Below, piece after piece: positions 1-64,000 of a DNA stretch of 64,000 nt; the first letter of the stretch is position 1; every line of letters starts with the position of its first letter. Location of the stretch: contig CATNEN010000041.1 of NCBI GenBank assembly GCA_950097015.1, positions 1,364,001 through 1,428,000 of the forward strand. Direction: 5' to 3'. Source of the stretch: Macrostomum hystrix. Lineage: Eukaryota; Animalia; Platyhelminthes. The position numbers were made by a program, and so were the translations under genes. The notes beneath the pieces were generated by a model. The model had not been told where the DNA came from. It saw nothing but the letters and a program-made list of their open reading frames with translations, and searched no databases.

Positions 1-2885
1 GGCGTCTGATGACTCGTCGGATCACTCGTCGCCTCCTCACGATGTGTCTGCGTGGCACGATGCGTCGGATGATGCGTCGGCGGCGGATGACTCGTCGGAG
101 TCCGATGACTCGTCGGATCACTCGTCGCCTCCTCACGATGCGTCTTCTTCGCACAATGCGTCGGATGATGCGTCGTCGGCGGATGACTCGTCGGAGTCCG
201 ATGACTCGTCGGATCACTCGTCGCCTCCTCACGATGCGTCTTCTTCGCACAATGCGTCGGATGATGCGTCGTCGGTGGATGACTCGTCGGCGTCTGATGA
301 CTCGTCGGATCACTCGTCGTCTCCTCACGATGCGTCTTCTTCGCACAATGCGTCGGATGATGCGTCGTCGGCGGATGACTCGTCGGCGTCCGATGACTCG
401 TCGGATCACTCGTCGCCTCCTCACGATGCGTCTGACAATCCTTCTTCGCACAATTTTCCTTCTGAGCACCTTGCTTGCCACTAGGCGTCCAGCGATCTTT
501 CTGATAAATCTTCTCGTTCTCGGAATGAGTTTACGGATTACTCTGCGTCTAACAATCTTTCGTCTGACAACGCGGCGGACAATCTTTCGCTTTCTAACGA
601 CCAGACGCTTGATTCGTCTAATCTGGCGTTTTCGTCTAAAGACGCAGACGGAGATGCGTCGTCGGAGGTATCGGCGCCTAATAGAGTTCTTCACTATTCT
701 GCGCTTCAGGGTCACGCGTCGTCTCCTGAGTTTAAAGATTCTCGATGTGCAAATGGAAATGCGCCTGACAAGGCGGCGAATGCGGAATGTGGTTCGCCTA
801 ACGCGTCGCCTCACCCGCCTTACAACACGCCTCACAACTCTGCGGCGGACGACTTTGCGGCGAACGATTTTGCGGCGAACGACCCTGCGCCTGATGACTT
901 TTCGCTGGATTCTTAGCCTCCTCACGCGTCTAATCAAGCGGGTGCGGCGAACGCGAACGGCTGTAATTCTGCGCAACAGAATGCGTCGCCTCACCCTAAG
1001 CTTCACAGCACGACGTTTCAGAACAATACGCCTCCTGAAAATTCTGCGGACTCGACGTCTAATAACAACATGCCTGCGAATAACCCGCCGAATCTTACGA
1101 TACACACGCCTGACTCGTCGGACGACTCGAGTTACCACACGGCGTACTACGCGACGTCGAACAACGCGTCTGATGATGCGTCGTCGGCGGATGACTCGTC
1201 GGACTCCGATGACTCGTCGGATCACTCTTCGCCTCCTCACGATGCGTCTGAGTGGCACGATGCGTCGGATGACTCGTCGGCGTCTGATGACTCGTCGGAT
1301 CACTCGTCGTCTCCTCACGATGCGTCTTCTTCGCACAATGCGTCGGATGATGCGTCGTCGGCGGATGACTCGTCGGAGTCCGATGACTCGTCGGATCACT
1401 CGTCGCCTCCTCACGATGCGTCTTCTTCGCACAATGCGTCGGATGATGCGTCGTCGGCGGATGACTCGTCGGCGTCTGATGACTCGTCGGATCACTCTTC
1501 GCCTTCTCACGATGCGTCTGCGTGGCACGATGCGTCGGATGACTCGTCGGCGTCTGATGACTCGTCGGATCACTCGTCGTCTCCTCACGATGCGTCTTCT
1601 TCGCACAATGCGTCGGATGATGCGTCGCCGGCGGATGACTCGTCGGCGTCTGATGACTCGTCGGATCACTCGTCGTCTCCTCACGATGCGTCTTCTTCGC
1701 ACAATGCGTCGGATGATGCGTCGTCGGCGGATGACTCGTCGGAGTCCGATGACTCGTCGGATCACTCGTCGCCTCCTCACGATGCGTCTTCTTCGCACAA
1801 TGCGTCGGATGATGCGTCGTCGGCGGATGACTCGTCGGAGTCCGATGACTCGTCGGATCACTCGTCGTCTCCTCACGATGCGTCTTCTTCGTACAATGCG
1901 TCGGATGATGCGTCGTCGGCGGATGACTCTTCGGCGTCTGATGACTCGTCGGATCACTCTTCGCCTTCTCACGATGCGTCTGCGTGGCACGATGCGTCGG
2001 ATGACTCGTCGGCGTCTGATGACTCGTCGGATCACTCGTCCTCTCCTCACGATGCGTCTTCTTCGCACAATGCGTCGGATGATGCGTCGTCGGCGGATGA
2101 CTCTTCGGCGTCTGATGACTCGTCGGATCACTCGTCGCCTCCTCACGATGTGTCTGCGTGGCACGATGCGTCGGATGACTCGTCGGCGTCTGATGACTCG
2201 TCGGACCACTCGTCGTCTCCTCACGATGCGTCTTCTTAGCACAAGGCGTCGGATGATGCGTCGTCGGCGGATGACTCGTCGGCGTCTGATGACTCGTCGG
2301 ATCACTCGTCGTCTTCTCATGATGCGTCTTCTTCGTACAATGCGTCGGATGATGCGTCGTCGGCGGATGACTCGTCGGAGTCCGATGACTCGTCGGATCA
2401 CTCGTCGCCTCCTCACGATGCGTCTTCTTCGCACAAGGCGTCGGATGATGCGTCGTCGGCGGAAGACTCGTCGGCGTCTGATGACTCGTCGGATCACTCG
2501 TCGCCTTCTCACGATACTTCTGCGTGGCACGATGCGTAGGATGACTCGTCGGCGTCTGATGACTCGTCGGATTACTCGTCGTCTCCTCACGATGCGTCTT
2601 CTTCGCACAAGGCGTCGGATGATGCGTCGCCGGCGGATGACTCTTCGGCGTCTGATGACTCGTCGGATCACTCGTCGCCTCCTCACGATGCGTCTTCTTC
2701 GCACAAGGCGTCGGATGATGCGTCGCCGGCGGATGACTCTTCGGCGTCTGATGACTCGTCGGATCACTCTTCGCCTTCTCACGATGCGTCTGCGTGGCAC
2801 GATGCGTCGGAAGACTCGTCGGCGTCTGATGACTCGTCGGATCACTCGTCGTCTCCTCACGACGCGTCTGCGTAGCACGATGCGT
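1..2885 (-). repeat. Coding tandem repeat, ~96-bp unit (32 aa, Arg/Ile/Val), interrupted by a unique Arg-rich block at ~430-1160
   Basis: Plus-strand unit is gatgactcgtcggagtccgatgactcgtcggatcactcgtcgcctcctcacgatgcgtcttcttcgcacaatgcgtcggatgatgcgtcgtcggcg. The codon-aligned plus frame contains TAG stops, whereas the minus frame stays open. Confidence 0.9.
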
Positions 2886-5556
2886 CGTAGGATACGTTGG
2901 ATTCTACGTTTGAATGTTCTTAGCTTTTTGTTTATTTTTTTTATAGTGCTACGTGAAGTTTTTCGGCGCCGCTTTGCGTTTTGAAGTAGTTTTCCGAGCC
3001 TTCTGCGTAGCGTTCTGCGATGTTTTTTTATTTCGAAGCGGGTAAAGCTTCTTTGCCTTGTGCGTAGCTGTTTTCTAGCATTCCTTCTGATTTTTCTGAG
3101 GAGTGTTTGAATTCTCTTTTTTAATACGTGACGTTTTGCAACTCCTCGGCAACATTTGTTTAGCTGTAGTTGTCTAACTTTTTGTCTGATTTTTCTGTTT
3201 ATTTGAAGTCTTATTCTTTTTCTTAATGAACGCCACTTTCTGTTAATTGTTCTCTTTAGTTTTCGCTCATATCGTTTTAATATCTTCTTTGTTTTTGTCC
3301 GAACAGCTCTGGACTTCAGGCGCCGAAGTCCATGTTGTAGCCTTTGGCACTTGCAGATCATATTGCCGCGAATGGTTACTTTGCTGCTTCTGCTATATCT
3401 AATGCGCCGTGTGATTGGCTTACGCGCTATCTTTGCTGCCTCTTTTGAGATGAGACCTTTTCGAAAGAAGGCTTTCTTGATGAGCCTGAGCCGATGTTTC
3501 GTCACTGGCTTCTTTTTGAGTTTTCGCATCACTCTTCGCTGATATCGTTTGTTTAACTTTGTCAGCCTTTTACCGAAGGCGCTCTGGACCTTGAAGATTC
3601 TCTTCTTGAAGCGCAAGACGCGCCGCTGAATCCTGGCCTTGTACCGCAGTCGCATCTGCTTGAGAAAATTTTGATAGAGTCGCTTCTTCTCGCGCAGCTT
3701 CTCATGGTAGAGCTTCAGCCTCATCAGAAGTAGCTTGGTCTCATACTTGGCCTTGTAGATTCGTTTGGCTGCCTCCATGATTTTGCGCTTATTGATTTCG
3801 CATTGCTGCGGAGACAGCTTCGTAGCTGAAAGTATTTTTACATGTACTTATTGGTCTCCGTGATTACGATTGGATATCGGTAGCTAAGTAAGATAGACTC
3901 CGATTGTGACGGCAATGCTTTTGAATAACTCTTACATGACAATGGTGAATGGAATGATATTGACAACTGAGATGAGCAAATGATATTTTTTCACTCTTCA
4001 TTGATTTTTGTAATTGCTGTCAGTGAACGAGAATGATGGCGATAATGATAGTTCATAGTGACAATTCAGCCTTGATGTGAGGACGAGGAGAGACCATGAC
4101 TCCCACGAAGGCTATGAAAAAAGAACATCTGAAAATTCAAAATGAGCACAGGTGTGGCCCGGATTATAAAAATTTGCTAATCGCAGATTGGGTTTACGTC
4201 GATAGAAACAGACAGCAGCAGCAGACTGATATATCCCAGTTAATTGCGCCCAATAGAGAAGTAAGCAAATATAGATACCTATACTCTGGATATCGGGATG
4301 CATAAATCTGGGAGAAAGTACAACAATAAGGAGCAAATTTTTAGTTTTTCTCGTGTCTTCTGTTTGCAGCTACGTAAAACGTAGCCACAGAATCACTGCA
4401 CCCCTATCACTGGCGCCCCAGGGACCTTTGAGGTAGTTCATGAACTCCAGGTTATCCGTCCGTCTTTCTTTATCGACGTATTCAGGATTTTGGGAAATTT
4501 AAAATGAAAACCTTCCTACGAAAGAACTGCCTCAGAAATGACATCTCTGGTTTACCGACCTTTTCAAGCCGTGAATTTATGAGCACATGCAGAATTCTTC
4601 CAGAAATTACACACGGCAACACGAAAATTGGTCATGAATGCGATCGGTAAGGAAAAATCAAGAAAAAAGAATTTCAAGATGGAGGTTGCGGTAAATTAGT
4701 TGGCAAAAAGTTGGCCAATGAGCGGAATGACTCACGCGCCCTGTAGCCGCTGTTGTAGACCCGGTTGCGCCATGCCCCGCCGCAGGTCAGGCCTGATTGG
4801 CCGCTGCACTTGGAGCTGCACTGCGAGTCCGGCGCCTTGCCGTAGCGGCCGTAGCTGTTGCCGCACCAGCACTCGCGCCCGGCCTGAGTGCCGGCATAGC
4901 GTAAACGCAGGCCGCGGCACAGTGCGGCGCAGGACTGCGGCGTGATGGAGCCAGAGCGCGCCAGCTTGGGCAGGTCGCGCGGCTTGAACTGGTCCTTATA
5001 GCAGCCGAGACTGGGCGGCGCGGCCGGGACTGCGGGTTTGACGGCGGCTTGATGTCAGATAACATTATTCACAGATTGATAACAGAGAGATTGATAGAAC
5101 CTGATCATCAGATCCTGATCAGACTTTCTTAGACCTGGTAAGCACTTTGGGTGACATTCTGAGGCCTGGTAAGCTCTTTGGGTGACATTCTGAGGCCTGG
5201 TAAGCTCTTTGGGTGACATTCATGAGCCTGATAAGCTCTTTGGGTGACATTCTGAGGCCTGGTAAGCACCTTGGGTGACATTCTGAGGCCTGGTAAGCTC
5301 TTGAGGTGAGATTCATGGGCCTGATAAGCTCTTGGGGTGAGATTCATGGGCCTGATAAACTCTCAACTTTTGATTCTTAGTGGCTGTTTTATAAAACTCT
5401 GGGTCGGTCTAGAATATTAGAATAGACTAGATTTCAGTAGGCAGGCTGAGGTCTTGAATGCGGCTTACCCGGTCCTCGGCGGCCCTGGATGCTGGCTCCC
5501 GTGGCGGACATTGCTGTCCAGCCGGCGAGAGCGACCAGCAGCAGCCAGATCCTCAT
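1..5556 (-). CDS. Secreted signal peptide-WSC domain-giant Arg/Ile/Val-rich repeat protein (gene A; 3' end lies beyond the window)
   Basis: Exons 5556-5469, 5047-4736 and 3825-<1, all joined in phase 1. Exon 1 is MRIWLLLVALAGWTAMSATGASIQGRRGP with donor GTAAGC. Exon 2 is a WSC domain (LGCYKD...CAALC...YAGTQAGRECWCGNSYGRYG...CSSKCSG...CGG.W.N.VY) with an AAG acceptor and GTGAGT donor. Exon 3 has acceptor TTTCAG and begins K/R-rich (TKLSPQQCEINKRKIMEAAKRIY...), followed by RRRRIIRRIVRRRRIVRRRRVIRRVI repeats. I found no stop in the unique segments or in the repeat blocks I read. At least ~1,400 codons. Confidence 0.85.
4736..5047 (-). CDS. WSC carbohydrate-binding domain exon of gene A
   Basis: 8-Cys WSC pattern GCY.D...C...C...Y.G.Q.G.ECWCG...C...C.G...CGG. 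The 312-nt exon is phase 1-1. Confidence 0.9.
5116..5355. repeat. Intronic minisatellite (~32-bp unit ctgaggcctggtaagctctttgggtgacatt) in gene A intron 1
   Basis: About 7 imperfect tandem copies are visible. Confidence 0.85.
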
Positions 5557-6139
5557 TGTGGTTCTGACAGCTGCTTCTGTTGCTTGTGAGATGCAAAGCT
5601 TGTTGGCCAAGTGATTGCTCAGCAAATTAGTTTCAAGATAGTCTTTTATCGCTACTGTTGGCGTTCCCTCCACTCACCGGTCAGGTTTGAGCAGAGAGTC
5701 GTCGGGAGTGAGCAGCGCCAGCCAGGAAGCAGCCACTTTTATCGGAACTGGGCCGGGGCGATACCCGCATTGTGGCCGAGCGGGCAGCAGCGGCGGTTTG
5801 CCAGCCACGCGCCACGCGGCTGATCTGCGAACCCCCGCCACCGGCCGCCAACCACCCGCGCCATCGCCATTCCTTAGTTAAAAAACCAGCTGGCCTGTGG
5901 ACACCGGAGCTTCTGCGAGTCCTCCCAACCCCCCCTGCTTTTGTCCCGCCTTGCGCTAGTCAAGAAGCAGCAGCGGCGGCGGCAGCAGCAGCGGCAGTGA
6001 GGCGGTACTGCTGCACTGAAGTCGCATTCTTCTCAGAGCTAAACGGAGACTAGGGCGCTTAACAGCCTTAACAGCCGAGTCCCCTCGCGCTTTCCGTTCT
6101 CCCTCCTGTCCGGAGACACCCGCGTCAAATTGCAAACTG

Positions 6140-6152
6140 TGCTGACTCAGCA
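6140..6152. promoter_or_regulatory. Perfect T-MARE palindrome TGCTGACTCAGCA upstream of gene A, overlapping a CAGGTG E-box
   Basis: Exact 13-bp Maf recognition element about 590 bp upstream of the gene A ATG. Function is untested. Confidence 0.35.
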
Positions 6153-6754
6153 GGTGGCCGTGGCGTCCGAATCGATGCTCGGCGTCACCCACCCAACTCC
6201 GCGCAGTCCGGCCCGAAAAATAGTTGTAGTTGGCGAATGAAAAAACTGCAAGTTAGTAAACTGGACACCCTCCACGATTTGCAGCTTGCTTCTGCTGCTG
6301 CTGCCGAGGGTAGGGAGGGGCTGTTTTTCAGAACATGCAGCGCTCCTGAATAACCCAGCCATCGAATTCAGCTGACGAAAGCTACTTCTGTTGCCAGAGA
6401 GGGGAGTAGTTTGGCTATGACAATTAATGCAGCCAGAAATCAATACGTTTTGAATACTCATTAAAAAACAAAGCGATCCTCAATAGGCCATGCCATACTG
6501 GCCATCCATTTGCAGATAAAGTGCGCGGAGTTATCGCACTGCTTCCGTCTCACTTTGAGCTGAGGATGAGCTGAGAGACCGAGATAATTCAAATCAGGTG
6601 ATGCCGCCTACTTGTGAGACAAGCCACGAAACTACGCGCGTCGCTAGCTAAAAGCTTTCCAAGAAACTGAAGCCATTTAACTTCATGACCATCCTGAGAA
6701 CTCATAAGATCATGATTTTTTTACCACAAACAAAAAATGATATGCGCGATAATG

Positions 6755-7270
6755 CTGACACCTGTATCACCAACTGCTGCTGACACACCTGTATCACCAA
6801 CTGCTGCTGACACACCTGTATCACCAACTGCTGCTGACACACCTGTATCACGTATCACCAACTTCTGCTGACACACCTGTATCACCAACTGCTGCTGACA
6901 CACCTGTATCACCAACTGCTGCTGACACACCTGTATCACCAACTGCTGCTGACACACCTGTGTCACCAACTGCTGCTGACACACCTGTATCACCAACTGC
7001 TGCTGACACACCTGTATCACCAACTGCTGCTGACACACCTGTATCACCAACTGCTGCTGACACACCTGTGTCACCAACTGCTGCTGACACACCTGTATCA
7101 CCAACTGCTGCTGACACACCTGTATCACCAACTGCTGCTGACACACCTGTATCACCAACTTCTGCTGACACACCTGTATCACCAACTGCTGCTGACACAC
7201 CTGTATCACCCAGCTCCTGTATCACCCAGCTCCTGTATCACCCAGCTCCTGTATCACCCAACTGCTGCTG
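6755..7270. repeat. 27-bp minisatellite (gacacacctgtatcaccaactgctgct), ~17 copies, intergenic
   Basis: Tandem copies explain the spurious QQQLVIQVC and DTGVSAAVG ORFs. Confidence 0.95.
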
Positions 7271-7763
7271 TTGCAATAGCTAGGTTCAACAGCAGGTATT
7301 TTCTGAACTGTGAAAGAAAAAAGACACAGACGAAGTACATTTTAAGGAAAATCTAATCTTAGAAGTACACTAAAGCCTACGTTTATTATCAGAATGAGCA
7401 GGCGGAGGTGCTTAAGCACTGACTAGCAAGCTAATGCGAGCCAACAACGGAAAGTAAAAAAAGAACATAAAATCGAATGCTATTAACAAAATTGATAAGA
7501 AAACAATTTTCTACTAATAAATAACTGCCTTTAATAAAATTAAAAGTACCAAGATGCAAAAATATGAAGGAAAGTATAGCAACGATGATTCTGAATAAGA
7601 CTAAATAATAAAATAAAATAAAACCGAACAGAAAGTTGGACAGAAATCTATCATATATTAAACAACAGCAAAGAGAATAAGCATTCTGTGAAGCTGTTCA
7701 GAATCTTCGGCATCAATACAGTCTTTAGTTAGAACTCTTTTCAGCTCTTGATGTCCAGTCATT

Positions 7764-10700
7764 TCAATAGGCGGCCGCGCTGCTCTGAAGCTGGCGCAGC
7801 TTCTCGATGAGCTGGGCCAGGGTGAGCATGGCCCGACCCAGGTGGAATAAAATGTCATTGAGCCAAGGTACAACGGCCTGGCCGTGGTACCGGCCGCTGA
7901 TGTCGTAGGACTTGGTGCGGGTGTTGTAGTGAAGAAAGTACACGGCCAGCACCAGACGGCGCCCGCTGACGTACATCGACAGGCTCATGTCGTTGGGCAC
8001 AGGCGGGTGGAACACCTCCTGGAGGACGGATCAATCGGGAATGACGTGGCAACGGTCATTCGGTCTGGCTTGCTAGTGACTTTATGCGGATATCATGAGC
8101 CAGCATTGAACAGATATCCATGAACACCTGTTAGACTGCCACCCAGAACACCTGTTAGACAGCCACCCAGAACACCTGTTAGACAGCGATCCAGAACACC
8201 TGTTAGACAGCCACCCAGAACACCTGTTAGACAGCCACCCAGAACACCTGTTAGACAGCCACCCAGAACACCTGTTAGATAGCGATCCAGAACACCTGTT
8301 AGATAGCCACCCAGAACACCTGTTAGATAGCCACCCAGAACACCTGTTAGACAGCCACCCAGAACACCTGTTAGATAGCGATCCAGAACACCTGTTAGAC
8401 AGCCACCCAGAACACCTGTTAGATAGCGATCCAGAACACCTGTTAGACAGCCACCCAGAACACCTGCTAGACAGCCACCCAGAACACCTGTTAGATAGCC
8501 ACCCAGAACACCTGTTAGATAGAGATCCAGAACACCTGTTAGACAGCCACCCAGAACACCTGTTAGATAGCCACCCAGAACACCTGCTAGACAGCCACCC
8601 AGAACACCTGCTAGACAGCCACCCAGAACACCTGTTTTACACCTTGTGTCGACTGTGCGCGAGTTCTTCAACCGATCGCTTCTGTGGCTGCACAACATGG
8701 TCCCTGGCCGACTTCAGGCAGGCGAAGATCCGATCCAGAGTCTGCAGTGCGGCGAGAGAGCGGGATGCTGGATCTGCACAAGCTCAGTGTGGACTGAAGG
8801 GCATCCGGGATGCTGGATCTGCACAAGCTCAGTGTGGACTGAAGGGCATCCGGGATGCTGGATCTGCACAAGCTTAGTGTGGACTGAAGGGCATCCGGGA
8901 TGCTGGATCTGCACAAGCTCAGTGTGGACTGAAGGGCATCCGGGATGCTGGATCTGCACAAGCTTAGTGTGGACTGAAGGGCATCCGGGATGCTGGATCT
9001 GCACAAGCTCAGTGTGGACTGAAGGGCATCCGGGATGCTGGATCTGCACAAGCTCAGTGTGGACTGAAGGGCATCCGGGATGCTGGATCTGCACAAGCTT
9101 AGTGTGGACTGAAGGGCATCCGGGATGCTGGATCTGCACAAGCTTAGTGTGGACTGAAGGGCATCCGGGATGCTGGATCTGCACAAGCTTAGTGTGGACT
9201 GAAGGCATCCGGGATGCTGGATCTGCACAAGCTTAGTGTGGACTGAAGGGCATCCGGGATGCTGGATCTGCACAAGCTTAGTGTGGACTGAAGGGCATCC
9301 GGGATGCTGGATCTGCACAAGCTTAGTGTGGACTGAAGGGCATCCGGGATGCTGGATCTGCACAAGCTTAGTGTGGACTGAAGGGCATCCGGGATGCTGG
9401 ATCTGCACAAGCTCAGTGTGGACTGAAGGGCATCCGGGATGCTGGATCTGCACAAGCTTAGTGTGGACTGAAGGGCATCCGGGATGCTGGATCTGCACAA
9501 GCTTAGTGTGGACTGAAGGGCATCCGGGATGCTGGATCTGCACAAGCTTAGTGTGGACTGAAGGGCATCCGGGATGCTGGATCTGCACAAGCTTAGTGTG
9601 GACTGAAGGGCATCCGGGATGCTGGATCTGCACAAGCTTAGTGTGGACTGAAGGGCATCCGGGATACTGGATCTGCACAAGCTCAGTGTGGACTGAAGGG
9701 CATCCGGGATGCTGGATCTGCACAAGCTTAGTGTGGACTGAAGGGCATCCGGGATGCTGGATCTGCACAAGCTTAGTGTGGACTGAAGGGCATCCGGGAT
9801 GCTGGATCTGCACAAGCTTAGTGTGGACTGAAGGGCATCCGGGATGCTGGATCTGCACAAGCTTAGTGTGGACTGAAGGGCATCCGGGATGCTGGATCTG
9901 CACAAGCTTAGTGTGGACTGAAGGGCATCCGGGATGCTGGATCTGCACAAGCTTAGTGTGGACTGAAGGGGGGTCGCGGATTCTCACCTCGAGCGTCCTG
10001 GTTGACTGCGAGTGGCAGCCGATCTCGCAGGCCTGTTGGATGCTGAACTTGGCTGCCTGTAGCGTGCTGCCGCAGCTGATCAGCTGTTTTCATTTGCGGG
10101 TTCTTTGTAGATAAACGTTTCGAAACAATTTTGCCTGAGTTCAAGGCCGAGTGCAAGAAGTCCGAACTGCTATAGTCTATCTAAATAGTCAGCTAATTTC
10201 ATTTTCATGCAATTTTTTCACTCAAACCATTCAATAGAACTTCTGTGCCTTTCAAATCGAGCCGCCATGAGCTCCTGGCAGAACTGGCACATTCCGGATT
10301 CAAAAACATGTCCAGCTATAAAATTTTTGTTTACAGGGCAACTAAGATCCCATAGAAATGGTTGTGTAAGCAAGTCACAAAAATGGCCAAACACAGAATA
10401 ACAACTCGCGCGCATTACGGGGCTGGCCATTGTGTGAGGGGCAAAGCTTGCTTCGCTTTTTAATTTCAGCTGCTCCTTTGCAATGCACTGGCAGTTGGGT
10501 TGGGGCAGTGGCTAAGAGATCACGCCATTTTGGGAGAAGTCACAGCATTGCTGCGTGAACTGAACGCGGGGAACTTTAAAAAAACTGCATTTTTCTTATG
10601 GTAACCACAACAGTCTATAAGAGTTCGAAATCTGACCTGGGATTCGAATGTTGTTGAGGATCTGGGATTCGAATGTTGTTGAGGATCTGGGACTTGACTG

Positions 10701-11344
10701 TCGTTGAGGATCTGGGATTCGAATGTTGTTGAGGATTTGGGATTCGAATGTTGTTGAGGATCTGGGATTCGACTGTTGTTGAGGATCTGGGATTCGAATG
10801 TTGTTGAGGATCTGGGATTCGACTGTTGTTGAGGATCTGGAATTCGACTGTCTTTGAGGATCTGGGATTCACCTAGTGTCAGTGTCAGTGCCCAGTGTCA
10901 CCTACCTGCTGCAGCTTGTAGGAACAGCCGTCACTAATGGAGCACCTGTAAAACTGTTTAAATGGACTCTCGACGCTGATGTCCTGTAAGGCAGAGAATG
11001 TATTTTGATGTATATTTATTAGCTTGATTCATTTTGCTCAATGGGTAACAGAAGCGTTTAGGGCTTCAGGAGAGTCAGGGCTAACTCACCGCCTCTGTGA
11101 TCTCATCACCACTTAGATTTACAACAGCTTTCAGGCTGCACTGTCTAAAATTGATTCGATTGATTCAAGTCACAATCACAGCTTAAAAATACGTAATGAA
11201 TATAAACAGTGCTCACTCATTTGGAGTAAACAAGAACTTGCTGGCTGGCTGGGCTAGCTTCTTTTCGCATTGGTCAACAATAACTAGCAGCTGCTGTAGG
11301 GTGGCAACATACTCCCGGTCTAGAAGCCATGATAGCTCATCCAT
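7764..11344 (-). CDS. ROGDI: ROGDI (Rabconnectin-3/RAVE-associated leucine-zipper protein) homolog, ~236 aa from the first visible ATG
   Basis: Exons 11344-11217, 11144-11090, 10983-10906, 10083-9988, 8741-8643 and 8018-7764 total 711 nt with consistent phases. Recognised motifs: ELSWLLDREYVATLQQL, LKAVVNLSGDEITEADI, YKLQQL, VFHPPVPNDM...YV...RLVLAVYFLH and VVPWLNDIL. A short upstream exon may exist. AATAAA lies at 7387-7382. Confidence 0.88.
8122..8637. repeat. 24-bp intronic minisatellite (gaacacctgttagacagccaccca), ~21 copies
   Basis: Fills the last ROGDI intron. Confidence 0.95.
8761..9970. repeat. 45-bp intronic minisatellite (gggcatccgggatgctggatctgcacaagcttagtgtggactgaa), ~27 copies
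   Basis: Near-identical copies in a ROGDI intron. Source of the spurious WTEGHPGCWICTSLV ORFs. Confidence 0.97.
10635..10870. repeat. 25-bp intronic minisatellite (gaggatctgggattcgaatgttgtt), ~9 copies
   Basis: Tandem copies in a ROGDI intron. Confidence 0.9.
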
Positions 11345-12999
11345 AGCTGCTGAGAAATGTTAAATTGACAATAAAGTTATGACTTAAATGTTTATTAAAG
11401 ATGTTTTGATCTGTTTAAAGATATCCTTTTGCTAAAAACAGCATTTTGTTACAGAGTTGAAATAAAAAAAGCAAGCACAAAGCATTTTTTAATTAATTAT
11501 TACAAAGGTAAAGAGTAATTCAGAACTAGTAGTTTAATATAATTGTATTTAAACTAAATATGCATGGTTGTTTCAGAGTAGATCGCTTAAAACTAAGGTA
11601 TATATCATATCTCAATTATTAATGGAAATGTTTGTATACTGTAAAAAATATTAACAAGTATATATTATATTTATATATACAAGTAGTAGCAAAGTTCTTC
11701 TAATACAATGCAATGTTTCATTTAATAGGATTTATGCTAACCAACTTATAGCTATAACAAAAATTAATCAGCTGCATCATTCCTTCTAAATCAATAACTA
11801 TGTCATAAAATGTTCAACCATAATTTTATTTGCATCATCACTTTGATTGCAACTACAAAAGAATAAAGAATAATTTTATTTTAAACTAAATTCATTAGAT
11901 ACAGTGGAATAAAAATCTTGAATTTCATACCCAGTTTAAGTATTGTAAAATAAAATAAAAACTTTGTGTGTCACATGGTTAGCCTGAATATTCTAAATCT
12001 AGTAATGATGAAATGATAATAAGAAATTACTACTTATATTATATTTTATTCCCTGTTAGAAAGTTTTGTTTACATTAACTATAGCTACTTAGTCTTACGC
12101 CTAAGAATATTCAATTTCTATATTTGGTAACCCTCCAAATTCCACACTTATGTCTAAATACCTCTTAGAGACTAAAAAGGCTAAGCTTGATTCATTGTTA
12201 AAATTTCTTAAAGCGCCACAACGTGTCTATTCCATAGGTATATGCAGTGTCTAAATAAATAAACGAACTGCTTAATTGCACTAAATCATTTATTGCTACA
12301 CTATAAGTCTATATAGATTTTTCATCCAGTCGCGGGGACATGACCAAGACCAAGAGTACACGAAGTAAATATACATGTTTCTGGGAAAAAATTATTGATT
12401 AAAAAAGGACCAGAACTACGCATGCGATAAATCAAATGAACTTTAATATATCTTAAAGTATACTATAAATTCAACAAGGCCGCTATAATAAGTATAAATT
12501 TCTATAGGCTTCTATCAGGGTATTATATATATTCTCATATAGCTTCTAAGTAAAAAGGCCAGTATTTTAACTTTGCTCTATTCTGCAAATTACAGGTCCC
12601 GTCAAGCTGGCCCTCAGTCGATAAATTTGCTATGTAGGGCTGGCTAGGTCGTCTTGTCATCTTATATGAACCACCGAAAATTATCTGTCATAAACAAACT
12701 GTTCCTGCGCATAGCCATGCAGTATAAGTATACAGCGTTGAGTGTTTCCAGAAGTGTGAAAACCGAGCGGGTATTTAAAAGTTAGGCAGTTAGCTAACAG
12801 TAACACTTGTCTAACTTATATATAATTCATTTCATTTAGTCAATTCATTTCCGACGGGTTAGCAAGTAACAAGTAACATTTTTTGTTATGCAATTAGCTT
12901 ATTACACTAAGTTAATAGCTAGTTCTATAGATAGCTTGCAAGTTGGATATTTTTCGTCACTTCATATCCTCCAGTTACTTGAGAATTTACTGCTTCGTA

Positions 13000-15900
13000 A
13001 TGAAACCTACTAAATTAAATTTATTCCTTCATAATTTTTTTGCACTATGTGTTGTTGGCAGCTTAGGATCTTTTTTCAATCGAGTCTCTTTTGGATCTAT
13101 GGCTGAGCCAATGGTAAGTAACTATTCAACAAAATTTGCAGTTTGAGGTTCACTTTATTAGCCAAGTATCACAGTTCCAATAGTAATACAATTGTAATAA
13201 GCAGATGCAGTTAAAATTATTTAGCTTTTTTATGATTTGACAGTATAAATGTTAGACACATTTGTAATTCAATTCTTGCTTTTAAACAGACATCAACTGA
13301 AGGTGATTAGCTAATACAGCTGTATTCAGCCTTGCATTAAGAGATAATTGACATTAATTCACAGGCAGGCGAGTTTGTTGGAGTCCTGCACATTCATTTG
13401 GACTCTTACCGTCAGGCTGATAATGGCTGGTGTGACCAGAGCATATTTTGGTCTGACAAGTGCGATCCATACTTTATTGTGACTGCCGGGCCTGCTGGGC
13501 GGCCGCCACTTGCCCGCTTTGAATCTCGGCCAGTTGACAATGCGCAGCAGACTGTGCAATTTGGCAAACGGATTGGACAGCTGACCAATCCCCTGCGCTT
13601 CTTGTTTAAAGACTCCGACAGGCTGGATGACTCGCTCGTCATTGAGGTTGGGGCAACGAAAGTACTATGCAGATTGCGATTCCCACCAGACTGTGTGCCC
13701 AGTTCATTAGAATCCTATCTCACATTATTCCCAATATAATGAAATCCCAACTGACCTAATTCCCAATCTAATGAACTCCCATCTGAACTAATTATCAAGA
13801 TAAATGATATCCGATCTGACCAAATTCCTAATCAAATAAATCCCAACTGACCAAGTTCCCGATATAATGAAATCCCAACTGATCGAGTTACCACTCTAAT
13901 GAAGTCCCAACAAATCTATTAGCCAAGCAGACTTGAAATATTATAGTTTTGGCGTTCTCGACCCCAAACGCTGCCAGATCACGGTGAAGGACCATGACGA
14001 GATTTCTCTGGACGATCAGATGTCTCACTTCCTGTGGCAGCTGCCTCTGGCCAACCTCACCACTGGCATCCTGCTCGAATCCGCCGCTCAAAGCGCCGCC
14101 CCGGAGCCCAGCTCTGCCAGTCTGATTAGCCGGGGGGGAAGCGGAGACCAGCTGACGCTGCAGGCCTGGATCGCTTGCCGGCCCGGCCGGGCTGGGCCCG
14201 CCTGCCGAGTCGCCTGCTCGCCCGCCCGATTTCGTGGCGTAGGTGGCGGCTTCGCCTGCGAGCTAGCTACCGGTCGGCGGGTCTGCCTGCCCGGCTTCGT
14301 TAGCGTGGGCTGCGCGCGCCAAGATCCGTGCGCGGCCGCCGATGTCAGCAGCGGCAGCGTTGGTTCATCGCCTTTCTGCGCCCACGGCGGCGAGTGCGTG
14401 CCGCCGGCAGCCGGTGACGCCAGCCTCGCCACCTGCCGCTGTCGGAAGGGCTTCGGCGGGCCCCGCTGCGAGTCCGTGCTGCGGCCGTGCGGCGGTGGTC
14501 TCGGAAACTCGCCGGCCTGCGCGCACGGCGTGTGCGTCACCTCTGCAGTGGGCGCCAGATGCGACTGCGATGTCGGCTATCAGGTGTGTGCGACTTCCAC
14601 TGTCAATCACTCTCTTATCGACAATGAATCACTCTCTATCCATAGCGAATCACTCTCTATCCACAGTGAATCACTCTCTATCCACAATGAATCACTCTCT
14701 ATCCACAGTGAATCACTCTCTATCCACAGCGAATCACTCTCTATCCACAATGAATCACTCTCTATCCATAGCGAATCACTCTCTATCCACAGTGAATCAC
14801 TCTCTATTCACAGCGAATCACTCTCTATCCACAATGAATCACTCTCTATCCACAGCGAATCACTCTATTCACAATGAATCACTCTCTATCCACAGCGAAT
14901 CACTCTCTATCCACAATGAATCACTCTCTATCCACAGTGAATCACTCTCTATCCACAATGAATCACTCTCTATCCACAATGAAATCACTCTCTATCCACA
15001 ATGAATCACTCTCTATCCACAATGAATCACTCTCTATCCACAATTAATCACTCTCTATCCATAATGAATCACTCTCTATCCATAATGAATCACTCTCTAT
15101 CCACAATGAAATCACTCTCTATCCACAATGAATCACTCTCTATCCACAATTAATCACTCTCTATCCATAATGAATCACTCTCTATCCATAATGAATCACT
15201 CTCTATCCATAATGAATCACTCTCTATCCACAATTAATCACTCTCTATCCATAATGAATCACTCTCTATCCACAATGAATCACTCTCTATCCACAATGAA
15301 TCACTCTTCACCCGTTGGAAATCGCTCTTTTTCCGTTGAAGATTGCTCTTTATCCATTGGAGATCGCTCTTTATCACCACCTGCCCAGGGCGAGCTCTGC
15401 AGCGAAGACATTGACGAATGCCGCCTGGTGTCGCCTTGCCAGCACGACTCCGTCTGCGTGAACACTAGGGGCGGCTTCGTGTGCCGCTGTCGGCCCGGCT
15501 TCTCAGGCCGGCTCTGCCAGTTGCCTCCGATGCTGCTGCCGCCTCCGGAGCCCCAGCCCGTTGCCGCCTCGGCTGCAGAGAGTTCCGTAAGCGACTTGGC
15601 CAGTTAAGTTTGCAGAAATGACTTATCAGCAGGGTGCCCCGGCCCGAGCGGATGCAGCGAGGAGGCGGCGGGAGCGGCCCATTTCGCTAGCCCATGGGTT
15701 TGCAGAAATGATTGCGAGCAACTCAATTTAACGATTTCACGAGTTCCCTTCATAATTTCAATTCAAATCTTATTCGTAGATTTCACGTTACACCAAGTGA
15801 AACTAGCTGGTTATATTCTACAAAGCTAAAATCACAAATACAGGTCACTTGCATACGCACAAAGGCATGCCAACACAAGCGAACAGGAAATTTGAATTTA

Positions 15901-16585
15901 ACAGCGACAGATGTGCAAGCTGATAAAGATTTTCTATAGTTCAGCTACACCGACGGATACGTAAAATGCACAGCTTGGACACCAGCTTCATATCTTTAAA
16001 ATTAAAAAATCTATACGCTCGTCATATCTTAATCTGCCCTCCGTAAAAAAAATTTTTGTATCACACTAGCCACCATCGGTCATTCAAAGGTCAGTTATGC
16101 TAGAGAATACAGTTTCAGACTATTCTACTCACAGGACGCAAGGTAAGTAGCACGCCTTCTAATTGTTGCAGACAGTGGGCTCAGCCACGCTGCTGACAGC
16201 CGTTCTGCTGTCGGTGATTGCGGTGCTGGCGCTGGCCCTGCTGCTCCTTCTGCTGCTCCTCTGGCGCAAGCGAGGTTCTGGCCGCAGCCCGCAGTTCGTC
16301 GCTATTTTCAATCGCCGTCCAGACAAAACATCCGACACGTCGGAACCTGAGGACAGCCAGTGCTACTATGAGTCCATCGAGGATCCGCTGCAAGCCAACG
16401 AGAGTCCCTTCTACGCCGATGGGGAAAATTTTCCCAATGCCGCCTACTCCGTTGGGGCATCGACCGCCGACTTGCTGCCGCCGTCTCCGCCGCCACCGCC
16501 GCCGCGACTAACTCCATCTGGCGCATCCCACTGCGGCATGCCTGCAGGTGCTGACTCGGACTCGCAGTCCAACTGCTACGTCTGA
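13000..16585 (+). CDS. Delta-like type I membrane protein: signal peptide, C2/MNNL-like domain, degenerate DSL, 3 EGF repeats, TM helix, Tyr/Pro-rich tail (~537 aa)
   Basis: Exons 13000-13113, 13365-13646, 13978-14583, 15389-15586 and 16172-16585, all phase 0 with canonical GT-AG. DSL-like segment: CRPGRAGPACRVACSP...ACELATGRRVCLPGFVSVGC. Ca-binding EGF: EDIDECRLVSPCQHDSVCVNTRGGFVCRCRPGFSGRLC. TM: LLTAVLLSVIAVLALALLLLLLLLWRKR. Exon 1 is the least certain. Confidence 0.8.
14605..15305. repeat. 21-bp intronic minisatellite (aatcactctctatccacagtg/aatg), ~33 copies
   Basis: Lies in intron 3 of the Delta-like gene. Explains the SLSIHSE tail of ORF 13933-14877. Confidence 0.95.
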
Positions 16586-17277
16586 CATTGCCTGTCAAAT
16601 GCTACTTACTTAAATGATTGGTTTGCAGCTTCTGCTTTTGTGTCACTAAAAGAAAAGCCTCTGCTTTCCTGTAGTTTTCTCATGAGTTTTACTTACGTCT
16701 GCATGATTAGAGACATTGGTAATATGCACTTGTACAGTTTTTATATCAAAGCTCATAGGATACTCCGATTGATAATGCATGCTTGAAATACAGTCTGCCT
16801 CAAATATAGCAGCTACCTGCACTAACATTAACATAAATAAATAAATAGAAAGTATTTCGCTATTGAAAATCCTGTAATTATTCAAATAAATTGCCAAATT
16901 GAAGTCCGAAACAGGTCGGCTACTTTTAGCTAAAAACATGCCGCAAATTTAGATTTATTTAAATAAGCCGGCTATTGAAACAGATGGCATTGAACTGAAC
17001 AAATTGACTTCTATCTGCACTGGTTCGAAGTTGGTTTCTAAGTAAAATGCAATGCACTGCGCGCCAGCCTTGCTTACCACAATTTGCAGGTCGCACATAG
17101 ATACAAAGTCTAAACAGCTACTCGAGTGCAGCTGTCTTCAGCTGAGAAAGGACTCGACAGTTGCAGTCCACAATGAATTCTTTATAATAATTACAAAGTA
17201 TAAAAATACTTCGAACCAAAAATATAATTTATCTAACTATAGGGACCCTACAGATAGCAATAATTGCTGAAAACTAG

Positions 17278-17700
17278 GGCCTGTGATCTGGGGCTGCAAT
17301 CTTATTAGCTCAAGATGACCGCCTGTGATCTGGGGCTGCAATCTTATTAGCTCAAGATGACCGCATGTCATCTGGGGCTGCAATCTTATTAGCTCAAGAT
17401 GACCGCATGTCATCTGGGGCTGCAATCTTATTAGCTCAAGATGACCGCCTGTGATCTGGGGCTGCAATCTAATTAGCTCAAGATGACCGCCTGTGATCTG
17501 GGGCTGCAATCTTATTAGCTCAAGGTGACCGCCTGTGATCTGGGGCTGCAATCTTATTAGCTCAAGATGACCGCCTGTGATCTGGGGCTGCAATCTTATT
17601 AGCTCAAGATGACCGCCTGTGATCTGGGGCTGCAATCTAATTAGCTCAAGGTGACCGCCTGTGATCTGGGGCTGCAATCTTATTAGCTCAAGGTGACCGG
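17278..17700. repeat. 39-bp minisatellite (cctgtgatctggggctgcaatcttattagctcaagatgaccg-type), ~11 copies
   Basis: Tandem array just downstream of the helicase stop codon, between two convergent genes. Confidence 0.93.
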
Positions 17701-17770
17701 GCAAATTTGTGCGACTCAGAAAAGCACAAAAAGAATTCAAAAAGTTCTTTCTGTTCGATCAGCAGGCGTG

Positions 17771-20700
17771 TCAGAAGCGTGTCCGGCGGACATGTCCGTG
17801 ATGCTGCTGCTGCCGGTGCGGCCTGGGCGGGCCGGAGCTGCGCCAGACGGCCTGCTTGAAGTTCGGAAGGGCGCCAGACCTGCTGCTGCTTCTCGACGAC
17901 TCTGAGTCGTCGTCTTCAGCGTCCCCGAACTCGTCGCTCCTGGCGATGGCCGGCGATCTGGTGAGAAATTCGGGCACCTCCTGGTTGCAGGCGCGCAAAA
18001 CCTGCTGAAGGTCCCGACGAATGTCCTTGGAGGCCAGATCCCTGTTCGTCAGGAAGGTCACGGCGCGGCCGGGTCGGCCTAGACGGCCAGTGCGGCCCAC
18101 CCGGTGAATGTACTGGTCAATGTACTGCGGAGCGTCAAAATTCACCACCAGGCTGACGCCAGGCAGGTCTAGGCCACGCGCGGCGACGTCGGTGGCCACC
18201 AGGACGCGGCTCCGACCGCTTTTGAAGCTCTCCAAGGACATCTGGCGGGTCTGGAATGGGGGGAAACTTATCTAGTTCGAACTTTAATTTAACACTGCGA
18301 ATCATGATCGTCCCTGTGGTCTGAAGCTCTCCGAGTCTAAGACAGCGGCGATCATGTTCACCAGCAAAAACAAATGGCATATTCGCCCCCTCCAGCTGTA
18401 TGGAAAGGACATCACCTTCCAGAAGCAAACTAAATGCTTGGGCATAACGCTCGATCACAGGCTCAGCTGGACTCCTCATGTCCACGCTAAAGCCAAAAAG
18501 GCCTTTGCGATCCTGGCGCAGCTGCGCAGGGCGGTAGGCAACACTTGGGGTCTCACCCCCAAACGCCTTTGGTGGATCTACACTGCTATGGTCAGACCGG
18601 CTGTTTCGTACGCCGGACTGATCTGGGCTAGCGCCCTGCAGCTAAAGACCTGCCATGAGACTCTTTGGAGAGTGCAAGGTCGCGCATGTCGCATGATCAT
18701 GAGCGCCCCGTTATCCGCCCCCTTCGATGGCCTCAGCGCCTTCCTGAACATCTTCCCGCTTGATATCTTTATCCGCGGTGAGGCGGCAAAAACCGCCCGG
18801 CGTCTCCTTGATGCCGGTGTGCGCTTCGTCCCCCAACGAGCGGCAGCGAAACGAAAGCTCCTGCCGCACACGGACCTTTGCCTGAGAGATTTGGGCGCGA
18901 GCAATGGAATCAATGTCCTCACGGACGGTGAACCGTGCACGCTCAACCTCTTTCAGCGCTTCAAAGTTCTCATCCCCACCAGGGACCAAGCTAGCGACCA
19001 CTGGAACACTCAGGAGGTCCACTGCTACACGGACGGATCCATGAAGGATGGCTCCGCTGGCTTCGGGGTCTGTATCCTAATCAACGGACGTGTTGTCGCC
19101 ACACACGCCCAACACACTGGAAACTCCTCGAGCGTTTTCCAGAACGAGGTCCTGGCCATCAGCTCCTGCGCTGCGGAGTTGAATGAGAAAAACATCTCAG
19201 GCAGGACTATCATCTTTCACTCGGACAGTCAGGCTACTCTGCAAGCCCTCTGTCACACCACCACAACCTCCCGGACAGTCTCCGACTGTGTCCGGCAGCT
19301 CAATAACCTGGCCGGTAAGAATACCGTCAGACTTCAGTGGATACCAGGGCATGCCGGTTTCCCTGGAAACGAGCTTGCTGACTACCTGGCCAAGCAGGGA
19401 GGCGCCAGCTCTGCGCCGGGCCCCTCCCCCCGGCTCCGATTCCGAACACCGTCATCTATCGTCAGATCAATGACTGGACCGCCAACCTCCATCTTACCCG
19501 GTGGAGAAGCACCACTAACTGCCGCCAATCCAAAGCGGCAGTTTCAGTGCCATCCACTCGGCGCCGGAAGGTCCTTCTAAACCAGATCCGGGCCCTCACC
19601 ATGACCCTCACGGGCCATGGCTGCTACGCCAGACACTTTCCTCCGTGGAGACCTCCGGAGTGAGCTGTGCCCGTTCTGCAACCTTGAGACGAGGATGCCC
19701 TGCACTTCGTCTGTCACTGCCCTTTCTTCACCAGAGAGAGGCTTAATTACCTCGGACCAAACCCATCCATGGACGATGTTTGCAGATCCGAGAACATCCC
19801 GCGGCTCGTCCGGTTCCTAAGGGCTACCAGACGAGCCTCTTTCTTCCCCAGCGAGGAACAAGCTGCAGGAAGGACCGAACACGGACCTCCCTGACTGGCC
19901 CCGCGCGATCGGCCGACTGCGGGTCTTTCAGGGATTAGCGGAATGGGCGACTCCCGCCTCCCCGTTGTGTCCATCGGACCGCCCTGCAGATAAGTCAAGT
20001 AAGTCAAGTCATGATCGTCCCAAGCTAAAATTAGCTCGTATTTTTCGAATTATTGCGACCTGTAAAATCGCTGATAAATTGCTTATCTGAAAAGCCAAAG
20101 ATCTGCCAGGGGAGACCCAGCTGCTCACCATCTGCCGCATGTCGCCGTGGAGGGCGACGGCGGCAACTCCGCCGGTCTCCAGCCGCCTGAGCAGCTGGCT
20201 GGCGCCCAACTTGGTCTGCACGAACACCAGGCAGCGCTCGTCATCACCCAACTCGGCTAGCAGGCGGCGCAGCGAGTCGAGCCGTGTGGCTTCGCCGGCG
20301 CCATCCAGGAGCAGCAGCTGCTGGCGGATGCCGGCCGGCACCGGGCCGGACTCGGCGCCGTGGCCGGCCAGGACTGAGATGCGCGCGTCCGGGCGGAGCA
20401 GATTGCGCACAATGCGAGCCACGTCTGGCGGGAATGTGGCTGAGAACAGCGAGGTCTGGCGGCCGGATGCGGGCGGCGGGCCAAACTCCTGGCTGGTGAT
20501 GATTCGGCGAATGTCTCGCTCGAAGCCCATGTCTAAGCAGCGGTCGGCCTCATCCAGTATGAGCTGGCGGCAGGCGCTCAGCGACAGGATGCCGCGCTGC
20601 AGAAAGTCCAACAGGCGGCCGGGTGTCGCAACGGCGATGTGGGCGCCCTCGTTCAGGATCTGCGGGGTCGGAGGCGGAGCTCAGACAGCTGGACTGGTCT

Positions 20701-22321
20701 GCAGGAGACTGGGGAGACAGGGTGGGATAAAGTGCAGAGTAGGAAGGTAGACGTGGTGGAAGACGGAGGAAGAAATCTGAAGATAAGAAGAGGAGAGGAA
20801 GAGGATGCAATAGAGGGAAAGAGAAGAGAGAACGAGGGGAAGAGGAGAAGGGAGAGTGGAGGACGAAACTATGGCGGGGAGGGATGTAGGAGCGGCAGAT
20901 GCAGGTAGATGGAGATCAGCAGAGAAGGAAGAACACAAGCACAGAAAAGGCAGTGAGCCGCGGACCCTGTCTCGCATGGTGTCAGCGTTGAGGCCGCCGA
21001 CTAGCAGGCCGGCGCGGATGGGCGTGAAGCCGATGAGGCGCTGCAGCTCGGCGAGGATCTGCTGCGCCAGCTCCCTGGTTGGGCAGAGCACCAGGCCGCT
21101 AGGATACTGGGTGCGCCGCTCGGATTGGCGGACGAGCTCAATGGCCTCGGAGGGATAATTGGCGGCCAGGCGGCTGACCATCGGTACCAGGTAGGCCAGG
21201 GTCTTGCCGCTGCCGGTCTCCGCCTGGTGTGTTTGGCGATTTTATCAAGTATTAAAGGAAAATTCTTAACAATTATGCATACTTACCGATTACAATAGCT
21301 GTAAATATTAATCAACTATTTAGGAATTTCTTTTATTGAGCAAGACACTTCGTTCCCTCTGCCTCAGTCTGTTCACCCAGTAAATTGGGGGCCGGCGGTG
21401 TTCCCAGTCCACGGACTGAGCAGGTGTACGTTTGGATGCGCTGCGCAATAGAGCTGTGCCACTGGCTGTACATCTGGTCCAGCGGGGCTAGGGTCAATAG
21501 AACTGTGCCACTGGCTGTACATCTGGTCCAGTGGGGCTAGGGTTAATAGAGCTGTGCCACTGGCTGTACATCTGGTCCAGCGGGGCTAGGGTTAATAGAG
21601 CTGTGCCACTGGCTGTACATCTGGTCCAGCGGGGCTAGGGTTAATTTCGATTTCGTATCTATCCTACCTTAATCGGAACACAAAATAGGGATTTCACGAA
21701 TCACCTGGACGGTTGCATCAAAGCCGGCCAGGCCGACTGGGACCGCGCCGCGCTGCACGGGAGTCATTTCGTCCACGCCCATGCGAGCCAGGCCTTCCAG
21801 CACTCGCGGCTCCAGTGAGTCGGTCAGCTGCGAGAACCGGCTGGCGTCGGGCGGCGAGAAGGCGCCGGAATCCACGGGGACGCCGGAGTGTGTCAGCGGG
21901 ATCTGCGCGAAATGGTTGCGGGCCGCTTCGGACATTCCGTCGCCCTGCTGTCGATCTTGCCGGGACGGGCGGACGATGCGAGCGGCCCAGTCAGAGGCGC
22001 TGAGGAGGCCGCTGCTGCCGCCGACCCTGGCACGGGTGGCCTGCTGCCAGGCGGGCCGGTAGGCGCGGACAAACAGCAACAGGGCGAACTGCCGCCGGCC
22101 CTGATTGGCTAACTTGCTGAGGGAATGCTGCAAACGTTGCGTGGTATTGGTAATCACCCAGTCATTTCCCTAGACTAAAATGCTGTCTCACACAGCCAGA
22201 TTGTACTCACTTTGGTGCAACTTTTTATTTTAATCGAAATAATACGAGTATATAATGTCCGATCGTGTTTCCTCGCCTCGTTTGGTGGAAGTTTCAACAA
22301 GGTTAAAGTACACATGTACAT
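17771..22321 (-). CDS. DEAD-box RNA helicase, DDX3/PL10/Belle-like, divergent (~600 aa)
   Basis: Exons 22321-22211 (tentative), 22127-21705, 21223-20966, 20659-20129 and 18250-17771, all phase 0. Motifs: Q (MTPVQ), [55 protein letters not shown] and [19 protein letters not shown] and [12 protein letters not shown] resemble DDX3. Confidence 0.88.
18315..20008 (+). mobile_element. 5'-truncated, frameshifted non-LTR retrotransposon (RT C-terminus, RNase H, CCHC; I/LOA/R1-like group) in the last helicase intron
   Basis: ORF 18354-19580 has the RT end ([27 protein letters not shown]) and RNase H ([26 protein letters not shown]). LTGH and CPFC..E...HF.CHCP occur in shifted frames. The 3' tail is taagtcaagtaagtcaag. 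The 13-bp TSD tcatgatcgtccc lies at 18302-18314 and 20009-20021. Confidence 0.93.
21450..21645. repeat. 49-bp intronic tandem repeat, 4 copies
   Basis: Unit agagctgtgccactggctgtacatctggtccagcggggctagggttaat in a helicase intron. Confidence 0.9.
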
Positions 22322-24834
22322 GGCTACAAAATCTCAGTGTTTAAGAAATGTCTATATTACAGGTCCCAATACGAGTATTAGATAATAAAACTTGGACTCA
22401 ACTGCTTAGTTTTAAAAGGCAATGTAATGAAGGCTGTCAAATTGTGTTTAACCTAATTCTGATTCCATGCACTACTATGGCCCTATGGCTTGTGATAATG
22501 CTGACCTTTGCTAGAAAATTTCAAATACATTTTCACTTCTGATCTAATAACGAGAAAGACTGAGATTGCAACTGTACTTGGTCCAAATTCTATAGCTAAT
22601 GCAAATAGGCTTTTTACTTGACGCAAGTCCAAAAGCAAATGTGCAATTGTTTAAAAAAATTGTGGTCATGTTGTCAATTCTAAGGGATTATACAGTTATT
22701 GGAAAACTAAATAAAGCAACAACTAAATTATGATTAAAAATTAGCATAAAGTAGTATAACAGTACCAGATGTTGATAAACATAATAGTCTAGAATTGGCC
22801 CTATCCCTCCTATCAAAGTGTAGCTAGTCTTTGATTACTCTAAATTTGACAGGCCTAGTTTTTACAAACTAGTATCAGAAGATCCTTGGGACTTACTTAT
22901 AGCAAGTATACCATAATAAGGTATCTTAACTAAATGGTGGGCCCTATGAAAAAACATATTTTATATATTGAACTTATTGCACATATATAATAGTGTTGTC
23001 TCTATTATAGTAAAGAATTTTAATCTAGAATGATCTCTAAATTTAAACATGATTGTGGTTTATTAGAAAACTATACTTTAGAAATTTAGTTTGACATGGT
23101 AAATTTGTTTAAATGAGGAACAACTTTGTTTTGCAATCCAAAAAATGCTGTTTTAATTTTTCAGACAGCAATAAAGCAAAAAAAATAATAATAACATATT
23201 GTATTTTTAACATTCAAATAATACACTAAAGTGTTCTGTAGTTACTTCTAAAAATATAATGAGATAAATACTTAGACAATCTGAGAAAAGAGAGGTATTG
23301 CTGTACCCTGAGATAATTTGTAATACTAGTTAGAAAAGCCTATAAACATTTTTAGAAATAACTACTATATGAAATAAATAATCAACAAAAACAGTTAAAC
23401 ATGCTACCACACATAAAAAATGGTACCCAGACATATTATTCAATAATTTGTATTGCATATAACATTCTCAAAAAAAATCCTAGATAATACTTGATTAAAA
23501 AAATCTGTGAACAATTTTATAAAGAACCCTAGGACAACTTTGATAGCATTAGTGGAATATAAATTTTAGAACGACAAATAGAAAACAGGCCAAAAAAATT
23601 TTTGTATTTTTTTCTTTAACTTTGCTGCATGGGATAGCGTAAAGATAACACTTTATCTATTTAGCCATGGAGCCAATCAAGACTCTAATATGGTATAGAA
23701 GCATTGCCAACAACCAAGACATCATAAAGTGAGCCTTAAATGCATTTTACATGCCCTTGCTACACAATGCCCACACTACCCCTTGAGACCTGATGACTGT
23801 CACTACATCAGCATCCCAGATAAATTTCATCAATCATCAATATTATATATCAAATCTACAATTTTCATGTGATCTCATGGCATACTAAACCTAAGCCCAA
23901 AATGGGCAAGATCAGTGAGACTAATTGATAATGAGTCAAAAAAGTGGACAATATTGGAAACTACAACATATGATATGAGTAATGACTAATAAACAAAGCT
24001 ACACATATTTATAACATGCTGACATAAAAGTAGATATAAGGTAAAAGTGTAAGAAAAAGTGTAGAAATAACAGTTAACAATAACAACTCTTACTATTTTT
24101 GTTTATTTTTGTTGCCAAATTTTTCTGCTACCATATGGTTAGTAACATTTGTTACCTCCATCGCTGTTACTTTTTTTTAATGCACCAAACATGACACAAA
24201 ATCTTTCTTGCTTCATATTTATTGTCTTATCTATATAATTTTGCATAATTTGTAAAATATACAATGCATTGATAATATAGAAAATAAAAGGTTAGGTCTG
24301 AATTGAATAAAAATATTAGTTAAGAAAGGAAATTAAATTAATGAAACCAGTTAGGAGTTCGTGAAACCAATTAGTGAGTATACAATTAGGAAACATCTGA
24401 TCTGATTGATGCATCCACTAGGCCTAGTAAGCATATAGCTACAAAGTGCTAGGCCTACTTAGTGATAACTAAACCAATGAAATAGAAATAAAAAGACAAG
24501 GACCACTAGAGCAGATCAAGTCTACTTCTAATGGTCCTTGTATAGTATGCAAAGTAGTTTATCAAGAAGTAGGCCTATGGAGTAATATTAAAAAGAGTAA
24601 CATTCTAATAAGAGTAGGCCTAACAAGGACTGATTCATTTGTTTAATATATATATAGTGCCTTGCAACATAAACACTATTCGCAACTACATCAACTGTTT
24701 GTGTATAATAAAGTAAAAAGGAGTGCTTATGTAACCTTACACACAGTTATAACACTTGAGTGAGTTTAATTAATAATACTCAGTTATACGTAGGTCATAA
24801 ATGTACCCAGTAATTTGCCCAGCAAATAATGCCC

Positions 24835-24971
24835 AGTGGCGTAGCGAGGAATTTTCGATGGGGGATTAAATGAAAAAACTGAACGAACAATAAAAAAATG
24901 GACTGTATATTAATAGCAATACTCCCCCTTTCAACTCTCCCACAATTTTTCTGCCGCTTGGGGACGCCACT
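24835..24971. mobile_element. Possible small MITE remnant
   Basis: AGTGGCGT at 24835 and its reverse complement ACGCCACT ending at 24971 bound a short, slightly GC-richer island in AT-rich DNA. No TSD was confirmed. Confidence 0.25.
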
Positions 24972-26812
24972 TTTGTATAATGTATAACTTCAATGTATAA
25001 CTTAATGTTAATCCCCGAGTAGTATGCTCCCCGAAAAAAATTCATAATTCATATTCGAAATATAACAAACATTTCGGCTCTGTACAACCAAATCGCTTCA
25101 AAATTTACAGCTTTCTAACAGCAAGCGAGTTATCAATGCACATCAAATTTAGAGTCGATAGTCATACAGTTCAAAAGTTATATATGCCTGAACTGGGCTC
25201 GCCCATCTTCGCAATGCATTAATTATATATGTATTATTGGATGCTCACATTTATATTCAGAATGGAGCCACTTTCACTGCATGAAATCTAAAAAACTTTA
25301 CATCTAGAAAGTTATGCTGCTTTAATTTCTGTAATTTCAAAACTGATTCTGGTATCACAATTCTGGAATCTTATTTTGGCGATTGGGATAGATATAGACA
25401 TAAGAGATAATCGACTAGAGAAATTCACAAGAACTACAATTAGGAAGAGCAATTTATGTAGCTGGCTGGAGCGCAGAATACTCATGAACGAAATTTCCTG
25501 CATAAAAATCTGAAGTTGGTCAGTGCACATTTGGGAAACGCATGACATCAAAGATGACAGACGACTCGGAGGCAAAGACCGTGGGGCCGAGCTTGGCCGG
25601 CTGCAAAGGGATTAGCCAGAGAGCCAGAGGGAGAGAATTCGGACGAGTCTACCATGCTGAGGCGTGCGATGAGAGGGTGCAGCTCGCAGCTCGCTAGAAG
25701 TGTCATCAGACGCAGGCTGGTGACCTCGGATTGCTGTGTGGGTTCATAGCCTGGTAGTGCTGGTAGTTGTTCCAGCTCTCAGGTCTCACCAGGTCTCACC
25801 GTGGTCTCAGCTCCAGTGGTTAGCTCCAGCTCCAGCTAGGACAGCCCGGATCTAGACTTATTCCTAGACCTATTGATCCAATTGTCCCATTCGCGATAAG
25901 ACGCCAGCAATCCAACCTGGGGGTGCTACTAATCCATGGTCTGTGCAAGGATACTTCTAGACTATTGGCTAACGAAGGCTACTTCTAGGCTAACGAAGTG
26001 CTACGAGTGCAGGTCCTTGAGTCCGTATAGTCTCGGGTCACCATGTCGAGCTGATATGTGCATTTATCGAGTAGGAGGATAAAATGTATACTTTAATCCA
26101 GTAAACAACGACGCACCATTTGACAGGAACAAATTTGTTTTGAAAAGCTGAGAGAATTGCGAAAATATTTGCGCACAGGAAACGATGCTTCGTCCTTTTT
26201 AGTTAACTTAAGTTGAAGTATTACTTAACAAGTGCATTGTTGCACGTCTTAATACGCAGCAGAGCTAAGGACTAAGCTAGGGTAGATCAATAGAGGGTAG
26301 CAGGTGGCTTTTGCTTTTTTAGCGCGGGCTCAACCAGCAGCTGAGAGAAGCTCTGAGCGGAGAGCTGGCCACAATAGCAGCGCAGACTCGAAACTAGAGA
26401 ATGCAGAGGTGCGGCGCCAACCGCTGGCTCCAAGGTTTAGGCGGAGGCTTCAAGACCCTAAATTTGCCCATGAGAGCTGAGCTCACTGCTGGAGTGAGGA
26501 GTCAGCTCACTGCATGCGGTGTCAGCACAGTTGCGCTCAATTGTCTCCCGGGTCGGCCGAATCGATGCTCGATTGCTCGCTGAACCAGAACAGTCCGGTC
26601 GCGTTGTTGGCTCCAGCAGTTGGGGCGGCTGGCTACAGCTGAAAATGCTTTAATGCCGACTGCTTCACCCAGCTGGGCTACTCAACGGGTGTCGGAGAAA
26701 TTGTCTGAGAGACAGTATAGCAATTTATTTCTCGGCGTGTAAACAAACGGCGAATCCAATTCTTCTTTTGCTAAGCTGAGCCGGAACTCGAAGGCCAGAA
26801 TCGGCATCCAGG

Positions 26813-29800
26813 ATGCAGCTGGCAATGACTGGACTGCTTCTGCTCAGCCTGCTGGCGCTGTGCCACGGCGGCAGCTTAATACAGGGACTGCGACCCGAGT
26901 TCTGTGAGTTCACAATGTACTTTTGACAACCGGGTTTTTTGCTGTCCATACATCTCCTTGGCAAGGCAGCACCACGGCTGATTTAGGAGGCCATTGGGGG
27001 TTGGGCACTGATTTCACTGGTCTATTTTCTGGCATTGCTTAGTTTCTGAGCAAAATCTGTTAGTCAGGAGCTTCTGAATCTCATAATGCCTAATGTTTTC
27101 ACATGTTTTCAGCTAAAAAACTACCGATAAGCTACGGCTGCTTTAAGGACCACAGCGGCGCTCGCGACCTGACTGTGCTGGCCAAGAAGGGCTTCGTGAC
27201 CGCCCACGGCTGCATGTACCTCTGCAGAGGCATGGAGTACAAACTGTTCGGCCTGCAGAACGGCAGCGAGTGCTGGTGCGGCAACTCGCACGGCCGGCAT
27301 GGCAGGGCCAAACTCGCCAACTGCAACCTCAGCTGCACCGGCGACCGCAGGCAGAACTGCGGCGGCAAGCTGCACAACCGAATCTACCCCACCAGTGAGT
27401 ACTGACTGACTGACTGACTGACTGACTGACTGACTGACTGACTGACTGACTGACTGACTGACTGACTGACTGACTGACTGACTGACTGACTGACTGATGA
27501 GTGGATGAGTGGATGAGTCCTTGCTGAGCTCATAATGAAAATGATTTCCGCAATGGCCTTTCAGAGCATGCGAGGGCCAGGAAGGGTGAGTTTATGCAGC
27601 TCTCTATCTATCTATTTGCAGGGGGGCCCGGGGCACTTGTCGCACAAGCGACGGAGCGGCACGCCCCCAGACCGGCGAACTAGGCGCTTAGCGCCCATCG
27701 CGCCGCCTCCCCTGAGCAGGCACCACACACAGCAGCACAGACCAGCCGGGAGGGCAGGGAGGGCAGGAGGCACCCAGAATAGGCAGCAGCGCACCCACCC
27801 CAGCCCCACACGCGCAGAGCACCGAAATTAATCGGGACTTGAAGGGAGAATCGAACTAGCGTCCATTGGAGTAAGAGGCAGCGACGCTAGCCGCTGACCC
27901 ACTCGCCCCTTGTTTATGCAGCTCAGTCGTGGCCTAAAAGCTGCACACCGGTCCCATTTATTGAAAAGCAATGATAGCAACAACCACCTAATATTGCAGC
28001 GATCCTAATTGCCGATAGATCACCTTCACTTTCTTCTAAATCGAAAGGCTCAGGTGAGTCCATTGCCAGGTGCTCAAGCTGCGAGATGTCCTCAAAGTTC
28101 TAATCAAAGTTGAGCACTCACCCGCCAAAACCGCACAAACTACTCTTGCAGGTAGCCGACAGAAACTAAAACTGAAAATCAAAGTGAAGGGAAGGAACAA
28201 AAGAAGACCGGTGGTTGTGAAGAAGATAAAAGTACAGAACAATCAGCAGCGAACTGCGAAACTGAGCAAGTCGGGGCAAAGGCATGGACTGCAACTAGGT
28301 TTGCGATTCCACGGCGGCCTGCAAGTTCAGAGGCCAGTATGGAAGGTAAAGAAGGTGAAAAAACGCAGCCAGAAGTTAAAGCTGAAAATAAAAAACAGAA
28401 GGAAGCCAAAGTTTCACCAGCTGCTGGCAGGTGGCAGACATTTCAGAAGCCAAGTTTTTGCAACAAAAAAGAAAAAACTGTCCGTAAAGCTCCTCGACCG
28501 AAACGGCAGCAAGTCAAGAGGAAAGAAGGGCGGCAAGTGGAGAGGAAAGAAAAACGGCAAGTGGAGATTCAAGAAGGGCGGCAAGTGGAGAGGAAAGAAG
28601 GGCGGAAAGATCCGCGTCAAGATCGGCGGCAAGTGGAGATTCAAGAAGGGCGGCAAGTGGAGAGGAAAGAAAAACGGCAAGTGGAGATTCAAGAAGGGCG
28701 GCAAGTGGAGAGGAAAGAAAAACGGCAAGTGGAGATTCAAGAAGGGCGGCAAGTGGAGAGGAAAGAAGGGCGGCAAGTGGAGATTCAAGAAGGGCGGCAA
28801 GTGGAGAGGAAAGAAAAACGGCAAGTGGAGATTCAAGAACAGCGGCAAGTGGAGAGGAAAGAAGGGCGGCAAGTGGAGATTCAAGAAGGGCGGCAAGTGG
28901 AGAGGAAAGAAGGGCGGCAAGTGGAGAGGAAAGAAGGGAAGAAAGATCCGCGTCAAGATCGGCGGCAAGGGGAGATTCAAGAAGGGGGGCAAGTGGAGAG
29001 GAAAGAAGGGCGGCAAGTGGAGAGGAAAGAAAAACGGCAAGTGGAGATTCAAGAAGGGCGGCAAGTGGAGAGGAAAGAAGGACGGAAAGATCCGCGTCAA
29101 GATCGGCGGCAAGGGGAGATTCAAGAAGGGCGGCAAGTGGAGAGGAAAGAAGGGCGGCAAGTGGAGAGGAAAGAAAAACGGCAAGTGGAGATTCAAGAAG
29201 GGCGGCAAGTGGAGATTCAAGAAGGGCGGCAGGTGGAGAGGAAAGAAGGGAAGAAAGATCCGCGTCAAGATCGGCGGCAAGGGGAGATTCAAGAAGGGCG
29301 GCAAGTGGAGAGGAAAGAAGGGCGGCAAGTGGAGAGGAAAGAAAAACGGCAAGTGGAGATTCAAGAAGGGCGGCAAGTGGAGATTCAAGAAGGGCGGCAG
29401 GTGGAGAGGAAAGAAGGGAAGAAAGATCCGCGTCAAGATCGGCGGCAAGTGGAGATTCAAGAAGGGCGGCAGGTGGAGAGGAAAGAAGGGAAGAAAGATC
29501 CGCGTCAAGATCGGCGGCAAGTGGAGATTCAAGAAGGGCGGAAAGTGGAGACTCAAGAAAGGCGGCAAGTGGAGAGGAAAGAAGGGAAGAAAGATCCGCG
29601 TCAAGATCGGCGGCAAGTGGAGATTCAAGAAGAGCGGCAAGTGGAGATTCATGAAGGGCGGCAAGTGGAGAGGAAGGAAGGGAAGAAAGATCCGCGTCAA
29701 GATCGGCGGCAAGTGGAGATTCAAGAAGGGCGGCAAGTGGAGAGCCAGGAATGGTGACAAGAAGCGCAGAAGCGGAAGTCGAAGTGGAAGGAAGCTGCAC

Positions 29801-32800
29801 AACAGAATGGCCTTTGGTGTCACCATGAAGGCTCGCGGCCGAGGTCTACGAATCAAGTGGAAGGCATTAAAGAGCAAAAGGCAAAGCCGCGGAACGAAAA
29901 GTAGCAAAAAACTAGCAAAGCATTTTGGTGCCCTGCTGGGCGGCCGTCAAAAGGGCGGAATCATCTTTGCGAAACAGAAGCGCAAGTTCTTAATTAAGTC
30001 TGGTTCAAGGATTAGGCTCGGTGCAAAGTTGAGCAAAAGGAGGAGGGGACGCGGGAGAAGGAGAGGACGCGGGAGGAGGAGAGGACGCGGGAGAAGGAGA
30101 GGACGCGGGAGGAGGAGAGGACGCGGGAGAAGGAGAGGACGCGGGAAGAGGAGAGGAGGCGGGAGGAGGAGAGGACGCGGGAGGAGGAGAGGACGCGGGA
30201 GGAGGAGAGGACGCGGGAGAAGGAGAGGACGCGGGAGGAGGAGAGGACGCGGAAGAAGAGAAAGAAAGCTCAAGGGCATTGTCTCTGGTGTTACCGTTAA
30301 AAGAGGATTAAGAGTCAAGCGAATAAAATGGAAGGTTATTAAGTCCAAACGAAGAGTTAAAAGAAAAGAAACTATCAAAAGGCAATATCTAGCTCTCCTT
30401 GGCGGCACCGGTAAAGGCGGAATAATTTTTGCGAAGAAAAGGCCAAAGCTTACCGTCAACGCTAACCACAGAAAAAGCGCTCGAAAGCATGTCAAACTTG
30501 GTGGAAAGAGGACAGGAAGGAAGGGAAGAAAGATCCGCGTAAAGATCGGCGGCAAGTGGAGATTCAAGAAGGGCGGCAAGTGGAGAGGAAAGAAGGGCGG
30601 CAAGTGGAGAGGAAAGAAGGGAAGAAAGATCCGTGTCAAGATCGGCGGCAAGTGGAGATTCAAGAAGGGCGGCAAGTGGAGAGGAAGGAAGGGAAGAAAG
30701 ATCCGCGTCAAGATCGGCGGCAAGTGGAGATTCAAGAAGGGCGGCAAGTGGAGAGGAAAGAAGGGAAGAAAGATCCGCGTCAAGATCGGTGGCAAGTGGA
30801 GATTCAAGAAGGGCGGCAAGTGGAGAGGAAAGAAGGGCGGCAAGTGGAGAGGAAAGAAGGGCGGCAAGTGGAGAGGAAGGAAGGGAAGAAAGATCCGCGT
30901 CAAGATCGGCGGCAAGTGGAGAGGAAGGAAGGGAAGAAAGATCCGCGTCAAGATCGGCGGCAAGTGGAGATTCAAGAAGAGCGGCAGGTGGAGAGGAAAG
31001 AAGGGAAGAAAGATCCGCGTCAAGATCGGTGGCAAGTGGAGATTCAAGAAGGGCGGCAAGTGGAGAGGAAAGAAGGGCGGCAAGTGGAGAGGAAAGAAGG
31101 GCGGCAAGTGGAGAGGAAGGAAGGGAAGAAAGATCCGCGTCAAGATCGGCGGCAAGTGGAGAGGAAGGAAGGGAAGAAAGATCCGCGTCAAGATCGGCGG
31201 CAAGTGGAGATTCAAGAAGAGCGGCAAGTGGAGAGGAAAGAAGGGAAGAAAGATCCGCGTCAAGATCGGCGGCAAGTGGAGATTCAAGAAGGGCGGCAAG
31301 AGGAGAGGAAAGAAAGGAGGCAAGTGGAGAGGAAAGAAGGGAGGCAAGTGGAGAGGAAAGAAAGGAGGCAAGTGGAGAGGAAAGAAGGGAGGCAAGTGGA
31401 GAGGAAGGAAGGGAAGAAAGATCCGCGTCAAGATCGGCGGCAAGTGGAGATTCAAAAAGAGCGGCAAGTGGAGAGGAAAGAAGGGAAGAAAGATCGGCGT
31501 CAAGATCGGCGGCAAGTGGAGATTCAAGAAGGGCGGCAAGTGGAGATTCAAGAAGGGCGGCAAGTGGAGAGGAAGGAAGGGAAGAAAGATCGGCGTCAAG
31601 ATCGGCGGCAAGTGGAGATTCAAGAAGGGCGGCAAGTGGAGATTCAAGAAGGGCGGCAAGTGGAGAGGAAGGAAGGGAAGAAAGATCGGCGTCAAGATCG
31701 GCGGCAAGTGGAGATTCAAGAAGGGCGGCAAGTGGAGATTCAAGAAGGGCGGCAAGTGGAGATTCAAGAAGGGCGGCAAGTGGAGAGGAAGGAAGGGAAG
31801 AAAGATCGGCGTCAAGATCGGCGGCAAGTGGAGATTCAAGAAGGGCGGCAAGTGGAGAGGAAAGAAGGGCGGCAAGTGGAGAGGAAGGAAGGGAAGAAAG
31901 ATCCGCGTCAAGATCGGCGGCAAGTGGAGATTCAAGAAGGGCGGCAAGAGGAGAGGAAAGAAAGGAGGCAAGTGGAGAGGAAAGAAGGGAAGAAAGATCC
32001 GCGTCAAGATCGGCGGCAAGTGGAGATTCAAAAAGAGCGGCAAGTGGAGAGGAAAGAAGGGAAGAAAGATCGGCGTCAAGATCGGCGGCAAGTGGAGATT
32101 CAAGAAGGGCGGCAAGTGGAGATTCAAGAAGGGCGGCAAGTGGAGAGGAAGGAAGGGAAGAAAGATCCGCGTCAAGATCGGTGGCAAGTGGAGATTCAAG
32201 AAGGGCGGCAAGTGGAGAGGAAGGAAGGGAAGAAAGATCCGCGGCAAGATCGGCGGCAAGTGGAGAGGAAAGAAGGGCGGCAAGTGGAGAGGAAAGAAGG
32301 GCGGCAAGTGGAGAGGAAAGAAAAACGGCAAGTGGAGATTCAAGAAGGGCGGCAAGTGGAGTGGAAAGAAAAACGGCAAGTGGAGATTCAGGAAGGGCCG
32401 CAAGTGGAGAGGAAGGAATGGAAGAAAGATCGACATTAAGATCGGCGGCAAGTGGAGATTCAAGAAGGGCGGCAAGTGGAGAGGAAAGAAGGGAAGAAAG
32501 ATCCGCGTCAAGATCGGCGGCAAGCGGAGAGGAAAGAAGGGCGGCAAGTGGAGAGGAAAGAAAAACGGCAAGTGGAGATTCAAGAAGGGCGGCAAGTGGA
32601 GAGGAAGGAAGGGAAGAAATATCCGCGTCAAGATCGGCGGCAAGTGGAGAGGAAAGAAGGGCGGCAAGTGGAGAGGAAAGAAAAACGGCAAGTGGAGATT
32701 CAAGAAGGGCGGCAGGTGGAGAGGAAGGAAGGGAAGAAAGATCGACATTAAGATCGGCGGCAAGTGGAGATTCAAGAAGGGCGGCAAGTGGAGAGGAAGG

Positions 32801-35800
32801 AAGGGAAGAAAGATCCGCGTCAAGATCGGCGGCAAGTGGAGATTCAAGAAGGGCGGCAAGTGGAGAGGAAAGAAAAACGGCAAGTGGAGATTCAAGAAGG
32901 GCGGCAAGTGGAGAGGAAAGAAGGGCGGAAAGATCCGCGTCAAGATCGGCGGCAAGTGGAGATTCAAGAAGGGCGGCAAGTGGAGAGGAAAGAAAAACGG
33001 CAAGTGGAGATTCAAGAAGGGCGGCAAGTGGAGAGGAAAGAAGAACGGCAAGTGGAGATTCAAGAAGGGCGGCAAGTGGAGAGGAAGGAAGGGAAGAAAG
33101 ATCCGCGTCAAGATCGGTGGCAAGTGGAGAGGAAGGAAGGGAAGAAATATCCGCGTCAAGATCGGCGGCAAGTGGAGAGGAAAGAAGGGCGGCAAGTGGA
33201 GAGGAAGGAAGGGAAGAAATATCCGCGTCAAGATCGGCGGCAAGTGGAGAGGAAAGAAGGGCGGCAAGTGGAGAGGAAGGAAGGGCGGCAAGTGGAGAGG
33301 AAGGAAGGGAAGAAATATCCGCGTCAAGATCGGCGGCAAGTGGAGAGGAAAGAAGGGCGGCAAGTGGAGAGGAAGGAAGGGCGGCAAGTGGAGAGGAAGG
33401 AAGGGAAGAAATATCCGCGTCAAGATCGGCGGCAAGTGGAGAGGAAAGAAGGGCGGCAAGTGGAGAGGAAGGAAGGGCGGCAAGTGGAGAGGAAGGAAGG
33501 GAAGAAATATCCGCGTCAAGATCGGCGGCAAGTGGAGAGGAAAGAAGGGCGGCAAGTGGAGAGGAAGGAAGGGCGGCAAGTGGAGAGGAAGGAAGGGAAG
33601 AAAGATCCGCGTCAAGATCGGTGGCAAGTGGAGAGGAAGGAAGGGAAGAAATATCCGCGTCAAGATCGGCGGCAAGTGGAGAGGAAAGAAGGGCGGCAAG
33701 TGGAGAGGAAGGAAGGGAAGAAATATCCGCGTCAAGATCGGCGGCAAGTGGAGAGGAAAGAAGAACGGCAAGTGGAGATTCAAGAAGGGCGGCAAGTGGA
33801 GAGGAAGGAAGGGAAGAAAGATCCGCGTCAAGATCGGTGGCAAGTGGAGAGGAAGGAAGGGAAGAAATATCCGCGTCAAGATCGGCGGCAAGTGGAGAGG
33901 AAAGAAGGGCGGCAAGTGGAGAGGAAGGAAGGGAAGAAATATCCGCGTCAAGATCGGCGGCAAGTGGAGAGGAAAGAAGGGCGGCAAGTGGAGAGGAAGG
34001 AAGGGCGGCAAGTGGAGAGGAAGGAAGGGAAGAAATATCCGCGTCAAGATCGGCGGCAAGTGGAGAGGAAAGAAGGGCGGCAAGTGGAGAGGAAGGAAGG
34101 GCGGCAAGTGGAGAGGAAGGAAGGGAAGAAATATCCGCGTCAAGATCGGCGGCAAGTGGAGAGGAAAGAAGGGCGGCAAGTGGAGAGGAAGGAAGGGTGG
34201 CAAGTGGAGAGGAAGGAAGGGAAGAAATATCCGCGTCAAGATCGGCGGCAAGTGGAGAGGAAAGAAGGGCGGCAAGTGGAGAGGAAGGAAGGGCGGCAAG
34301 TGGAGAGGAAGGAAGGGAAGAAATATCCGCGTCAAGATCGGCGGCAAGTGGAGAGGAAAGAAGGGCGGCAAGTGGAGAGGAAGGAAGGGCGGCAAGTGGA
34401 GAGGAAGGAAGGGAAGAAATATCCGCGTCAAGATCGGCGGCAAGTGGAGAGGAAAGAAGGGCGGCAAGTGGAGAGGAAAGAAAAACGGCAAGTGGAGATT
34501 CAAGAAGGGCGGCAAGTGGAGAGGAAAGAAGGGCGGAAAGATCCGCGTCAAGATCGGCGGCAAGTGGAGATTCAAGAAGGGCGGCAAGTGGAGAGGAAAG
34601 AAGGGAAGAAAGATCCGCGTCAAGATCGGCGGCAAGTGGAGATTCAAGAAGAGCGGCAAGTGGAGAGGAAAGAAGAACGGCAAGTGGAGATTCAAGAAGG
34701 GCGGCAAGTGGAGAGGAAGGAAGGGAAGAAAGATCCGCGTCAAGATCGGCGGCAAGTGGAGAGGAAAGAAGGGTGGCAAGTGGAGAGGAAAGAAGGGAAG
34801 AAAGATCCGCGTCAAGATCGGCGGCAAGTGGAGATTCAAGAAGGGCGGCAAGTGGAGAGGAAAGAAAAACGGCAAGTGGAGATTCAAGAAGGGCGGCAAG
34901 TGGAGAGAAAAGAGGAGCGGTGTCGGTCGTGGATCGGTGAGACTGGAGTCTAAAGTAGTCAGAAAATACGCCTCGCTGTTGGGTGGAGCGGCTAAGGGCG
35001 GCATTGTGTTTGCCAAGCGAAAGCCAAAGTTTGTTGTGAAGTCAAAGAGCTCTGGTGGTGGTGCATCTGTGAGGTCAGGCAAAGTTAAAGTTTCCGCTGT
35101 AAACAACAGATCCGGTTCAGCTACTTCTTCTTCTGCAGTTGCAGGTGAGTCCGAATTGTCTATGAGTCTCTATGCCGTTCAATTGCTTCAAGGTTTACCC
35201 CAAGCATCGCTGTTGGATCCACTTTCAGTCGGCGACTCATCTTCGTCGTCCATTTCATCCGGTTCGAGTTCTCGTGAGTTGCATTTAACTTAAATAACTT
35301 TATTTCAAGAAGTTAACTTTATTATAGAAAGTTGTGGTTCAATAACTTCTAGACACTTCCTCATCAATTGACGCTGGCGGACGGACAGGTAAAACTGTTC
35401 ACCATAACTTTCTATGCTGTAATAGCTGACTAATGAGCGTTGACGAAGATTATTCAGCACTTTCGATTGCCGCCTATTTCAGAGGTCAAGACCATCACAA
35501 GCGTGGAGACGAAGACTTTTGAGTGTGAGTAACGCTTTTTCCGGTCTCACCCGCAATCTGAGCTGATCCTCTGAGCCGCTTCTGGCCCCATTCCTTTGTT
35601 TTGGACCAATCTTGTCCTTGGTTCCTTATGACTGGACCCTAGAAAGATTAGCTTACACCCACCCCGAATCCGCTTCACATTATTGGCTCCAACGTATTCA
35701 GCGTCCACCCACCTCACCGCTGCATTGTCCGTTCAGCGGAGGCCGCTGGTCTCGGCTGTTTCAAGGACTCGGCAACTGCCCGCGACCTTCCATTTAGCGC

Positions 35801-36029
35801 CAGCTTCAGCGGCCCGATGACCGTTGAGAAGTGCATGCAGGCCTGCGCAGACAAGAAGCACCGCTATTTCGGACTGCAGGCTGGCAGCCAGTGCTGGTGC
35901 GGCGACTCGTATGGCAAGCACGGCGGGCCAGTGGATGACGCCCAGTGCAACCAGAAGTGCAGCGGCAACAGCAGCCAGGTCTGCGGTGGCACCCTATTCA
36001 ATAGCATCTTCGACTCTGGCAAGCGCTGA
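26813..36029 (+). CDS. Secreted signal peptide-WSC-giant Lys/Arg/Gly/Trp octapeptide-repeat-WSC protein (gene B, ~2,584 aa)
   Basis: Exons 26813-26903 (MQLAMTGLLLLSLLALCHGGSLIQGLRPEF), 27113-27394 (WSC), 28000-28053, 28152-35144 (6,993-nt open exon), 35483-35524 and 35737-36029 (WSC, stop). All junctions are phase 1 with GTGAGT donors and YAG acceptors. The exons sum to 7,755 nt (2,585 codons). AATAAA lies at 36124-36129. Confidence 0.88.
27113..27394 (+). CDS. N-terminal WSC domain exon of gene B
   Basis: YGCFKD...CMYLC...FGLQNGSECWCGNSHG...CNLSCTG...CGGKLHNRIY. Confidence 0.92.
27401..27496. repeat. (ACTG)n microsatellite, ~24 copies
   Basis: Starts immediately after the GTGAGT donor of the WSC exon. 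Confidence 0.97.
28525..34910 (+). repeat. Coding 24-bp (octapeptide) repeat arrays GGKWRGKK / GGKWRFKK / GRKIRVKI, plus an 18-bp RRRGRG block at ~30040-30260
   Basis: Two arrays (~28525-29745 and ~30505-34910) lie inside the giant exon. Only this frame is open across the unique linkers. Confidence 0.95.
35737..36029 (+). CDS. C-terminal WSC domain exon of gene B
   Basis: GLGCFKDSATARDL...MTVEKCMQAC...YFGLQAGSQCWCG...CNQKCSG...CGGTLFNSIF. Confidence 0.92.
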
Positions 36030-36448
36030 CGGATTTGACCGAGCGCATGTAACCTGTTGACTTACGATATTGACACTTTAAAGGCATGGTGCAGGGTTCT
36101 GCTTACTAAAATTGGACTTACGAAATAAATAATATGAAAAGCTCATGCGAATGCTAGAGTACAAGAGTACATCCTAGCAAGCAGCCTGCTTTGTCATATC
36201 CTACTTTGAACTGGCTTTAAATTAGAAATAACTCTCTAGGCTTGCATTCGCATGCTGCGTTGCGGGGGTTGATTGTCTATGGCCGAGCCCGAGCGGCCTG
36301 ATGCAGCTACCGCTGCTGGCTGAGCGGACCGTGCTTAAGCAGATTATTTTAACCAAGCAAGAATCAGTGCCAGGCAGCGGAAAGCAACCAGGCCCGTGTC
36401 AAAAAGACCAAATCCGCCGCGTGTAGCTCGCAGTCGACAAGCTCCGCC

Positions 36449-36907
36449 ATGTGTCGCCAAGTCGCTCTGAGCTGGCGGCCCACCCGCTGTGGCGAGATCC
36501 CCGACCGCGCCATCATCCTGGGCTCCAGCGTGCACATTGGCCGGGCGAAGCATGAGAACGAGGTGATACCGGGCACCGGCATTCACGGCCAGCTGTATGT
36601 GCCGTACTGCGGCGAGGAGCACTGCCACGAGGACTACGAGGTGCTTTGCGACACCGCACTCCAGTGCTTCGGCCAGGGCTACGAGTGGTGCCCCATCGAT
36701 GCCAAGTGCGAGCAGGTCTGCATCCCGCCCACTGCCGTCATCGGCGGCCACACGGCCTGCAAGCAGCCGATTTACATAGCCAGAGCCTGCATCAACGGCG
36801 AATGGTGCGTGGGAAAGCTGAGCGAAGGCCAGTCCATCGCCTGCTTCCCCTACGGTGGCAAGGAGGTGCCCCTGGAGGAGTACGACCTCCTGATTTACTG
36901 CCCCTGA
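36449..36907 (+). CDS. DM9-repeat (DUF3421) protein, 152 aa, intronless, Cys-rich
   Basis: Two DM9-type repeats: W....GEIPDRAI...VHIGRAKHENEVIPG...LYVPYCGEE...YEVL and W....IPPTAVIGG...PIYIARA...GEWCVGK...FPYGGKEV...YDLL. Confidence 0.85.
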   Translation: MCRQVALSWRPTRCGEIPDRAIILGSSVHIGRAKHENEVIPGTGIHGQLYVPYCGEEHCHEDYEVLCDTALQCFGQGYEWCPIDAKCEQVCIPPTAVIGGHTACKQPIYIARACINGEWCVGKLSEGQSIACFPYGGKEVPLEEYDLLIYCP

Positions 36908-37902
36908 GGCCGCTGCACTGTCTACGCTTTTCACTTTCCCGCATTTCTCGAGGTTCCGTTCGTTACATAGAGTGATTTTGAATTCGCGTGGAAATCTTGG
37001 CAGCATTTATTATTTTGAAAGCAAATCTTTTCAAGCATCATCATAGTTGGAAAGGGTGAATGAGTTTTCATATTTAATTTCTTTTATAAAAAATTAACGG
37101 GATACACAACTAGAATTCAAAGAATACCTAAGTTCGCACGAATTCAAAGTTACTTTACTAGTTTTTAAACAACCAATCGCGACCTTTTGTCAATCCGAGG
37201 CGCTCGCAGTGCGTCACCTTGCAGGTGCTTTCAGTCCTTGCCAATTGCGCGGTTCTAAGGCTGAAGCCGACACACTCGTCGGTGCTTTTTTAGTTCTGAG
37301 CAGGAAAAAGCAGTTATTAATATACTCTGTCGCAACACACGCCTGTACATTGCTGTGCTGTTTTGTCGCTCAATTATCCGCAGATCGGATGATTGACTTT
37401 CATAGAATTCAAATAGAAGTACACGTGCCTGTACTATTTCGAGATAAAGGTTTGCGCCTAGTTGATTCTTAAATTAACCTGGCCACTGTAAACCAGTGAA
37501 AATACGGGACTGGAACTCAAGACTAGCATTAAATCGGTAGGGAATGCCGATAGTAGGTAGGCGTAGCTCACGACTTCAATAAACGCCGGCCAGTCCGCTG
37601 GAGTGACAAAGCTTCATCTCTAAGCTTGTTAGATTTCGGCTCATGAACGATTTCGCTCATATTACGCTGAAAATGTTTTGCTGGGACACTCGCTGATAAG
37701 ATCCCAGAGGACTTCTGCTAGTCTGCGAATTTGCATTTCTTGTCAGAGGGTCGCGCGGCAGCATTTGAGATCATCAGACACGGCGACTCCCCCGGGAGGA
37801 GGCATTGCTGAGGTCCGGAGCTCTTGGCAGCCTCTTGGCCTTGTGACAGAGGGCTGAATCGTTCTGCCCCGCTTCAGTTTCTGTCAAGAGTTTAAACCTG
37901 AG

Positions 37903-40730
37903 GATGGGACAGCAGCCTCCGATGGGAGATGGGACAGCAGCCTCCGATGGGAGATGGGACAGCAGCCTCCGATGGGAGATGGGACAGCAGCCTCAGATGG
38001 GAGATGGGACAGCAGCCTCCGATTGGAGATGGGACAGCAGCCTCCGATTGGAGATGGGACAGCAGCCTCAGATGGGAGATGGGACAGCAGCCTCAGATGG
38101 GAGATGGGACAGCAGCCTCCGATGGGAGATGGGACAGCAGCCTCAGATGGGAGATGGGACAGCAGCCTCCGATTGGAGATGGGACAGCAGCCTCCGATGG
38201 GAGATGGGACAGCAGCCTCAGATGGGAGATGGGACAGCAGCCTCAGATGGGAGATGGGACAGCAGCCTCAGATGGGAGATGGGACAGCAGCCTCCGATGG
38301 GAGATGGGACAGCAGCCTCAGATGGGAGATGGGACAGCAGCCTCAGATGGGAGATGGGACAGCAGCCTCAGATGGGAGATGGGACAGCAGCCTCCGATTG
38401 GAGATGGGACAGCAGCCTCAGATGGGAGATGGGACAGCAGCCTCAGATGGGAGATGGGACAGCAGCCTCAGATGGGAGATGGGACAGCAGCCTCAGATGG
38501 GAGATGGGACAGCAGCCTCCGATTGGAGATGGGACAGCAGCCTCAGATGGGAGATGGGACAGCAGCCTCAGATGGGAGATGGGACAGCAGCCTCAGATGG
38601 GAGATGGGACAGCAGCCTCAGATGGGAGATGGGACAGCAGCCTCAGATGGGAGATGGGACAGCAGCCTCAGATGGGAGATGGGACAGCAGCCTCCGATGG
38701 GAGATGGGACAGCAGCCTCAGATGGGAGATGGGACAGCAGCCTCAGATGGGAGATGGGACAGCAGCCTCAGATGGGAGATGGAACAGCAGCCTCAGATGG
38801 GGATGGGACAGCAGCCTCAGATGGGAGATGGGACAGCAGCCTCAGATGGGAGATGGGACAGCAGCCTCCGATGGGAGATGGGACAGCAGCCTCCGATGGG
38901 AGATGGGACAGCAGCCTCAGATAGGATATGGGACAGCAGCCTCAGATGGGAGATGGGACAGCAGCCTCAGATGGGAGATGGGACAGCAGCCTCAGATGGG
39001 AGATGGGACAGCAGCCTCAGATGGGAGATGGGACAGCAGCCTCAGATGGGAGATGGGACAGCAGCCTCAGATGGGAGATGGGACAGCAGCCTCAGATGGG
39101 AATGGGACAGCAGCCTCAGATGGGAGATGGGACAGCAGCCTCAGATGGGAGATGGGACAGCAGCCTCAGATGGGAGATGGGACAGCAGCCTCAGATGGGA
39201 GATGGGACAGCAGCCTCCGATGGGAGATGGGACAGCAGCCTCAGATGGGGATGGGACAGCAGCCTCAGATGGCAGATGGGACAGCAGCCTCAGATGGGAG
39301 ATGGAACAGCAGCCTAAATTGGCAGATGGGACAGCAGCCTCAGATTGGAGATGGGACAGCAGCCTCAGATGGGAGATGGGACAGCAGCCTCAGATGGGAG
39401 ATGGGACAGCAGCCTCCGATGGGAGATGGGACAGCAGCCTCAGATGGGGATGGGACAGCAGCCTCAATTGGCAGATGGAACAGCAGCCTCAGATGGGAGA
39501 TGGGACAGCAGCCTCAAATGGGAGATGGGACAGCAGCCTCAGATGGGAGATGGGACAGCAGCCTCCGATGGGAGATGGGACAGCAGCCTCAGATAGGATA
39601 TGGGACAGCAGCCTCAGATGGGAGATGGGACAGCAGCCTCAGATGGGAGATGGGACAGCAGCCTCAGATGGGAGATGGGACAGCAGCCTCAGATGGGAGA
39701 TGGGACAGCAGCCTCCGATGGGAGATGGGACAGCAGCCTCCGATGGGAGATGGGACAGCAGCCTCAGATTGGAGATGGGACAGCAGCCTCAGATGGGAGA
39801 TGGGACAGCAGCCTCAGATGGGAGATGGGACAGCAGCCTCCGATGGGAGATGGGACAGCAGCCTCAGATGGGGATGGGACAGCAGCCTCAATTGGCAGAT
39901 GGAACAGCAGCCTCAGATGGGAGATGGGACAGCAGCCTCAGATGGGAGATGGGACAGCAGCCTCAAATGGGAGATGGGACAGCAGCCTCAGATGGGAGAT
40001 GGGACAGCAGCCTCCGATGGGAGATGGGACAGCAGCCTCAGATTGGAGATGGGACAGCAGCCTCAGATGGGAGATGGGACAGCAGCCTCAGATGGGAGAT
40101 GGGACAGCAGCCTCCGATGGGAGATGGGACAGCAGCCTCAGATGGGAGATGGGACAGCAGCCTCCGATGGGAGATGGGACAGCAGCCTCAGATGGGGATG
40201 GGACAGCAGCCTCAATTGGCAGATGGAACAGCAGCCTCAGATGGGAGATGGGACAGCAGCCTCAAATGGGAGATGGGACAGCAGCCTCAGATGGGAGATG
40301 GGACAGCAGCCTCCGATGGGAGATGGGACAGCAGCCTCCGATGGGAGATGGGACAGCAGCCTCAGATTGGAGATGGGACAGCAGCCTCAGATGGGAGATG
40401 GGACAGCAGCCTCCGATGGGAGATGGGACAGCAGCCTCCGATGGGAGATGGGACAGCAGCCTCAGATGGGAGATGGGACAGCAGCCTCCGATGGGAGATG
40501 GGACAGCAGCCTCAGATGGGAGATGGGACAGCAGCCTCAGATGGGAGATGGGACAGCAGCCTCCGATGGGAGATGGGACAGCAGCCTCAGATTGGAGATG
40601 GGACAGCAGCCTCAGATGGGAGATGGGACAGCAGCCTCAGATGGGAGATGGGACAGCAGCCTCAGATGGGAGATGGGACAGCAGCCTCAAATGGGAGATG
40701 GGACAGCAGCCTCAGATGGGAGATGGGAGA
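37903..40730. repeat. 25-bp minisatellite (gatgggagatgggacagcagcctca), ~110 copies
   Basis: 2.8-kb array. All long GQQPQMGDGTAASDGRWDSSLRWEM ORFs are frame-rotation artefacts of the 25-bp period. Confidence 0.97.
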
Positions 40731-41331
40731 GCAAAATCAGTTGGGAGAATTCCGAGCTTCATGGCTACACGGAGCATCCCAATTTGTAGCGCATCTTGAT
40801 GGACTGCAGGAATTCCCGTTGCAGGTGTAGCTGTGCATAATGTTTAGCAGGCTCAGCATGTTCCTCAGGAAGTGTTTTGGTATACAGGATTCTTCAGGAA
40901 TATTCCCGGCTCCAACTACTTGAGCTGGGTCACTGCGCGGAAGACACGGAAACTAAACAAAAATGCGAGGTACAAGACCAGGTCAGAAGATGGACAAACT
41001 CGTCGATCGGCTGTTTAGCAGTTCATTTTTTGGAAAACGCTGAGCCAGCTCAGCGATTAGGACATGAGGCATGAAAATTTTATGCTGTCCATATTTGTCA
41101 AATTTTATGCCAATAATTCAACAAGCGGATGGGGAAGCATCCTGCTCAGGGATTTGCATTTCCCGGTCTGCTTTGGAATCCCATGGGACCGGCTGGGGAT
41201 CGAGGAGACTGAAGAAATCGAGGGAGGGTATTTTGTTGGAGAGTCATTTTGCTAAATTTATTCCCCGTTTTCCGCTGCTCTCCAGCTCCGTGACAAGTCG
41301 CAGACGCCGATGCAAGGCGCAGTGATGATCG

Positions 41332-44300
41332 ATGATGATTGGCCGGTCTCTCCCTGACCCGGCCGGGAGATTCTCCCAGATATTAGGCAGCCGGAGATCC
41401 CAGGCAGGGCTGGCCGAGCTTTCTGATTTGGCGAGCATCAGCATGCCCACCGCCGAATCCTCGCCGACTGCCTCAGAAGCTTCCACTGCCTCAACGGCAT
41501 CAGCGGGAGCGTCGGTGGCGGCGCGCCATGGCAGTAGCAGCGCCTGCATACTGCTGCGGCCGCAGCGTCTCGAAGAGGCCGACGAAGACGCGACTGCCGA
41601 AGTTGTCGTGGAAGAGGCGGACGAGAAAATGGAGGCTGACGCGGAGGCGGAGGCGGATGCGAATCCGGACGCGGATGCTGAAGCCTGCGTGCTGCCCGAC
41701 CACTTGAGAGTGAACTATGTTTGCCAGGTAGGGGTGTGCCTCTTATCCGAGAGCGTGCCCGCCATGGACTCTGCATGAATACCTCGAACTGCTCAAAGCC
41801 TAAGACTCTTATATACAGTTCTGAGTGGTGCGCATTCTTAAGAAACGGTCTTGGAGATTACTTGCCTGACAGTACAGCTAACAGAATGCAGCGTGTGTAG
41901 TGCATTTTATCTTGTCATTCTCCGCAACGCAGGTTACCAAGGACGCCAGGGACGCCATGGCGCGCTACGACTGCACCGGGCGCGAGGTAGTCATGTTCTG
42001 CGCCATCCTATTCCTTGGCGGCATTACTGTCGGCCTCACAATCGGTCTGGTGCAGTCGGGCTCCAAGCTGGAGTCCGGGCATCAGCTGTTGCACGCGTGC
42101 AAGGACCTGAAGGCCGAATACAGGAAAATTCTCGACGTATACGCCAAGAATGTCTCCACGGAGACCACCCGACGCCTGGAGGAGCAGCTGGCCACGGACA
42201 AGGACTATGTGCTTCTGCGGCTGGCCGACGGCGGAGCTAGCCAAGAGAAATCTTCCCACTCAGCGACCTCAGCGGCGTTGTCAAGCGTCGATGTCGACCC
42301 GTGCGTGGATTTGCATCGTCACGCATGCGCCCGCTGGCCGGCCGCCAACCCGGCGCCAGATTTTCGTCGACGTCATCGTCTCGACGGTGTCGGAGTTGTT
42401 GATTGGAACGTCTACGATGCGGTTGAATACCGGTGGAAGCTGGCTGCGCACGGCCGCTTGCTGGAGGCCGGCGACGCCGTCTATGGGAGCTGCATGCGAT
42501 GGCGGGCGGGCGACCAGGCATCCACGGAGGCGCGGCCCTGGGAGCTGCTCCAGTCGATGACTGGCGCGGCCGACCTTAGCCTGGAGGCTCTGTTCCGGCT
42601 GGTGCACCTGCGTCTGCGGCTAGACTCCTTCCTGACTGTGTACTCCGCACCAGCTCTGGCCAACTCGTCGGAGCGTGGACTTTACGTGAGTTGCCTGGCA
42701 TGCAAGCTGTTTTAACGTAATCACAAGCTCTCAGCCTTCACGTCACTCTCCATTTGTAACCAGTTTGACATCCGGGTCCGACAGCAGCCGTTGTCACGCA
42801 AGACTGTGCTATTCATTTGTCTGGCCTTCCGGGTCTGTAAACTGGCCGATTGCAGCGAGGAGCTCCAGACCATCGACAGGGTGGAGAGGGCCTACTCGGA
42901 GGTGAGATTTGGGAACTCGAAAATGTTTAACTTGTCTGCCCGCTTCCCATGGTTATGACTTAATCTAGAACTCCTGAGCCCCTCATAATAAGCCTCTAAT
43001 CGTGATCCTCTCATTCTGAGCCCCTCATCTTGAGCCCCTCATCCTGATCCCCTAATCCTGATCCCTAATCCTGATCCCTAATCCTGATCCCTAATCCTGA
43101 TCCCTAATCCTGATCCCTAATCCTGATCCCTCATCCTGATCCCTCATCCTGATCCCTAATCCTGATCCCTCATCCTGATCCTCTCATCCTGATCCCTACG
43201 TCTTGATCCCTCATCCTGATCCTCTCATCCTGATCCTGATCCTCTCATCCTGATCCTGATCCCTAATCCTGATCCTTCATCCTGTCTTCAGTACCTGACA
43301 GGCAATGGGTCGCTGCAGTTCTCGGATCCCCTGGATGCAAGGGCACAGCCAATCACAGAGGCTCAGCTGAGAGGCCACCTGCCGCAGGTAAGAAGACAAG
43401 CCATCAATCGTCTGTTTATTAGCTGGTCTAATCTAAAATAACTTCCTTCGTTTTAGTTTCAATGGCACAAGATACTGTCCAATGGGGACCCGAGACCTCA
43501 CCTGTACGCTGATCTGAGTTTCATGAAAATCATCGGAGACCTGCTCAGACCGCTTGGGCGCGAGTAAGTCTAGCAAATTCAGAAATCGGAAATGGATTCA
43601 ATGTAGGAAAAGGGTAAATGGGAAACGGGGTACAGCTAAAAGCGATCTAATTGCGAACCAACATCACCGTCCCATCCGCCTTCGCGGTCAGCGAGCTGCG
43701 CACTTTTCTCCTGTGGTCTATGGCCCGGAGCCTCTATCCATTCGTTTCCAAGGCAGCGTTTGACGAGACCTCGGCTGGCCAATCGGAACAGCCGGCCTGG
43801 CTCTGGTGCCTCGACCGCCTGCCTGCCGCCGCCCTGGCTGCCCAGTTGGCGCTCAGCGACCATGGCAGGCAGCTTAACGAGCGACGACACGAGGTGAGCG
43901 AATCGGCCCGAACCCGTACCCTAACCGAGTTACTGTCAGTCTTGAGTAGTATTGATTGATGAAAACACCTTTCACTATGCCAAATAACGTCAGGTGCGAC
44001 TGCTAGGACGCAAAGTGCGGGATCAGTGGGTCAAGCTGCTGATTCAGACTGGAATAATGATGGACTCGAGGATTCTGGACAAGGTGAGAATGTAGTGAAA
44101 ACAAGGCTTGTCCTGGTTTAAGCATATCGTTTAATAGCTTATATGATGTGATGCACACGAGGCATTAATAATGAAGAATTAATGAAAAGCTTTTTTATGT
44201 ACATTTTTAATTTACTATAACTTGAGTTTTTAAATGCCTGTTTTAAACTATTTATTCGCCCACAAGGGAAAAATGACAGTTTAATTTTATACCCTAGTGT

Positions 44301-47300
44301 ACACGAGTGATGCTGTACATTCATTCATAGCCGCAATGTACATTCATAGCAGATATGTACATTCATAGCAGATATGTACATTCATAGCAGGAATGTACAT
44401 TCATAGCAGAAACGGCCAGTCCTGACTGGCGCCCTCCTCATCCAGTAGCACAGCTAACACCCAATCCCGCCAATTGGGACAGATCCAGCAGATCAATATC
44501 GACGCCGAGGTGGGCTACGAGCCGCCTGTAGCTGAAATGAAATTAACCAAGGCCTTTTCTCTTGGGAGCCCTGCGACACTGGGCAGCTTCTTGGAAACTG
44601 TCCTTCGGCTGCTGCTGGCCGCTGGCAATTCGTGAGACTATTTTCTCTTCTGCTACATTAATAGCACGAATCTAAACTCACGACACTCAAAACTCTAACT
44701 CAAAAAGATCAAACTAATGATTCGCAGCCCTGACGCGTCCAGTCAGCTGACTGTGAACGCCTTCTACAACCGGCAGCGCAACTCCGTCCAGATGTCCATG
44801 GCCAACTTTCAGCCTCCGTTCTTCAGTCCGGACGGGCCGGACTTCGCTAACTTCGCCGGCCTCGGCTCGGTGTTCGGACACGAATTCTTTCACAGCATCG
44901 ACTCGGTGGGTCAGAGATTCGGCGCGGCCGGGTCCCGGCTGGGTCTGCTGGGCCAGACCCCGCTGCGGGTGAGAGAGCCGTTAATCAGCCTGTGCCAGCG
45001 GCATCTGATTGGCTGCGACCCGGCACAGCTCACCGAGGTCAGTCTGGCAGGCTGGATCATGGCTAATCAAAATGCCGCTAAATATTTCTTACTTTCTACT
45101 GTCAGTAGGGCAGCTGGGTGCAAGTGAAATTTGAAGAGCGAAAATTGCATGGGAATTTGTCGTAACATTGGGTAAGGAACACAATGGGTGAAAGAATTTC
45201 CGGCATTGAATCCAAAAACACATCTTTGTACAGAGCTCATGCTAAAACACCTTAGCAACAGAACTTCACAGGAGAGGGTGAATAATTTTTGCAATGCAGG
45301 TGCGAATCCGAGTTTTCTCTTCTTTTTCCTCTCACCTTCTCATATTCTAAATGCTTAAGTTCTCAGATTTTAGTCTTCTCACATTTTTGAATTTGCGTCA
45401 CAATGAACCAACCATTTGAGTTCAATTGGATTATTTATAATTATGCGAGTCCTATTTGAGCTCACCTGCCGCAATCACTAACTGCGCAATTGTTTCCAAC
45501 AGCTATCTGATGAGAGCTTGGCCGACCAGTTCGGACTCGTCACGGCGCTGGCAGTGAGTTCGCTGACCTTTGATTGCCTGCATGGCCACCGACATTTGTG
45601 AATGACCACCGACATGTGTCTATGACCACCGACATGTGTCTATGACCACCGACATGTGTCTATGACCACCGACATGTGTCTATGACCACCGACATGTGTC
45701 TATGTCCACCGACATGTGTCTATGACCACCGACGTGTGTCCAAGACCACCGACATGTGTCTATGACCACCGACGTGTGTCTTTGACCACCGACGGTATAC
45801 TCTCTCAGGTCTACTCTCTCAGGTCTACTCTCTCAGGTCTACTCTCTCAGGTCTACTCTCTCAAGTCTACTCTCTCAGGTCTAATCTCTTAGGTCTACTC
45901 TCTCAGGTCTACTCTCTCAGGTCTACTCTCTCAGGTCTACTCTCTCAGGTCTACTCTCTCAAGTCTACTCTCTCAAGTCTACTCTCTCAGGTCTACTCTC
46001 TCAGGTCTACTCTCTCAGGTCTACTCTCTTAGGTCTACTCTCTCAGGTCGACTGTCTCATAGATAAATCGCTTATATTTCTCAGGTGTCTCTTTTTGTCT
46101 ACACTCCCGTGTTTCAAATCTACCTCTTTGTCTACTCCCTCGGATTCACTGTCTTGAGTCTATCATCTCAGATTAATCTCCTTTGACTCCACCGTGCCAG
46201 GCATGTTTACTTTCTAATTAATCAGCCAGGCTTCCATTGCCAGTGTCACATCTCTCCTAGCCTTCAAGCTGGTCATATTTTCTCAATCGCCCTGCCTTTA
46301 TTTATCTTGTGTCATCTGATAGCGATTACCTGCTTACTTTGTCGAAACTCATTTGCATTTTCGGCCGCAAGTGTTTGTCATTCCCCGACTCCCATTCCCA
46401 AAAACAAGCCGAGAATCCCCATGCACCCTTCCAGGCATTCAGGGAGACTGTGCAGCACCTGCCAGCTGTGGGGATTCGTCAGCAGATTCGTCAATTCTTC
46501 CTGGCCTACGCAACAGTGAGTGCCCCGCTCACAGCCCACTGAGCATTGCTGCGCGGTGACCTTTTTTGTGAAAGCAATTAATGGCAACAAATTTTCCGTT
46601 GCAGAGCAACTGCGCCTACGATGCAGACCCAACCGCTTCTGAGAACAGCGCCTACCCTGCTTGGAAAGACAGGTGAGATGAGATGAGTCCTGCTCCTTAT
46701 GTCTATAATCTCCAATTTATTGTCTACTCTACTCCCATGTATCTACTCTCCCCTGTCTACTCTCCCGCGTGTCTACTCTCCACTGACTACTCTCCCACGT
46801 GTCTACTCTACTGTCTACTCATGGCTACATAATAAGTAGCCCATGTCTACACTCCCCTGTCTGCTCTCTTGCGTGTCTACTCCCCCCTGTCTACTCTCTC
46901 GAGTGTCTACTCTCCCCCGTCTACTCTCTCGAGTGTCTACTCTCCCGCGTGTCTACTCTCCCGCGTGTCTACTCTCCCGCGTGTCTACTCTCCCGCGTGT
47001 CTACTCTCCCGCGTGTCTACTCTCCCGCGTGTCTACTCTCCCGCGTGTCTACTCTCCCGCGTGTCTACTCTCCCGCGTGTCTACTCTCCCGCGTGTCTAC
47101 TCTCCCGCGTGTCTACTCTCCCGCGTGTCTACTCTCCCGCGTGTCTACTCTCCCGCGTGTCTACTCTCCCGCGTGTCTACTCTCCCGCGTGTCTACTCTC
47201 CCGCGTGTCTACTCTCCCGCGTGTCTACTCTCCCGCGTGTCTACTCTCCCGCGTGTCTACTCTCCCGCGTGTCTACTCTCCCGCGTGTCTACTCTCCCGC

Positions 47301-47962
47301 GTGTCTACTCTCCCGCGTGTCTACTCTCCCGCGTGTCTACTCTCCCGCGTGTCTACTCTCCCGCGTGTCTACTCTCCCGCGTGTCTACTCTCCCGCGTGT
47401 CTACTCTCCCGCGTGTCTACTCTCCCGCGTGTCTACTCTCCCGCGTGTCTACTCTCCCGCGTGTCTACTCTCCCGCGTGTCTACTCTCCCGCGTGTCTAC
47501 TCTCCCCTGTCTACTCTCCCACATCTCTATTCTACTATGTCTACTCATGGCTACATAGTAAGTAGCCCATTATGTGTCTATTCTCCCCTGTCTATTCGAC
47601 TCTACTTTCCCATGTCTACTCTTCTCTTCCATGTCTACTTTACCCTCTCATGTCTACTTACCCTCCCGTGTCTACCCTACTCTCCCATGTCCACTCTACC
47701 CTCAAGTATATACTCTACTCTCGCGTGTCTACTCCACCCTCCGGAGTCTACTCTACCGACCCCAGTCTAATCTACTCTCTCGTGTCTGTCTGCTATCTAA
47801 TGTCTTCTCTGCTCGAATCTACTCTCCATCGTCTACTATTTTCTTCGGTATATAATCTACTGCAGTCAATCGAGTGTCTCGCTAAATTTCAGGGTCAACA
47901 AGCCGTCAATGCAGTTGAGGGATTTCCACCAGGCCTTCAACTGCAGCTCGGCTGATATCTGA
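41332..47962 (+). CDS. M13 family (neprilysin/ECE-like) zinc metallopeptidase, type II membrane, divergent
   Basis: Exons 41332-41727, 41933-42685, 42764-42901, 43292-43387, 43457-43563, 43692-43893, 43994-44083, 44483-44631, 44728-45037 (or -44968), 45503-45553, 46435-46515, 46605-46672 and 47893-47962, with consistent phases. TM segment VVMFCAILFLGGITVGLTIGLV. Motifs: DPCVD.HRHAC..W, VNAFY, QPPFF, GSVFGHEFFH, ESLADQFGL, QFFLAYA and RVN...DFHQAFNC. Confidence 0.85.
43010..43285. repeat. 13-bp intronic repeat (cctgatccctaat/cctgatccctcat)
   Basis: About 20 imperfect copies in an M13 intron. Confidence 0.9.
44325..44410. repeat. ~19-bp intronic repeat (atgtacattcatagcag core), 4 copies
   Basis: Visible tandem copies. 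Confidence 0.8.
45585..46050. repeat. Adjacent intronic arrays: 20-bp gaccaccgacatgtgtctat (~10x), then 14-bp ctactctctcaggt (~18x)
   Basis: Both lie in the intron after the ESLAD exon. Confidence 0.92.
46740..47830. repeat. 16-bp intronic minisatellite (gtgtctactctcccgc), ~35 perfect copies with degenerate flanks
   Basis: Lies in the last M13 intron. Source of the spurious RVYSPACLLSRVSTLP ORFs. Confidence 0.95.
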
Positions 47963-48544
47963 GCAGGTGCAAAAAATGTGTCCTGAAGAATGCTGCGAAG
48001 TCCATCTGAGAAGTCAAAAAGATGATTAAATCATCCCTGCGTATTAATGTTGAAGTGGATTGACCAATACGACAGCTTTTATTGTGAGCTGCGTGGGAAA
48101 TGGAGTGCAGAAACTAATGAGAACCATTCGAATAAATTGACTCGAACTGATTTGAAAACTTTCGCAACAGCGACGATGTCAGGATTGTTATCGGGCTTAT
48201 TTGCCACCCCCGGACTGCCAAGGGGATCGTAAATAATAGAATGACGCAACACTGAACCTACGAGCGTATGTTGCGCAATCGGGCCAGCTGAATCCCAACT
48301 TGTCCATGCCTTCCCCTTGTGATGGGATAAAAATACCCGCGCTAATTGTTGGGGCCAGTTTGACTGTGCTTAACAAAATTATTTGCGACAAAATAAGGGA
48401 GGTGACAAAGGACAGGCTCAGTGCCACCTCAACCCAGGGAGGAACTGATAGCTCGTATAGAATGTGTCTCGCTTAGCAACAACTAGTAATAGAACACTTC
48501 TCAGATCATTGCAACTATAAGCATGCAGGTGGACGAAGTTCCCT

Positions 48545-49265
48545 GCTCTCCCCTCACTCTCTCCCCTCACTCTCTCCCCTTATACTCTCCCCTCACACTC
48601 ATCCCTCACTCACATCCCTCACTCTCTCCCCTCACTCTCTCCCCTCACACTCATCCCTCACACTCATCCCTCACACTCATCCCTCACACTCTCCCCTCAC
48701 ACTCATCCCTCACTCACATCCCTCACTCTCTCCCCTCAATCTCTCCCCTCACACTCATCCCTCACACTCATCCCTCACACTCATCCCTCACACTCTCCCC
48801 TCACACTCATCCCTCACTGTCTCCCCTCACACTCATCCCTCACTCTCCCCTCACACTCATCCCTCACTCACATCCCTCACTCTCTCCCCTCACTCTCTCC
48901 CCTCACACTCATCCCTCACACTCATCCCTCACACTCATCCCTCACACTCTCCCCTCACACTCATCCCTCACTCTCTCCCCTCACACTCATCCCTCACACT
49001 CTCCCCTCACACTCTCCCCTCACTCTCCCCTCACACTCATCCCTCACACTCTCCCCTCACTCTCTCCCCTTTCTCTCTCCCCTCACACTCATCCCATACA
49101 CTCTCCCCTCACTCTCTCCCCTCACTCTCTCCCCTCACACTCATCCCTCACACTCTCCCCTCACTCTCTCCCCTCACTCTCTCCCCTCACTCTCTCCCCT
49201 CACTCTCTCCCCTCACTCTCATCCCCCACTCGCCCCCTCTCCACACTTCGCTCTTCCATCTCTCC
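48545..49265. repeat. C-rich low-complexity ~13-bp repeat (tcacactcatccc / tcactctctcccc)
   Basis: Nearly G-free strand. ORF 48523-49407 is an artefact of it. Confidence 0.92.
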
Positions 49266-50460
49266 CTCATTTACTCGCCTGGCTTCAAACCGAGAAAAGA
49301 TTCCTCAGCGGTCTTGGCTCTGGGTGGCACCTTTAGAGACCTCGCCCTCAGCCAGGTGCTCCCGTCCTGCTTCTCTTGTGATCCCAAGCAGCCACACCCA
49401 TCCCTGAATGCATCCTTAATGGGGACCCGCCCAGGCTTGAGGCCCCCCAGCTGTCTTTCCTCATTTCTGTTCCATTTCTGGCAAAAGCAAGAGTAGGATT
49501 AGTCCCAAAAGCTGGGCTGGGGTGCCTCACACAGAGACCTCACCAAGTAGTCTGTGTCAAATATAAAGTCGCGGAAATTTACTTTCTAAAAAATCCTCGC
49601 CCCTAAATATGAAGCCGCCACGGCAGGCGAAGTCACCCGATTGGCAGTGAATTTCTGCTCTGATAGTGTCGATTTCCCGGCTTCCTGCCCCGCCTCTGAT
49701 GCTGCGGACCCTAATAGGCACGACGGCCGGCCGATCCCCATGCCCACCTCCCCATCTCCGCCCCATTATCCCCGAGACTCGCAGCAGCCACGGCTTGGAG
49801 GAAATGGGCTCCCAGCCGTCTGCTGTGTTTTTTCACACCGGAAAGCGGCTGCAGACAGGGCTACTGAAGCCCCGCCAGCAGCCCCAAGGCATGGAACTAG
49901 TGTCTGGGCCACCCGCTATATAATGGACCTGCCTCTGCTCGACATTCTCTGCTCCTTGTCATTGATGAAGACTGCAACAAAGGGAGAATCACAGGTGAGA
50001 ATGCCTCATCCGCAGCTTCAGCTTCGTGCAATGGCGTAAAAATTGGATGAAACTATGCTGCAAGCGAACCATAAAGACGTGACGATTTCCTCAAAATTGA
50101 TTGAGTGTCTTCTGTGGAAAGCATTATTGAAGTTGAAAGCTATGGAAAGTAACGAAAGCTCGGGACCCAGAACAGCAGCAGCAGCAGCTCCAGTTGCAGG
50201 ATTTCCAGGATTCCGCCCGCATTCTTCGGTTGCAGAGCAGAGGCAAGCAGAGGTGGTTGCTGCAATGCTCCATAGCTCTGCAATTCGATACTCCAGCACC
50301 AGGGGTTGCCGCTGCGGCTGTAGCGGAGCACTTCTACATTCGAGCTCCATTTCTAAAACGCAAAACGAGCCTCACTTCGCTGGAATGTTTGGAACTAGAT
50401 TTGGTTCTCGCAATGCTATTATCCCATTTCGCAATGCTATGGAGAAATGGGATACAGATT

Positions 50461-50675
<215 letters not shown>

Positions 50676-50959
50676 AGTGATTGGGAAATAATTTAGGTCC
50701 ATCAAAGCCCGTGCAGAAATCTGAGTCATGAGGGCCAGGTCCTCCACCAATCATTCACGCCTAATCAATGGCTCCGATTAGACTGGGAGCCGCTGGCCCA
50801 TTATGCAGGCACAAACGGAGCCTGGCTCACCTCCCTACCCGACTCTCTCAAGCTTCTCTTTTTTCTATTGAATCCTATCCGGCCTCTAAAATTGCTTCAA
50901 GGATCCAAATCGGACTATGTGGCAACCGTCACAGCGGTGTTGGGCCGCGAGGTGGGGCG

Positions 50960-51330
50960 TGACAGACAGTAGACTGGGGCTGGCAGGCAGTAGAGAGGGT
51001 GACAGACAGTAGACTGAGGCTGGCATGCAGTAGACTGGGGGTGACAGACAGTAGACTGTGGGTGACAGAGAGTAGACTGGGGCTGGCAGGCAGTAGAGAG
51101 GGTGACAGACAGTAGACTGGGGGGGTGACAGACAGTAGACTGGGGGGTGGCAGACAGTAGACTGGGGGTGACAGACAGTAGACTGGGGCTGGCATGCAGT
51201 AGACTGGGGGTGACACACAGTAGACTGGGGCTGGCAGGCAGTAGAGGGGGTGACACACAGTAGACTGGGGCTGGCAGGCAGTAGAGAGGGTGGCAGACAG
51301 TAGACTGGGGCTGTGACAGTAGGCAGGTGG
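50960..51330. repeat. Imperfect repeat with core gacagacagtagactgggg
   Basis: Variable-length tandem copies. Confidence 0.85.
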
Positions 51331-52127
51331 GTGACACAAAGCAGACAGTTTCGGCTGCTTTGACAAGTAAAACAAACAAAAACGATGTCAGCTTGCCCCA
51401 TTCCCGAGTGAATGGGATTTTAGGTTAATAAATGAATATTGACATGGAATCGAAGTGAACTCTGTAAAATTGTTACACTGACAAAGAATGTCGATTGAGA
51501 GATGCAATCAAATCTACGATTGATTTATTTTTTACTCCAGCTCTATATAAAAAATTCGCAAAAAGTCGAAACATTACTCTAGTAAAAAATAAAAGTAATG
51601 CAGGCTGGGCATTTTTAGTGAGGCCTCGAAGGATGTCATTTCGCCAGCAGTCTCGGTCCAGATGTTCGACACCCCTTCGCAGCTCTGTGACAGGCGCTGC
51701 GGGAAATACTGAGAATGAGGCAATTCAAACTGGGGAACCGGGGCGGAAGGCCCTCGTATTCCCTCCCCTGTTGGTGACCAGGGAGGTCGCCAGAGGGGAA
51801 ATGGGGATCCAGACGGGGAGATTGGAGAAACGCCCCCCAACCGAAGCTGTCCGGGCGGGGCGGGGGAAGATTGGCGCCATTAATCACAGGGAAGCCGTAT
51901 TATGCCCGGTGGCCCTTTTTACTGTCCCACTGCGAGGGCTTGGGAAAATCTCCCCTGCCGTCGCACCCATCCCGCTCCCCGATGCCCCAAAAATATAGGA
52001 AAAGCCAAAGCTGCACGACTGGGCACAGCGGAAATCTTCGCATTTGTTGCATTGCTGGGGGATATCGGCGGGAGAGATCGGTCTTGACAGCGCTAGGGGC
52101 TGGCGTTCTCCGATGTTCAAAAGTTTT

Positions 52128-53135
52128 TTGCACACAGGTAACTTGCTGTTGGACTTGGAGATGAGATGAGATAGATTGCACACAGGTAACATGCTGTTGG
52201 ACTTGGAGATGAGATGAGATAGATTGCACACAGGTAACATGCTGTTGGACTTGGAGATGAGATGAGATAGATTGCACACAGGTAACTTGCTGTTGGACTT
52301 GGAGATGAGATGAGATAGATTGCACACAGGTAACTTGCTGTTGGACTTGGAGATGAGATGAGATAGATTGCACACAGGTGACTTGCTGTAGGACTTGGAG
52401 ATGAGATGAGATAAATTGCACACAGGTGACTTGCTGTTGGACTTGGAGATGAGATGAGATAGATTGCACACAGGTGACTTGCTGTTGGACTTGGAGATGA
52501 GATGAGATAGATTGCACACAGGTGACTTGCTGTTGGACTTGGAGATGAGATGAGATAGATCGCACACAGGTGACTTGCTGTTGGACTTGGAGATGAGATG
52601 AGATAGATTGCACACAGGTGACTTGCTGTTGGACTTGGAGATGAGATGAGATAAATTGCACACAGGTGACTTGCTGTTGGACTTTGAGATGAGATGAGAT
52701 AAATTGCACACAGGTGACTTGCTGTTGGACTTGGAGATGAGATGAGATAGATTGCACACAGGTGACTTGCTGTTGGACTTGGAGATGAGATGAGATAGAT
52801 TGCACACAGGTGACTTGCTGTTGGACTTGGAGATGAGATGAGATAGATTGCACACAGGTGACTTGCTGTTGGACTTGGAGATGAGATGAGATAGATTGCA
52901 CACAGGTGACTTGCTGTTGGACTTGGAGATGAGATGAGATAGATTGCACACAGGTGACTTGCTGTTGGACTTTGAGATGAGATGAGATAGATCGCACACA
53001 GGTGACTTGCTGTTGGACTTGGAGATGAGATGAGATAGATTGCACACAGGTGACTTGCTGTTGGACTTGGAGATGAGATGAGATAGATTGCACACAGGTG
53101 ACTTGCTGTTGGACTTGGAGATGAGATGAGATAAA
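52128..53135. repeat. 48-bp minisatellite (gcacacaggtgacttgctgttggacttggagatgagatgagatagatt), ~21 copies
   Basis: Explains the SKSNSKSPVCNLSHLI and QQQVTCVQSISSHLQV ORFs. Confidence 0.97.
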
Positions 53136-56100
53136 GCGATTCGAGATAGCAACCGACTAAAGTTTATTGTTAAATAAACGCTTCAGTTGATTTGGATTTT
53201 GCAGTTCTGGCCCTGTAGACCAAGAAGCCAGCAGTATAAGCACCTGGACTGAAATCACCTGTCAAAGCAGAAATCCTATACCAATACAGCCCTGTCCCAC
53301 ACCACTTGATACCTTTCATATAATTTACGAGCATGTTAGCTCATTATATGATGTTAAAGATAATTTTAGAAGTATTCAAACGCTTCGATTTCAATGGCCC
53401 TTTAAACTGCTACATCTGTTCATCCAGATTAGTTACAATGCTAACCATAGACACCACAATTCCACCGTGATTTCTAATCCCACGTCTATAGATGAACTGA
53501 AAAAGTTAACTTTAACTGAAATCCCAAAATTCGAACAGGGGATCACCCCATTGCAACAAAGCTCAATTGGATAACTCGCTATAGATCCCCGTTTTCCTAG
53601 AAAGGAATTTTATCCCAGCGCCATTTATTATCCCCCAGAAGCCGCAGTAGGAAGCTCTCTCATTCCCAGCCAACGCGCTGTCTTCGGCGAAGGAGAAGTC
53701 AAGAGTGGGTCTGGGGGAGAGTGACAGGGGAGAACTGAGTAAAGAATGCCCGCCCGCCGCTCAGGGGAGTTATTTGCTTTTCACTTATGAAGCCGCAGCA
53801 GACCAGCGCCCCGGCCGAGGGAAATGGGGATTTGGAGAAGGGGAGTGGGGAGGCAACGGAGGAGGAGGGGAGGGGAAGGCGAAAGGGAGACGCTAGGCGA
53901 AGTCGGCAATAATCTAATAGATCTTATCGGAAGAGGCGCAGTCCCACCTCGCAGCCTTCGGCATGCGAATTCGGCGCTGACTGGCGAGCCGGACACCAGT
54001 GCTTTTTCTTATTTCTATTTTCTTTTGCCTAGCAAAGAGGGCAGGCAGCTCACAAGACAAGTGGCTACTATGAGCAGCCCGCAAGCGAGGTGCGATGCGG
54101 TCTCAAGGGCCTCCACTTGTCCAAACTGCGCGCGGACCATAAACCATAACCTGCCGTTCTGACAGGCGGCCATTGTTGCGTATAGTTGAATGCGATGTAG
54201 AAAGCAATAGACGCAAGCTGAGAGCTGGCTTGAGCTTGAGTCCCATTGTTATGCATCAAAAAAGGCTCTCATCAAATCTTGAGTCATGTGGAGTTGAGGC
54301 TGAGTCGCGGCCCATTTCCAGTTAGTTTAGGGTGGGTGTGCTTGGGTCAACTGCAGTCGGGCCATTTCCGCGGCTGTTGCACGCAGCGCATAGGCACGGT
54401 ATCTCATAGACGTTTTTCTTGCTTTTTTTGCTCCGCTCCGCTTCACTGGCGCTTTGGTCTCCGAGTCCAGTCCACCGTGCGGTGAGGAGTGTTTCGAGTC
54501 GCTCTAGCTGAATGAGTGGCTGCAGTCGCTCACCTGTCTGAATGGTGATTTTGTATCTCTAAGTGTGTGGCAGAGCAAACCATGCCTATGCTATATTGCA
54601 ATGCGAACCGCTAAACTCAGCAAACTGTGGCTGGTATCAAATCTAATTGTTCAGGCGCAAAAAGCAAGAGCATATAGAGTTTCCGTTTTTCTCAAGACCG
54701 TAGTTTGCAACTTAAAACTCCAATTGCTTAGCCCAATTCATTAGCTAGTGCATCAAATCTATTCTTACATTTTTTCTTTCTGACAGTTCTTTATAGGGGT
54801 ACAGGCAACGGAGAATTGCAATGGCAGACTTCTTTCTTTATTAACTCCTGTCACTGAGGGACGTGGGTCCGCCCCAAAGTCGTGGAAGAGAACCCGTAAA
54901 GGATAATCTCTGTTTCGCTTCTCTTGTGAGGGTGGGGGTCCTGCCTATCCGGAGCAGTCGGAGATTAGCCACATTATAGGTATAGTTTGCATTGCCAACA
55001 CTGCCAGCTTTGCAATAATGCCCAGCCTAAATGATTGCCTTTGGCTATAAACTCCTAGCTGGACTGGTTGCCTTCGCCCACAACAGTTGCGGGCTATAAA
55101 GAAAAATTAACAAAGGAGACTTGCTGCATGAGACTTGTGAAGCCCCTATAGTTTAGAGTAGTGTACAGCCTGCGGGCTGCAGCATAAAGCTAGATTATGT
55201 GTACTACCTTAGCAACACATTGATTTCCTAGTTGTCATTGTCACACCTTAAACACTAATCAAACACATCCTGCTGATTGCTTGTCAGAATTTAGACTTTT
55301 TGCTCTGTCTGCAAGTGCTGCAAACTTGTTTGCTGCTCCGCTTGCAGTCTCCGCTAAAATTGGACCTTCTGTGTTGGACAAAGCAATTTTAAGGGACTTT
55401 ATAGAATTAGAAAGGGAAAAGTTTAAAGCCAAGACTTAAGGTAGGCACTAGCCAGTTTCTTTATGCATAGCTAAGGCTTAAGGGTCGTGTTGGTGCCCCC
55501 ACCCCTCAGCACCATGGATCGGGGGCTCCCAAGCTTTTTGCAAGACCCTCAAATGTCTCTCTTCATTGCAAAAGCAGCGGGGCAAGACGCAATGGCGGAT
55601 ATGCCTTGCAAAGCGCGCACCCTGGGCAAGGACGCTGTTAACGTAGAAATTAAAGGGGCAGCCCCGTGATCGCGCATACTTTCTATAGTGTAGGATAGCC
55701 ATCCAATGAGAGGGCACGGCTAGCGCCCCTCCTCAAGCCCGACACCCACACTCCGCCCAAAGGCTCATTTGCCATGTTATCAGACTTGATCCAACACTTG
55801 CGAAGGGTCACTAGTCCTGCGGGCCCGCTTGCTTTGCATGACGTGACGGGGCTCCGGCCGGCACAAAACGCTGTTGGAAGCCCCCTTTCCTCCCTCCTCT
55901 CTATACAAACCCTTCTCTCACTCCCTAACAGATCTTAAAGCCTCGTCCCCTGCCCTCACGATTTCCTCCCCTTATCACACAGAACGCAGCTGAGAAGAGC
56001 TCACACTCTGCACACACCAGTCGCTAGCGGAGCCCTCCCACAGCTCACTGTCATTGTCTGCTTTACAACTCTCCGTGAGGGTAGGGGTCAGTTTTCCCCC

Positions 56101-57319
56101 CCTCAACTTGCTTTGTTCCATTTACTAATTTCCTGCTATCTGCTGGCAACAGCGCAACAGGAACAGGCAACATTGTTTCAGCTTCTGCTGAGCTGGTACT
56201 GTTTATTTTTCAGTAAGTTTACTAGAGGTGACCTTAATTGTAATCCTAATAAACCTGTTGCCAGCCTATCAGTCAGTCAGTATTTAATAATACAGGTGCA
56301 TCGCAACATTGCAGCAGGCACTACCACTTAGCATTGTTCAGTTTTACACGGTGTGTGATATGGAATTCGACTTTCTTTTTGTGTGCTCTGGACTCAGCTC
56401 AGTATTGCTAATAAGATTGGCCAACGAGACAGCTCGCCAGTTTGAGGCTGCTTCATGTCCTCTTCTTCAAGGGCGAGTCAAACTCCCAGGTCTAGCCATG
56501 TTCCCACCCTGCTTGTCACATCGTTCATCTTTTTTGCAGTATTGAAATAGGAGCTTTTTAAAGTTAGCTACAGCTAGGCCTAGCTCAAAAATTAATTAGG
56601 CCTACTTCTCAGTCAATGTACAGAAGGTATTTAGCCATTGGAATGTTTCTTTTCTTATAATGCCCGAGAAAGTATTGTAAAGTAGAAATTTGAATATCCT
56701 TCTGAGCGGAGTTTCTTCATAAGTCGGATTCTTTTCCCTCCTGCGTGGGGATCTTGTCCCACTGAGCGTAAACCTGGCCTACCTAAGGCTAAAGCTAGGA
56801 CCAATAATTGAAAATTATCCTGGACACATCAACTACGAGTAGATTTGCTTTAAAGAGCTCACATAGGCTGTAGCCGGCCTCTTTTGCTAAACAGATGGTT
56901 CATTCATGCAGGATTTTATCGATTCCGACTTGAACCGTGTGATCTGGGAACTGGGATGTGACTTTTGCTTGGATTCTCTGACCAATTGATGCATATTTGT
57001 TTGATGAAGGCAGGGCAGGGATCGTTCATGTTTGCCAACGCCAACCTGGCCGCATCCGGTTTATTTGACGCGGCACTATTTCTGTCATCGTTATGAGTAG
57101 ACAGGCTTGATGTGAGCCTGCGGGACCAACTCAGGTATTTAAAAAAGCTACTAATTCGCCTAAATTAGACCGAGTTATCCAATGCACAAGTTGTTCAACC
57201 TTGCGAGCTGTTATCAGACCGCGATGGGCGATAATTATAACAAACTGGCATCGGCTTTTATTAATACAACCAAGGGAGGTGTGCGCTGCGGAATTGGTGT
57301 CAAAATTTATCCATAATAA

Positions 57320-57420
57320 AACTCACCGCCCGCCTGCGGCCTCCCAAAGCCTCCAATCAACCCCCCGCCCCGCCCCGTCTCACTTTATTTTACCTTGCCC
57401 TGGCCAGTTCACCATTTGAG
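57320..57420 (+). promoter_or_regulatory. Candidate GC-box/CCAAT core promoter of the ZNF608/609 homolog
   Basis: CCGCCC/CCCCGCCCC boxes and a CCAAT about 1.1 kb upstream of the ATG. Inference only. Confidence 0.3.
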
Positions 57421-58488
57421 TATGCGGCCTGCAGTCGCACAGATAGCTAGTAGGCTGCAGTGAAGAATGCTAAAAATGTTTTGTTTAAAGCAGTTCGCCG
57501 CGACTGTCCACTGCTACACCCTTTAGGCAAGCCCCTTTAGCATTCTATTCTATTCTGAGAGACAGCTGTGAGCCTGCGGCGGCTAGGCTTTGGAAGGCTT
57601 TATATATATGCATAGGCAATGCGGCGCAGTGCCCATGCATTTTGCATAGCCCATACAGCACTGCAGATAGCTAGGGCTAGGGCCTAGTCCTTGTAGTTGC
57701 CAGGGCTGGGTTAGCTTTGGGTAGTCTCTGCCCCACTGCCCCCTCCCAACCCAGCCACACAAACACAAGCGGAAGAGAGCTAAGCTCTGTGTGAGGTTGG
57801 CTACCGGCTTGAATTGCATAGGGGCTTGTGTGTGTTGTATGTGGTGTGTGCTTGTGTGTTGAAGCCCTGCAGCAATCTTCCACCATAAGGCTTTGGAGAA
57901 AAAAATAGACGCAAACGCAATGCAGGCTTGGAATAAGGGTTCCCGTCGCGCACGCTAATTGGTTCTCGAGCTCTGAGCCAATGGCATGGCTCCGATAGCC
58001 TTGTGGCCCCAAGGCAAAACAGCATTGCAAGCCTTGTGTGTGGCGCGCTCCCGTCTGAAGACTTTTTATGCAAGGCCTTCACAAGATTGCCCCCTTCTAA
58101 ACTCCTCTTCCCGAGCGACTGACTCCTTTCCTCTCATTTCTTTAGGTTTGGCCTTTCACTCACTCTGCTGCAGCCTAGAAAAAAGCAGATGCAGATGTCG
58201 CACTTGTGATCAATCTGCCTTTTGCTTACCCCTCTGAAACCGCCAGCCAAGCTAAGCCAGTCCGGCCTGGTCTTCGTCCCTTCATTTCCCACCGGAGCTA
58301 AGAAGACTCTGCAAATTGAAATCACGCACAGAGAGACAGGCGGACTGACTGACTGAGAGAACTGGCTAAATTTTCTGGTCTCCTGCCCATTCGGCTGCAA
58401 CAAGGCAGAATCTAAAAAGCAACAGCCAGCGAAAGCAAAACGCCCATCTGATTTCAGCCGATCATCCGTGGACTGCCATGCCAAGCGG

Positions 58489-61091
58489 ATGTCAGCGGTG
58501 GAGCAGGTGATCACTCCATCCCAGCAGCAGCAGCAGCAGCAGCAGCAGCGCACGGACCAGACTCTCTCGGACTCATTCGCATCGTCCGGATCCGACTGGG
58601 GTCTGTTGGGCGATCTCATGATTGACCTGGGCTCCTCTGACCATCAGCAGCCTCAGCAGCAGCAGCAGTCGCTGAGCAGGATGCCAGCTACGGAGGCAGT
58701 GTCGGCGGCTGAGAACCTGGCCCTAGCCAAACCGGACCTGCAGGCCGCCGCGGCCGACAAAGGCTTGAAGATGAAGATTAAGCGCAAGTCCAAGCACGAG
58801 GAGAAGCACGAGATCGTTGCTACCGAGGCCCCGGCGCGGGAGGACCCGGTGGACTTGGCGGGACCGAATGCCAAGAAGGCTCGAGTTGACAAGGTGAGCT
58901 GAGCTTGGAGGTAGGCGGTCAATCACTACCGCTCCCTGTCTGGCTGGAGACACAAGGCGGCCCCCTGGGATCTGAATCTGTCCGAGCAGGGAAATCGAGG
59001 GGATAAATGCAATCACTCGCCAATTTTTTAACAATCTTCTCTCCCATCTCCCAGCAGGGGCTGCAGCGTTGAATAAGAACTGAAATGAAATAGAAGAGTG
59101 GGCCGGGCCCTGGGAGGGTGGGGCGGATGCGACAGCGATGACGTCACTCCAATCCCAAGCAAACTTCCACCCAATTAACAGATCGCCCCACAGACGGAGG
59201 CCTGCAAGAAAAAGCCGACGTCGAGTCACCAGGGCAAGCGCGACGCCTCGGTGAACACGGCCACCGTGGGCACCTCCGTGGAGCCCGATCACCTCGGGCC
59301 CTGCGAAACTGGCACCAACATCAGCCTGGATGGCATTGTCTGGCTCGAGACCACCACCGGCCTGCTGGTGGTGAACGTGACATGGCGCGGCCGCACCTAC
59401 GTCGGCACCCTGCTGGACTCGTCTCAACACGAGTTCGCACCGCCCTGCCCGAAGGACTACGTGCCGCCGATGGAGACCGCGAGGAACGCGCGCGGGCGTG
59501 GCAAGCGCCGGCCGCAAGGCTGCGGCAACAGCGGCGCTGGCGGCTCCAACAGCGGCGGCGGCATCAACGGTGTCTCGCGAGGCAGCCGCAGACTGGGACG
59601 CCAGCTGCCGCTCTCCAGCCGCGGCAGCGATGAGAGCGATGAGGGCAGCCGGCAAGATGGCAAGGAGGACGGCGGCAAGTCGCAGTCGCCACCTGTCACT
59701 CAGCAGTTGCGAGACCAGCAGCAGCAGCAAGGCGATGACCAGCTTCCAGATCAGCCGCACATAAAGTGCCCAGAGCTCGGCTGCGACAAGCGTTTCTCCC
59801 AGCTGCAGGCGCTCAAGTGGCACACCATCCGGCACCACGGCGAATGCCGGTCGCTGCCGCCCAGCCTTGTCTCCGCAGCCGAGCTGCTCCAGTCTGAGCA
59901 GCTGCGCGAGGTCAAGTCTCTGGACGGCTCCAGCGTCTTCAAGGTGCCGCACATGCGGCTGGGTCAACAGCCTCCTGCCACCGGAGCCACTTTGCCAGCA
60001 CCCGCCAAAACCTCTCCACCAAAGACAGTCACTGTGTCAAAGACCTGCCCGGTGCCCACCGCGGCCGGTCAAGCCAAGGCCGTCAAGAAGGAGGAGAAAT
60101 CGGCGCCGCCAGCTCAGGGTCCGTTCAAGCCGATCCAACCGAAGCCGGAATTGCTGGATGCTGCCGCTGGTGAAGCTGTCAATGGCGCAGTTGTCAATAG
60201 CGTTGCCACGGACGCCAAAAGGAAGAAACCGCGCCGTAGTCCCGAGCGGCCGCCCTCGCTGGCCCCGAAGTCTCTTTTAACTGCGGGCGGCTCAAGCAGC
60301 AGCAATGGAGGCCAGCGGGTGAAGTTCAACCGCCGCTCCGATCCTGTCTCCCCTGCCTACAGCGACATCAGCGACGAGGGCTCCGCGCCGCTGCTGGAGA
60401 AGGAGGAGCCACCTGTGACGCCGCCTTCACCACCTGCGCCGCCATCCCAGTCGGTAGCTGCTCACTCTACGCCATCATCGTCGGCTCTTGCGCCGACTCC
60501 GCAGAAACCTGCAGTAGCCCCGCCGGCTGCCATCGTGCCGCCGCTGCCACAGCCTACGAAGCCGCGGATGGCGATGCCTGCCGCGTCAGTTGCTTCCTCA
60601 AAGTCCGGCCTCGCTGCCGCTGCCGCCGCTGCCACACCGAGGGGCTCACCAAACGCGCCGCAGAAGCCGAGCCTGGGCCACTCGCCGTCTGAGGACTCGG
60701 CCAAGCAAGCAGAGGAGCGTCGGCAGATCCTGGCTGAGAACTCCGACATCCGGGAGCAGCAGCAGCAGTTGCAACAGCTCAAGGAGGCTTCGAGGACGCC
60801 GCAGCTTCAGTCGCCATCATCCTGCCGGCCCTCCTCGCGTCAGTCGGTGCCGCCGCCACCTATCTCGGCTGCCGCGTTTATGGGCGCCGTGCCGCCTCCT
60901 CACCCCATGGCTCCTCCGCCTCCACCGCCGCCTCAGGCGATGCCGTTCCCTGGTGGCGGGCCGCCTGCTGGCTTTTCAGACTATCGACTGATGGGCCGCG
61001 GATTTGACTACAGCCAGTTCCTGCAGCCCTTCATGGCCGACAAGGCGGCAATGGAGGCTTTCGGCGGCTATGCCCGGTCTCAATTACTAAT

Positions 61092-61127
<36 letters not shown>

Positions 61128-61404
61128 CAAAATTCACGAGCTGGCAGCGGGCACTGTGAGTCCCGGCCCGGGCAAGACCCCCCCAGCCGGTGGCATGCCT
61201 CATCACCACCAGCTTGGGCCGCCGCCGCCGCAGCAGCCGCAGCTACCGCCGTCGCCGCACATGCCGCCACCGCCGCCGCAGCTGCCGCCGCATGCCCTGA
61301 GCCAGTTCCACCGGGCCGGCCTCATGGAGCCATTCATGATGGCGCCGCCCTTCTCCTATCCCTCGCCGCTGATGCCGCAGCCGCACTATCTGCCGCACAA
61401 GTAG
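58489..61404 (+). CDS. ZNF608: ZNF608/ZNF609 (Drosophila scribbler/brakeless) homolog, transcriptional corepressor with a single C2H2 finger
   Basis: Exons 58489-58893 and 59194(or 59182)-61404, phase 0. Family motifs: DWGLLGDLMIDL, KGLKMKIKR, VGTSVEPDHLGPCETGTNISLDGIVWLETTTGLLVVNVTWRGRTYVGTLLD, C2H2 finger CPELGCDKRFSQLQALKWHTIRHH, and SPAYSDISDE. Orthology to 608 versus 609 is not resolvable here. Confidence 0.88.
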
Positions 61405-63854
61405 ACCTTCAGACCCGTACACAACCGCTTGCAGCACAATGTCTTTCCCGGCCTGTGTTGTCCAGCCCCGCTCGGCATCATGAACAATGCTTAAAGGAGC
61501 TGAATGAAATCGGAAATTGTTATTTTGCTTGCGATTAAAAAAATATTTTTAAGCGCCTCCGTGCTAGCACGCCGCCTCACCGGATTTTTGGCACTGATTT
61601 AAACGTCACTTTCGGGTTTCTCTGTTCTCCCTCAATTGGTTTCTTCTCTACTGCTTTTTTAATCCCCGGCTGTCTCCTGAGCCACCAGTGGGATTTTTCT
61701 CCCACTTCTTTTGCCTGGGAAGTCTTTCCCTTTGACGCTCTCTCTCTGTTTGTTTAACGAAATCCCCTGGCGGGAGTTGTCCCGCTTTTCTTCCCAATCT
61801 CTCTCCGCCTGTCTTTGTTCAGTCACTGCCTGCCGGGTGTTGACTGAGGCGGGCTGTGTGTGCGTGCGTCCCTCGCGACCGGAAAGCGCCGTCGCCACTT
61901 CCCACTCCAGCTTCGCGGCGGCATCCCGTGGCCGCCCACTATTGTAATCGCTGCCGGGCTCCCGGATCTCCCCTCCCCTCTCATAAACATTTCGGCTGGA
62001 CTGACATTTAACAAGTCCGGCCCGGCCCCTGTTCGAATTAGCAACTCAAATTAACTGCAAATCCCTCAACTATGCAGAGCCCGCGCTTCTCGCCAACAAT
62101 TGTTTAGCTTTGCAGGTGGAGCCAGTTTTTTACTACGCTGCTATCATTATCGGCTACCTGGCGCTGCTTCTGGGTGTGTGTTCTTCTGTTTATTTATTTT
62201 GGATTGTCACTAATATTTTTCTAATCTTTGCTTCCCTTTAGTTTGTGTGCTTCTTTGTTTTGTTATATTTTTCATTATGAGGGCGTCTAAGGAGGCTGAT
62301 TTTCCGAATTGATTATTTGTGAAATTCCCAGCTTCACCTGAACTTGTGTTGAACTCTTCCTCGATTAGCATATTCTTTGTAGTGCAGGTTGCTGGCCCTG
62401 CTGTACCCCAATCTGCACCTGCTTGCTGATTTCTGCTGCTTTCATGTATCATAGTCTCCCCGCACCTGCTTCTGTACAGATTCTAGAGCTAGCCGTTTTA
62501 GAGAAATTATTAAAGCGCTCCCACCAACTGCCTGATCCCCAATGCACCGCGTCCTACACAATGGGATATGTGACACAGGTGTTATTCTTATTCGCTTTTT
62601 ATCTATATATATATAAATATAACATATAAATACATTAGCCACTATGTACGGTTCCTTCTGTCACAGTTTGGTAATTTGCCTGCAAGCTTTCAATTGAAAA
62701 CGTCTGGCATTCTTTCATTTCATTGAGACTGGGGATCAGCAGCATGCGCTGAAGATCCCGTGTGGTTGAGTTCCTGGAAAATCCCATTAGGTATCCAGAG
62801 CCGAATTCTAGAACCCACATCAACAATGCGAGTATCTCAACTCCCAAACCCAGATCCTGAATAACAATGTCCCACTAATCTATCAGATAAAAATCCACAT
62901 AATCGCAAATCCCGATCCAAAAAAATCCCACCAAGTCTGTCACGGACCCGCGACAAGATCCCAGACTTCATTGATCCCAAACCTCCTGCTAAGGAAGCTG
63001 AATGAGGATGGCGAGTGCCGCATTTGCTTCAAGTGCCATTGTCTTACAGCCATAGTGACATTTTGCCCGCCAGTTTTTCAGAGGAAAGAAGGGAGGCCAG
63101 ACTTGATAAAGTTGAGTTGCTACTGGCTGGCCAGCATGCCAACCAATCACAGACCGGCTGCAGAGTTGCAGCTGCAAGCAGCATTGCTTGTGGCAACTGA
63201 ACCGAAGGCCAGACAGTCACACCGGGAACGGGACAGGCGGCAGACAGAGGAAGCCGAATTGCTTTTTTTAATTTGCGTTTTTATTCTCTGGCGCACACAG
63301 CAACGGGACGACGGGAACGATTTTTTCTCTCAGCTCAGCATGCATTCGAGTGGACCCATTGTGGCACACGGGGCGGGGTGTCTGGATAGCAAAGAGTGGG
63401 CTTAGTTTGGCTGGGGTTGCTGGGCCTTTCTTGTGTCAAGCGACTCACAATGAGGACTCACAGCTGCGTTTGCTCTGGCTCTTATCTCCTCTCCCCGCCC
63501 GCAGCTGGCTTGTAGCACACTGATTTCGCCCTGCCAAGTTGCTCCTGCGGGGGTGGCCACAGCGGTGGCTTTGGGATCGATCAGAGGCGGGGGTGGCTGT
63601 GTGCCCGGGCCGATGAGAGCGGAGTCGGGCGCTGAGAGGCGAAAGGGAAATTGGCAGTGCGACAAAAGCGGGCCGCTCGGATTTCGAAATGGGATATGGA
63701 TTGCTAATCTATGCCGCCTGGGCCAGAGGGACCGCATGATCTGAGCTTGATTTCCGATGCCTGCCTGAAAGGGATCAATGCAAACTTCATCGAAGAATTC
63801 AAGCTGATGCAACCAGTTCATGACCCATCATTACATAATGATTATGACGGCTTA

Positions 63855-64000
63855 GATCCCAGTTCATTCTGATCCCAGGTAGACAGATCCCAGTTCATTC
63901 TGATCCCAGGTAGACAGATCCCAGTTCATTCTGATCCCATGTAGACAGATCCCAGTTTATTCTGATCCCAGGTAGACAGATCCCAGTTCATTCTGATCCC
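63855..64000. repeat. 31-bp minisatellite (gatcccagttcattctgatcccaggtagaca), continues beyond the window
   Basis: At least 4 copies are visible. Confidence 0.9.

What the first reader, a model, noticed from the sequence alone, without database searches (positions are those of the whole stretch)
1..5556. Hidden second secreted WSC-polyarginine giant that is absent from the ORF track
Seen: the minus frame appears open from 3825 to the window edge, which is probably why the track missed it. It splices in phase to a WSC exon and a signal-peptide exon. The 32-aa unit RRRRIIRRIVRRRRIVRRRRVIRRVI(GL/RR)RRVI is 56-63% Arg, and nearly all the remainder is Ile/Val. The listed 991-aa and Ser/Asp ORFs are its antisense shadows. 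Established: Arg-rich proteins of this kind are usually intracellular protamines, and designed Arg/Val amphipathic peptides (LBU/WLBU series) are membrane-active antimicrobials. Inference: this is a secreted, naturally evolved Arg/Val/Ile polymer.
Basis: partly seen in the sequence, partly recalled or inferred. Interest (0 to 1): 0.8.

Follow-up and report, generated by a model that had tools for sequence, protein, structure and literature searches.

The report
Megadalton secreted arginine-rich flatworm protein gene
The flatworm Macrostomum hystrix has a real, conserved gene for a secreted protein of about 8,300 residues, roughly half arginine and a third isoleucine/valine; no paper I found describes it, and its role, probably as a sticky positively charged matrix, is untested.

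Summary

**Gene model**
- The minus frame has no stop from window 3847 through the left edge for 7,953 codons.
- Canonical GT-AG splices join it in phase to a WSC exon and a signal-peptide exon.
- A phase-1 donor 20 kb left of the window leads into 12 phase-1 micro-exons that encode a Thr/Ser/Gly tail.
- The whole model is 25,032 nt, or 8,344 codons. The giant exon alone is 1,053 kDa, 51% Arg, 17% Ile and 17% Val, with net charge about +4,330.

**Evidence that it is coding**
- M. lignano proteins from an RNA-seq-derived annotation join the same three exons at the same places.
- Purifying selection on the basic module: dN/dS about 0.12 against M. lignano; pN 0.33 against pS 0.84 for a paralog on contig C29.

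- No second WSC exon lies downstream.
- The main repeat is not an LBU-type amphipathic helix.

**Function**
Function is inferred only. Most likely it is an extracellular polycation that binds anionic glycans, like the Lys/Arg regions of adhesion protein Mlig-ap1, to which it is not related.

The scan has noted other giant secreted polycations on other DNA of this genome, including the neighbouring gene B.

The parts
5469..5556 (-). Exon 1: start codon at 5556-5554 and signal peptide. It is 88 nt and ends in phase 1, with donor GT at 5468-5467.
   Evidence: Sequence read. It aligns with the signal peptides of the M. lignano proteins P0001, P0002 and P0003 at 66-70% identity. The C29 paralog has an equivalent leader exon.
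5048..5468 (-). Intron 1, which holds a 31-bp minisatellite at 5122-5363 (7.8 copies).
   Evidence: Tandem repeat table. GT and AG ends read.
4736..5047 (-). Exon 2: a WSC domain with eight cysteines. It is 312 nt, phase 1 at both ends.
   Evidence: Pfam PF01822, E 1.5e-18. It is 60% identical to the M. lignano WSC exon and 50% identical to gene B's C-terminal WSC, E 1e-24.
3826..4735 (-). Intron 2: 910 nt, about 42% GC, with donor GTGAGT and acceptor AG after a pyrimidine tract.
   Evidence: The join of the WSC exon to the basic module is reproduced in the M. lignano proteins.
2966..3825 (-). Start of giant exon 3: a non-repetitive Lys/Arg-rich helical module with five conserved cysteines.
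   Evidence: - 50% identical to the C29 paralog over 278 codons, with pN 0.325 against pS 0.84.
- 74% identical to M. lignano, with dN 0.157 against dS 1.28.
- The AlphaFold model gives long helices, mean pLDDT 75.6.
1169..2965 (-). First array of 32-residue (96-nt) Arg/Ile/Val units, with some 26-residue variants.
   Evidence: The consensus unit uses four different Arg codons.
421..1168 (-). First of ten copies of a spacer block of about 240 residues. It is Arg/Val/Ile/Lys/Leu-rich and less regular than the arrays.
   Evidence: Marker positions. The ten copies differ at 8 of 765 sites.
1..420 (-). Second array of 32-residue units, running off the window. The exon continues to G000:C41:1344003 (window -19997). 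Twelve micro-exons then follow, down to the stop codon that ends at C41:1341839.

Best explanation
**Shown**
- This is a protein-coding gene of Macrostomum hystrix on the minus strand of contig C41, at about 1,341,839-1,369,556.
- It has 15 exons in this order:
  - signal peptide;
  - one WSC domain;
  - one 23.8-kb exon;
  - 12 phase-1 micro-exons.
- The giant exon encodes, in order:
  - a conserved basic helical module;
  - ten super-repeats, each a spacer block plus 10-23 units of 32 residues;
  - a conserved C-terminal module.
- The micro-exons encode a near-neutral tail that is 21% Thr, 17% Ser and 14% Gly.
- The product is about 8,344 residues and about 1.09 MDa. Net charge is about +4,330.
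- Arg never runs longer than four residues. In 519 of 520 cases a run of four Arg is followed by Ile or Val.

**Inferred**
- The protein enters the secretory pathway.
- It is stored in gland-cell granules with an anionic counter-polymer.
- After release it acts as an extracellular polycation that condenses with, or sticks to, sulfated or otherwise anionic glycans and surfaces.
- The WSC domain serves as a glycan-binding anchor at one end.
- The tail is probably O-glycosylated and mucin-like.
- This is how the Lys/Arg regions of the adhesion protein Mlig-ap1 are thought to work.
- The short Arg runs broken by aliphatic pairs may be what lets the ribosome and translocon handle such a charge. This last point is speculation.
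For: **Gene structure**
- All 12 tail exons have AG/GT ends and no stops. The CDS sums to 25,032 nt, exactly 8,344 codons.

**Orthology and transcription**
- A profile of the basic module, searched against 1.84 billion proteins, hit only two clusters, both M. lignano (E 1.7e-42 and 4e-37).
- The GenBank M. lignano annotation is derived from RNA-seq and transcript assemblies (PMC5730564).
- The M. lignano locus continues into Arg/Lys/Ile/Val repeats with a different unit.

**Selection**
-.

**Family architecture**
- The C29 paralog is mostly non-repetitive. It is 31% Arg, 12% Lys and 27% Val+Ile+Leu, with the same N- and C-terminal modules, WSC exons and the same tail module.

**Not a dispersed repeat**
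- The repeat occurs at this one locus only.

**Precedent**
- Mlig-ap1 has more than 3,600 residues of Lys/Arg regions with pI above 14. Heparin blocks attachment (PMC6410801).
Against: - There are no RNA or protein data for M. hystrix itself, and no tissue of expression is known.
- Knocking down ap1 and ap2 together already removes the adhesive vesicles in M. lignano (PMC8621496). This protein is therefore unlikely to be a major part of the adhesive-organ glue, and the gland type is open.
- The M. lignano repeat region is frame-broken in its older assembly. That could be assembly error or decay.
- About 630 R-x-K/R-R motifs could be cut by proprotein convertases. The intact polymer may never leave the cell.
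- The number of repeat copies depends on a long-read assembly of near-identical units.
- The glycan specificity of animal WSC domains is unknown.
Confidence: 0.55

Rival explanations
1. It is a defence product. Either the intact polycation, or short cationic peptides cut from it at the four-Arg sites, kill or immobilise microbes in the worm's mucus. On this reading the gene is a polyprotein precursor.
For:
- There are about 630 R-x-K/R-R motifs.
- The spacer block has a modest excess of helical amphipathicity: 0.45 against 0.36 +/- 0.039, with a local maximum of 1.12.
- The WSC exon evolves fast, with dN/dS about 0.6, as immune and secreted genes often do.
Against: - The main unit has no amphipathic-helix pattern. 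Its hydrophobic moment equals that of shuffles, and its period is 5.33 residues.
- The AlphaFold model of four units has pLDDT 47.5.
- Every four-Arg run is followed by Ile or Val. From memory, unverified, that is a poor P1' residue for furin-type enzymes.
- The conserved helical module, WSC domain and mucin-like tail serve no obvious purpose in a peptide precursor.
Confidence: 0.2
2. It is a reproductive secretion from prostate, seminal fluid, shell gland or cement gland. There the polycation would gel the ejaculate, glue eggs, or act on the partner's tissue.
For: - A small protein with two WSC domains (RNA815_80.4) is prostate-specific in M. lignano (PMC4490696).
- The WSC exon evolves fast.
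Against: - RNA815_80.4 is a 969-nt transcript and is not the ortholog.
- The M. lignano gene name was absent from the held supplements of a study listing germline and stem-cell genes. This is weak evidence.
- This reading concerns where the protein acts. It is compatible with the polycation-matrix mechanism.
Confidence: 0.15
3. It is a non-coding minisatellite whose open frame is an accident of composition. Alternatively, the real product is the plus-strand Ser/Asp-rich or Thr/Met/Arg-rich frame.
For: - This genome is full of minisatellites that are open in several frames. Examples are window 8093-9987 and contig C24.
- One plus frame has an open stretch of 4,567 codons.
- The repeat copies are nearly identical.
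Against: - Only the minus frame has zero stops. It also runs through about 290 and 230 non-repetitive codons at the two ends.
- It splices in phase to a WSC exon and a signal-peptide exon.
- The ortholog and paralog show third-position excess and low dN/dS in this frame.
- Transcript-based M. lignano proteins use this frame.
- The plus frames carry 14 and 33 stops.
Confidence: 0.03

Closest known systems
Mlig-ap1, the cohesive adhesion protein of Macrostomum lignano (Wunderer et al. 2019, PMC6410801)
   Same: It is a giant secreted protein from the same genus. Most of its length is extremely basic low-complexity repeat (over 3,600 residues, pI above 14), combined with carbohydrate-binding domains. 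The basic regions are thought to bind anionic sugars.
   Different: - Mlig-ap1 repeats are Gly/Arg/Lys-rich. They flank a core of C-type lectin, vWD/C8/TIL and EGF domains.
- This gene has 51% Arg plus Ile/Val, and a single WSC domain.
- It has its own conserved N- and C-terminal modules and a Thr/Ser/Gly micro-exon tail.
- No ap1-type domain was found in any scanned non-repeat piece or the first 333 repeat codons.
Gene B of the same window (26.8-36 kb), a WSC-capped Lys/Arg/Gly/Trp polycation noted earlier by this scan (s1-286112)
   Same: It has a signal peptide, a WSC domain and a giant polycationic single exon. It lies 21 kb away on the opposite strand. The WSC domains are 50% identical.
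   Different: The basic bodies and N-terminal modules are unrelated (E 8.8). Gene A has one WSC and a mucin-like tail.
Paralog at G000:C29:6089195-6100650
   Same: - It has the same N-terminal module (50% identity) and C-terminal module (35% identity).
- It has the same tail micro-exon module.
- It has a signal peptide and a basic/aliphatic body.
   Different: - It has about 1,800 residues, mostly non-repetitive, with 31% Arg.
- It has no N-terminal WSC. Two WSC exons follow the C-terminal module instead.
- One frame break or very short intron lies at C29:6094583.
Protamines and other sperm nuclear basic proteins
   Same: Arginine content is 50-60%.
   Different: Protamines are small, nuclear and lack a signal peptide. 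This protein has 8,344 residues, a leader peptide and a disulfide-rich extracellular-type domain.
Designed LBU/WLBU Arg/Val antimicrobial peptides
   Same: Composition is Arg plus beta-branched aliphatic residues. Short stretches of the spacer block look similar.
   Different: Those peptides are idealised amphipathic helices. The main repeat here has no 100-degree periodicity.

Membership tests
WSC domain (Pfam PF01822) | Match to the family profile above the curated cut-off | tested here: met
   67.2 bits against a cut-off of 27.8, E 1.5e-18, covering profile positions 2-82 of 82.
WSC domain (Pfam PF01822) | Eight conserved cysteines | tested here: met
   Eight Cys in the exon (translation). 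In the alignment, all eight sit at the same columns as in the M. lignano ortholog.
Mlig-ap1-type adhesion protein | Core of C-type lectin, vWD/C8/TIL and EGF domains between the basic regions | tested here: not met
   Pfam scans found only WSC. The pieces scanned were the signal-peptide exon, the WSC exon, the N-terminal module, 333 repeat codons, the C-terminal module and the last tail exon.
Mlig-ap1-type adhesion protein | Expression in adhesive gland cells and loss of attachment on knock-down | not testable with these tools
   No expression data could be reached. The literature says ap1 plus ap2 account for the adhesive vesicles.
Protamine / sperm nuclear basic protein | Small nuclear protein without a secretory leader | tested here: not met
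   8,344 codons, an N-terminal hydrophobic leader conserved in ortholog and paralog, and a WSC domain.
LBU/WLBU-like amphipathic helical cationic peptides | Arg and aliphatic residues segregated on opposite helix faces (high hydrophobic moment at 100 degrees) | tested here: not met
   Main repeat: 0.39 against a shuffle value of 0.38 +/- 0.035, with dominant period 65-70 degrees. Spacer block: marginal, 0.45 against 0.36 +/- 0.039.
Macrostomum basic-module family (this gene, the C29 paralog, M. lignano Mlig029036) | Conserved Lys/Arg helical N-terminal module with five cysteines, following a signal peptide | tested here: met
   Only these loci match in the M. hystrix genome, and only M. lignano proteins match among 1.84 billion representatives.
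Macrostomum basic-module family (this gene, the C29 paralog, M. lignano Mlig029036) | Conserved C-terminal module followed by Thr/Ser-rich micro-exon modules | tested here: met
   The C-terminal module matches C29 at E 3.7e-23. The tail module occurs downstream of the C29 WSC exons. This could not be tested in M. lignano, because the contig ends inside the repeat.

The most novel reading that the evidence does not exclude
The gene makes an intact, megadalton extracellular block polyelectrolyte of a kind not described before. Four-arginine runs are strictly punctuated by Ile/Val pairs, with a lectin-type domain at one end and a mucin-like tail at the other. This arginine/aliphatic grammar would be a natural solution both to making polyarginine in the secretory pathway and to forming a water-resistant coacervate or gel with sulfated glycans. 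It would be one of a whole set of chemically distinct giant polycations that Macrostomum gland cells deploy.
Probability: 0.35. Interest if true: 0.8.

Novelty: new variant of a known kind. Interest (0 to 1): 0.62.

Why it matters
If translated as modelled, this is a natural secreted protein of about 1.09 MDa that is half arginine. I know of no other protein that combines this size with this arginine content; that comparison is from my own knowledge and was not tested.

- **Existing annotation misses it.** The M. lignano databases hold only 213-364-residue fragments labelled as hypothetical or WSC domain-containing proteins. The polymer body has gone unnoticed because repeats break assemblies and trypsin destroys such sequences in proteomics.
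- **Flatworm biology.** With Mlig-ap1, gene B and the other polycations this scan noted, it suggests Macrostomum uses a family of chemically different giant polycations in its secretions. That bears directly on how flatworm glues, mucus or reproductive gels work.
- **Materials and cell biology.** It is relevant to bio-inspired wet adhesives and coacervates. It also gives a natural test case for how cells translate and translocate extreme polybasic sequences.

Tried and rejected
**Searches that found nothing**
- A word-indexed protein search with the C-terminal module and with 599 residues of repeat gave no hits. The length window of that tool makes these blanks weak.
- tblastn of the WSC exon against 40 kb downstream found no second WSC.
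- Pfam on the N- and C-terminal modules, the first 333 repeat codons, the last tail exon and the paralog body gave nothing significant.
- Literature searches for WSC plus flatworm, rhabdites plus arginine, and the M. lignano gene name turned up nothing that describes this protein.

**Leads that did not hold**
- The prostate transcript RNA815_80.4, with two WSC domains, is a small unrelated transcript.
- A weak repeat hit on contig C24 is an ordinary minisatellite open in three frames.
- An AlphaFold model of four repeat units had pLDDT 47.5 and gave no usable structure.
- I considered and rejected the plus-strand Ser/Asp-rich frame as an acidic biomineralisation-type protein. It has 33 stops and sits antisense to a spliced, conserved gene.

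- No search or fold was run on the joined spliced protein. All searches were exon by exon, by reference.
I redid it from coordinates.


Full report
**Where the window comes from.** The window is G000:C41:1364001-1428000 of an assembly of 220,453,370 bases in 42 contigs. These are exactly the figures for the Macrostomum hystrix assembly of Wiberg et al. 2023 (PMC10468722, Table 1). The match in assembly size and the M. lignano orthologs below confirm the genus.

**Checking the observation.** The ORF listing does not show the frame, because it runs off the window. Direct translation shows the minus frame open from 3847 to position 2, which is 1,282 codons. I fetched the contig to the left. The frame stays open for 7,953 codons, to a TAG at window -20012.

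Over the exon as finally modelled (3825 to -19997, 23,823 nt), this frame has no stop. The other five frames have 14 to 859 stops.
- Exon 1 is 5556-5469, ending G|GTAAGC.
- Exon 2 is 5047-4736, after an AG and ending before GTGAGT.
- Exon 3 starts at 3825, after a pyrimidine tract and AG.
- All junctions are phase 1, so the three exons read through in frame.

Exon 2 is a WSC domain (PF01822, E 1.5e-18) with eight cysteines. The unit composition is as stated: 20 or 18 Arg of 32 residues.

**The full gene.**
- *Giant exon.* It does not end at the TAG. Fourteen bases upstream there is a strong phase-1 donor, G|GTGAGA.
- *Micro-exon tail.* Twelve small exons follow. Each has AG and GT ends and no stop. 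Every internal one is a multiple of three in length, and the set ends at a TAA. An AATAAA lies about 95 nt further on.
- *Total size.* The exon lengths sum to 25,032 nt, exactly 8,344 codons.
- *Giant exon composition.* It encodes 7,940 residues and 1,053 kDa. It is 51.3% Arg, 17.3% Ile, 16.5% Val and 3.4% Lys, with only 16 Asp+Glu.
- *Internal plan of the giant exon:*
  - about 290 non-repetitive Lys/Arg-rich residues;
  - ten super-repeats of 560-964 residues, each made of a spacer block of about 240 residues plus 10-23 units of 32 residues;
  - about 230 non-repetitive residues at the end.
- *Tail composition.* It is 21% Thr, 17% Ser and 14% Gly and nearly neutral.
- *No second WSC.* None lies within 40 kb downstream, so that prediction fails.
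- *Link to another finding.* The tail is the object of another first-stage finding, s1-286205. I link it to this gene.

**Is it coding, or one more open minisatellite?** The doubt is real. This genome is full of minisatellites that are open in several frames. The ten spacer copies here differ at only 8 of 765 sites, so the length of the frame is largely one event copied many times.

Five lines of independent evidence settle it:
- *External relatives.* A profile of the non-repetitive N-terminal module (alignment A1) was scored against 1.84 billion representative proteins. It hit only two clusters, both M. lignano (E 1.7e-42 and 4e-37). These are UniRef A0A1I8GNH5, A0A1I8HKC0 and A0A1I8F1Q9, and GenBank PAA63193.1 and PAA48566.1.
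The GenBank annotation of that assembly was built from RNA-seq and transcript assemblies (PMC5730564). The ortholog is therefore transcribed and spliced in this way.
- *Selection between species.* Against M. lignano the basic module has dN 0.157 and dS 1.28, and the WSC exon has dN 0.34 and dS 0.56.
- *A paralog.* A paralog at C29:6089195-6100650 shares the N-terminal module. Over 278 codons it is 50% identical, with pN 0.325 against pS 0.84, mismatches by codon position of 105/91/174, and five conserved cysteines. It also shares the C-terminal module (35% identity, mismatches 79/63/113).
- *Composition conserved without the repeat.*
  - The paralog's body is mostly non-repetitive yet keeps the composition: 31% Arg, 12% Lys and 27% Val+Ile+Leu.
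  - The M. lignano ortholog has a different repeat unit of about 82 residues, with 40% Arg, 15% Lys and 31% Ile+Val.
  - The composition is conserved across different sequences, which points to selection on the protein.

Three further points agree. The repeat is confined to this one locus. All tandem periods are multiples of three. The 96-nt consensus unit spells its 20 arginines with four different codons.

**Family architecture.** The paralog has a signal-peptide exon spliced directly to the basic exon. After the C-terminal module it has two WSC exons. It then has micro-exons carrying the same tail module as gene A. WSC position therefore varies between the paralogs, with phase-1 junctions read in gene A. 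The tail belongs to the family plan, which supports joining it to gene A.

Gene B, 21 kb away on the other strand, shares a 50%-identical WSC domain. Its basic body is unrelated.

**What the sequence says about structure.**
- The N-terminal module is predicted as long helices: residues 5-103, 172-225 and 228-285, mean pLDDT 75.6, pTM 0.35. Its helical hydrophobic moment is above shuffles: 0.42 against 0.29 +/- 0.03.
- The main repeat is not an amphipathic helix. Its moment at 100 degrees equals that of shuffles, and its period is 5.33 residues. A single-sequence model has pLDDT 47.5. This fits a disordered polyelectrolyte, or simply gives no information.
- Arg runs number 246, 669, 137 and 520 for lengths one to four. 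None is longer. A run of four is followed by Val or Ile in 519 of 520 cases.

**Mechanism.**
*Shown:* a leader peptide, a disulfide-rich lectin-type domain, a polycation of unusual size and charge, and a Thr/Ser-rich tail, all in one conserved reading frame.

*Inferred:* the protein is secreted by gland cells and acts outside the cell as a polycation. It would condense with, or adhere to, anionic glycans and surfaces, with the WSC domain and the probably O-glycosylated tail as attachment points.

*Precedent:* Mlig-ap1 has Lys/Arg regions of more than 3,600 residues with pI above 14. They are thought to bind negatively charged sugars, and heparin blocks attachment (PMC6410801).

*Limits:*
- It is not a member of the ap1 family, because the defining domains are absent.
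- ap1 and ap2 already account for the adhesive vesicles, so the gland type is open.

*From my own knowledge, untested here:*
- Long polybasic tracts stall ribosomes, which may explain the ceiling of four Arg.
- Aliphatic P1' residues may hinder furin-type cleavage.

**Rivals.**
- A defence role or a peptide-precursor role: 0.2.
- A reproductive-gland role: 0.15. A WSC protein is prostate-specific in M. lignano, but it is not the ortholog.
- A non-coding or plus-strand reading: 0.03.

**Novelty.** No paper found by the searches describes this protein. Databases hold only short M. lignano fragments with generic names. The kind, a giant secreted flatworm polycation, is known from Mlig-ap1. This scan has also noted gene B and other polycation genes elsewhere in the same genome (s1-286112, s1-286104, s1-361106). 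Those notes were not tested here, apart from gene B's WSC domain. I therefore class it as a new variant of a known kind, remarkable for its size and chemistry.

I did not search or fold the joined spliced protein. All searches were exon by exon, by reference.

Noticed in passing
G000:C41:1341839-1343901 (window -22161 to -20099; L007 7839-9901): Twelve phase-1 micro-exons encode a Thr/Ser/Gly tail. One module of about 23 residues recurs three times. They are the 3' end of this gene and the same object as first-stage finding s1-286205.
   Followed up: yes
G000:C29:6089195-6100650 (L011-L013): Paralog with this order: signal peptide, a mostly non-repetitive basic exon (1,647 codons), C-terminal module, two WSC exons, tail modules. 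A stop or very short intron breaks the frame at C29:6094583.
   Followed up: partly
G000 contigs C7:5.912-5.936 Mb, C1:8.450-8.503 Mb, C39:10.683-10.704 and 12.920-12.937 Mb: There is a large expansion of WSC domains: 436 candidates, of which all 150 scored were above the cut-off. They include tandem arrays with a period of about 1.72 kb on C7.
   Followed up: no
L016 (M. lignano NIVC01001863.1, reversed) 12771-18475: The ortholog's Arg/Lys/Ile/Val repeat region changes frame every 80-360 codons, and the contig ends inside it. GenBank still calls a 565-residue product there. This could be assembly indels or decay; I cannot tell which.
   Followed up: partly
window 4736-5047 compared with 2966-3825: Between M. 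hystrix and M. lignano, the WSC exon evolves much faster (dN/dS about 0.6) than the basic helical module (about 0.12).
   Followed up: partly
window 6721-7283, 8093-10114, 37904-40830, 46799-47770, 51884-53152: Minisatellites with periods of 24-45 bp and more are open in two or three frames at once. They are ordinary non-coding arrays that mimic long ORFs in this genome.
   Followed up: no
window 18354-19580 (+): A 408-codon ORF looks like the reverse-transcriptase tail plus RNase H of a retroelement. This is by eye only; no family scan was run.
   Followed up: no
G000:C24:3070538-3072507 (L017 4538-6507, minus): A minisatellite is open in three frames on one strand. It was the only hit to the Arg repeat outside this locus (29% identity), and the match is spurious.
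   Followed up: yes

Follow-up and report, generated by a model that had tools for sequence, protein, structure and literature searches.

Two divergently oriented Macrostomum hystrix genes predicted to encode giant secreted polycations with WSC domains

Flatworm adhesive polycations and WSC proteins

Giant polycations such as flatworm ap1/ap3 are, to our knowledge, central to the sole molecular model of a reversible animal glue. In Macrostomum lignano, the KR regions of the protein Mlig-ap1 exceed 3,600 residues and have a pI of about 14.5, and attachment is blocked by heparin (Wunderer et al. 2019, PMC6410801). Between its two KR flanks, Mlig-ap1 carries a C-type lectin domain, vWD/C8/TIL domains and 17 EGF domains (PMC6410801). 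Another example has been described in Minona ileanae and Theama mediterranea, where ap3 consists of a signal peptide and a GRK(HS) polycation, which in Tmed-ap3 makes a protein of 3,700 residues; according to its authors, ap3 was not found in macrostomids (PMC9229212). Secreted proteins with WSC domains have also been described in M. lignano, where they are candidate prostate or seminal-fluid proteins, including RNA815_80.4 and Mlig-pro46 (PMC4490696, PMC6953679, PMC5977470).

Here, we describe two genes of Macrostomum hystrix, called A and B, that lie in a window of 64,000 nt (contig CATNEN010000041.1, positions 1,364,001 to 1,428,000), referred to below as contig 41. Short reads assemble giant polycation genes poorly. 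The genome under study is the M. hystrix assembly of 220 Mb in 42 contigs (PMC10468722). Compared by description, the predicted products of A and B are like Mlig-ap1, which comes from the same genus, in being giant secreted proteins that combine Lys/Arg-rich regions with a carbohydrate-binding domain and for which binding to anionic glycans is proposed. Unlike A and B, Mlig-ap1 has no WSC domain and its repeat units differ, whereas the exon pieces of A and B outside the middles of their repeat arrays, which were the parts scanned with Pfam, gave only WSC. The likeness of gene B to ap3 is one of composition alone (28% Lys, 25% Gly and 18% Arg in its giant exon); while ap3 has no folded domains, gene B contains a pair of WSC domains as well as 8% Trp, and gene A differs from ap3 in being R/I/V-rich and in carrying a WSC domain and a tail. 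The M. lignano prostate and seminal-fluid candidates share with A and B the features of being secreted and having one or two WSC domains, and they are products of a tail gland, but no giant polycation is reported for any of these candidates. More widely, the WSC family PF01822 includes yeast Wsc sensors, fungal glucanases, polycystin-1, KREMEN and WSCD1/2, and the pairing of WSC with a giant polycation is found in none of these, nor in the literature that we found.

Exon structure of genes A and B

An initial annotation of this locus had proposed that both genes run from a signal exon through a WSC exon to a giant basic exon, and this order, together with the exon phases, was confirmed in A and in B by reading of the splice sites (Table 1); the peptide strings that it quoted for both genes are present in the translations. 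In gene A, where all splice sites are canonical GT/AG and all phases compatible, exon 1 encodes MRIWLLLVALAGWTAMSATGASIQGRRGP, which reads as a signal-peptide-like leader with its start codon. The giant exon that follows the WSC exon has a total of 23,823 nt, of which about 20 kb lie outside the window, past its left edge and up to position 1344003 of contig 41, and its 7,941 codons are open across contiguous genomic DNA. Within it, a unique basic N-terminal part is followed by R/I/V repeats of 32 residues (96-nt units). Arginine makes up 51% of the product, which has a net charge of +4,328 and would have a mass of roughly 1 MDa; with 7,941 residues from one exon, it would be the most arginine-rich giant protein of which we know. 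On its 3' side, the giant exon is followed by 11 small phase-1 exons for a Thr/Ser/Gly-rich tail, with an exon of 42 nt coming directly after the giant exon. A C-terminal WSC domain was not found by tblastn within 20 kb downstream of gene A.

Gene B, whose exons are predicted from sequence and have canonical GT/AG sites, begins with an exon that encodes MQLAMTGLLLLSLLALCHGGSLIQGLRPEF, also a signal-peptide-like leader, and all of its internal exons are phase 1-1. Its giant exon holds 2,331 open codons with a net charge of about +1,080, in which K/G/R/W repeats of 8 residues (GGKWRGKK, 24-nt units) are accompanied by an RRRGRG block and by three spacer modules of the form LLGGxxKGGI[IV]FAK. These spacers differ from one another with pN of 0.37-0.42 against pS of 0.73-0.83. 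The micro-exon of gene B encodes EVKTITSVETKTFE. Because the 2,331-codon frame is linked in phase to WSC exons on both sides and the spacers have pN below pS, gene B is read here as a coding gene. As had been proposed, the repeats of A and B are unrelated and have expanded independently. Word searches of protein collections with the unique N-terminal and C-terminal parts of gene B found no relatives. In a full HMMER scan, the first WSC domain of gene B matched nothing but multi-WSC proteins, none above 45% identity, and the hits that were sampled were unrelated multidomain proteins.

Table 1. Features of the window, with positions counted from its first nucleotide
Feature	Position	Strand	Details
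Gene A giant exon, first 3,825 nt of 23,823	1..3825	-	acceptor tttcag/CT at 3825
Gene A exon 2 (WSC)	5047..4736	-	312 nt, phase 1-1, acceptor caag/CC, donor C/GTGAGT
Gene A exon 1 (signal)	5556..5469	-	88 nt, 29 codons + 1, phase-1 donor G/GTAAGC
ROGDI-like exon	7764..8015	-	Pfam E 4.9e-5, below cut-off, direct scan
EGF/transmembrane gene	13.4-16.6 kb		EGF matches only
DEAD-box helicase	17.8-22.2 kb	-	
Gene B exon 1 (signal)	26813..26903	+	91 nt, 30 codons + 1, phase-1 donor
Gene B exon 2 (first WSC)	27113..27394	+	282 nt, phase 1-1
Gene B giant exon	28152..35144	+	6,993 nt, phase 1-1, phase-1 donor at 35144
Gene B micro-exon	35483..35524	+	42 nt, phase 1-1, canonical AG/GT, predicted from sequence
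Gene B terminal exon (second WSC)	35737..36029	+	stop codon TGA at 36027-36029

All three WSC domains have eight conserved cysteines in their translations (GC..., ...C..LC, ECWCG,.C...C,.CGG) and score well above the PF01822 gathering cut-off of 27.8 bits, with 68 bits (E 8.4e-19) for gene A and 61.3 and 82.1 bits for the first and second domains of gene B, the latter being the top-scoring WSC match in the whole genome.

The two genes are divergent, with start codons 21 kb apart and three genes between them. This agrees with the initial annotation, which had A and B facing outward around ROGDI, a Delta-like gene and a helicase. Among these neighbours the helicase stands. The ROGDI-like exon is seen only weakly in the direct scan, and the window was not picked up for ROGDI in a whole-genome Pfam search; in the EGF/transmembrane gene, Pfam detected EGF domains and no DSL or Delta-specific domain. 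Animal-type genes found by the domain scan include DM9, an M13 peptidase and the DEAD-box helicase. The DNA of M. hystrix has a high GC content, and the window is rich in non-coding minisatellites.

Relatives of gene A and the kinship of A and B

A paralogue of gene A, here called A', is located on contig 29, where it was read up to position 6099055 with the exception of 883 nt (6092157-6093039). It makes a third gene with signal, WSC and giant polycation parts. The giant exons of A and A' are 49-51% identical in the N-terminal part (E 1e-59 to 1e-81) and 34% identical in the C-terminal part (E 1e-25), with pN of 0.335 and pS of 0.84 in the unique N-terminal part. The arginine repeats of A' have units of 18 and 10 residues, as opposed to 32 in A, and A' lacks the N-terminal WSC exon and instead has two WSC exons after its giant exon. 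Both genes have tail modules of the form VKTVNPDGSxSWTETS, which a genome search found in A and A' only, and genome searches with both unique ends of the gene A giant exon likewise matched only A and A'. In M. lignano, the partial proteins A0A1I8GNH5, A0A1I8HKC0 and PAA63193.1 lead from a signal through WSC into the first part of the giant exon, at a junction identical to that of gene A. These orthologues begin MRLWLLLLILAVWAAMSANGAS, and the N-terminal part of the gene A giant exon has 74% identity to an M. lignano protein. On the evidence of these proteins and of the comparison with A', gene A is taken to be coding and spliced as modelled, and the true gene A family is small, comprising A' and the M. 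lignano orthologues in addition to A. Many polyarginine open frames occur elsewhere in the genome, and none was found beside the best 150 of at least 436 WSC matches.

The pair of A and A' directly shows how polycation blocks evolve, in that the giant exon keeps its ends while new repeat units take the place of old ones and the lectin exons shift position. Since the unique ends and the tail are retained, the arginine repeats changed and the WSC exons relocated, diversity arises by repeat turnover in place together with shuffling of WSC exons. This is the reverse of the fixed secretion and glycan-binding chassis with a swapped cationic payload that had been proposed for A and B: in A and A', it is the giant-exon ends and the tail that are conserved.

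The initial annotation had also treated the alignment of the A and B WSC domains as a sign of one family. The two exons do align, with 47% identity over 88 residues and no gaps, but the likeness does not distinguish them from other pairs in a genome with at least 436 candidate WSC matches. When 90 distinct WSC domains were aligned, the A-B identity was 42.7% against a median of 42.6% for gene A to the others, which placed B at rank 41 of 89. The closest matches of the gene A domain, at 51-55% identity, are in large WSC arrays; B ranks about 20th in the search with A, and A ranks about third in the search with B, after array copies. In the maximum-likelihood tree that the annotation had called for, A and B do not pair, gene A being placed with C1_24582708 and the first WSC of gene B with array copies on contig 39, whereas an A+B clade was left standing by the AU test (p 0.46), as was a clade of the five polycation-linked WSC domains (p 0.20). 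A similar ending of the two signal exons had been put forward as a further family mark. It is not kept within the gene A lineage, where the M. lignano orthologue has LSSLPAKK in place of IQGRRGP and thus lacks IQG. The WSC result carries a more general caution, in that motif-level likeness between two copies of a domain with hundreds of copies in the genome proves no special relationship between them.

All searches were run one exon at a time, on exons that were kept separate. Between the non-repeat parts of A, B and A', the best match of gene B to A or A' had an E of 9.8 after correction for composition, and the introns and upstream DNA of A and B showed no similarity. The 14-residue micro-exon of gene B has a weak likeness to the tail module of gene A (order-shuffle p 0.03-0.045, uncorrected, among several tests). 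A single 8-mer, GTCAGCAC, is common to the upstream DNA of A, A' and B, and was set aside as unconvincing, its distances to the start codons being unrelated.

Origin and proposed role of the giant polycations

Our preferred reading, to which we give a probability of roughly 0.6, is that A and B are real divergent genes for giant secreted proteins of WSC domains and polycations, that the link between their origins is generic, and that A and A' have diversified by repeat turnover and WSC shuffling. In each gene, the giant phase 1-1 exon is best read as a coding minisatellite for a polycation. It is very improbable that the giant exons are instead non-coding minisatellites that lack stop codons by chance, with the real genes encoding small signal-WSC proteins. 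Open frames of up to 4,567 codons opposite gene A and of up to 1,719 codons within the gene B repeats make openness by itself weak evidence of coding, variation inside the repeats leans only weakly, and not significantly, towards synonymous changes (p 0.06 in A, 0.17 in B), and non-coding minisatellites fill the window. Such an account has to face the M. lignano proteins that continue from WSC into the giant exon, the conservation between A and A', under purifying selection, of both unique ends (N- and C-terminal) of the gene A exon, the low pN relative to pS in the spacers of gene B, the phase-compatible splice sites that flank both giant exons and lead on to more coding exons, and the fact that every repeat period is a multiple of three.

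A less remote alternative, although one that we consider unlikely, is that A, A' and B belong to a single family, descended from an ancestral signal-WSC-polycation gene through a local inverted duplication, after which the payload exon was replaced or diverged past recognition. As in A and A', gene B has a signal exon in phase 1 (88-91 nt) and a giant polycation exon in phase 1-1, flanked by one or more WSC exons that are also phase 1-1; A and B have the same exon order and phases, signal exons of near-equal length (88 and 91 nt), and adjacent, divergent positions. The DNA of their signal exons is alike with a z of 2.75 over codon-shuffled controls, comparable to the 3.2 of A and A', the giant exon leads on to a micro-exon in all three genes (42 nt in A and in B, 48 nt in A'), the C-terminal WSC of gene B recalls the layout of A', and the relevant WSC clades are those that the AU tests did not reject. 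Against a single family stand the A-B WSC identity at the level of the genome background, the separation of A from the first WSC of gene B in the free tree, and a gene B giant exon that resembles those of A and A' in nothing beyond composition, although A and A' have retained theirs; the gene A tail module and unique ends are confined to A and A' across the genome, IQG is lost in the orthologue, and intron and upstream DNA are dissimilar. The architecture that gene B has in common with A and A' is too unspecific to serve as proof of descent. What A and B share, the signal exon and the WSC exon, are phase-1 modules of a generic kind, and this genome has WSC exons by the hundred; despite the shared architecture a specific common origin of genes A and B is not demonstrable.

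For the preferred reading of separate genes with generic modules, a role can be proposed by analogy with ap1 and ap3, in which the products of A and B are likely to be gland-secreted polycations that bind anionic glycans. The polycation proteins would be packed with a polyanion in gland granules, and on release would attach to negatively charged glycans or surfaces and condense them, the WSC domain acting as a specific glycan anchor. The co-secretion as a two-component material that had been put forward would bring together two polycations, which are not electrostatic partners for each other. In M. lignano, WSC proteins are frequent among the candidate proteins of prostate and seminal fluid, so that a role in glue has no advantage over one in reproduction. 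A bolder proposal, which we hold tentatively and at somewhat less than even odds, is that A, A' and B make up a class of secreted polycations, megadalton in size and anchored to glycans, that is specific to Macrostomum, in which minisatellite blocks have been re-invented and WSC exons shuffled, and which would be the 'ap3-like' cohesive polycations of macrostomid glue or ejaculate.

The long-read assembly gives both genes complete, one with a single exon of 23.8 kb that would encode a polyarginine block of about 1 MDa fused to a lectin-type domain, and the second with the same layout and a Lys/Gly/Trp block. RNAi and in situ hybridisation work in Macrostomum. Should their expression lie in adhesive or prostate glands, these genes would be candidates for cohesion, granule packing or ejaculate function, and they may offer templates for charge-block biomaterials. 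If the proposed class is real, A, A' and B would form a natural series in which the evolution of charge-block polymers and their phase separation with anionic glycans could be followed.

Structure and coding status of the giant exons

Gene A (minus strand) carries a signal exon, a WSC exon and a giant Arg-rich exon that runs past the left edge of the window. Beyond this edge the giant exon was read on one contiguous genomic stretch, without splice joins; it spans 7,941 open codons and ends at a phase-1 donor (TTG/GTGAGA) at contig position 1,344,003, and a genome search independently gave a 7,953-codon open frame at this exon. In its predicted product Arg makes up 51% of the residues, Ile 17% and Val 16.5%; the net charge is +4,328 and the mass ~1.05 MDa, and the sequence contains ten super-repeats in which 32-residue units (RRRRVIRRVIRRRRVIRRRRIIRRIVRRRRIV) are combined with ~250-residue spacers. 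On its 3' side, 11 small phase-1 exons code for a tail rich in Thr, Ser and Gly, in which the module VKTVNPDGSxSWTETS recurs, up to the stop codon TAA; a second WSC domain was sought over 20 kb downstream and none was found.

Gene B (plus strand), whose splice model is predicted, has a giant exon of different make-up (K 28%, G 25%, R 18%, W 7.6%; net charge +1,076), built of 8-residue units of the GGKWRGKK type, together with an RRRGRG block and a spacer module present in three diverged copies (LLGGxxKGGI[IV]FAK). At its predicted sites this exon is spliced in phase to WSC-domain exons at either end, and the terminal one is the top-scoring match in a search of the genome with the Pfam profile. 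A (TGAC)n microsatellite of ~24 copies lies at 27403-27497, a few bases past the donor of the first WSC exon.

Coordinates of genes A and B, the gene A paralogue A' and neighbouring features (window positions unless a contig is named)
Feature	Position	Strand	Description
Gene A exon 1	5556..5469	minus	88 nt, ATG start, signal-peptide-like leader, phase-1 donor G/GTAAGC
Gene A exon 2	5047..4736	minus	312 nt, phase 1-1, WSC domain, Pfam 68 bits
Gene A exon 3 (giant)	3825 to past left edge	minus	acceptor tttcag/CT, phase 1
Gene B exon 1	26813..26903	plus	91 nt, phase 1
Gene B first WSC exon	27113..27394	plus	282 nt, 61 bits
Gene B giant exon	28152..35144	plus	2,331 codons, phase-1 donor GCAG/GTGAGT
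Gene B micro-exon	35483..35524	plus	42 nt
Gene B terminal WSC exon	35737..36029	plus	82 bits, ends in TGA
A' signal exon	contig 29, 6,089,195-6,089,285		91 nt, phase 1
A' giant exon start	contig 29, 6,089,752		
ORF with RNase H and reverse-transcriptase-like domains	18354-19580	plus	408 residues, within opposite-strand DEAD-box helicase gene
DM9 repeat ORF	36449-36907	plus	152 residues, separate small gene just past gene B stop, PF11901 E 1.4e-27
M13 (neprilysin-type) peptidase gene	41900-45127	plus	ordinary neighbour
ORF rich in Pro, Ser, Ala, Gln	59251-61404	plus	717 residues, one C2H2 zinc finger, ordinary neighbour

Openness of the frame alone is weak evidence that the giant exons code, because their composition also keeps the other strand open, up to 4,567 codons opposite the gene A array in an Arg/Thr/Met-rich frame. 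In another frame of that strand, an acidic Ser/Asp-rich repeat (DDSSASDDSSDHSSPPHDASS...) is open for 389 codons at 1070-2239 (+). These opposite-strand frames showed no sign of a start, a signal peptide or splice sites and are probably a by-product of composition.

Independent evidence that gene A codes comes first from M. lignano (Macrostomum lignano), the source of its sole close database relative. The order of signal peptide, WSC domain and giant-exon start is found in four partial proteins of this species (A0A1I8GNH5, A0A1I8HKC0, PAA63193.1 and PAA48566.1), which are 70-74% identical to gene A and have the WSC/giant-exon junction at the predicted position. Between gene A and A', the N-terminal 300 unique residues of the giant exon are 49-51% identical (E 1e-59 to 1e-81), identity over its C-terminal 160 residues is 34% (E 1e-25; all searches were run exon by exon), and divergence is 0.335 at non-synonymous against a saturated 0.84 at synonymous sites. 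For gene B, the evidence of coding is a pN of 0.37-0.42 against a pS of 0.73-0.83 among the three spacer modules, together with the in-phase splicing predicted at both ends of the exon. Inside the repeats the synonymous bias is no more than suggestive (p 0.06 for A and 0.17 for B).

The surrounding genes are animal genes, encoding the DM9 repeat protein, the M13 peptidase, the DEAD-box helicase and EGF repeats. The ORF within the helicase gene is probably an intronic remnant of a retroelement. A minisatellite at 37903-40748 (25-bp unit, 114 copies, 95% match) leaves ~960 codons open in three plus-strand frames, all giving one 25-residue peptide since the unit length is not divisible by 3, and looks non-coding. 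Further minisatellites lie in the introns and flank of a ROGDI-like gene (6758-7210, 8122-8636, 8761-9970 and 10637-10870; periods 27, 24, 45 and 25 bp), the 45-bp one with 27 copies at 98% identity.

Relationship of genes A and B

The initial annotation took A and B to be one family, in which a conserved secretion and WSC chassis carries exchanged cationic payloads. Their WSC motifs do align, yet they are the family consensus, as A-B identity (42.7%) sits at the background of A, whose median against all others is 42.6% (B ranks 41/89), in an alignment of the domains extracted from the loci read in this genome (118, of which 90 distinct); the median for pairs on different contigs is 41%. The Pfam profile gives at least 436 candidate WSC matches across the genome, and contigs 1, 7 and 39 carry most of them in large tandem arrays. 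With the gene A exon as query, array copies score best (51-55% identity) and B comes about twentieth (45%); with the first WSC exon of gene B, A is tied third (46%) behind array copies (50-52%). The proposed phylogeny places A beside a contig 1 singleton (support 66/78) and the first WSC domain of B beside two contig 39 copies (90/31), so that the maximum-likelihood tree has no A-B pairing; in AU tests none of three groupings was rejected, namely A+B (p 0.46), A joined to the second WSC domain of A' (p 0.34) and the five domains of A, B and A' together (p 0.20). The 96-column domain lacks power here, and the tree neither joins nor separates A and B. Arrays, in which the nearest relatives of the A, A' and B domains lie, occupy 8.45-8.50 Mb of contig 1, 5.91-5.94 Mb of contig 7 (some near-identical ~1.7 kb units) and 10.68-10.71 and 12.92-12.94 Mb of contig 39.

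The signal exons are of like length, and the DNA similarity of A and B exceeds codon-shuffled controls by z 2.75 (3.2 for A-A', 0.95 for B-A'; comparisons with one unrelated signal exon gave about -0.4 to -0.8), which is a hint of A-B kinship, not proof. The ending noted for A, GASIQGRRGP, is replaced by GASLSSLPAKK in its M. lignano orthologue. Comparison of intron and upstream DNA of A and B found nothing shared, similarity being limited to the WSC exon, and the unique regions of gene B matched neither A and A' after composition correction (best E 9.8) nor protein collections. The gene B micro-exon is weakly like the tail module of A (p 0.03-0.045, over several comparisons), a module that the genome search found in A and A' alone. 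The claim that A and B form one specific family is unproven.

Repeat turnover between A and A'

A and A' are the single pair of certain homology. In A', the signal exon most likely splices straight to the giant exon, since 1.4 kb of sequence ahead of the latter showed no WSC exon; downstream are a 48-nt micro-exon, two WSC exons and at least two VKTVNPDGSTSWTETS modules (the sequence of A' used here has a gap of 883 nt). Its Arg repeats have 18-residue (RRRLTRRLSRRRSTRRVS) and 10-residue units (RRTGRRRVLV), as against the 32-residue units of A. What is stable is therefore the giant-exon ends and tail, while repeat units have turned over and WSC exons differ in position, which is the reverse of a fixed secretion and lectin chassis with exchanged payloads. 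The pattern fits phase 1-1 lectin modules exon-shuffled round a fast-evolving coding minisatellite. The assembly has one frame break in the A' giant exon, near 6,094,580, where the frame changes within ~8 nt (contig 29 ~6,094,560-6,094,590), one frame meeting TAA and the other continuing; it may be an assembly indel or error, or a real defect.

Possible function and precedents

A and B combine a secretory leader with lectin-type domains and an extreme positive charge, which points to a secreted polymer that a polyanion would have to neutralise inside the secretory pathway and that after release would bind anionic glycans or surfaces. We favour a glue-like or cohesive gland material, at a probability of about 45%. 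The nearest parallel comes from this genus: in Mlig-ap1, >3,600 Lys/Arg-rich residues (pI about 14.5) surround the lectin and vWD/EGF domains, and attachment is blocked by heparin and release by cations (PMC6410801). Proseriates and polyclads have the polycation as a protein of its own, ap3, which was reportedly not found in macrostomids (PMC9229212). Gene B is like ap3 in composition but has two WSC domains. The polymer of gene A is of another type, made of Arg, Ile and Val. A reproductive secretion is a somewhat less probable but serious alternative, with the prostate as its site, as WSC domains occur in several of the M. lignano seminal-fluid candidates whose expression is limited to the prostate (PMC4490696, PMC6953679, supplement of PMC5977470). 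Defence or mucus is unlikely, and any other role slightly more so. The two-component material of A and B suggested earlier is unlikely in that form because polycations repel each other, and an anionic partner for each is more plausible.

No paper describing WSC-polycation proteins was found in the literature, and the orthologues on database record are solely partial 'hypothetical' or 'WSC domain-containing' entries. The known kind that A and B extend is that of flatworm secreted giant polycations, and the striking parts are the 1-MDa polyarginine exon and the evolutionary pattern of A and A'.

What the first reader, a model, noticed from the sequence alone, without database searches (positions are those of the whole stretch)
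26813..36029. Giant secreted polycation flanked by two WSC glycan-binding domains (candidate glue, gel or defence secretion)
Seen: a spliced ~2,584-aa model with a signal peptide, a WSC domain, ~2,300 aa whose repeat units are 50% K+R with Trp/Phe/Ile and essentially no acidic residues, and a second WSC domain. No TM or GPI segment is visible. Established: WSC domains bind carbohydrates, and K/R-rich secreted giants occur in flatworm adhesion (Macrostomum ap1, which uses C-type lectin/vWD/EGF domains rather than WSC). Inference: a dumbbell of two glycan anchors plus a polycation linker could cross-link anionic mucus, egg-coat or ejaculate polymers, or disrupt microbial membranes. I do not recognise this architecture as a described family.
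Basis: partly seen in the sequence, partly recalled or inferred. Interest (0 to 1): 0.85.

Follow-up and report, generated by a model that had tools for sequence, protein, structure and literature searches.

The report
Giant secreted WSC-capped polycation gene
A Macrostomum-type flatworm transcribes a gene for a roughly 298 kDa secreted protein that is nearly half lysine and arginine and has a sugar-binding-type WSC domain at each end; it most likely glues or gels negatively charged material, and no described protein has this design.

Summary
The gene has seven exons, not six. All introns are phase 1 and every donor is GTGAGT. The product is 2,591 aa: signal peptide, WSC domain, a 6,993-nt exon, and a second WSC domain.

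- **RNA support:** spliced RNA contigs confirm exons 1-5. The two 3' junctions are only predicted.
- **The giant exon codes for protein:** 234 octapeptide units keep one frame. The four non-repeat stretches have no stop in that frame, where about 23 are expected.
- **Composition:** K+R is 43% overall and about 49% in the arrays. Trp is 7%. The giant exon has nine acidic residues. Net charge is about +1,090. There is no TM or GPI segment.
- **Relatives:** no homologue of the cationic part was found. The nearest WSC domains (41-45% identity) are Macrostomum lignano proteins.
- **Paralogue:** a gene on the minus strand of the same window has a signal peptide, a WSC domain and an (RRRRVIRRVI)n giant exon. 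Earlier scan notes list further secreted polycations elsewhere in this genome.

My best reading is a disordered polyanion cross-linker in a gland secretion, analogous to the GRK-rich flatworm adhesion protein Mlig-ap1 but not a member of that family. The tissue is unknown. WSC proteins are common among M. lignano prostate transcripts, so seminal fluid is a live option.

The parts
26813..26903 (+). Exon 1: start codon and signal peptide (MQLAMTGLLLLSLLALCHG...), 91 nt, ends in phase 1
   Evidence: RNA contigs join 26903 to 27113 with GT..AG in X5, X6 and X2. It is the only strongly hydrophobic segment of the protein. Contigs extend upstream to at least 26700 as 5' UTR.
27113..27394 (+). Exon 2: WSC domain 1 (8 Cys, two N-glycosylation sequons)
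   Evidence: Pfam PF01822, 61 bits, E 1.3e-16. Covered by spliced contigs. Cys and sequon positions.
27565..27585 (+). Exon 3: 21-nt micro-exon (KHARARK), phase 1-1
   Evidence: Contig pieces and the joint 27584/5 to 27999/28000 in X5, X6 and X1.
28000..28053 (+). Exon 4: 54-nt exon, phase 1-1
   Evidence: Joints 27585|28000 and 28053|28152, GT..AG, in X5, X6 and X1.
28152..35144 (+). Exon 5: 6,993-nt giant exon encoding 2,330 residues of polycation. Donor GTGAGT at 35145.
   Evidence: RNA contigs enter it at 28152 and run to 28546 before the assembly breaks in the repeat. Open frame. 0 stops against 22.8 expected in the non-repeat parts. Composition.
28286..28528 (+). Module copy 1 (divergent): ...WKVKKVKKR...QLLAGG...VFATKKKK
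   Evidence: Alignment A1 of the four module copies, 31-44% identity, invariant LLGG / FA / K columns.
28529..29752 (+). Array 1: 51 in-register octapeptide units (GGKWRGKK, NGKWRFKK, GRKIRVKI types)
29798..30037 (+). Module copy 2
   Evidence: Alignment A1.
30038..30252 (+). (RGRGRR)n array, 18-nt period, about 12 copies
   Evidence: TRF: 93% matches, 0 indels. Translation.
30254..30523 (+). Module copy 3
   Evidence: Alignment A1.
30524..34915 (+). Array 2: 183 in-register octapeptide units in variable higher-order blocks (B-f-g, B-g-g-g ...)
   Evidence: TRF: 24-nt period, 181.7 copies, 68% matches, 0% indels. Unit catalogue and codon analysis.
34916..35144 (+). Module copy 4 followed by a Ser/Gly-rich tail
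   Evidence: Alignment A1. Translation.
35483..35524 (+). Exon 6 (predicted): 42 nt, phase 1-1
   Evidence: Acceptor ctatttcag and donor GTGAGT, frame kept. No RNA joint evidence; only the k-mer share.
35737..36029 (+). Exon 7 (predicted junction): complete WSC domain 2 and the stop codon
   Evidence: Pfam PF01822, 82 bits, E 3.5e-23. The first in-frame ATG (35817) would cut off the first Cys, so the exon needs an upstream exon. Held by RNA runs.
36124..36129 (+). AATAAA polyadenylation signal, 95 nt after the stop codon
   Evidence: Read from the sequence.

Best explanation
**What it is (shown or strongly supported).** This is a real, expressed, seven-exon gene of a Macrostomum-type flatworm. 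It encodes a 2,591-aa (about 298 kDa) protein that enters the secretory pathway. The mature protein is a dumbbell. A WSC domain sits at each end. Between them lie about 2,330 residues of glycine-spaced lysine/arginine with regularly placed Trp, Phe, Ile and Val, and almost no acidic residues. Net charge is about +1,090.

**How it probably works (inferred).** The middle is an intrinsically disordered polycation whose aromatic and aliphatic residues act as 'stickers'. It would be packed in secretory granules with a polyanion. After release it would bind and condense negatively charged polymers or surfaces (sulfated or acidic glycans, glycocalyx, biofilm) through charge and cation-pi contacts, forming a cohesive gel or glue. 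The two WSC domains would tie the ends into a glycan network.

Functionally it would resemble the GRK-rich regions of the flatworm cohesion protein Mlig-ap1. The producing gland is not known. The candidates are adhesive, prostate (seminal fluid), cement/shell and rhabdite glands.
For: - **Splicing and expression:** GT..AG joints in RNA contigs of four runs join the signal-peptide exon, WSC1, two micro-exons and the giant exon in one frame. The 3' exons are held by RNA runs at the share I expected for exons alone.
- **Coding frame:** there are no stops in 1,170 nt of non-repeat sequence against 22.8 expected. 234 units keep register with 0% indels although nucleotide identity is only 68-78%. 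Neighbouring satellites in the window are 90-98% identical, and one has a 25-nt period.
- **Domains:** WSC scores are 61 and 82 bits against a cut-off of 27.8, with 8 Cys each.
- **Secretion:** the signal peptide is the only hydrophobic segment, and sequons lie in both WSC domains.
- **Disorder:** AlphaFold2 gives mean pLDDT 41.5 for module 3 plus 26 units and 54.6 for the module.
- **Selection on chemistry rather than sequence:** the paralogue at 5556 to 1 (minus strand) has the same layout of signal peptide, WSC and giant exon. Its repeat is unrelated: 54% Arg and 35% Ile+Val.
- **Analogy:** Mlig-ap1 combines more than 3,600 aa of K/R/G-rich regions with lectin-type domains. Heparin blocks attachment in that system (PMC6410801, PMC8621496).
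- **Chemistry:** the heptapeptide GKWRFKK also occurs in a designed antiviral peptide, PEP 19-8D, in the table of PMC4632391. From my own knowledge, that peptide series was designed to bind LPS and heparan sulfate. The match shows only that this chemistry is used to bind polyanions.
Against: - There are no data on tissue, on the protein itself or on binding.
- The two 3' splice junctions are not confirmed by RNA joints, so an isoform ending at the in-frame stop at 35293 without WSC2 is not excluded.
- Short-read contigs cannot show that the whole 7-kb exon is present in mature mRNA.
- Carbohydrate binding by animal WSC domains is not established.
- The arrays look recently homogenised (few synonymous variants within a unit type). 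Part of the length could therefore be neutral minisatellite expansion in a satellite-rich genome.
- A protein this cationic and amphipathic could equally act on membranes.
Confidence: 0.5

Rival explanations
1. It is a seminal-fluid (prostate-gland) protein. The polycation is transferred with the ejaculate, where it binds sperm or the partner's antrum glycocalyx, or gels the ejaculate. This rival concerns mainly the site of action and overlaps with the best explanation on mechanism.
For: In M. lignano many prostate-limited transcripts carry WSC domains (Table S1 of PMC5977470, read). RNA815_80.4, which has two WSC domains, is prostate-specific (PMC4490696). Mlig-pro46 and 'several other SFP candidates' resemble WSCD2 (PMC6953679). 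The nearest WSC domains to this gene are M. lignano WSC proteins. The repeats turn over fast between paralogues, as expected for reproductive proteins.
Against: The described prostate WSC transcripts are about 0.7-1.4 kb, not 8 kb, and none is reported as polycationic. RNA815_80.4 is a different sequence. WSC domains also occur in unrelated gene families of this genome, such as channels and WSC-PAN clusters (earlier notes). No expression data by tissue were available here.
Confidence: 0.2
2. It is a defence polycation. The intact polymer acts on microbial or predator membranes and on LPS-like polyanions as a tethered, multivalent cationic-amphipathic antimicrobial. The WSC ends would target microbial glucans.
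For: The GRKIRVKIGGKWRFKK blocks alternate basic and hydrophobic residues around a GG turn. Their hydrophobic moment peaks at 160-180 degrees, and AlphaFold2 draws weak hairpins there. Trp/Arg/Lys-rich chemistry is typical of membrane-active peptides, and a designed antiviral peptide shares GKWRFKK. Fungal WSC domains bind beta-glucan and xylan (my own knowledge).
Against: Most units (GGKWRG[KR]K, 101 of 234) have a single hydrophobic residue in eight and are poorly amphipathic. There are no disulfides or acidic pro-pieces. A 298 kDa polymer is unlike known effectors. Nothing was tested.
Confidence: 0.15
3. It is a polyprotein precursor, cut at dibasic sites into hundreds of small cationic peptides (for example GGKWRG or GRKIRVKIGGKWRF, possibly amidated) that act as antimicrobial or signalling peptides.
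For: Every unit ends in KK or RK (91 KK and 74 RK in array 2). A Gly before the dibasic pair could serve as an amide donor (my own knowledge of peptide processing).
Against: The classical convertase sites are almost absent from array 2: 4 KR, 3 RR and 1 RX[KR]R in 1,464 residues. P1-Lys sites are poor substrates. There are no acidic spacers, and the WSC domains at both ends have no role in such a precursor.
Confidence: 0.07
4. The gene is real, but the arrays are largely a neutral, runaway minisatellite expansion inside a coding exon. Function would lie in the WSC domains and the modules, and the repeat would be only a tolerated spacer.
For: The window is full of minisatellites. Unit types are nearly identical at the nucleotide level within a type, which indicates recent amplification. 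Purine-rich repeats leave several frames open.
Against: Frame and register are kept over 234 units. Three old, codon-diverged unit types are interleaved (AGA against CGC for Arg, GGC against GGA for Gly). The module-plus-array unit is itself duplicated four times. An independent paralogue, and according to earlier notes other loci, have converged on giant cationic arrays.
Confidence: 0.07
5. It is not a coding feature at all: a purine-rich satellite that happens to lie between two separate small WSC genes.
For: Long ORFs exist in other frames and on the opposite strand of the array.
Against: RNA contigs splice exon 4 into the array-bearing exon in frame. The non-repeat inserts are open only in that frame. 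WSC2 has no start codon or signal peptide of its own that would keep the domain intact.
Confidence: 0.01

Closest known systems
Mlig-ap1, the cohesion protein of the Macrostomum lignano duo-gland adhesive system (PMC6410801, PMC8621496)
   Same: It is a giant secreted flatworm protein. About two thirds of it is Gly/Arg/Lys-rich low complexity with an extreme pI, combined with a carbohydrate-binding-type domain. Polyanions (heparin) interfere with its function.
   Different: Mlig-ap1 has its folded domains (C-type lectin, vWD/C8/TIL, 17 EGF) in the middle and the GRK regions at both ends. Here the polycation is in the middle and the only folded domains are two WSC domains at the ends. The repeats are a strict Trp-containing octapeptide. 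No sequence relation was found.
Small WSC-domain proteins limited to the prostate gland of M. lignano (RNA815_80.4, Mlig-pro46 and others; PMC4490696, PMC5977470, PMC6953679)
   Same: They are secreted, have one or two WSC domains, and belong to the same genus-level WSC expansion. The nearest WSC hits (41-45% identity) are M. lignano proteins.
   Different: Their transcripts are about 0.7-1.4 kb and no polycationic array is reported. RNA815_80.4 has an unrelated, AT-rich sequence.
The paralogue in the same window (minus strand, ATG at 5556, runs off the left edge)
   Same: Signal peptide followed by SIQG, a phase-1 exon, one WSC exon (44-48% identical), then a giant exon with a K/R-rich lead-in and a cationic-hydrophobic array.
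   Different: Its repeat is a 32-aa Arg/Ile/Val unit (54% Arg) without Gly, Trp or Lys. It lacks the LLGG..KGGIIFAK modules. Its 3' end, and so any second WSC domain, lies outside the window.
Designed or natural cationic Trp/Arg/Lys peptides that bind polyanions (for example PEP 19-8D, PMC4632391)
   Same: Local chemistry, down to a shared GKWRFKK heptapeptide.
   Different: These are 20-30-residue free peptides. The flatworm protein is a polymer of 234 units with folded end domains. This is a resemblance only.

Membership tests
WSC domain (Pfam PF01822) | Match to the family HMM above the gathering score | tested here: met
   61 bits (exon 2) and 82 bits (exon 7) against a cut-off of 27.8. 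The paralogue scores 67 bits.
WSC domain (Pfam PF01822) | Eight conserved cysteines per domain | tested here: met
   Cys at model residues 40, 64, 68, 84, 86, 101, 105, 113 and at 2502, 2527, 2531, 2547, 2549, 2565, 2569, 2577.
WSC domain (Pfam PF01822) | Carbohydrate binding | not testable with these tools
   This needs glycan arrays or pull-downs with recombinant domains.
Mlig-ap1-type flatworm adhesion protein | Large Lys/Arg/Gly-rich low-complexity regions in a secreted giant | tested here: met
   K 28%, G 25% and R 18% over 2,330 aa, with a signal peptide.
Mlig-ap1-type flatworm adhesion protein | Core of C-type lectin, vWD/C8/TIL and EGF domains | tested here: not met
   Pfam finds only WSC in exons 1, 2 and 7. 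In the giant exon it found nothing in the pieces scanned: its first 150 aa, modules 2-3 with the RGR array, module 4 and the tail. The two octapeptide arrays were not scanned.
Mlig-ap1-type flatworm adhesion protein | Sequence homology to ap1 | tested here: inconclusive
   No hit at E <= 0.001 for the cationic part. Those searches see only proteins of 1,280-4,080 aa, and Mlig-ap1 may lie outside that range (I recall about 5,400 aa). I held no ap1 sequence for a direct comparison.
Mlig-ap1-type flatworm adhesion protein | Expression in adhesive gland cells and presence in footprints | not testable with these tools
   The sequencing runs are coded, and no tissue-resolved data were available.
Macrostomum prostate-limited WSC seminal-fluid candidates | Signal peptide plus WSC domain(s) | tested here: met
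Macrostomum prostate-limited WSC seminal-fluid candidates | Prostate-limited expression | not testable with these tools
   The literature gives this only for other, small transcripts.
Convertase-processed polyprotein precursor of cationic peptides | KR, RR or RX[KR]R sites between the units | tested here: not met
   Array 2 has 4 KR, 3 RR and 1 RX[KR]R, against 91 KK and 74 RK.
Convertase-processed polyprotein precursor of cationic peptides | Acidic spacer or pro-regions that neutralise the peptides | tested here: not met
   9 D/E in 2,330 residues.
   Single-sequence AlphaFold2 gives mean pLDDT 41.5 and pTM 0.37. Short strand pairs appear only at the GRKIRVKI-GGKWRF blocks.

The most novel reading that the evidence does not exclude
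This gene is one member of a set of unrelated-by-sequence giant secreted cationic-amphipathic polymers in Macrostomum. The set would include the WSC-capped GGKWRGKK and RRRRVIRRVI proteins, and, according to earlier notes, signal-peptide poly-Arg and (GGRPGGF)n proteins. Together they would form a so far undescribed class of exocrine 'polycation materials'. The octapeptide arrays would fold into beta-hairpins and set into a gel only when salt or a polyanion screens their charge. The animal would use this either as a switchable glue or as a transferred ejaculate matrix, with the WSC caps choosing the glycan target.
Probability: 0.25. Interest if true: 0.8.

Novelty: new variant of a known kind. 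Interest (0 to 1): 0.62.

Why it matters
Flatworm temporary adhesion is the only system where a giant secreted K/R/G-rich protein has been tied to a function, and the authors call the role of those regions 'enigmatic' (PMC8621496).

This gene offers a cleaner case. It is a single 7-kb exon of strict octapeptides, with a defined set of three unit types, bracketed by two small folded domains. A paralogue solves the same problem with a different repeat. That makes several questions testable with short recombinant fragments:
- whether charge density, the Trp/Phe stickers or the WSC caps set the behaviour of the material;
- whether the protein is a glue, an ejaculate matrix or a defence.

It also shows that short-read transcriptomes and current annotations miss such genes. 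No relative closer than 45% WSC identity appeared among 1.84 billion representatives. Catalogues of seminal-fluid and adhesive proteins for these animals are therefore probably incomplete.

Tried and rejected
- **Word-based homology searches.** I searched the giant exon (residues 534-790 and 1-533) against 5.8 billion clusters and found no hit. These searches see only proteins of 1,280-4,080 aa, and the HMMER bias filters penalise this composition, so the blank is weak.
- **ESM Atlas.** Searching the first 790 residues gave a best score of 0.67 (a 'Bindin fragment' cluster), far below the level that means anything.
- **phmmer of WSC1 against 1.84 billion representatives.** The list is dominated by multi-WSC proteins. 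There was no self or orthologue hit (maximum 45% identity) and no hit with a comparable cationic stretch.
- **AlphaFold2.** Both the array plus module (pLDDT 41.5) and the four-copy module alignment (pLDDT 54.6) gave no usable fold, so I ran no fold search.
- **Exact scan of metagenome contigs** for the predicted exon 5/6 junction: no match.
- **Check against RNA815_80.4.** I asked whether this gene is the published two-WSC prostate transcript. It is not; that transcript is 969 nt with a different sequence.
- **Repeat DNA and peptide in the literature.** The repeat DNA is absent from the supplement of PMC5977470. A full-text search for the octapeptide found only a chance heptapeptide match in a designed peptide.
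- **Rfam and tRNA scans of 26-37 kb:** nothing. My first guess that the intronic repeat is a tRNA-derived SINE is therefore unsupported.
- **Findings search by sequence:** blank.
Full report
**1. What is in the sequence**

The longest open frame of the region (28070-35293, plus strand) translates into an extraordinarily basic repeat protein.

Upstream there is a short ORF that starts at 26813 with a typical signal peptide, and an ORF with a WSC domain. Downstream there is a second WSC ORF that ends at 36029. Pfam confirms WSC (PF01822):
- 61 bits for exon 2;
- 65.9 bits for the ATG-started part of the last ORF;
- 82 bits for the complete last exon.

Reading the splice sites from the sequence gives a model of seven exons:

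| Exon | Coordinates |
|---|---|
| 1 | 26813-26903 |
| 2 | 27113-27394 |
| 3 | 27565-27585 |
| 4 | 28000-28053 |
| 5 | 28152-35144 |
| 6 | 35483-35524 |
| 7 | 35737-36029 |

Every intron is phase 1. Every donor is GTGAGT. Every acceptor is a pyrimidine tract ending in CAG. The joined CDS is 7,776 nt with a single terminal stop, giving 2,591 aa.

**2. RNA evidence**

I laid Logan contigs of four public runs on 26700-28500. They show the GT..AG joints 26903|27113, 27585|28000 and 28053|28152. Contiguous records bridge 27394|27565.

One 961-nt contig (X5, no mismatches) runs from the 5' UTR through exons 1-4 into exon 5. It stops 46 nt past 28500, where the repeat begins. The signal-peptide exon, WSC1 and the giant exon are therefore on one mRNA and in one frame.

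For the 3' end I had no second read-laying run. The stretch 35000-36200 is held by the same RNA runs at a word share of 0.44-0.47. I worked out by hand that exons alone would give about 0.43-0.47. This is consistent with the model but does not prove the two junctions.

Independent arguments link exon 7 to the same transcript:
- The WSC2 domain starts five residues after the acceptor at 35737.
- The first in-frame ATG (35817) would delete its first cysteine.
- No signal-peptide exon lies between 35293 and 35737.

An exact scan of metagenome contigs for the exon 5/6 junction found nothing.

**3. Is the 7-kb exon coding or a satellite?**

The window is rich in minisatellites, and several of them are open in more than one frame. 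ORF length alone therefore proves nothing. Other frames and the opposite strand of this array are also open for 1,400-1,700 codons. Four observations settle the question.

- **RNA.** RNA splices into the exon in the frame of the long ORF.
- **Stops in the non-repeat stretches.** The exon has four non-repeat stretches, 1,170 nt in all. They contain no stop in the model frame, against 22.8 expected. None of 2,000 shuffles reached zero. Each of the other five frames has stops in at least two of the four stretches.
- **Register.** The 234 octapeptide units stay in one register with 0% indels, although nucleotide identity is only 68-78%. The neighbouring non-coding satellites are 90-98% identical, and the one at 37903-40748 has a 25-nt period.
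- **Old unit types.** The array is built from three unit types that differ in synonymous codons (AGA against CGC for Arg, GGC against GGA for Gly). Entropy at third codon positions (6.17) exceeds that at first and second positions (4.06 each).

Within a unit type the copies are nearly identical. This points to recent homogenisation.

**4. Anatomy of the protein**

Composition and charge:
- K 26%, G 24%, R 17%, W 6.9%, I 5%.
- Net charge about +1,090, and calculated pI at the top of the scale (about 12).
- Nine acidic residues in the 2,330 aa of exon 5.

The only hydrophobic 19-mer is the signal peptide, and the C-terminus (…FNSIFDSGKR) is polar. No TM or GPI signal is seen. Each WSC domain has eight Cys and one or two N-glycosylation sequons.

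Exon 5 has a higher-order plan. A module of about 55 aa (consensus …RIKWKV.KSKR…ALLGG..KGGIIFAK.K.KF.VK…) occurs four times at 31-44% identity. The layout is:
- module 1, then array 1 (51 units);
- module 2, then an (RGRGRR)n array;
- module 3, then array 2 (183 units);
- module 4, then a Ser/Gly-rich tail.

The unit types are GGKWRG[KR]K (101 copies), [GN]GKWRFKK (54) and G[RG][KN]IRVKI (about 50). They occur in variable blocks such as B-f-g and B-g-g-g.

The B unit plus the next unit (GRKIRVKI-GG-KWRFKK) alternates basic and hydrophobic residues on either side of a GG pair. Its hydrophobic moment is highest at 160-180 degrees.

AlphaFold2 run on the single sequence gives mean pLDDT 41.5, with short strand pairs exactly at those blocks. 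The module alone gives 54.6 with no fold. I read the polymer as disordered on its own, with a latent hairpin tendency.

**5. Relatives**

Two searches of 5.8 billion clusters with the cationic part found nothing. The Atlas search was uninformative.

phmmer of WSC1 against 1.84 billion representatives found 5,383 WSC proteins, but none above 45% identity. The gene and its orthologues are therefore not in that collection.

Several of the most similar single- and few-domain hits I looked up are Macrostomum lignano 'WSC domain-containing' proteins. None of the 150 best hits has a window with more than 0.21 net positive charge per residue, against about 0.45 here.

A retroelement ORF in the window is 57% identical to an M. 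lignano protein. Together with earlier notes, this places the genome in or near Macrostomum. I could not name the species.

Inside the window there is a paralogue on the minus strand:
- ATG at 5556, and an 88-nt phase-1 exon encoding a signal peptide followed by the same SIQG motif.
- A WSC exon at 4677-5054, 44-48% identical to both WSC domains here.
- A giant exon from 3847 that runs off the window's left edge. It encodes 320 K/R-rich residues and then at least 960 residues of a 32-aa Arg/Ile/Val repeat (54% R, 35% I+V; 96-nt period, 0% indels).

The two genes share nothing in the repeats except the chemistry, which is extreme positive charge plus regularly spaced hydrophobic residues. Earlier notes of this scan list more secreted polycations elsewhere in the same genome. 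These include another WSC-fused one (s1-380427) and a spliced, transcribed signal-peptide poly-Arg gene (s1-286104). I did not check these notes.

**6. How it most likely works**

Shown: it is transcribed and spliced, and its sequence has every mark of a secretory protein.

Inferred: a disordered chain with roughly one positive charge every two residues, and a Trp, Phe or Ile/Val sticker in every unit, will bind any polyanion multivalently. It will condense with it by complex coacervation aided by cation-pi contacts. Two lectin-type domains at the ends can link such condensates to glycans.

The nearest experimental precedent is Mlig-ap1. Its GRK-rich regions make up two thirds of the protein, and heparin abolishes its cohesive function (PMC6410801; PMC8621496).

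That precedent supports 'works like'. It does not support membership, because the domain core that defines ap1 is absent here.

On location, the literature gives a different prior. WSC domains are conspicuous among prostate-limited seminal-fluid candidates of M. lignano (PMC5977470 Table S1, PMC4490696, PMC6953679). I therefore keep seminal fluid as the main alternative site.

A membrane-active defence role is chemically plausible but untested.

A convertase-cut polyprotein is unlikely. KR, RR and furin motifs are almost absent from the arrays, and there are no acidic spacers.

Internal splicing of the array is also unlikely, because it is purine-rich and lacks pyrimidine tracts for acceptors. 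This is read from the sequence.

**7. Novelty and verdict**

The functional interpretation is reasonable but unproven.

I found no paper or database entry with a WSC-polycation-WSC architecture, and none with the GGKWRGKK repeat. It is best filed as a new variant of a known kind: giant secreted K/R/G-rich flatworm gland proteins that carry glycan-binding-type domains.

The scan has flagged similar polycations on other DNA of this genome, so this is a family-level phenomenon rather than a single oddity.

Noticed in passing
window 1-5556, minus strand: This is a paralogous gene. It has its ATG at 5556, an 88-nt phase-1 signal-peptide exon (ends at 5469), a WSC exon within 4677-5054 (Pfam 67 bits), and a giant exon from about 3847 that runs off the window's left edge. 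The giant exon has a K/R-rich lead-in of about 320 aa and then at least 960 aa of a 32-aa Arg/Ile/Val repeat (54% Arg). Whether it also ends in a second WSC domain cannot be seen.
   Followed up: partly
window 36449-36907, plus strand: An ORF with a strong DM9 repeat domain (Pfam PF11901, 96 bits) starts about 420 nt after the stop codon of the polycation gene and beyond its AATAAA. It is probably a separate neighbouring gene, and I did not examine any link.
   Followed up: no
window 37903-40748: A 25-nt satellite with 114 copies at 95% identity. It gives roughly 960-aa ORFs in two frames that encode the same peptide. Because the period is not a multiple of three, it is non-coding. It served as an internal contrast to the giant exon.
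   Followed up: partly
window 27600-27910 (intron 3 of the gene): A dispersed repeat. Many unrelated RNA contigs with high depth (up to about 550) and loose ends map here in X5 and X6. Rfam and ARAGORN find no tRNA or known RNA, so its nature is open.
   Followed up: partly
window 27401-27497 (intron 2): A perfect (ACTG)24 microsatellite directly after the exon 2 donor. The read tool dropped rows there, which is why the 27394|27565 joint appears only as contig pieces.
   Followed up: no
window 18354-19580, plus strand: A retroelement ORF with an RNase H domain. It is 61% identical to a JGI metagenome protein. It is 57% identical to a UniProt M. lignano entry named 'WSC domain-containing protein' (A0A1I8H162), which is probably a chimeric gene model.
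   Followed up: partly
window 13933-15307, plus strand: A Cys-rich ORF with an EGF-like domain runs directly into a 21-nt minisatellite (14605-15307, 33 copies), which it reads as (ESLSIHS)n.
   Followed up: no
run X10: A sediment metatranscriptome holds 18% of the sampled words of the gene's 3' end. The animal, or a close relative, and this transcript are therefore detectable in environmental RNA.
   Followed up: no
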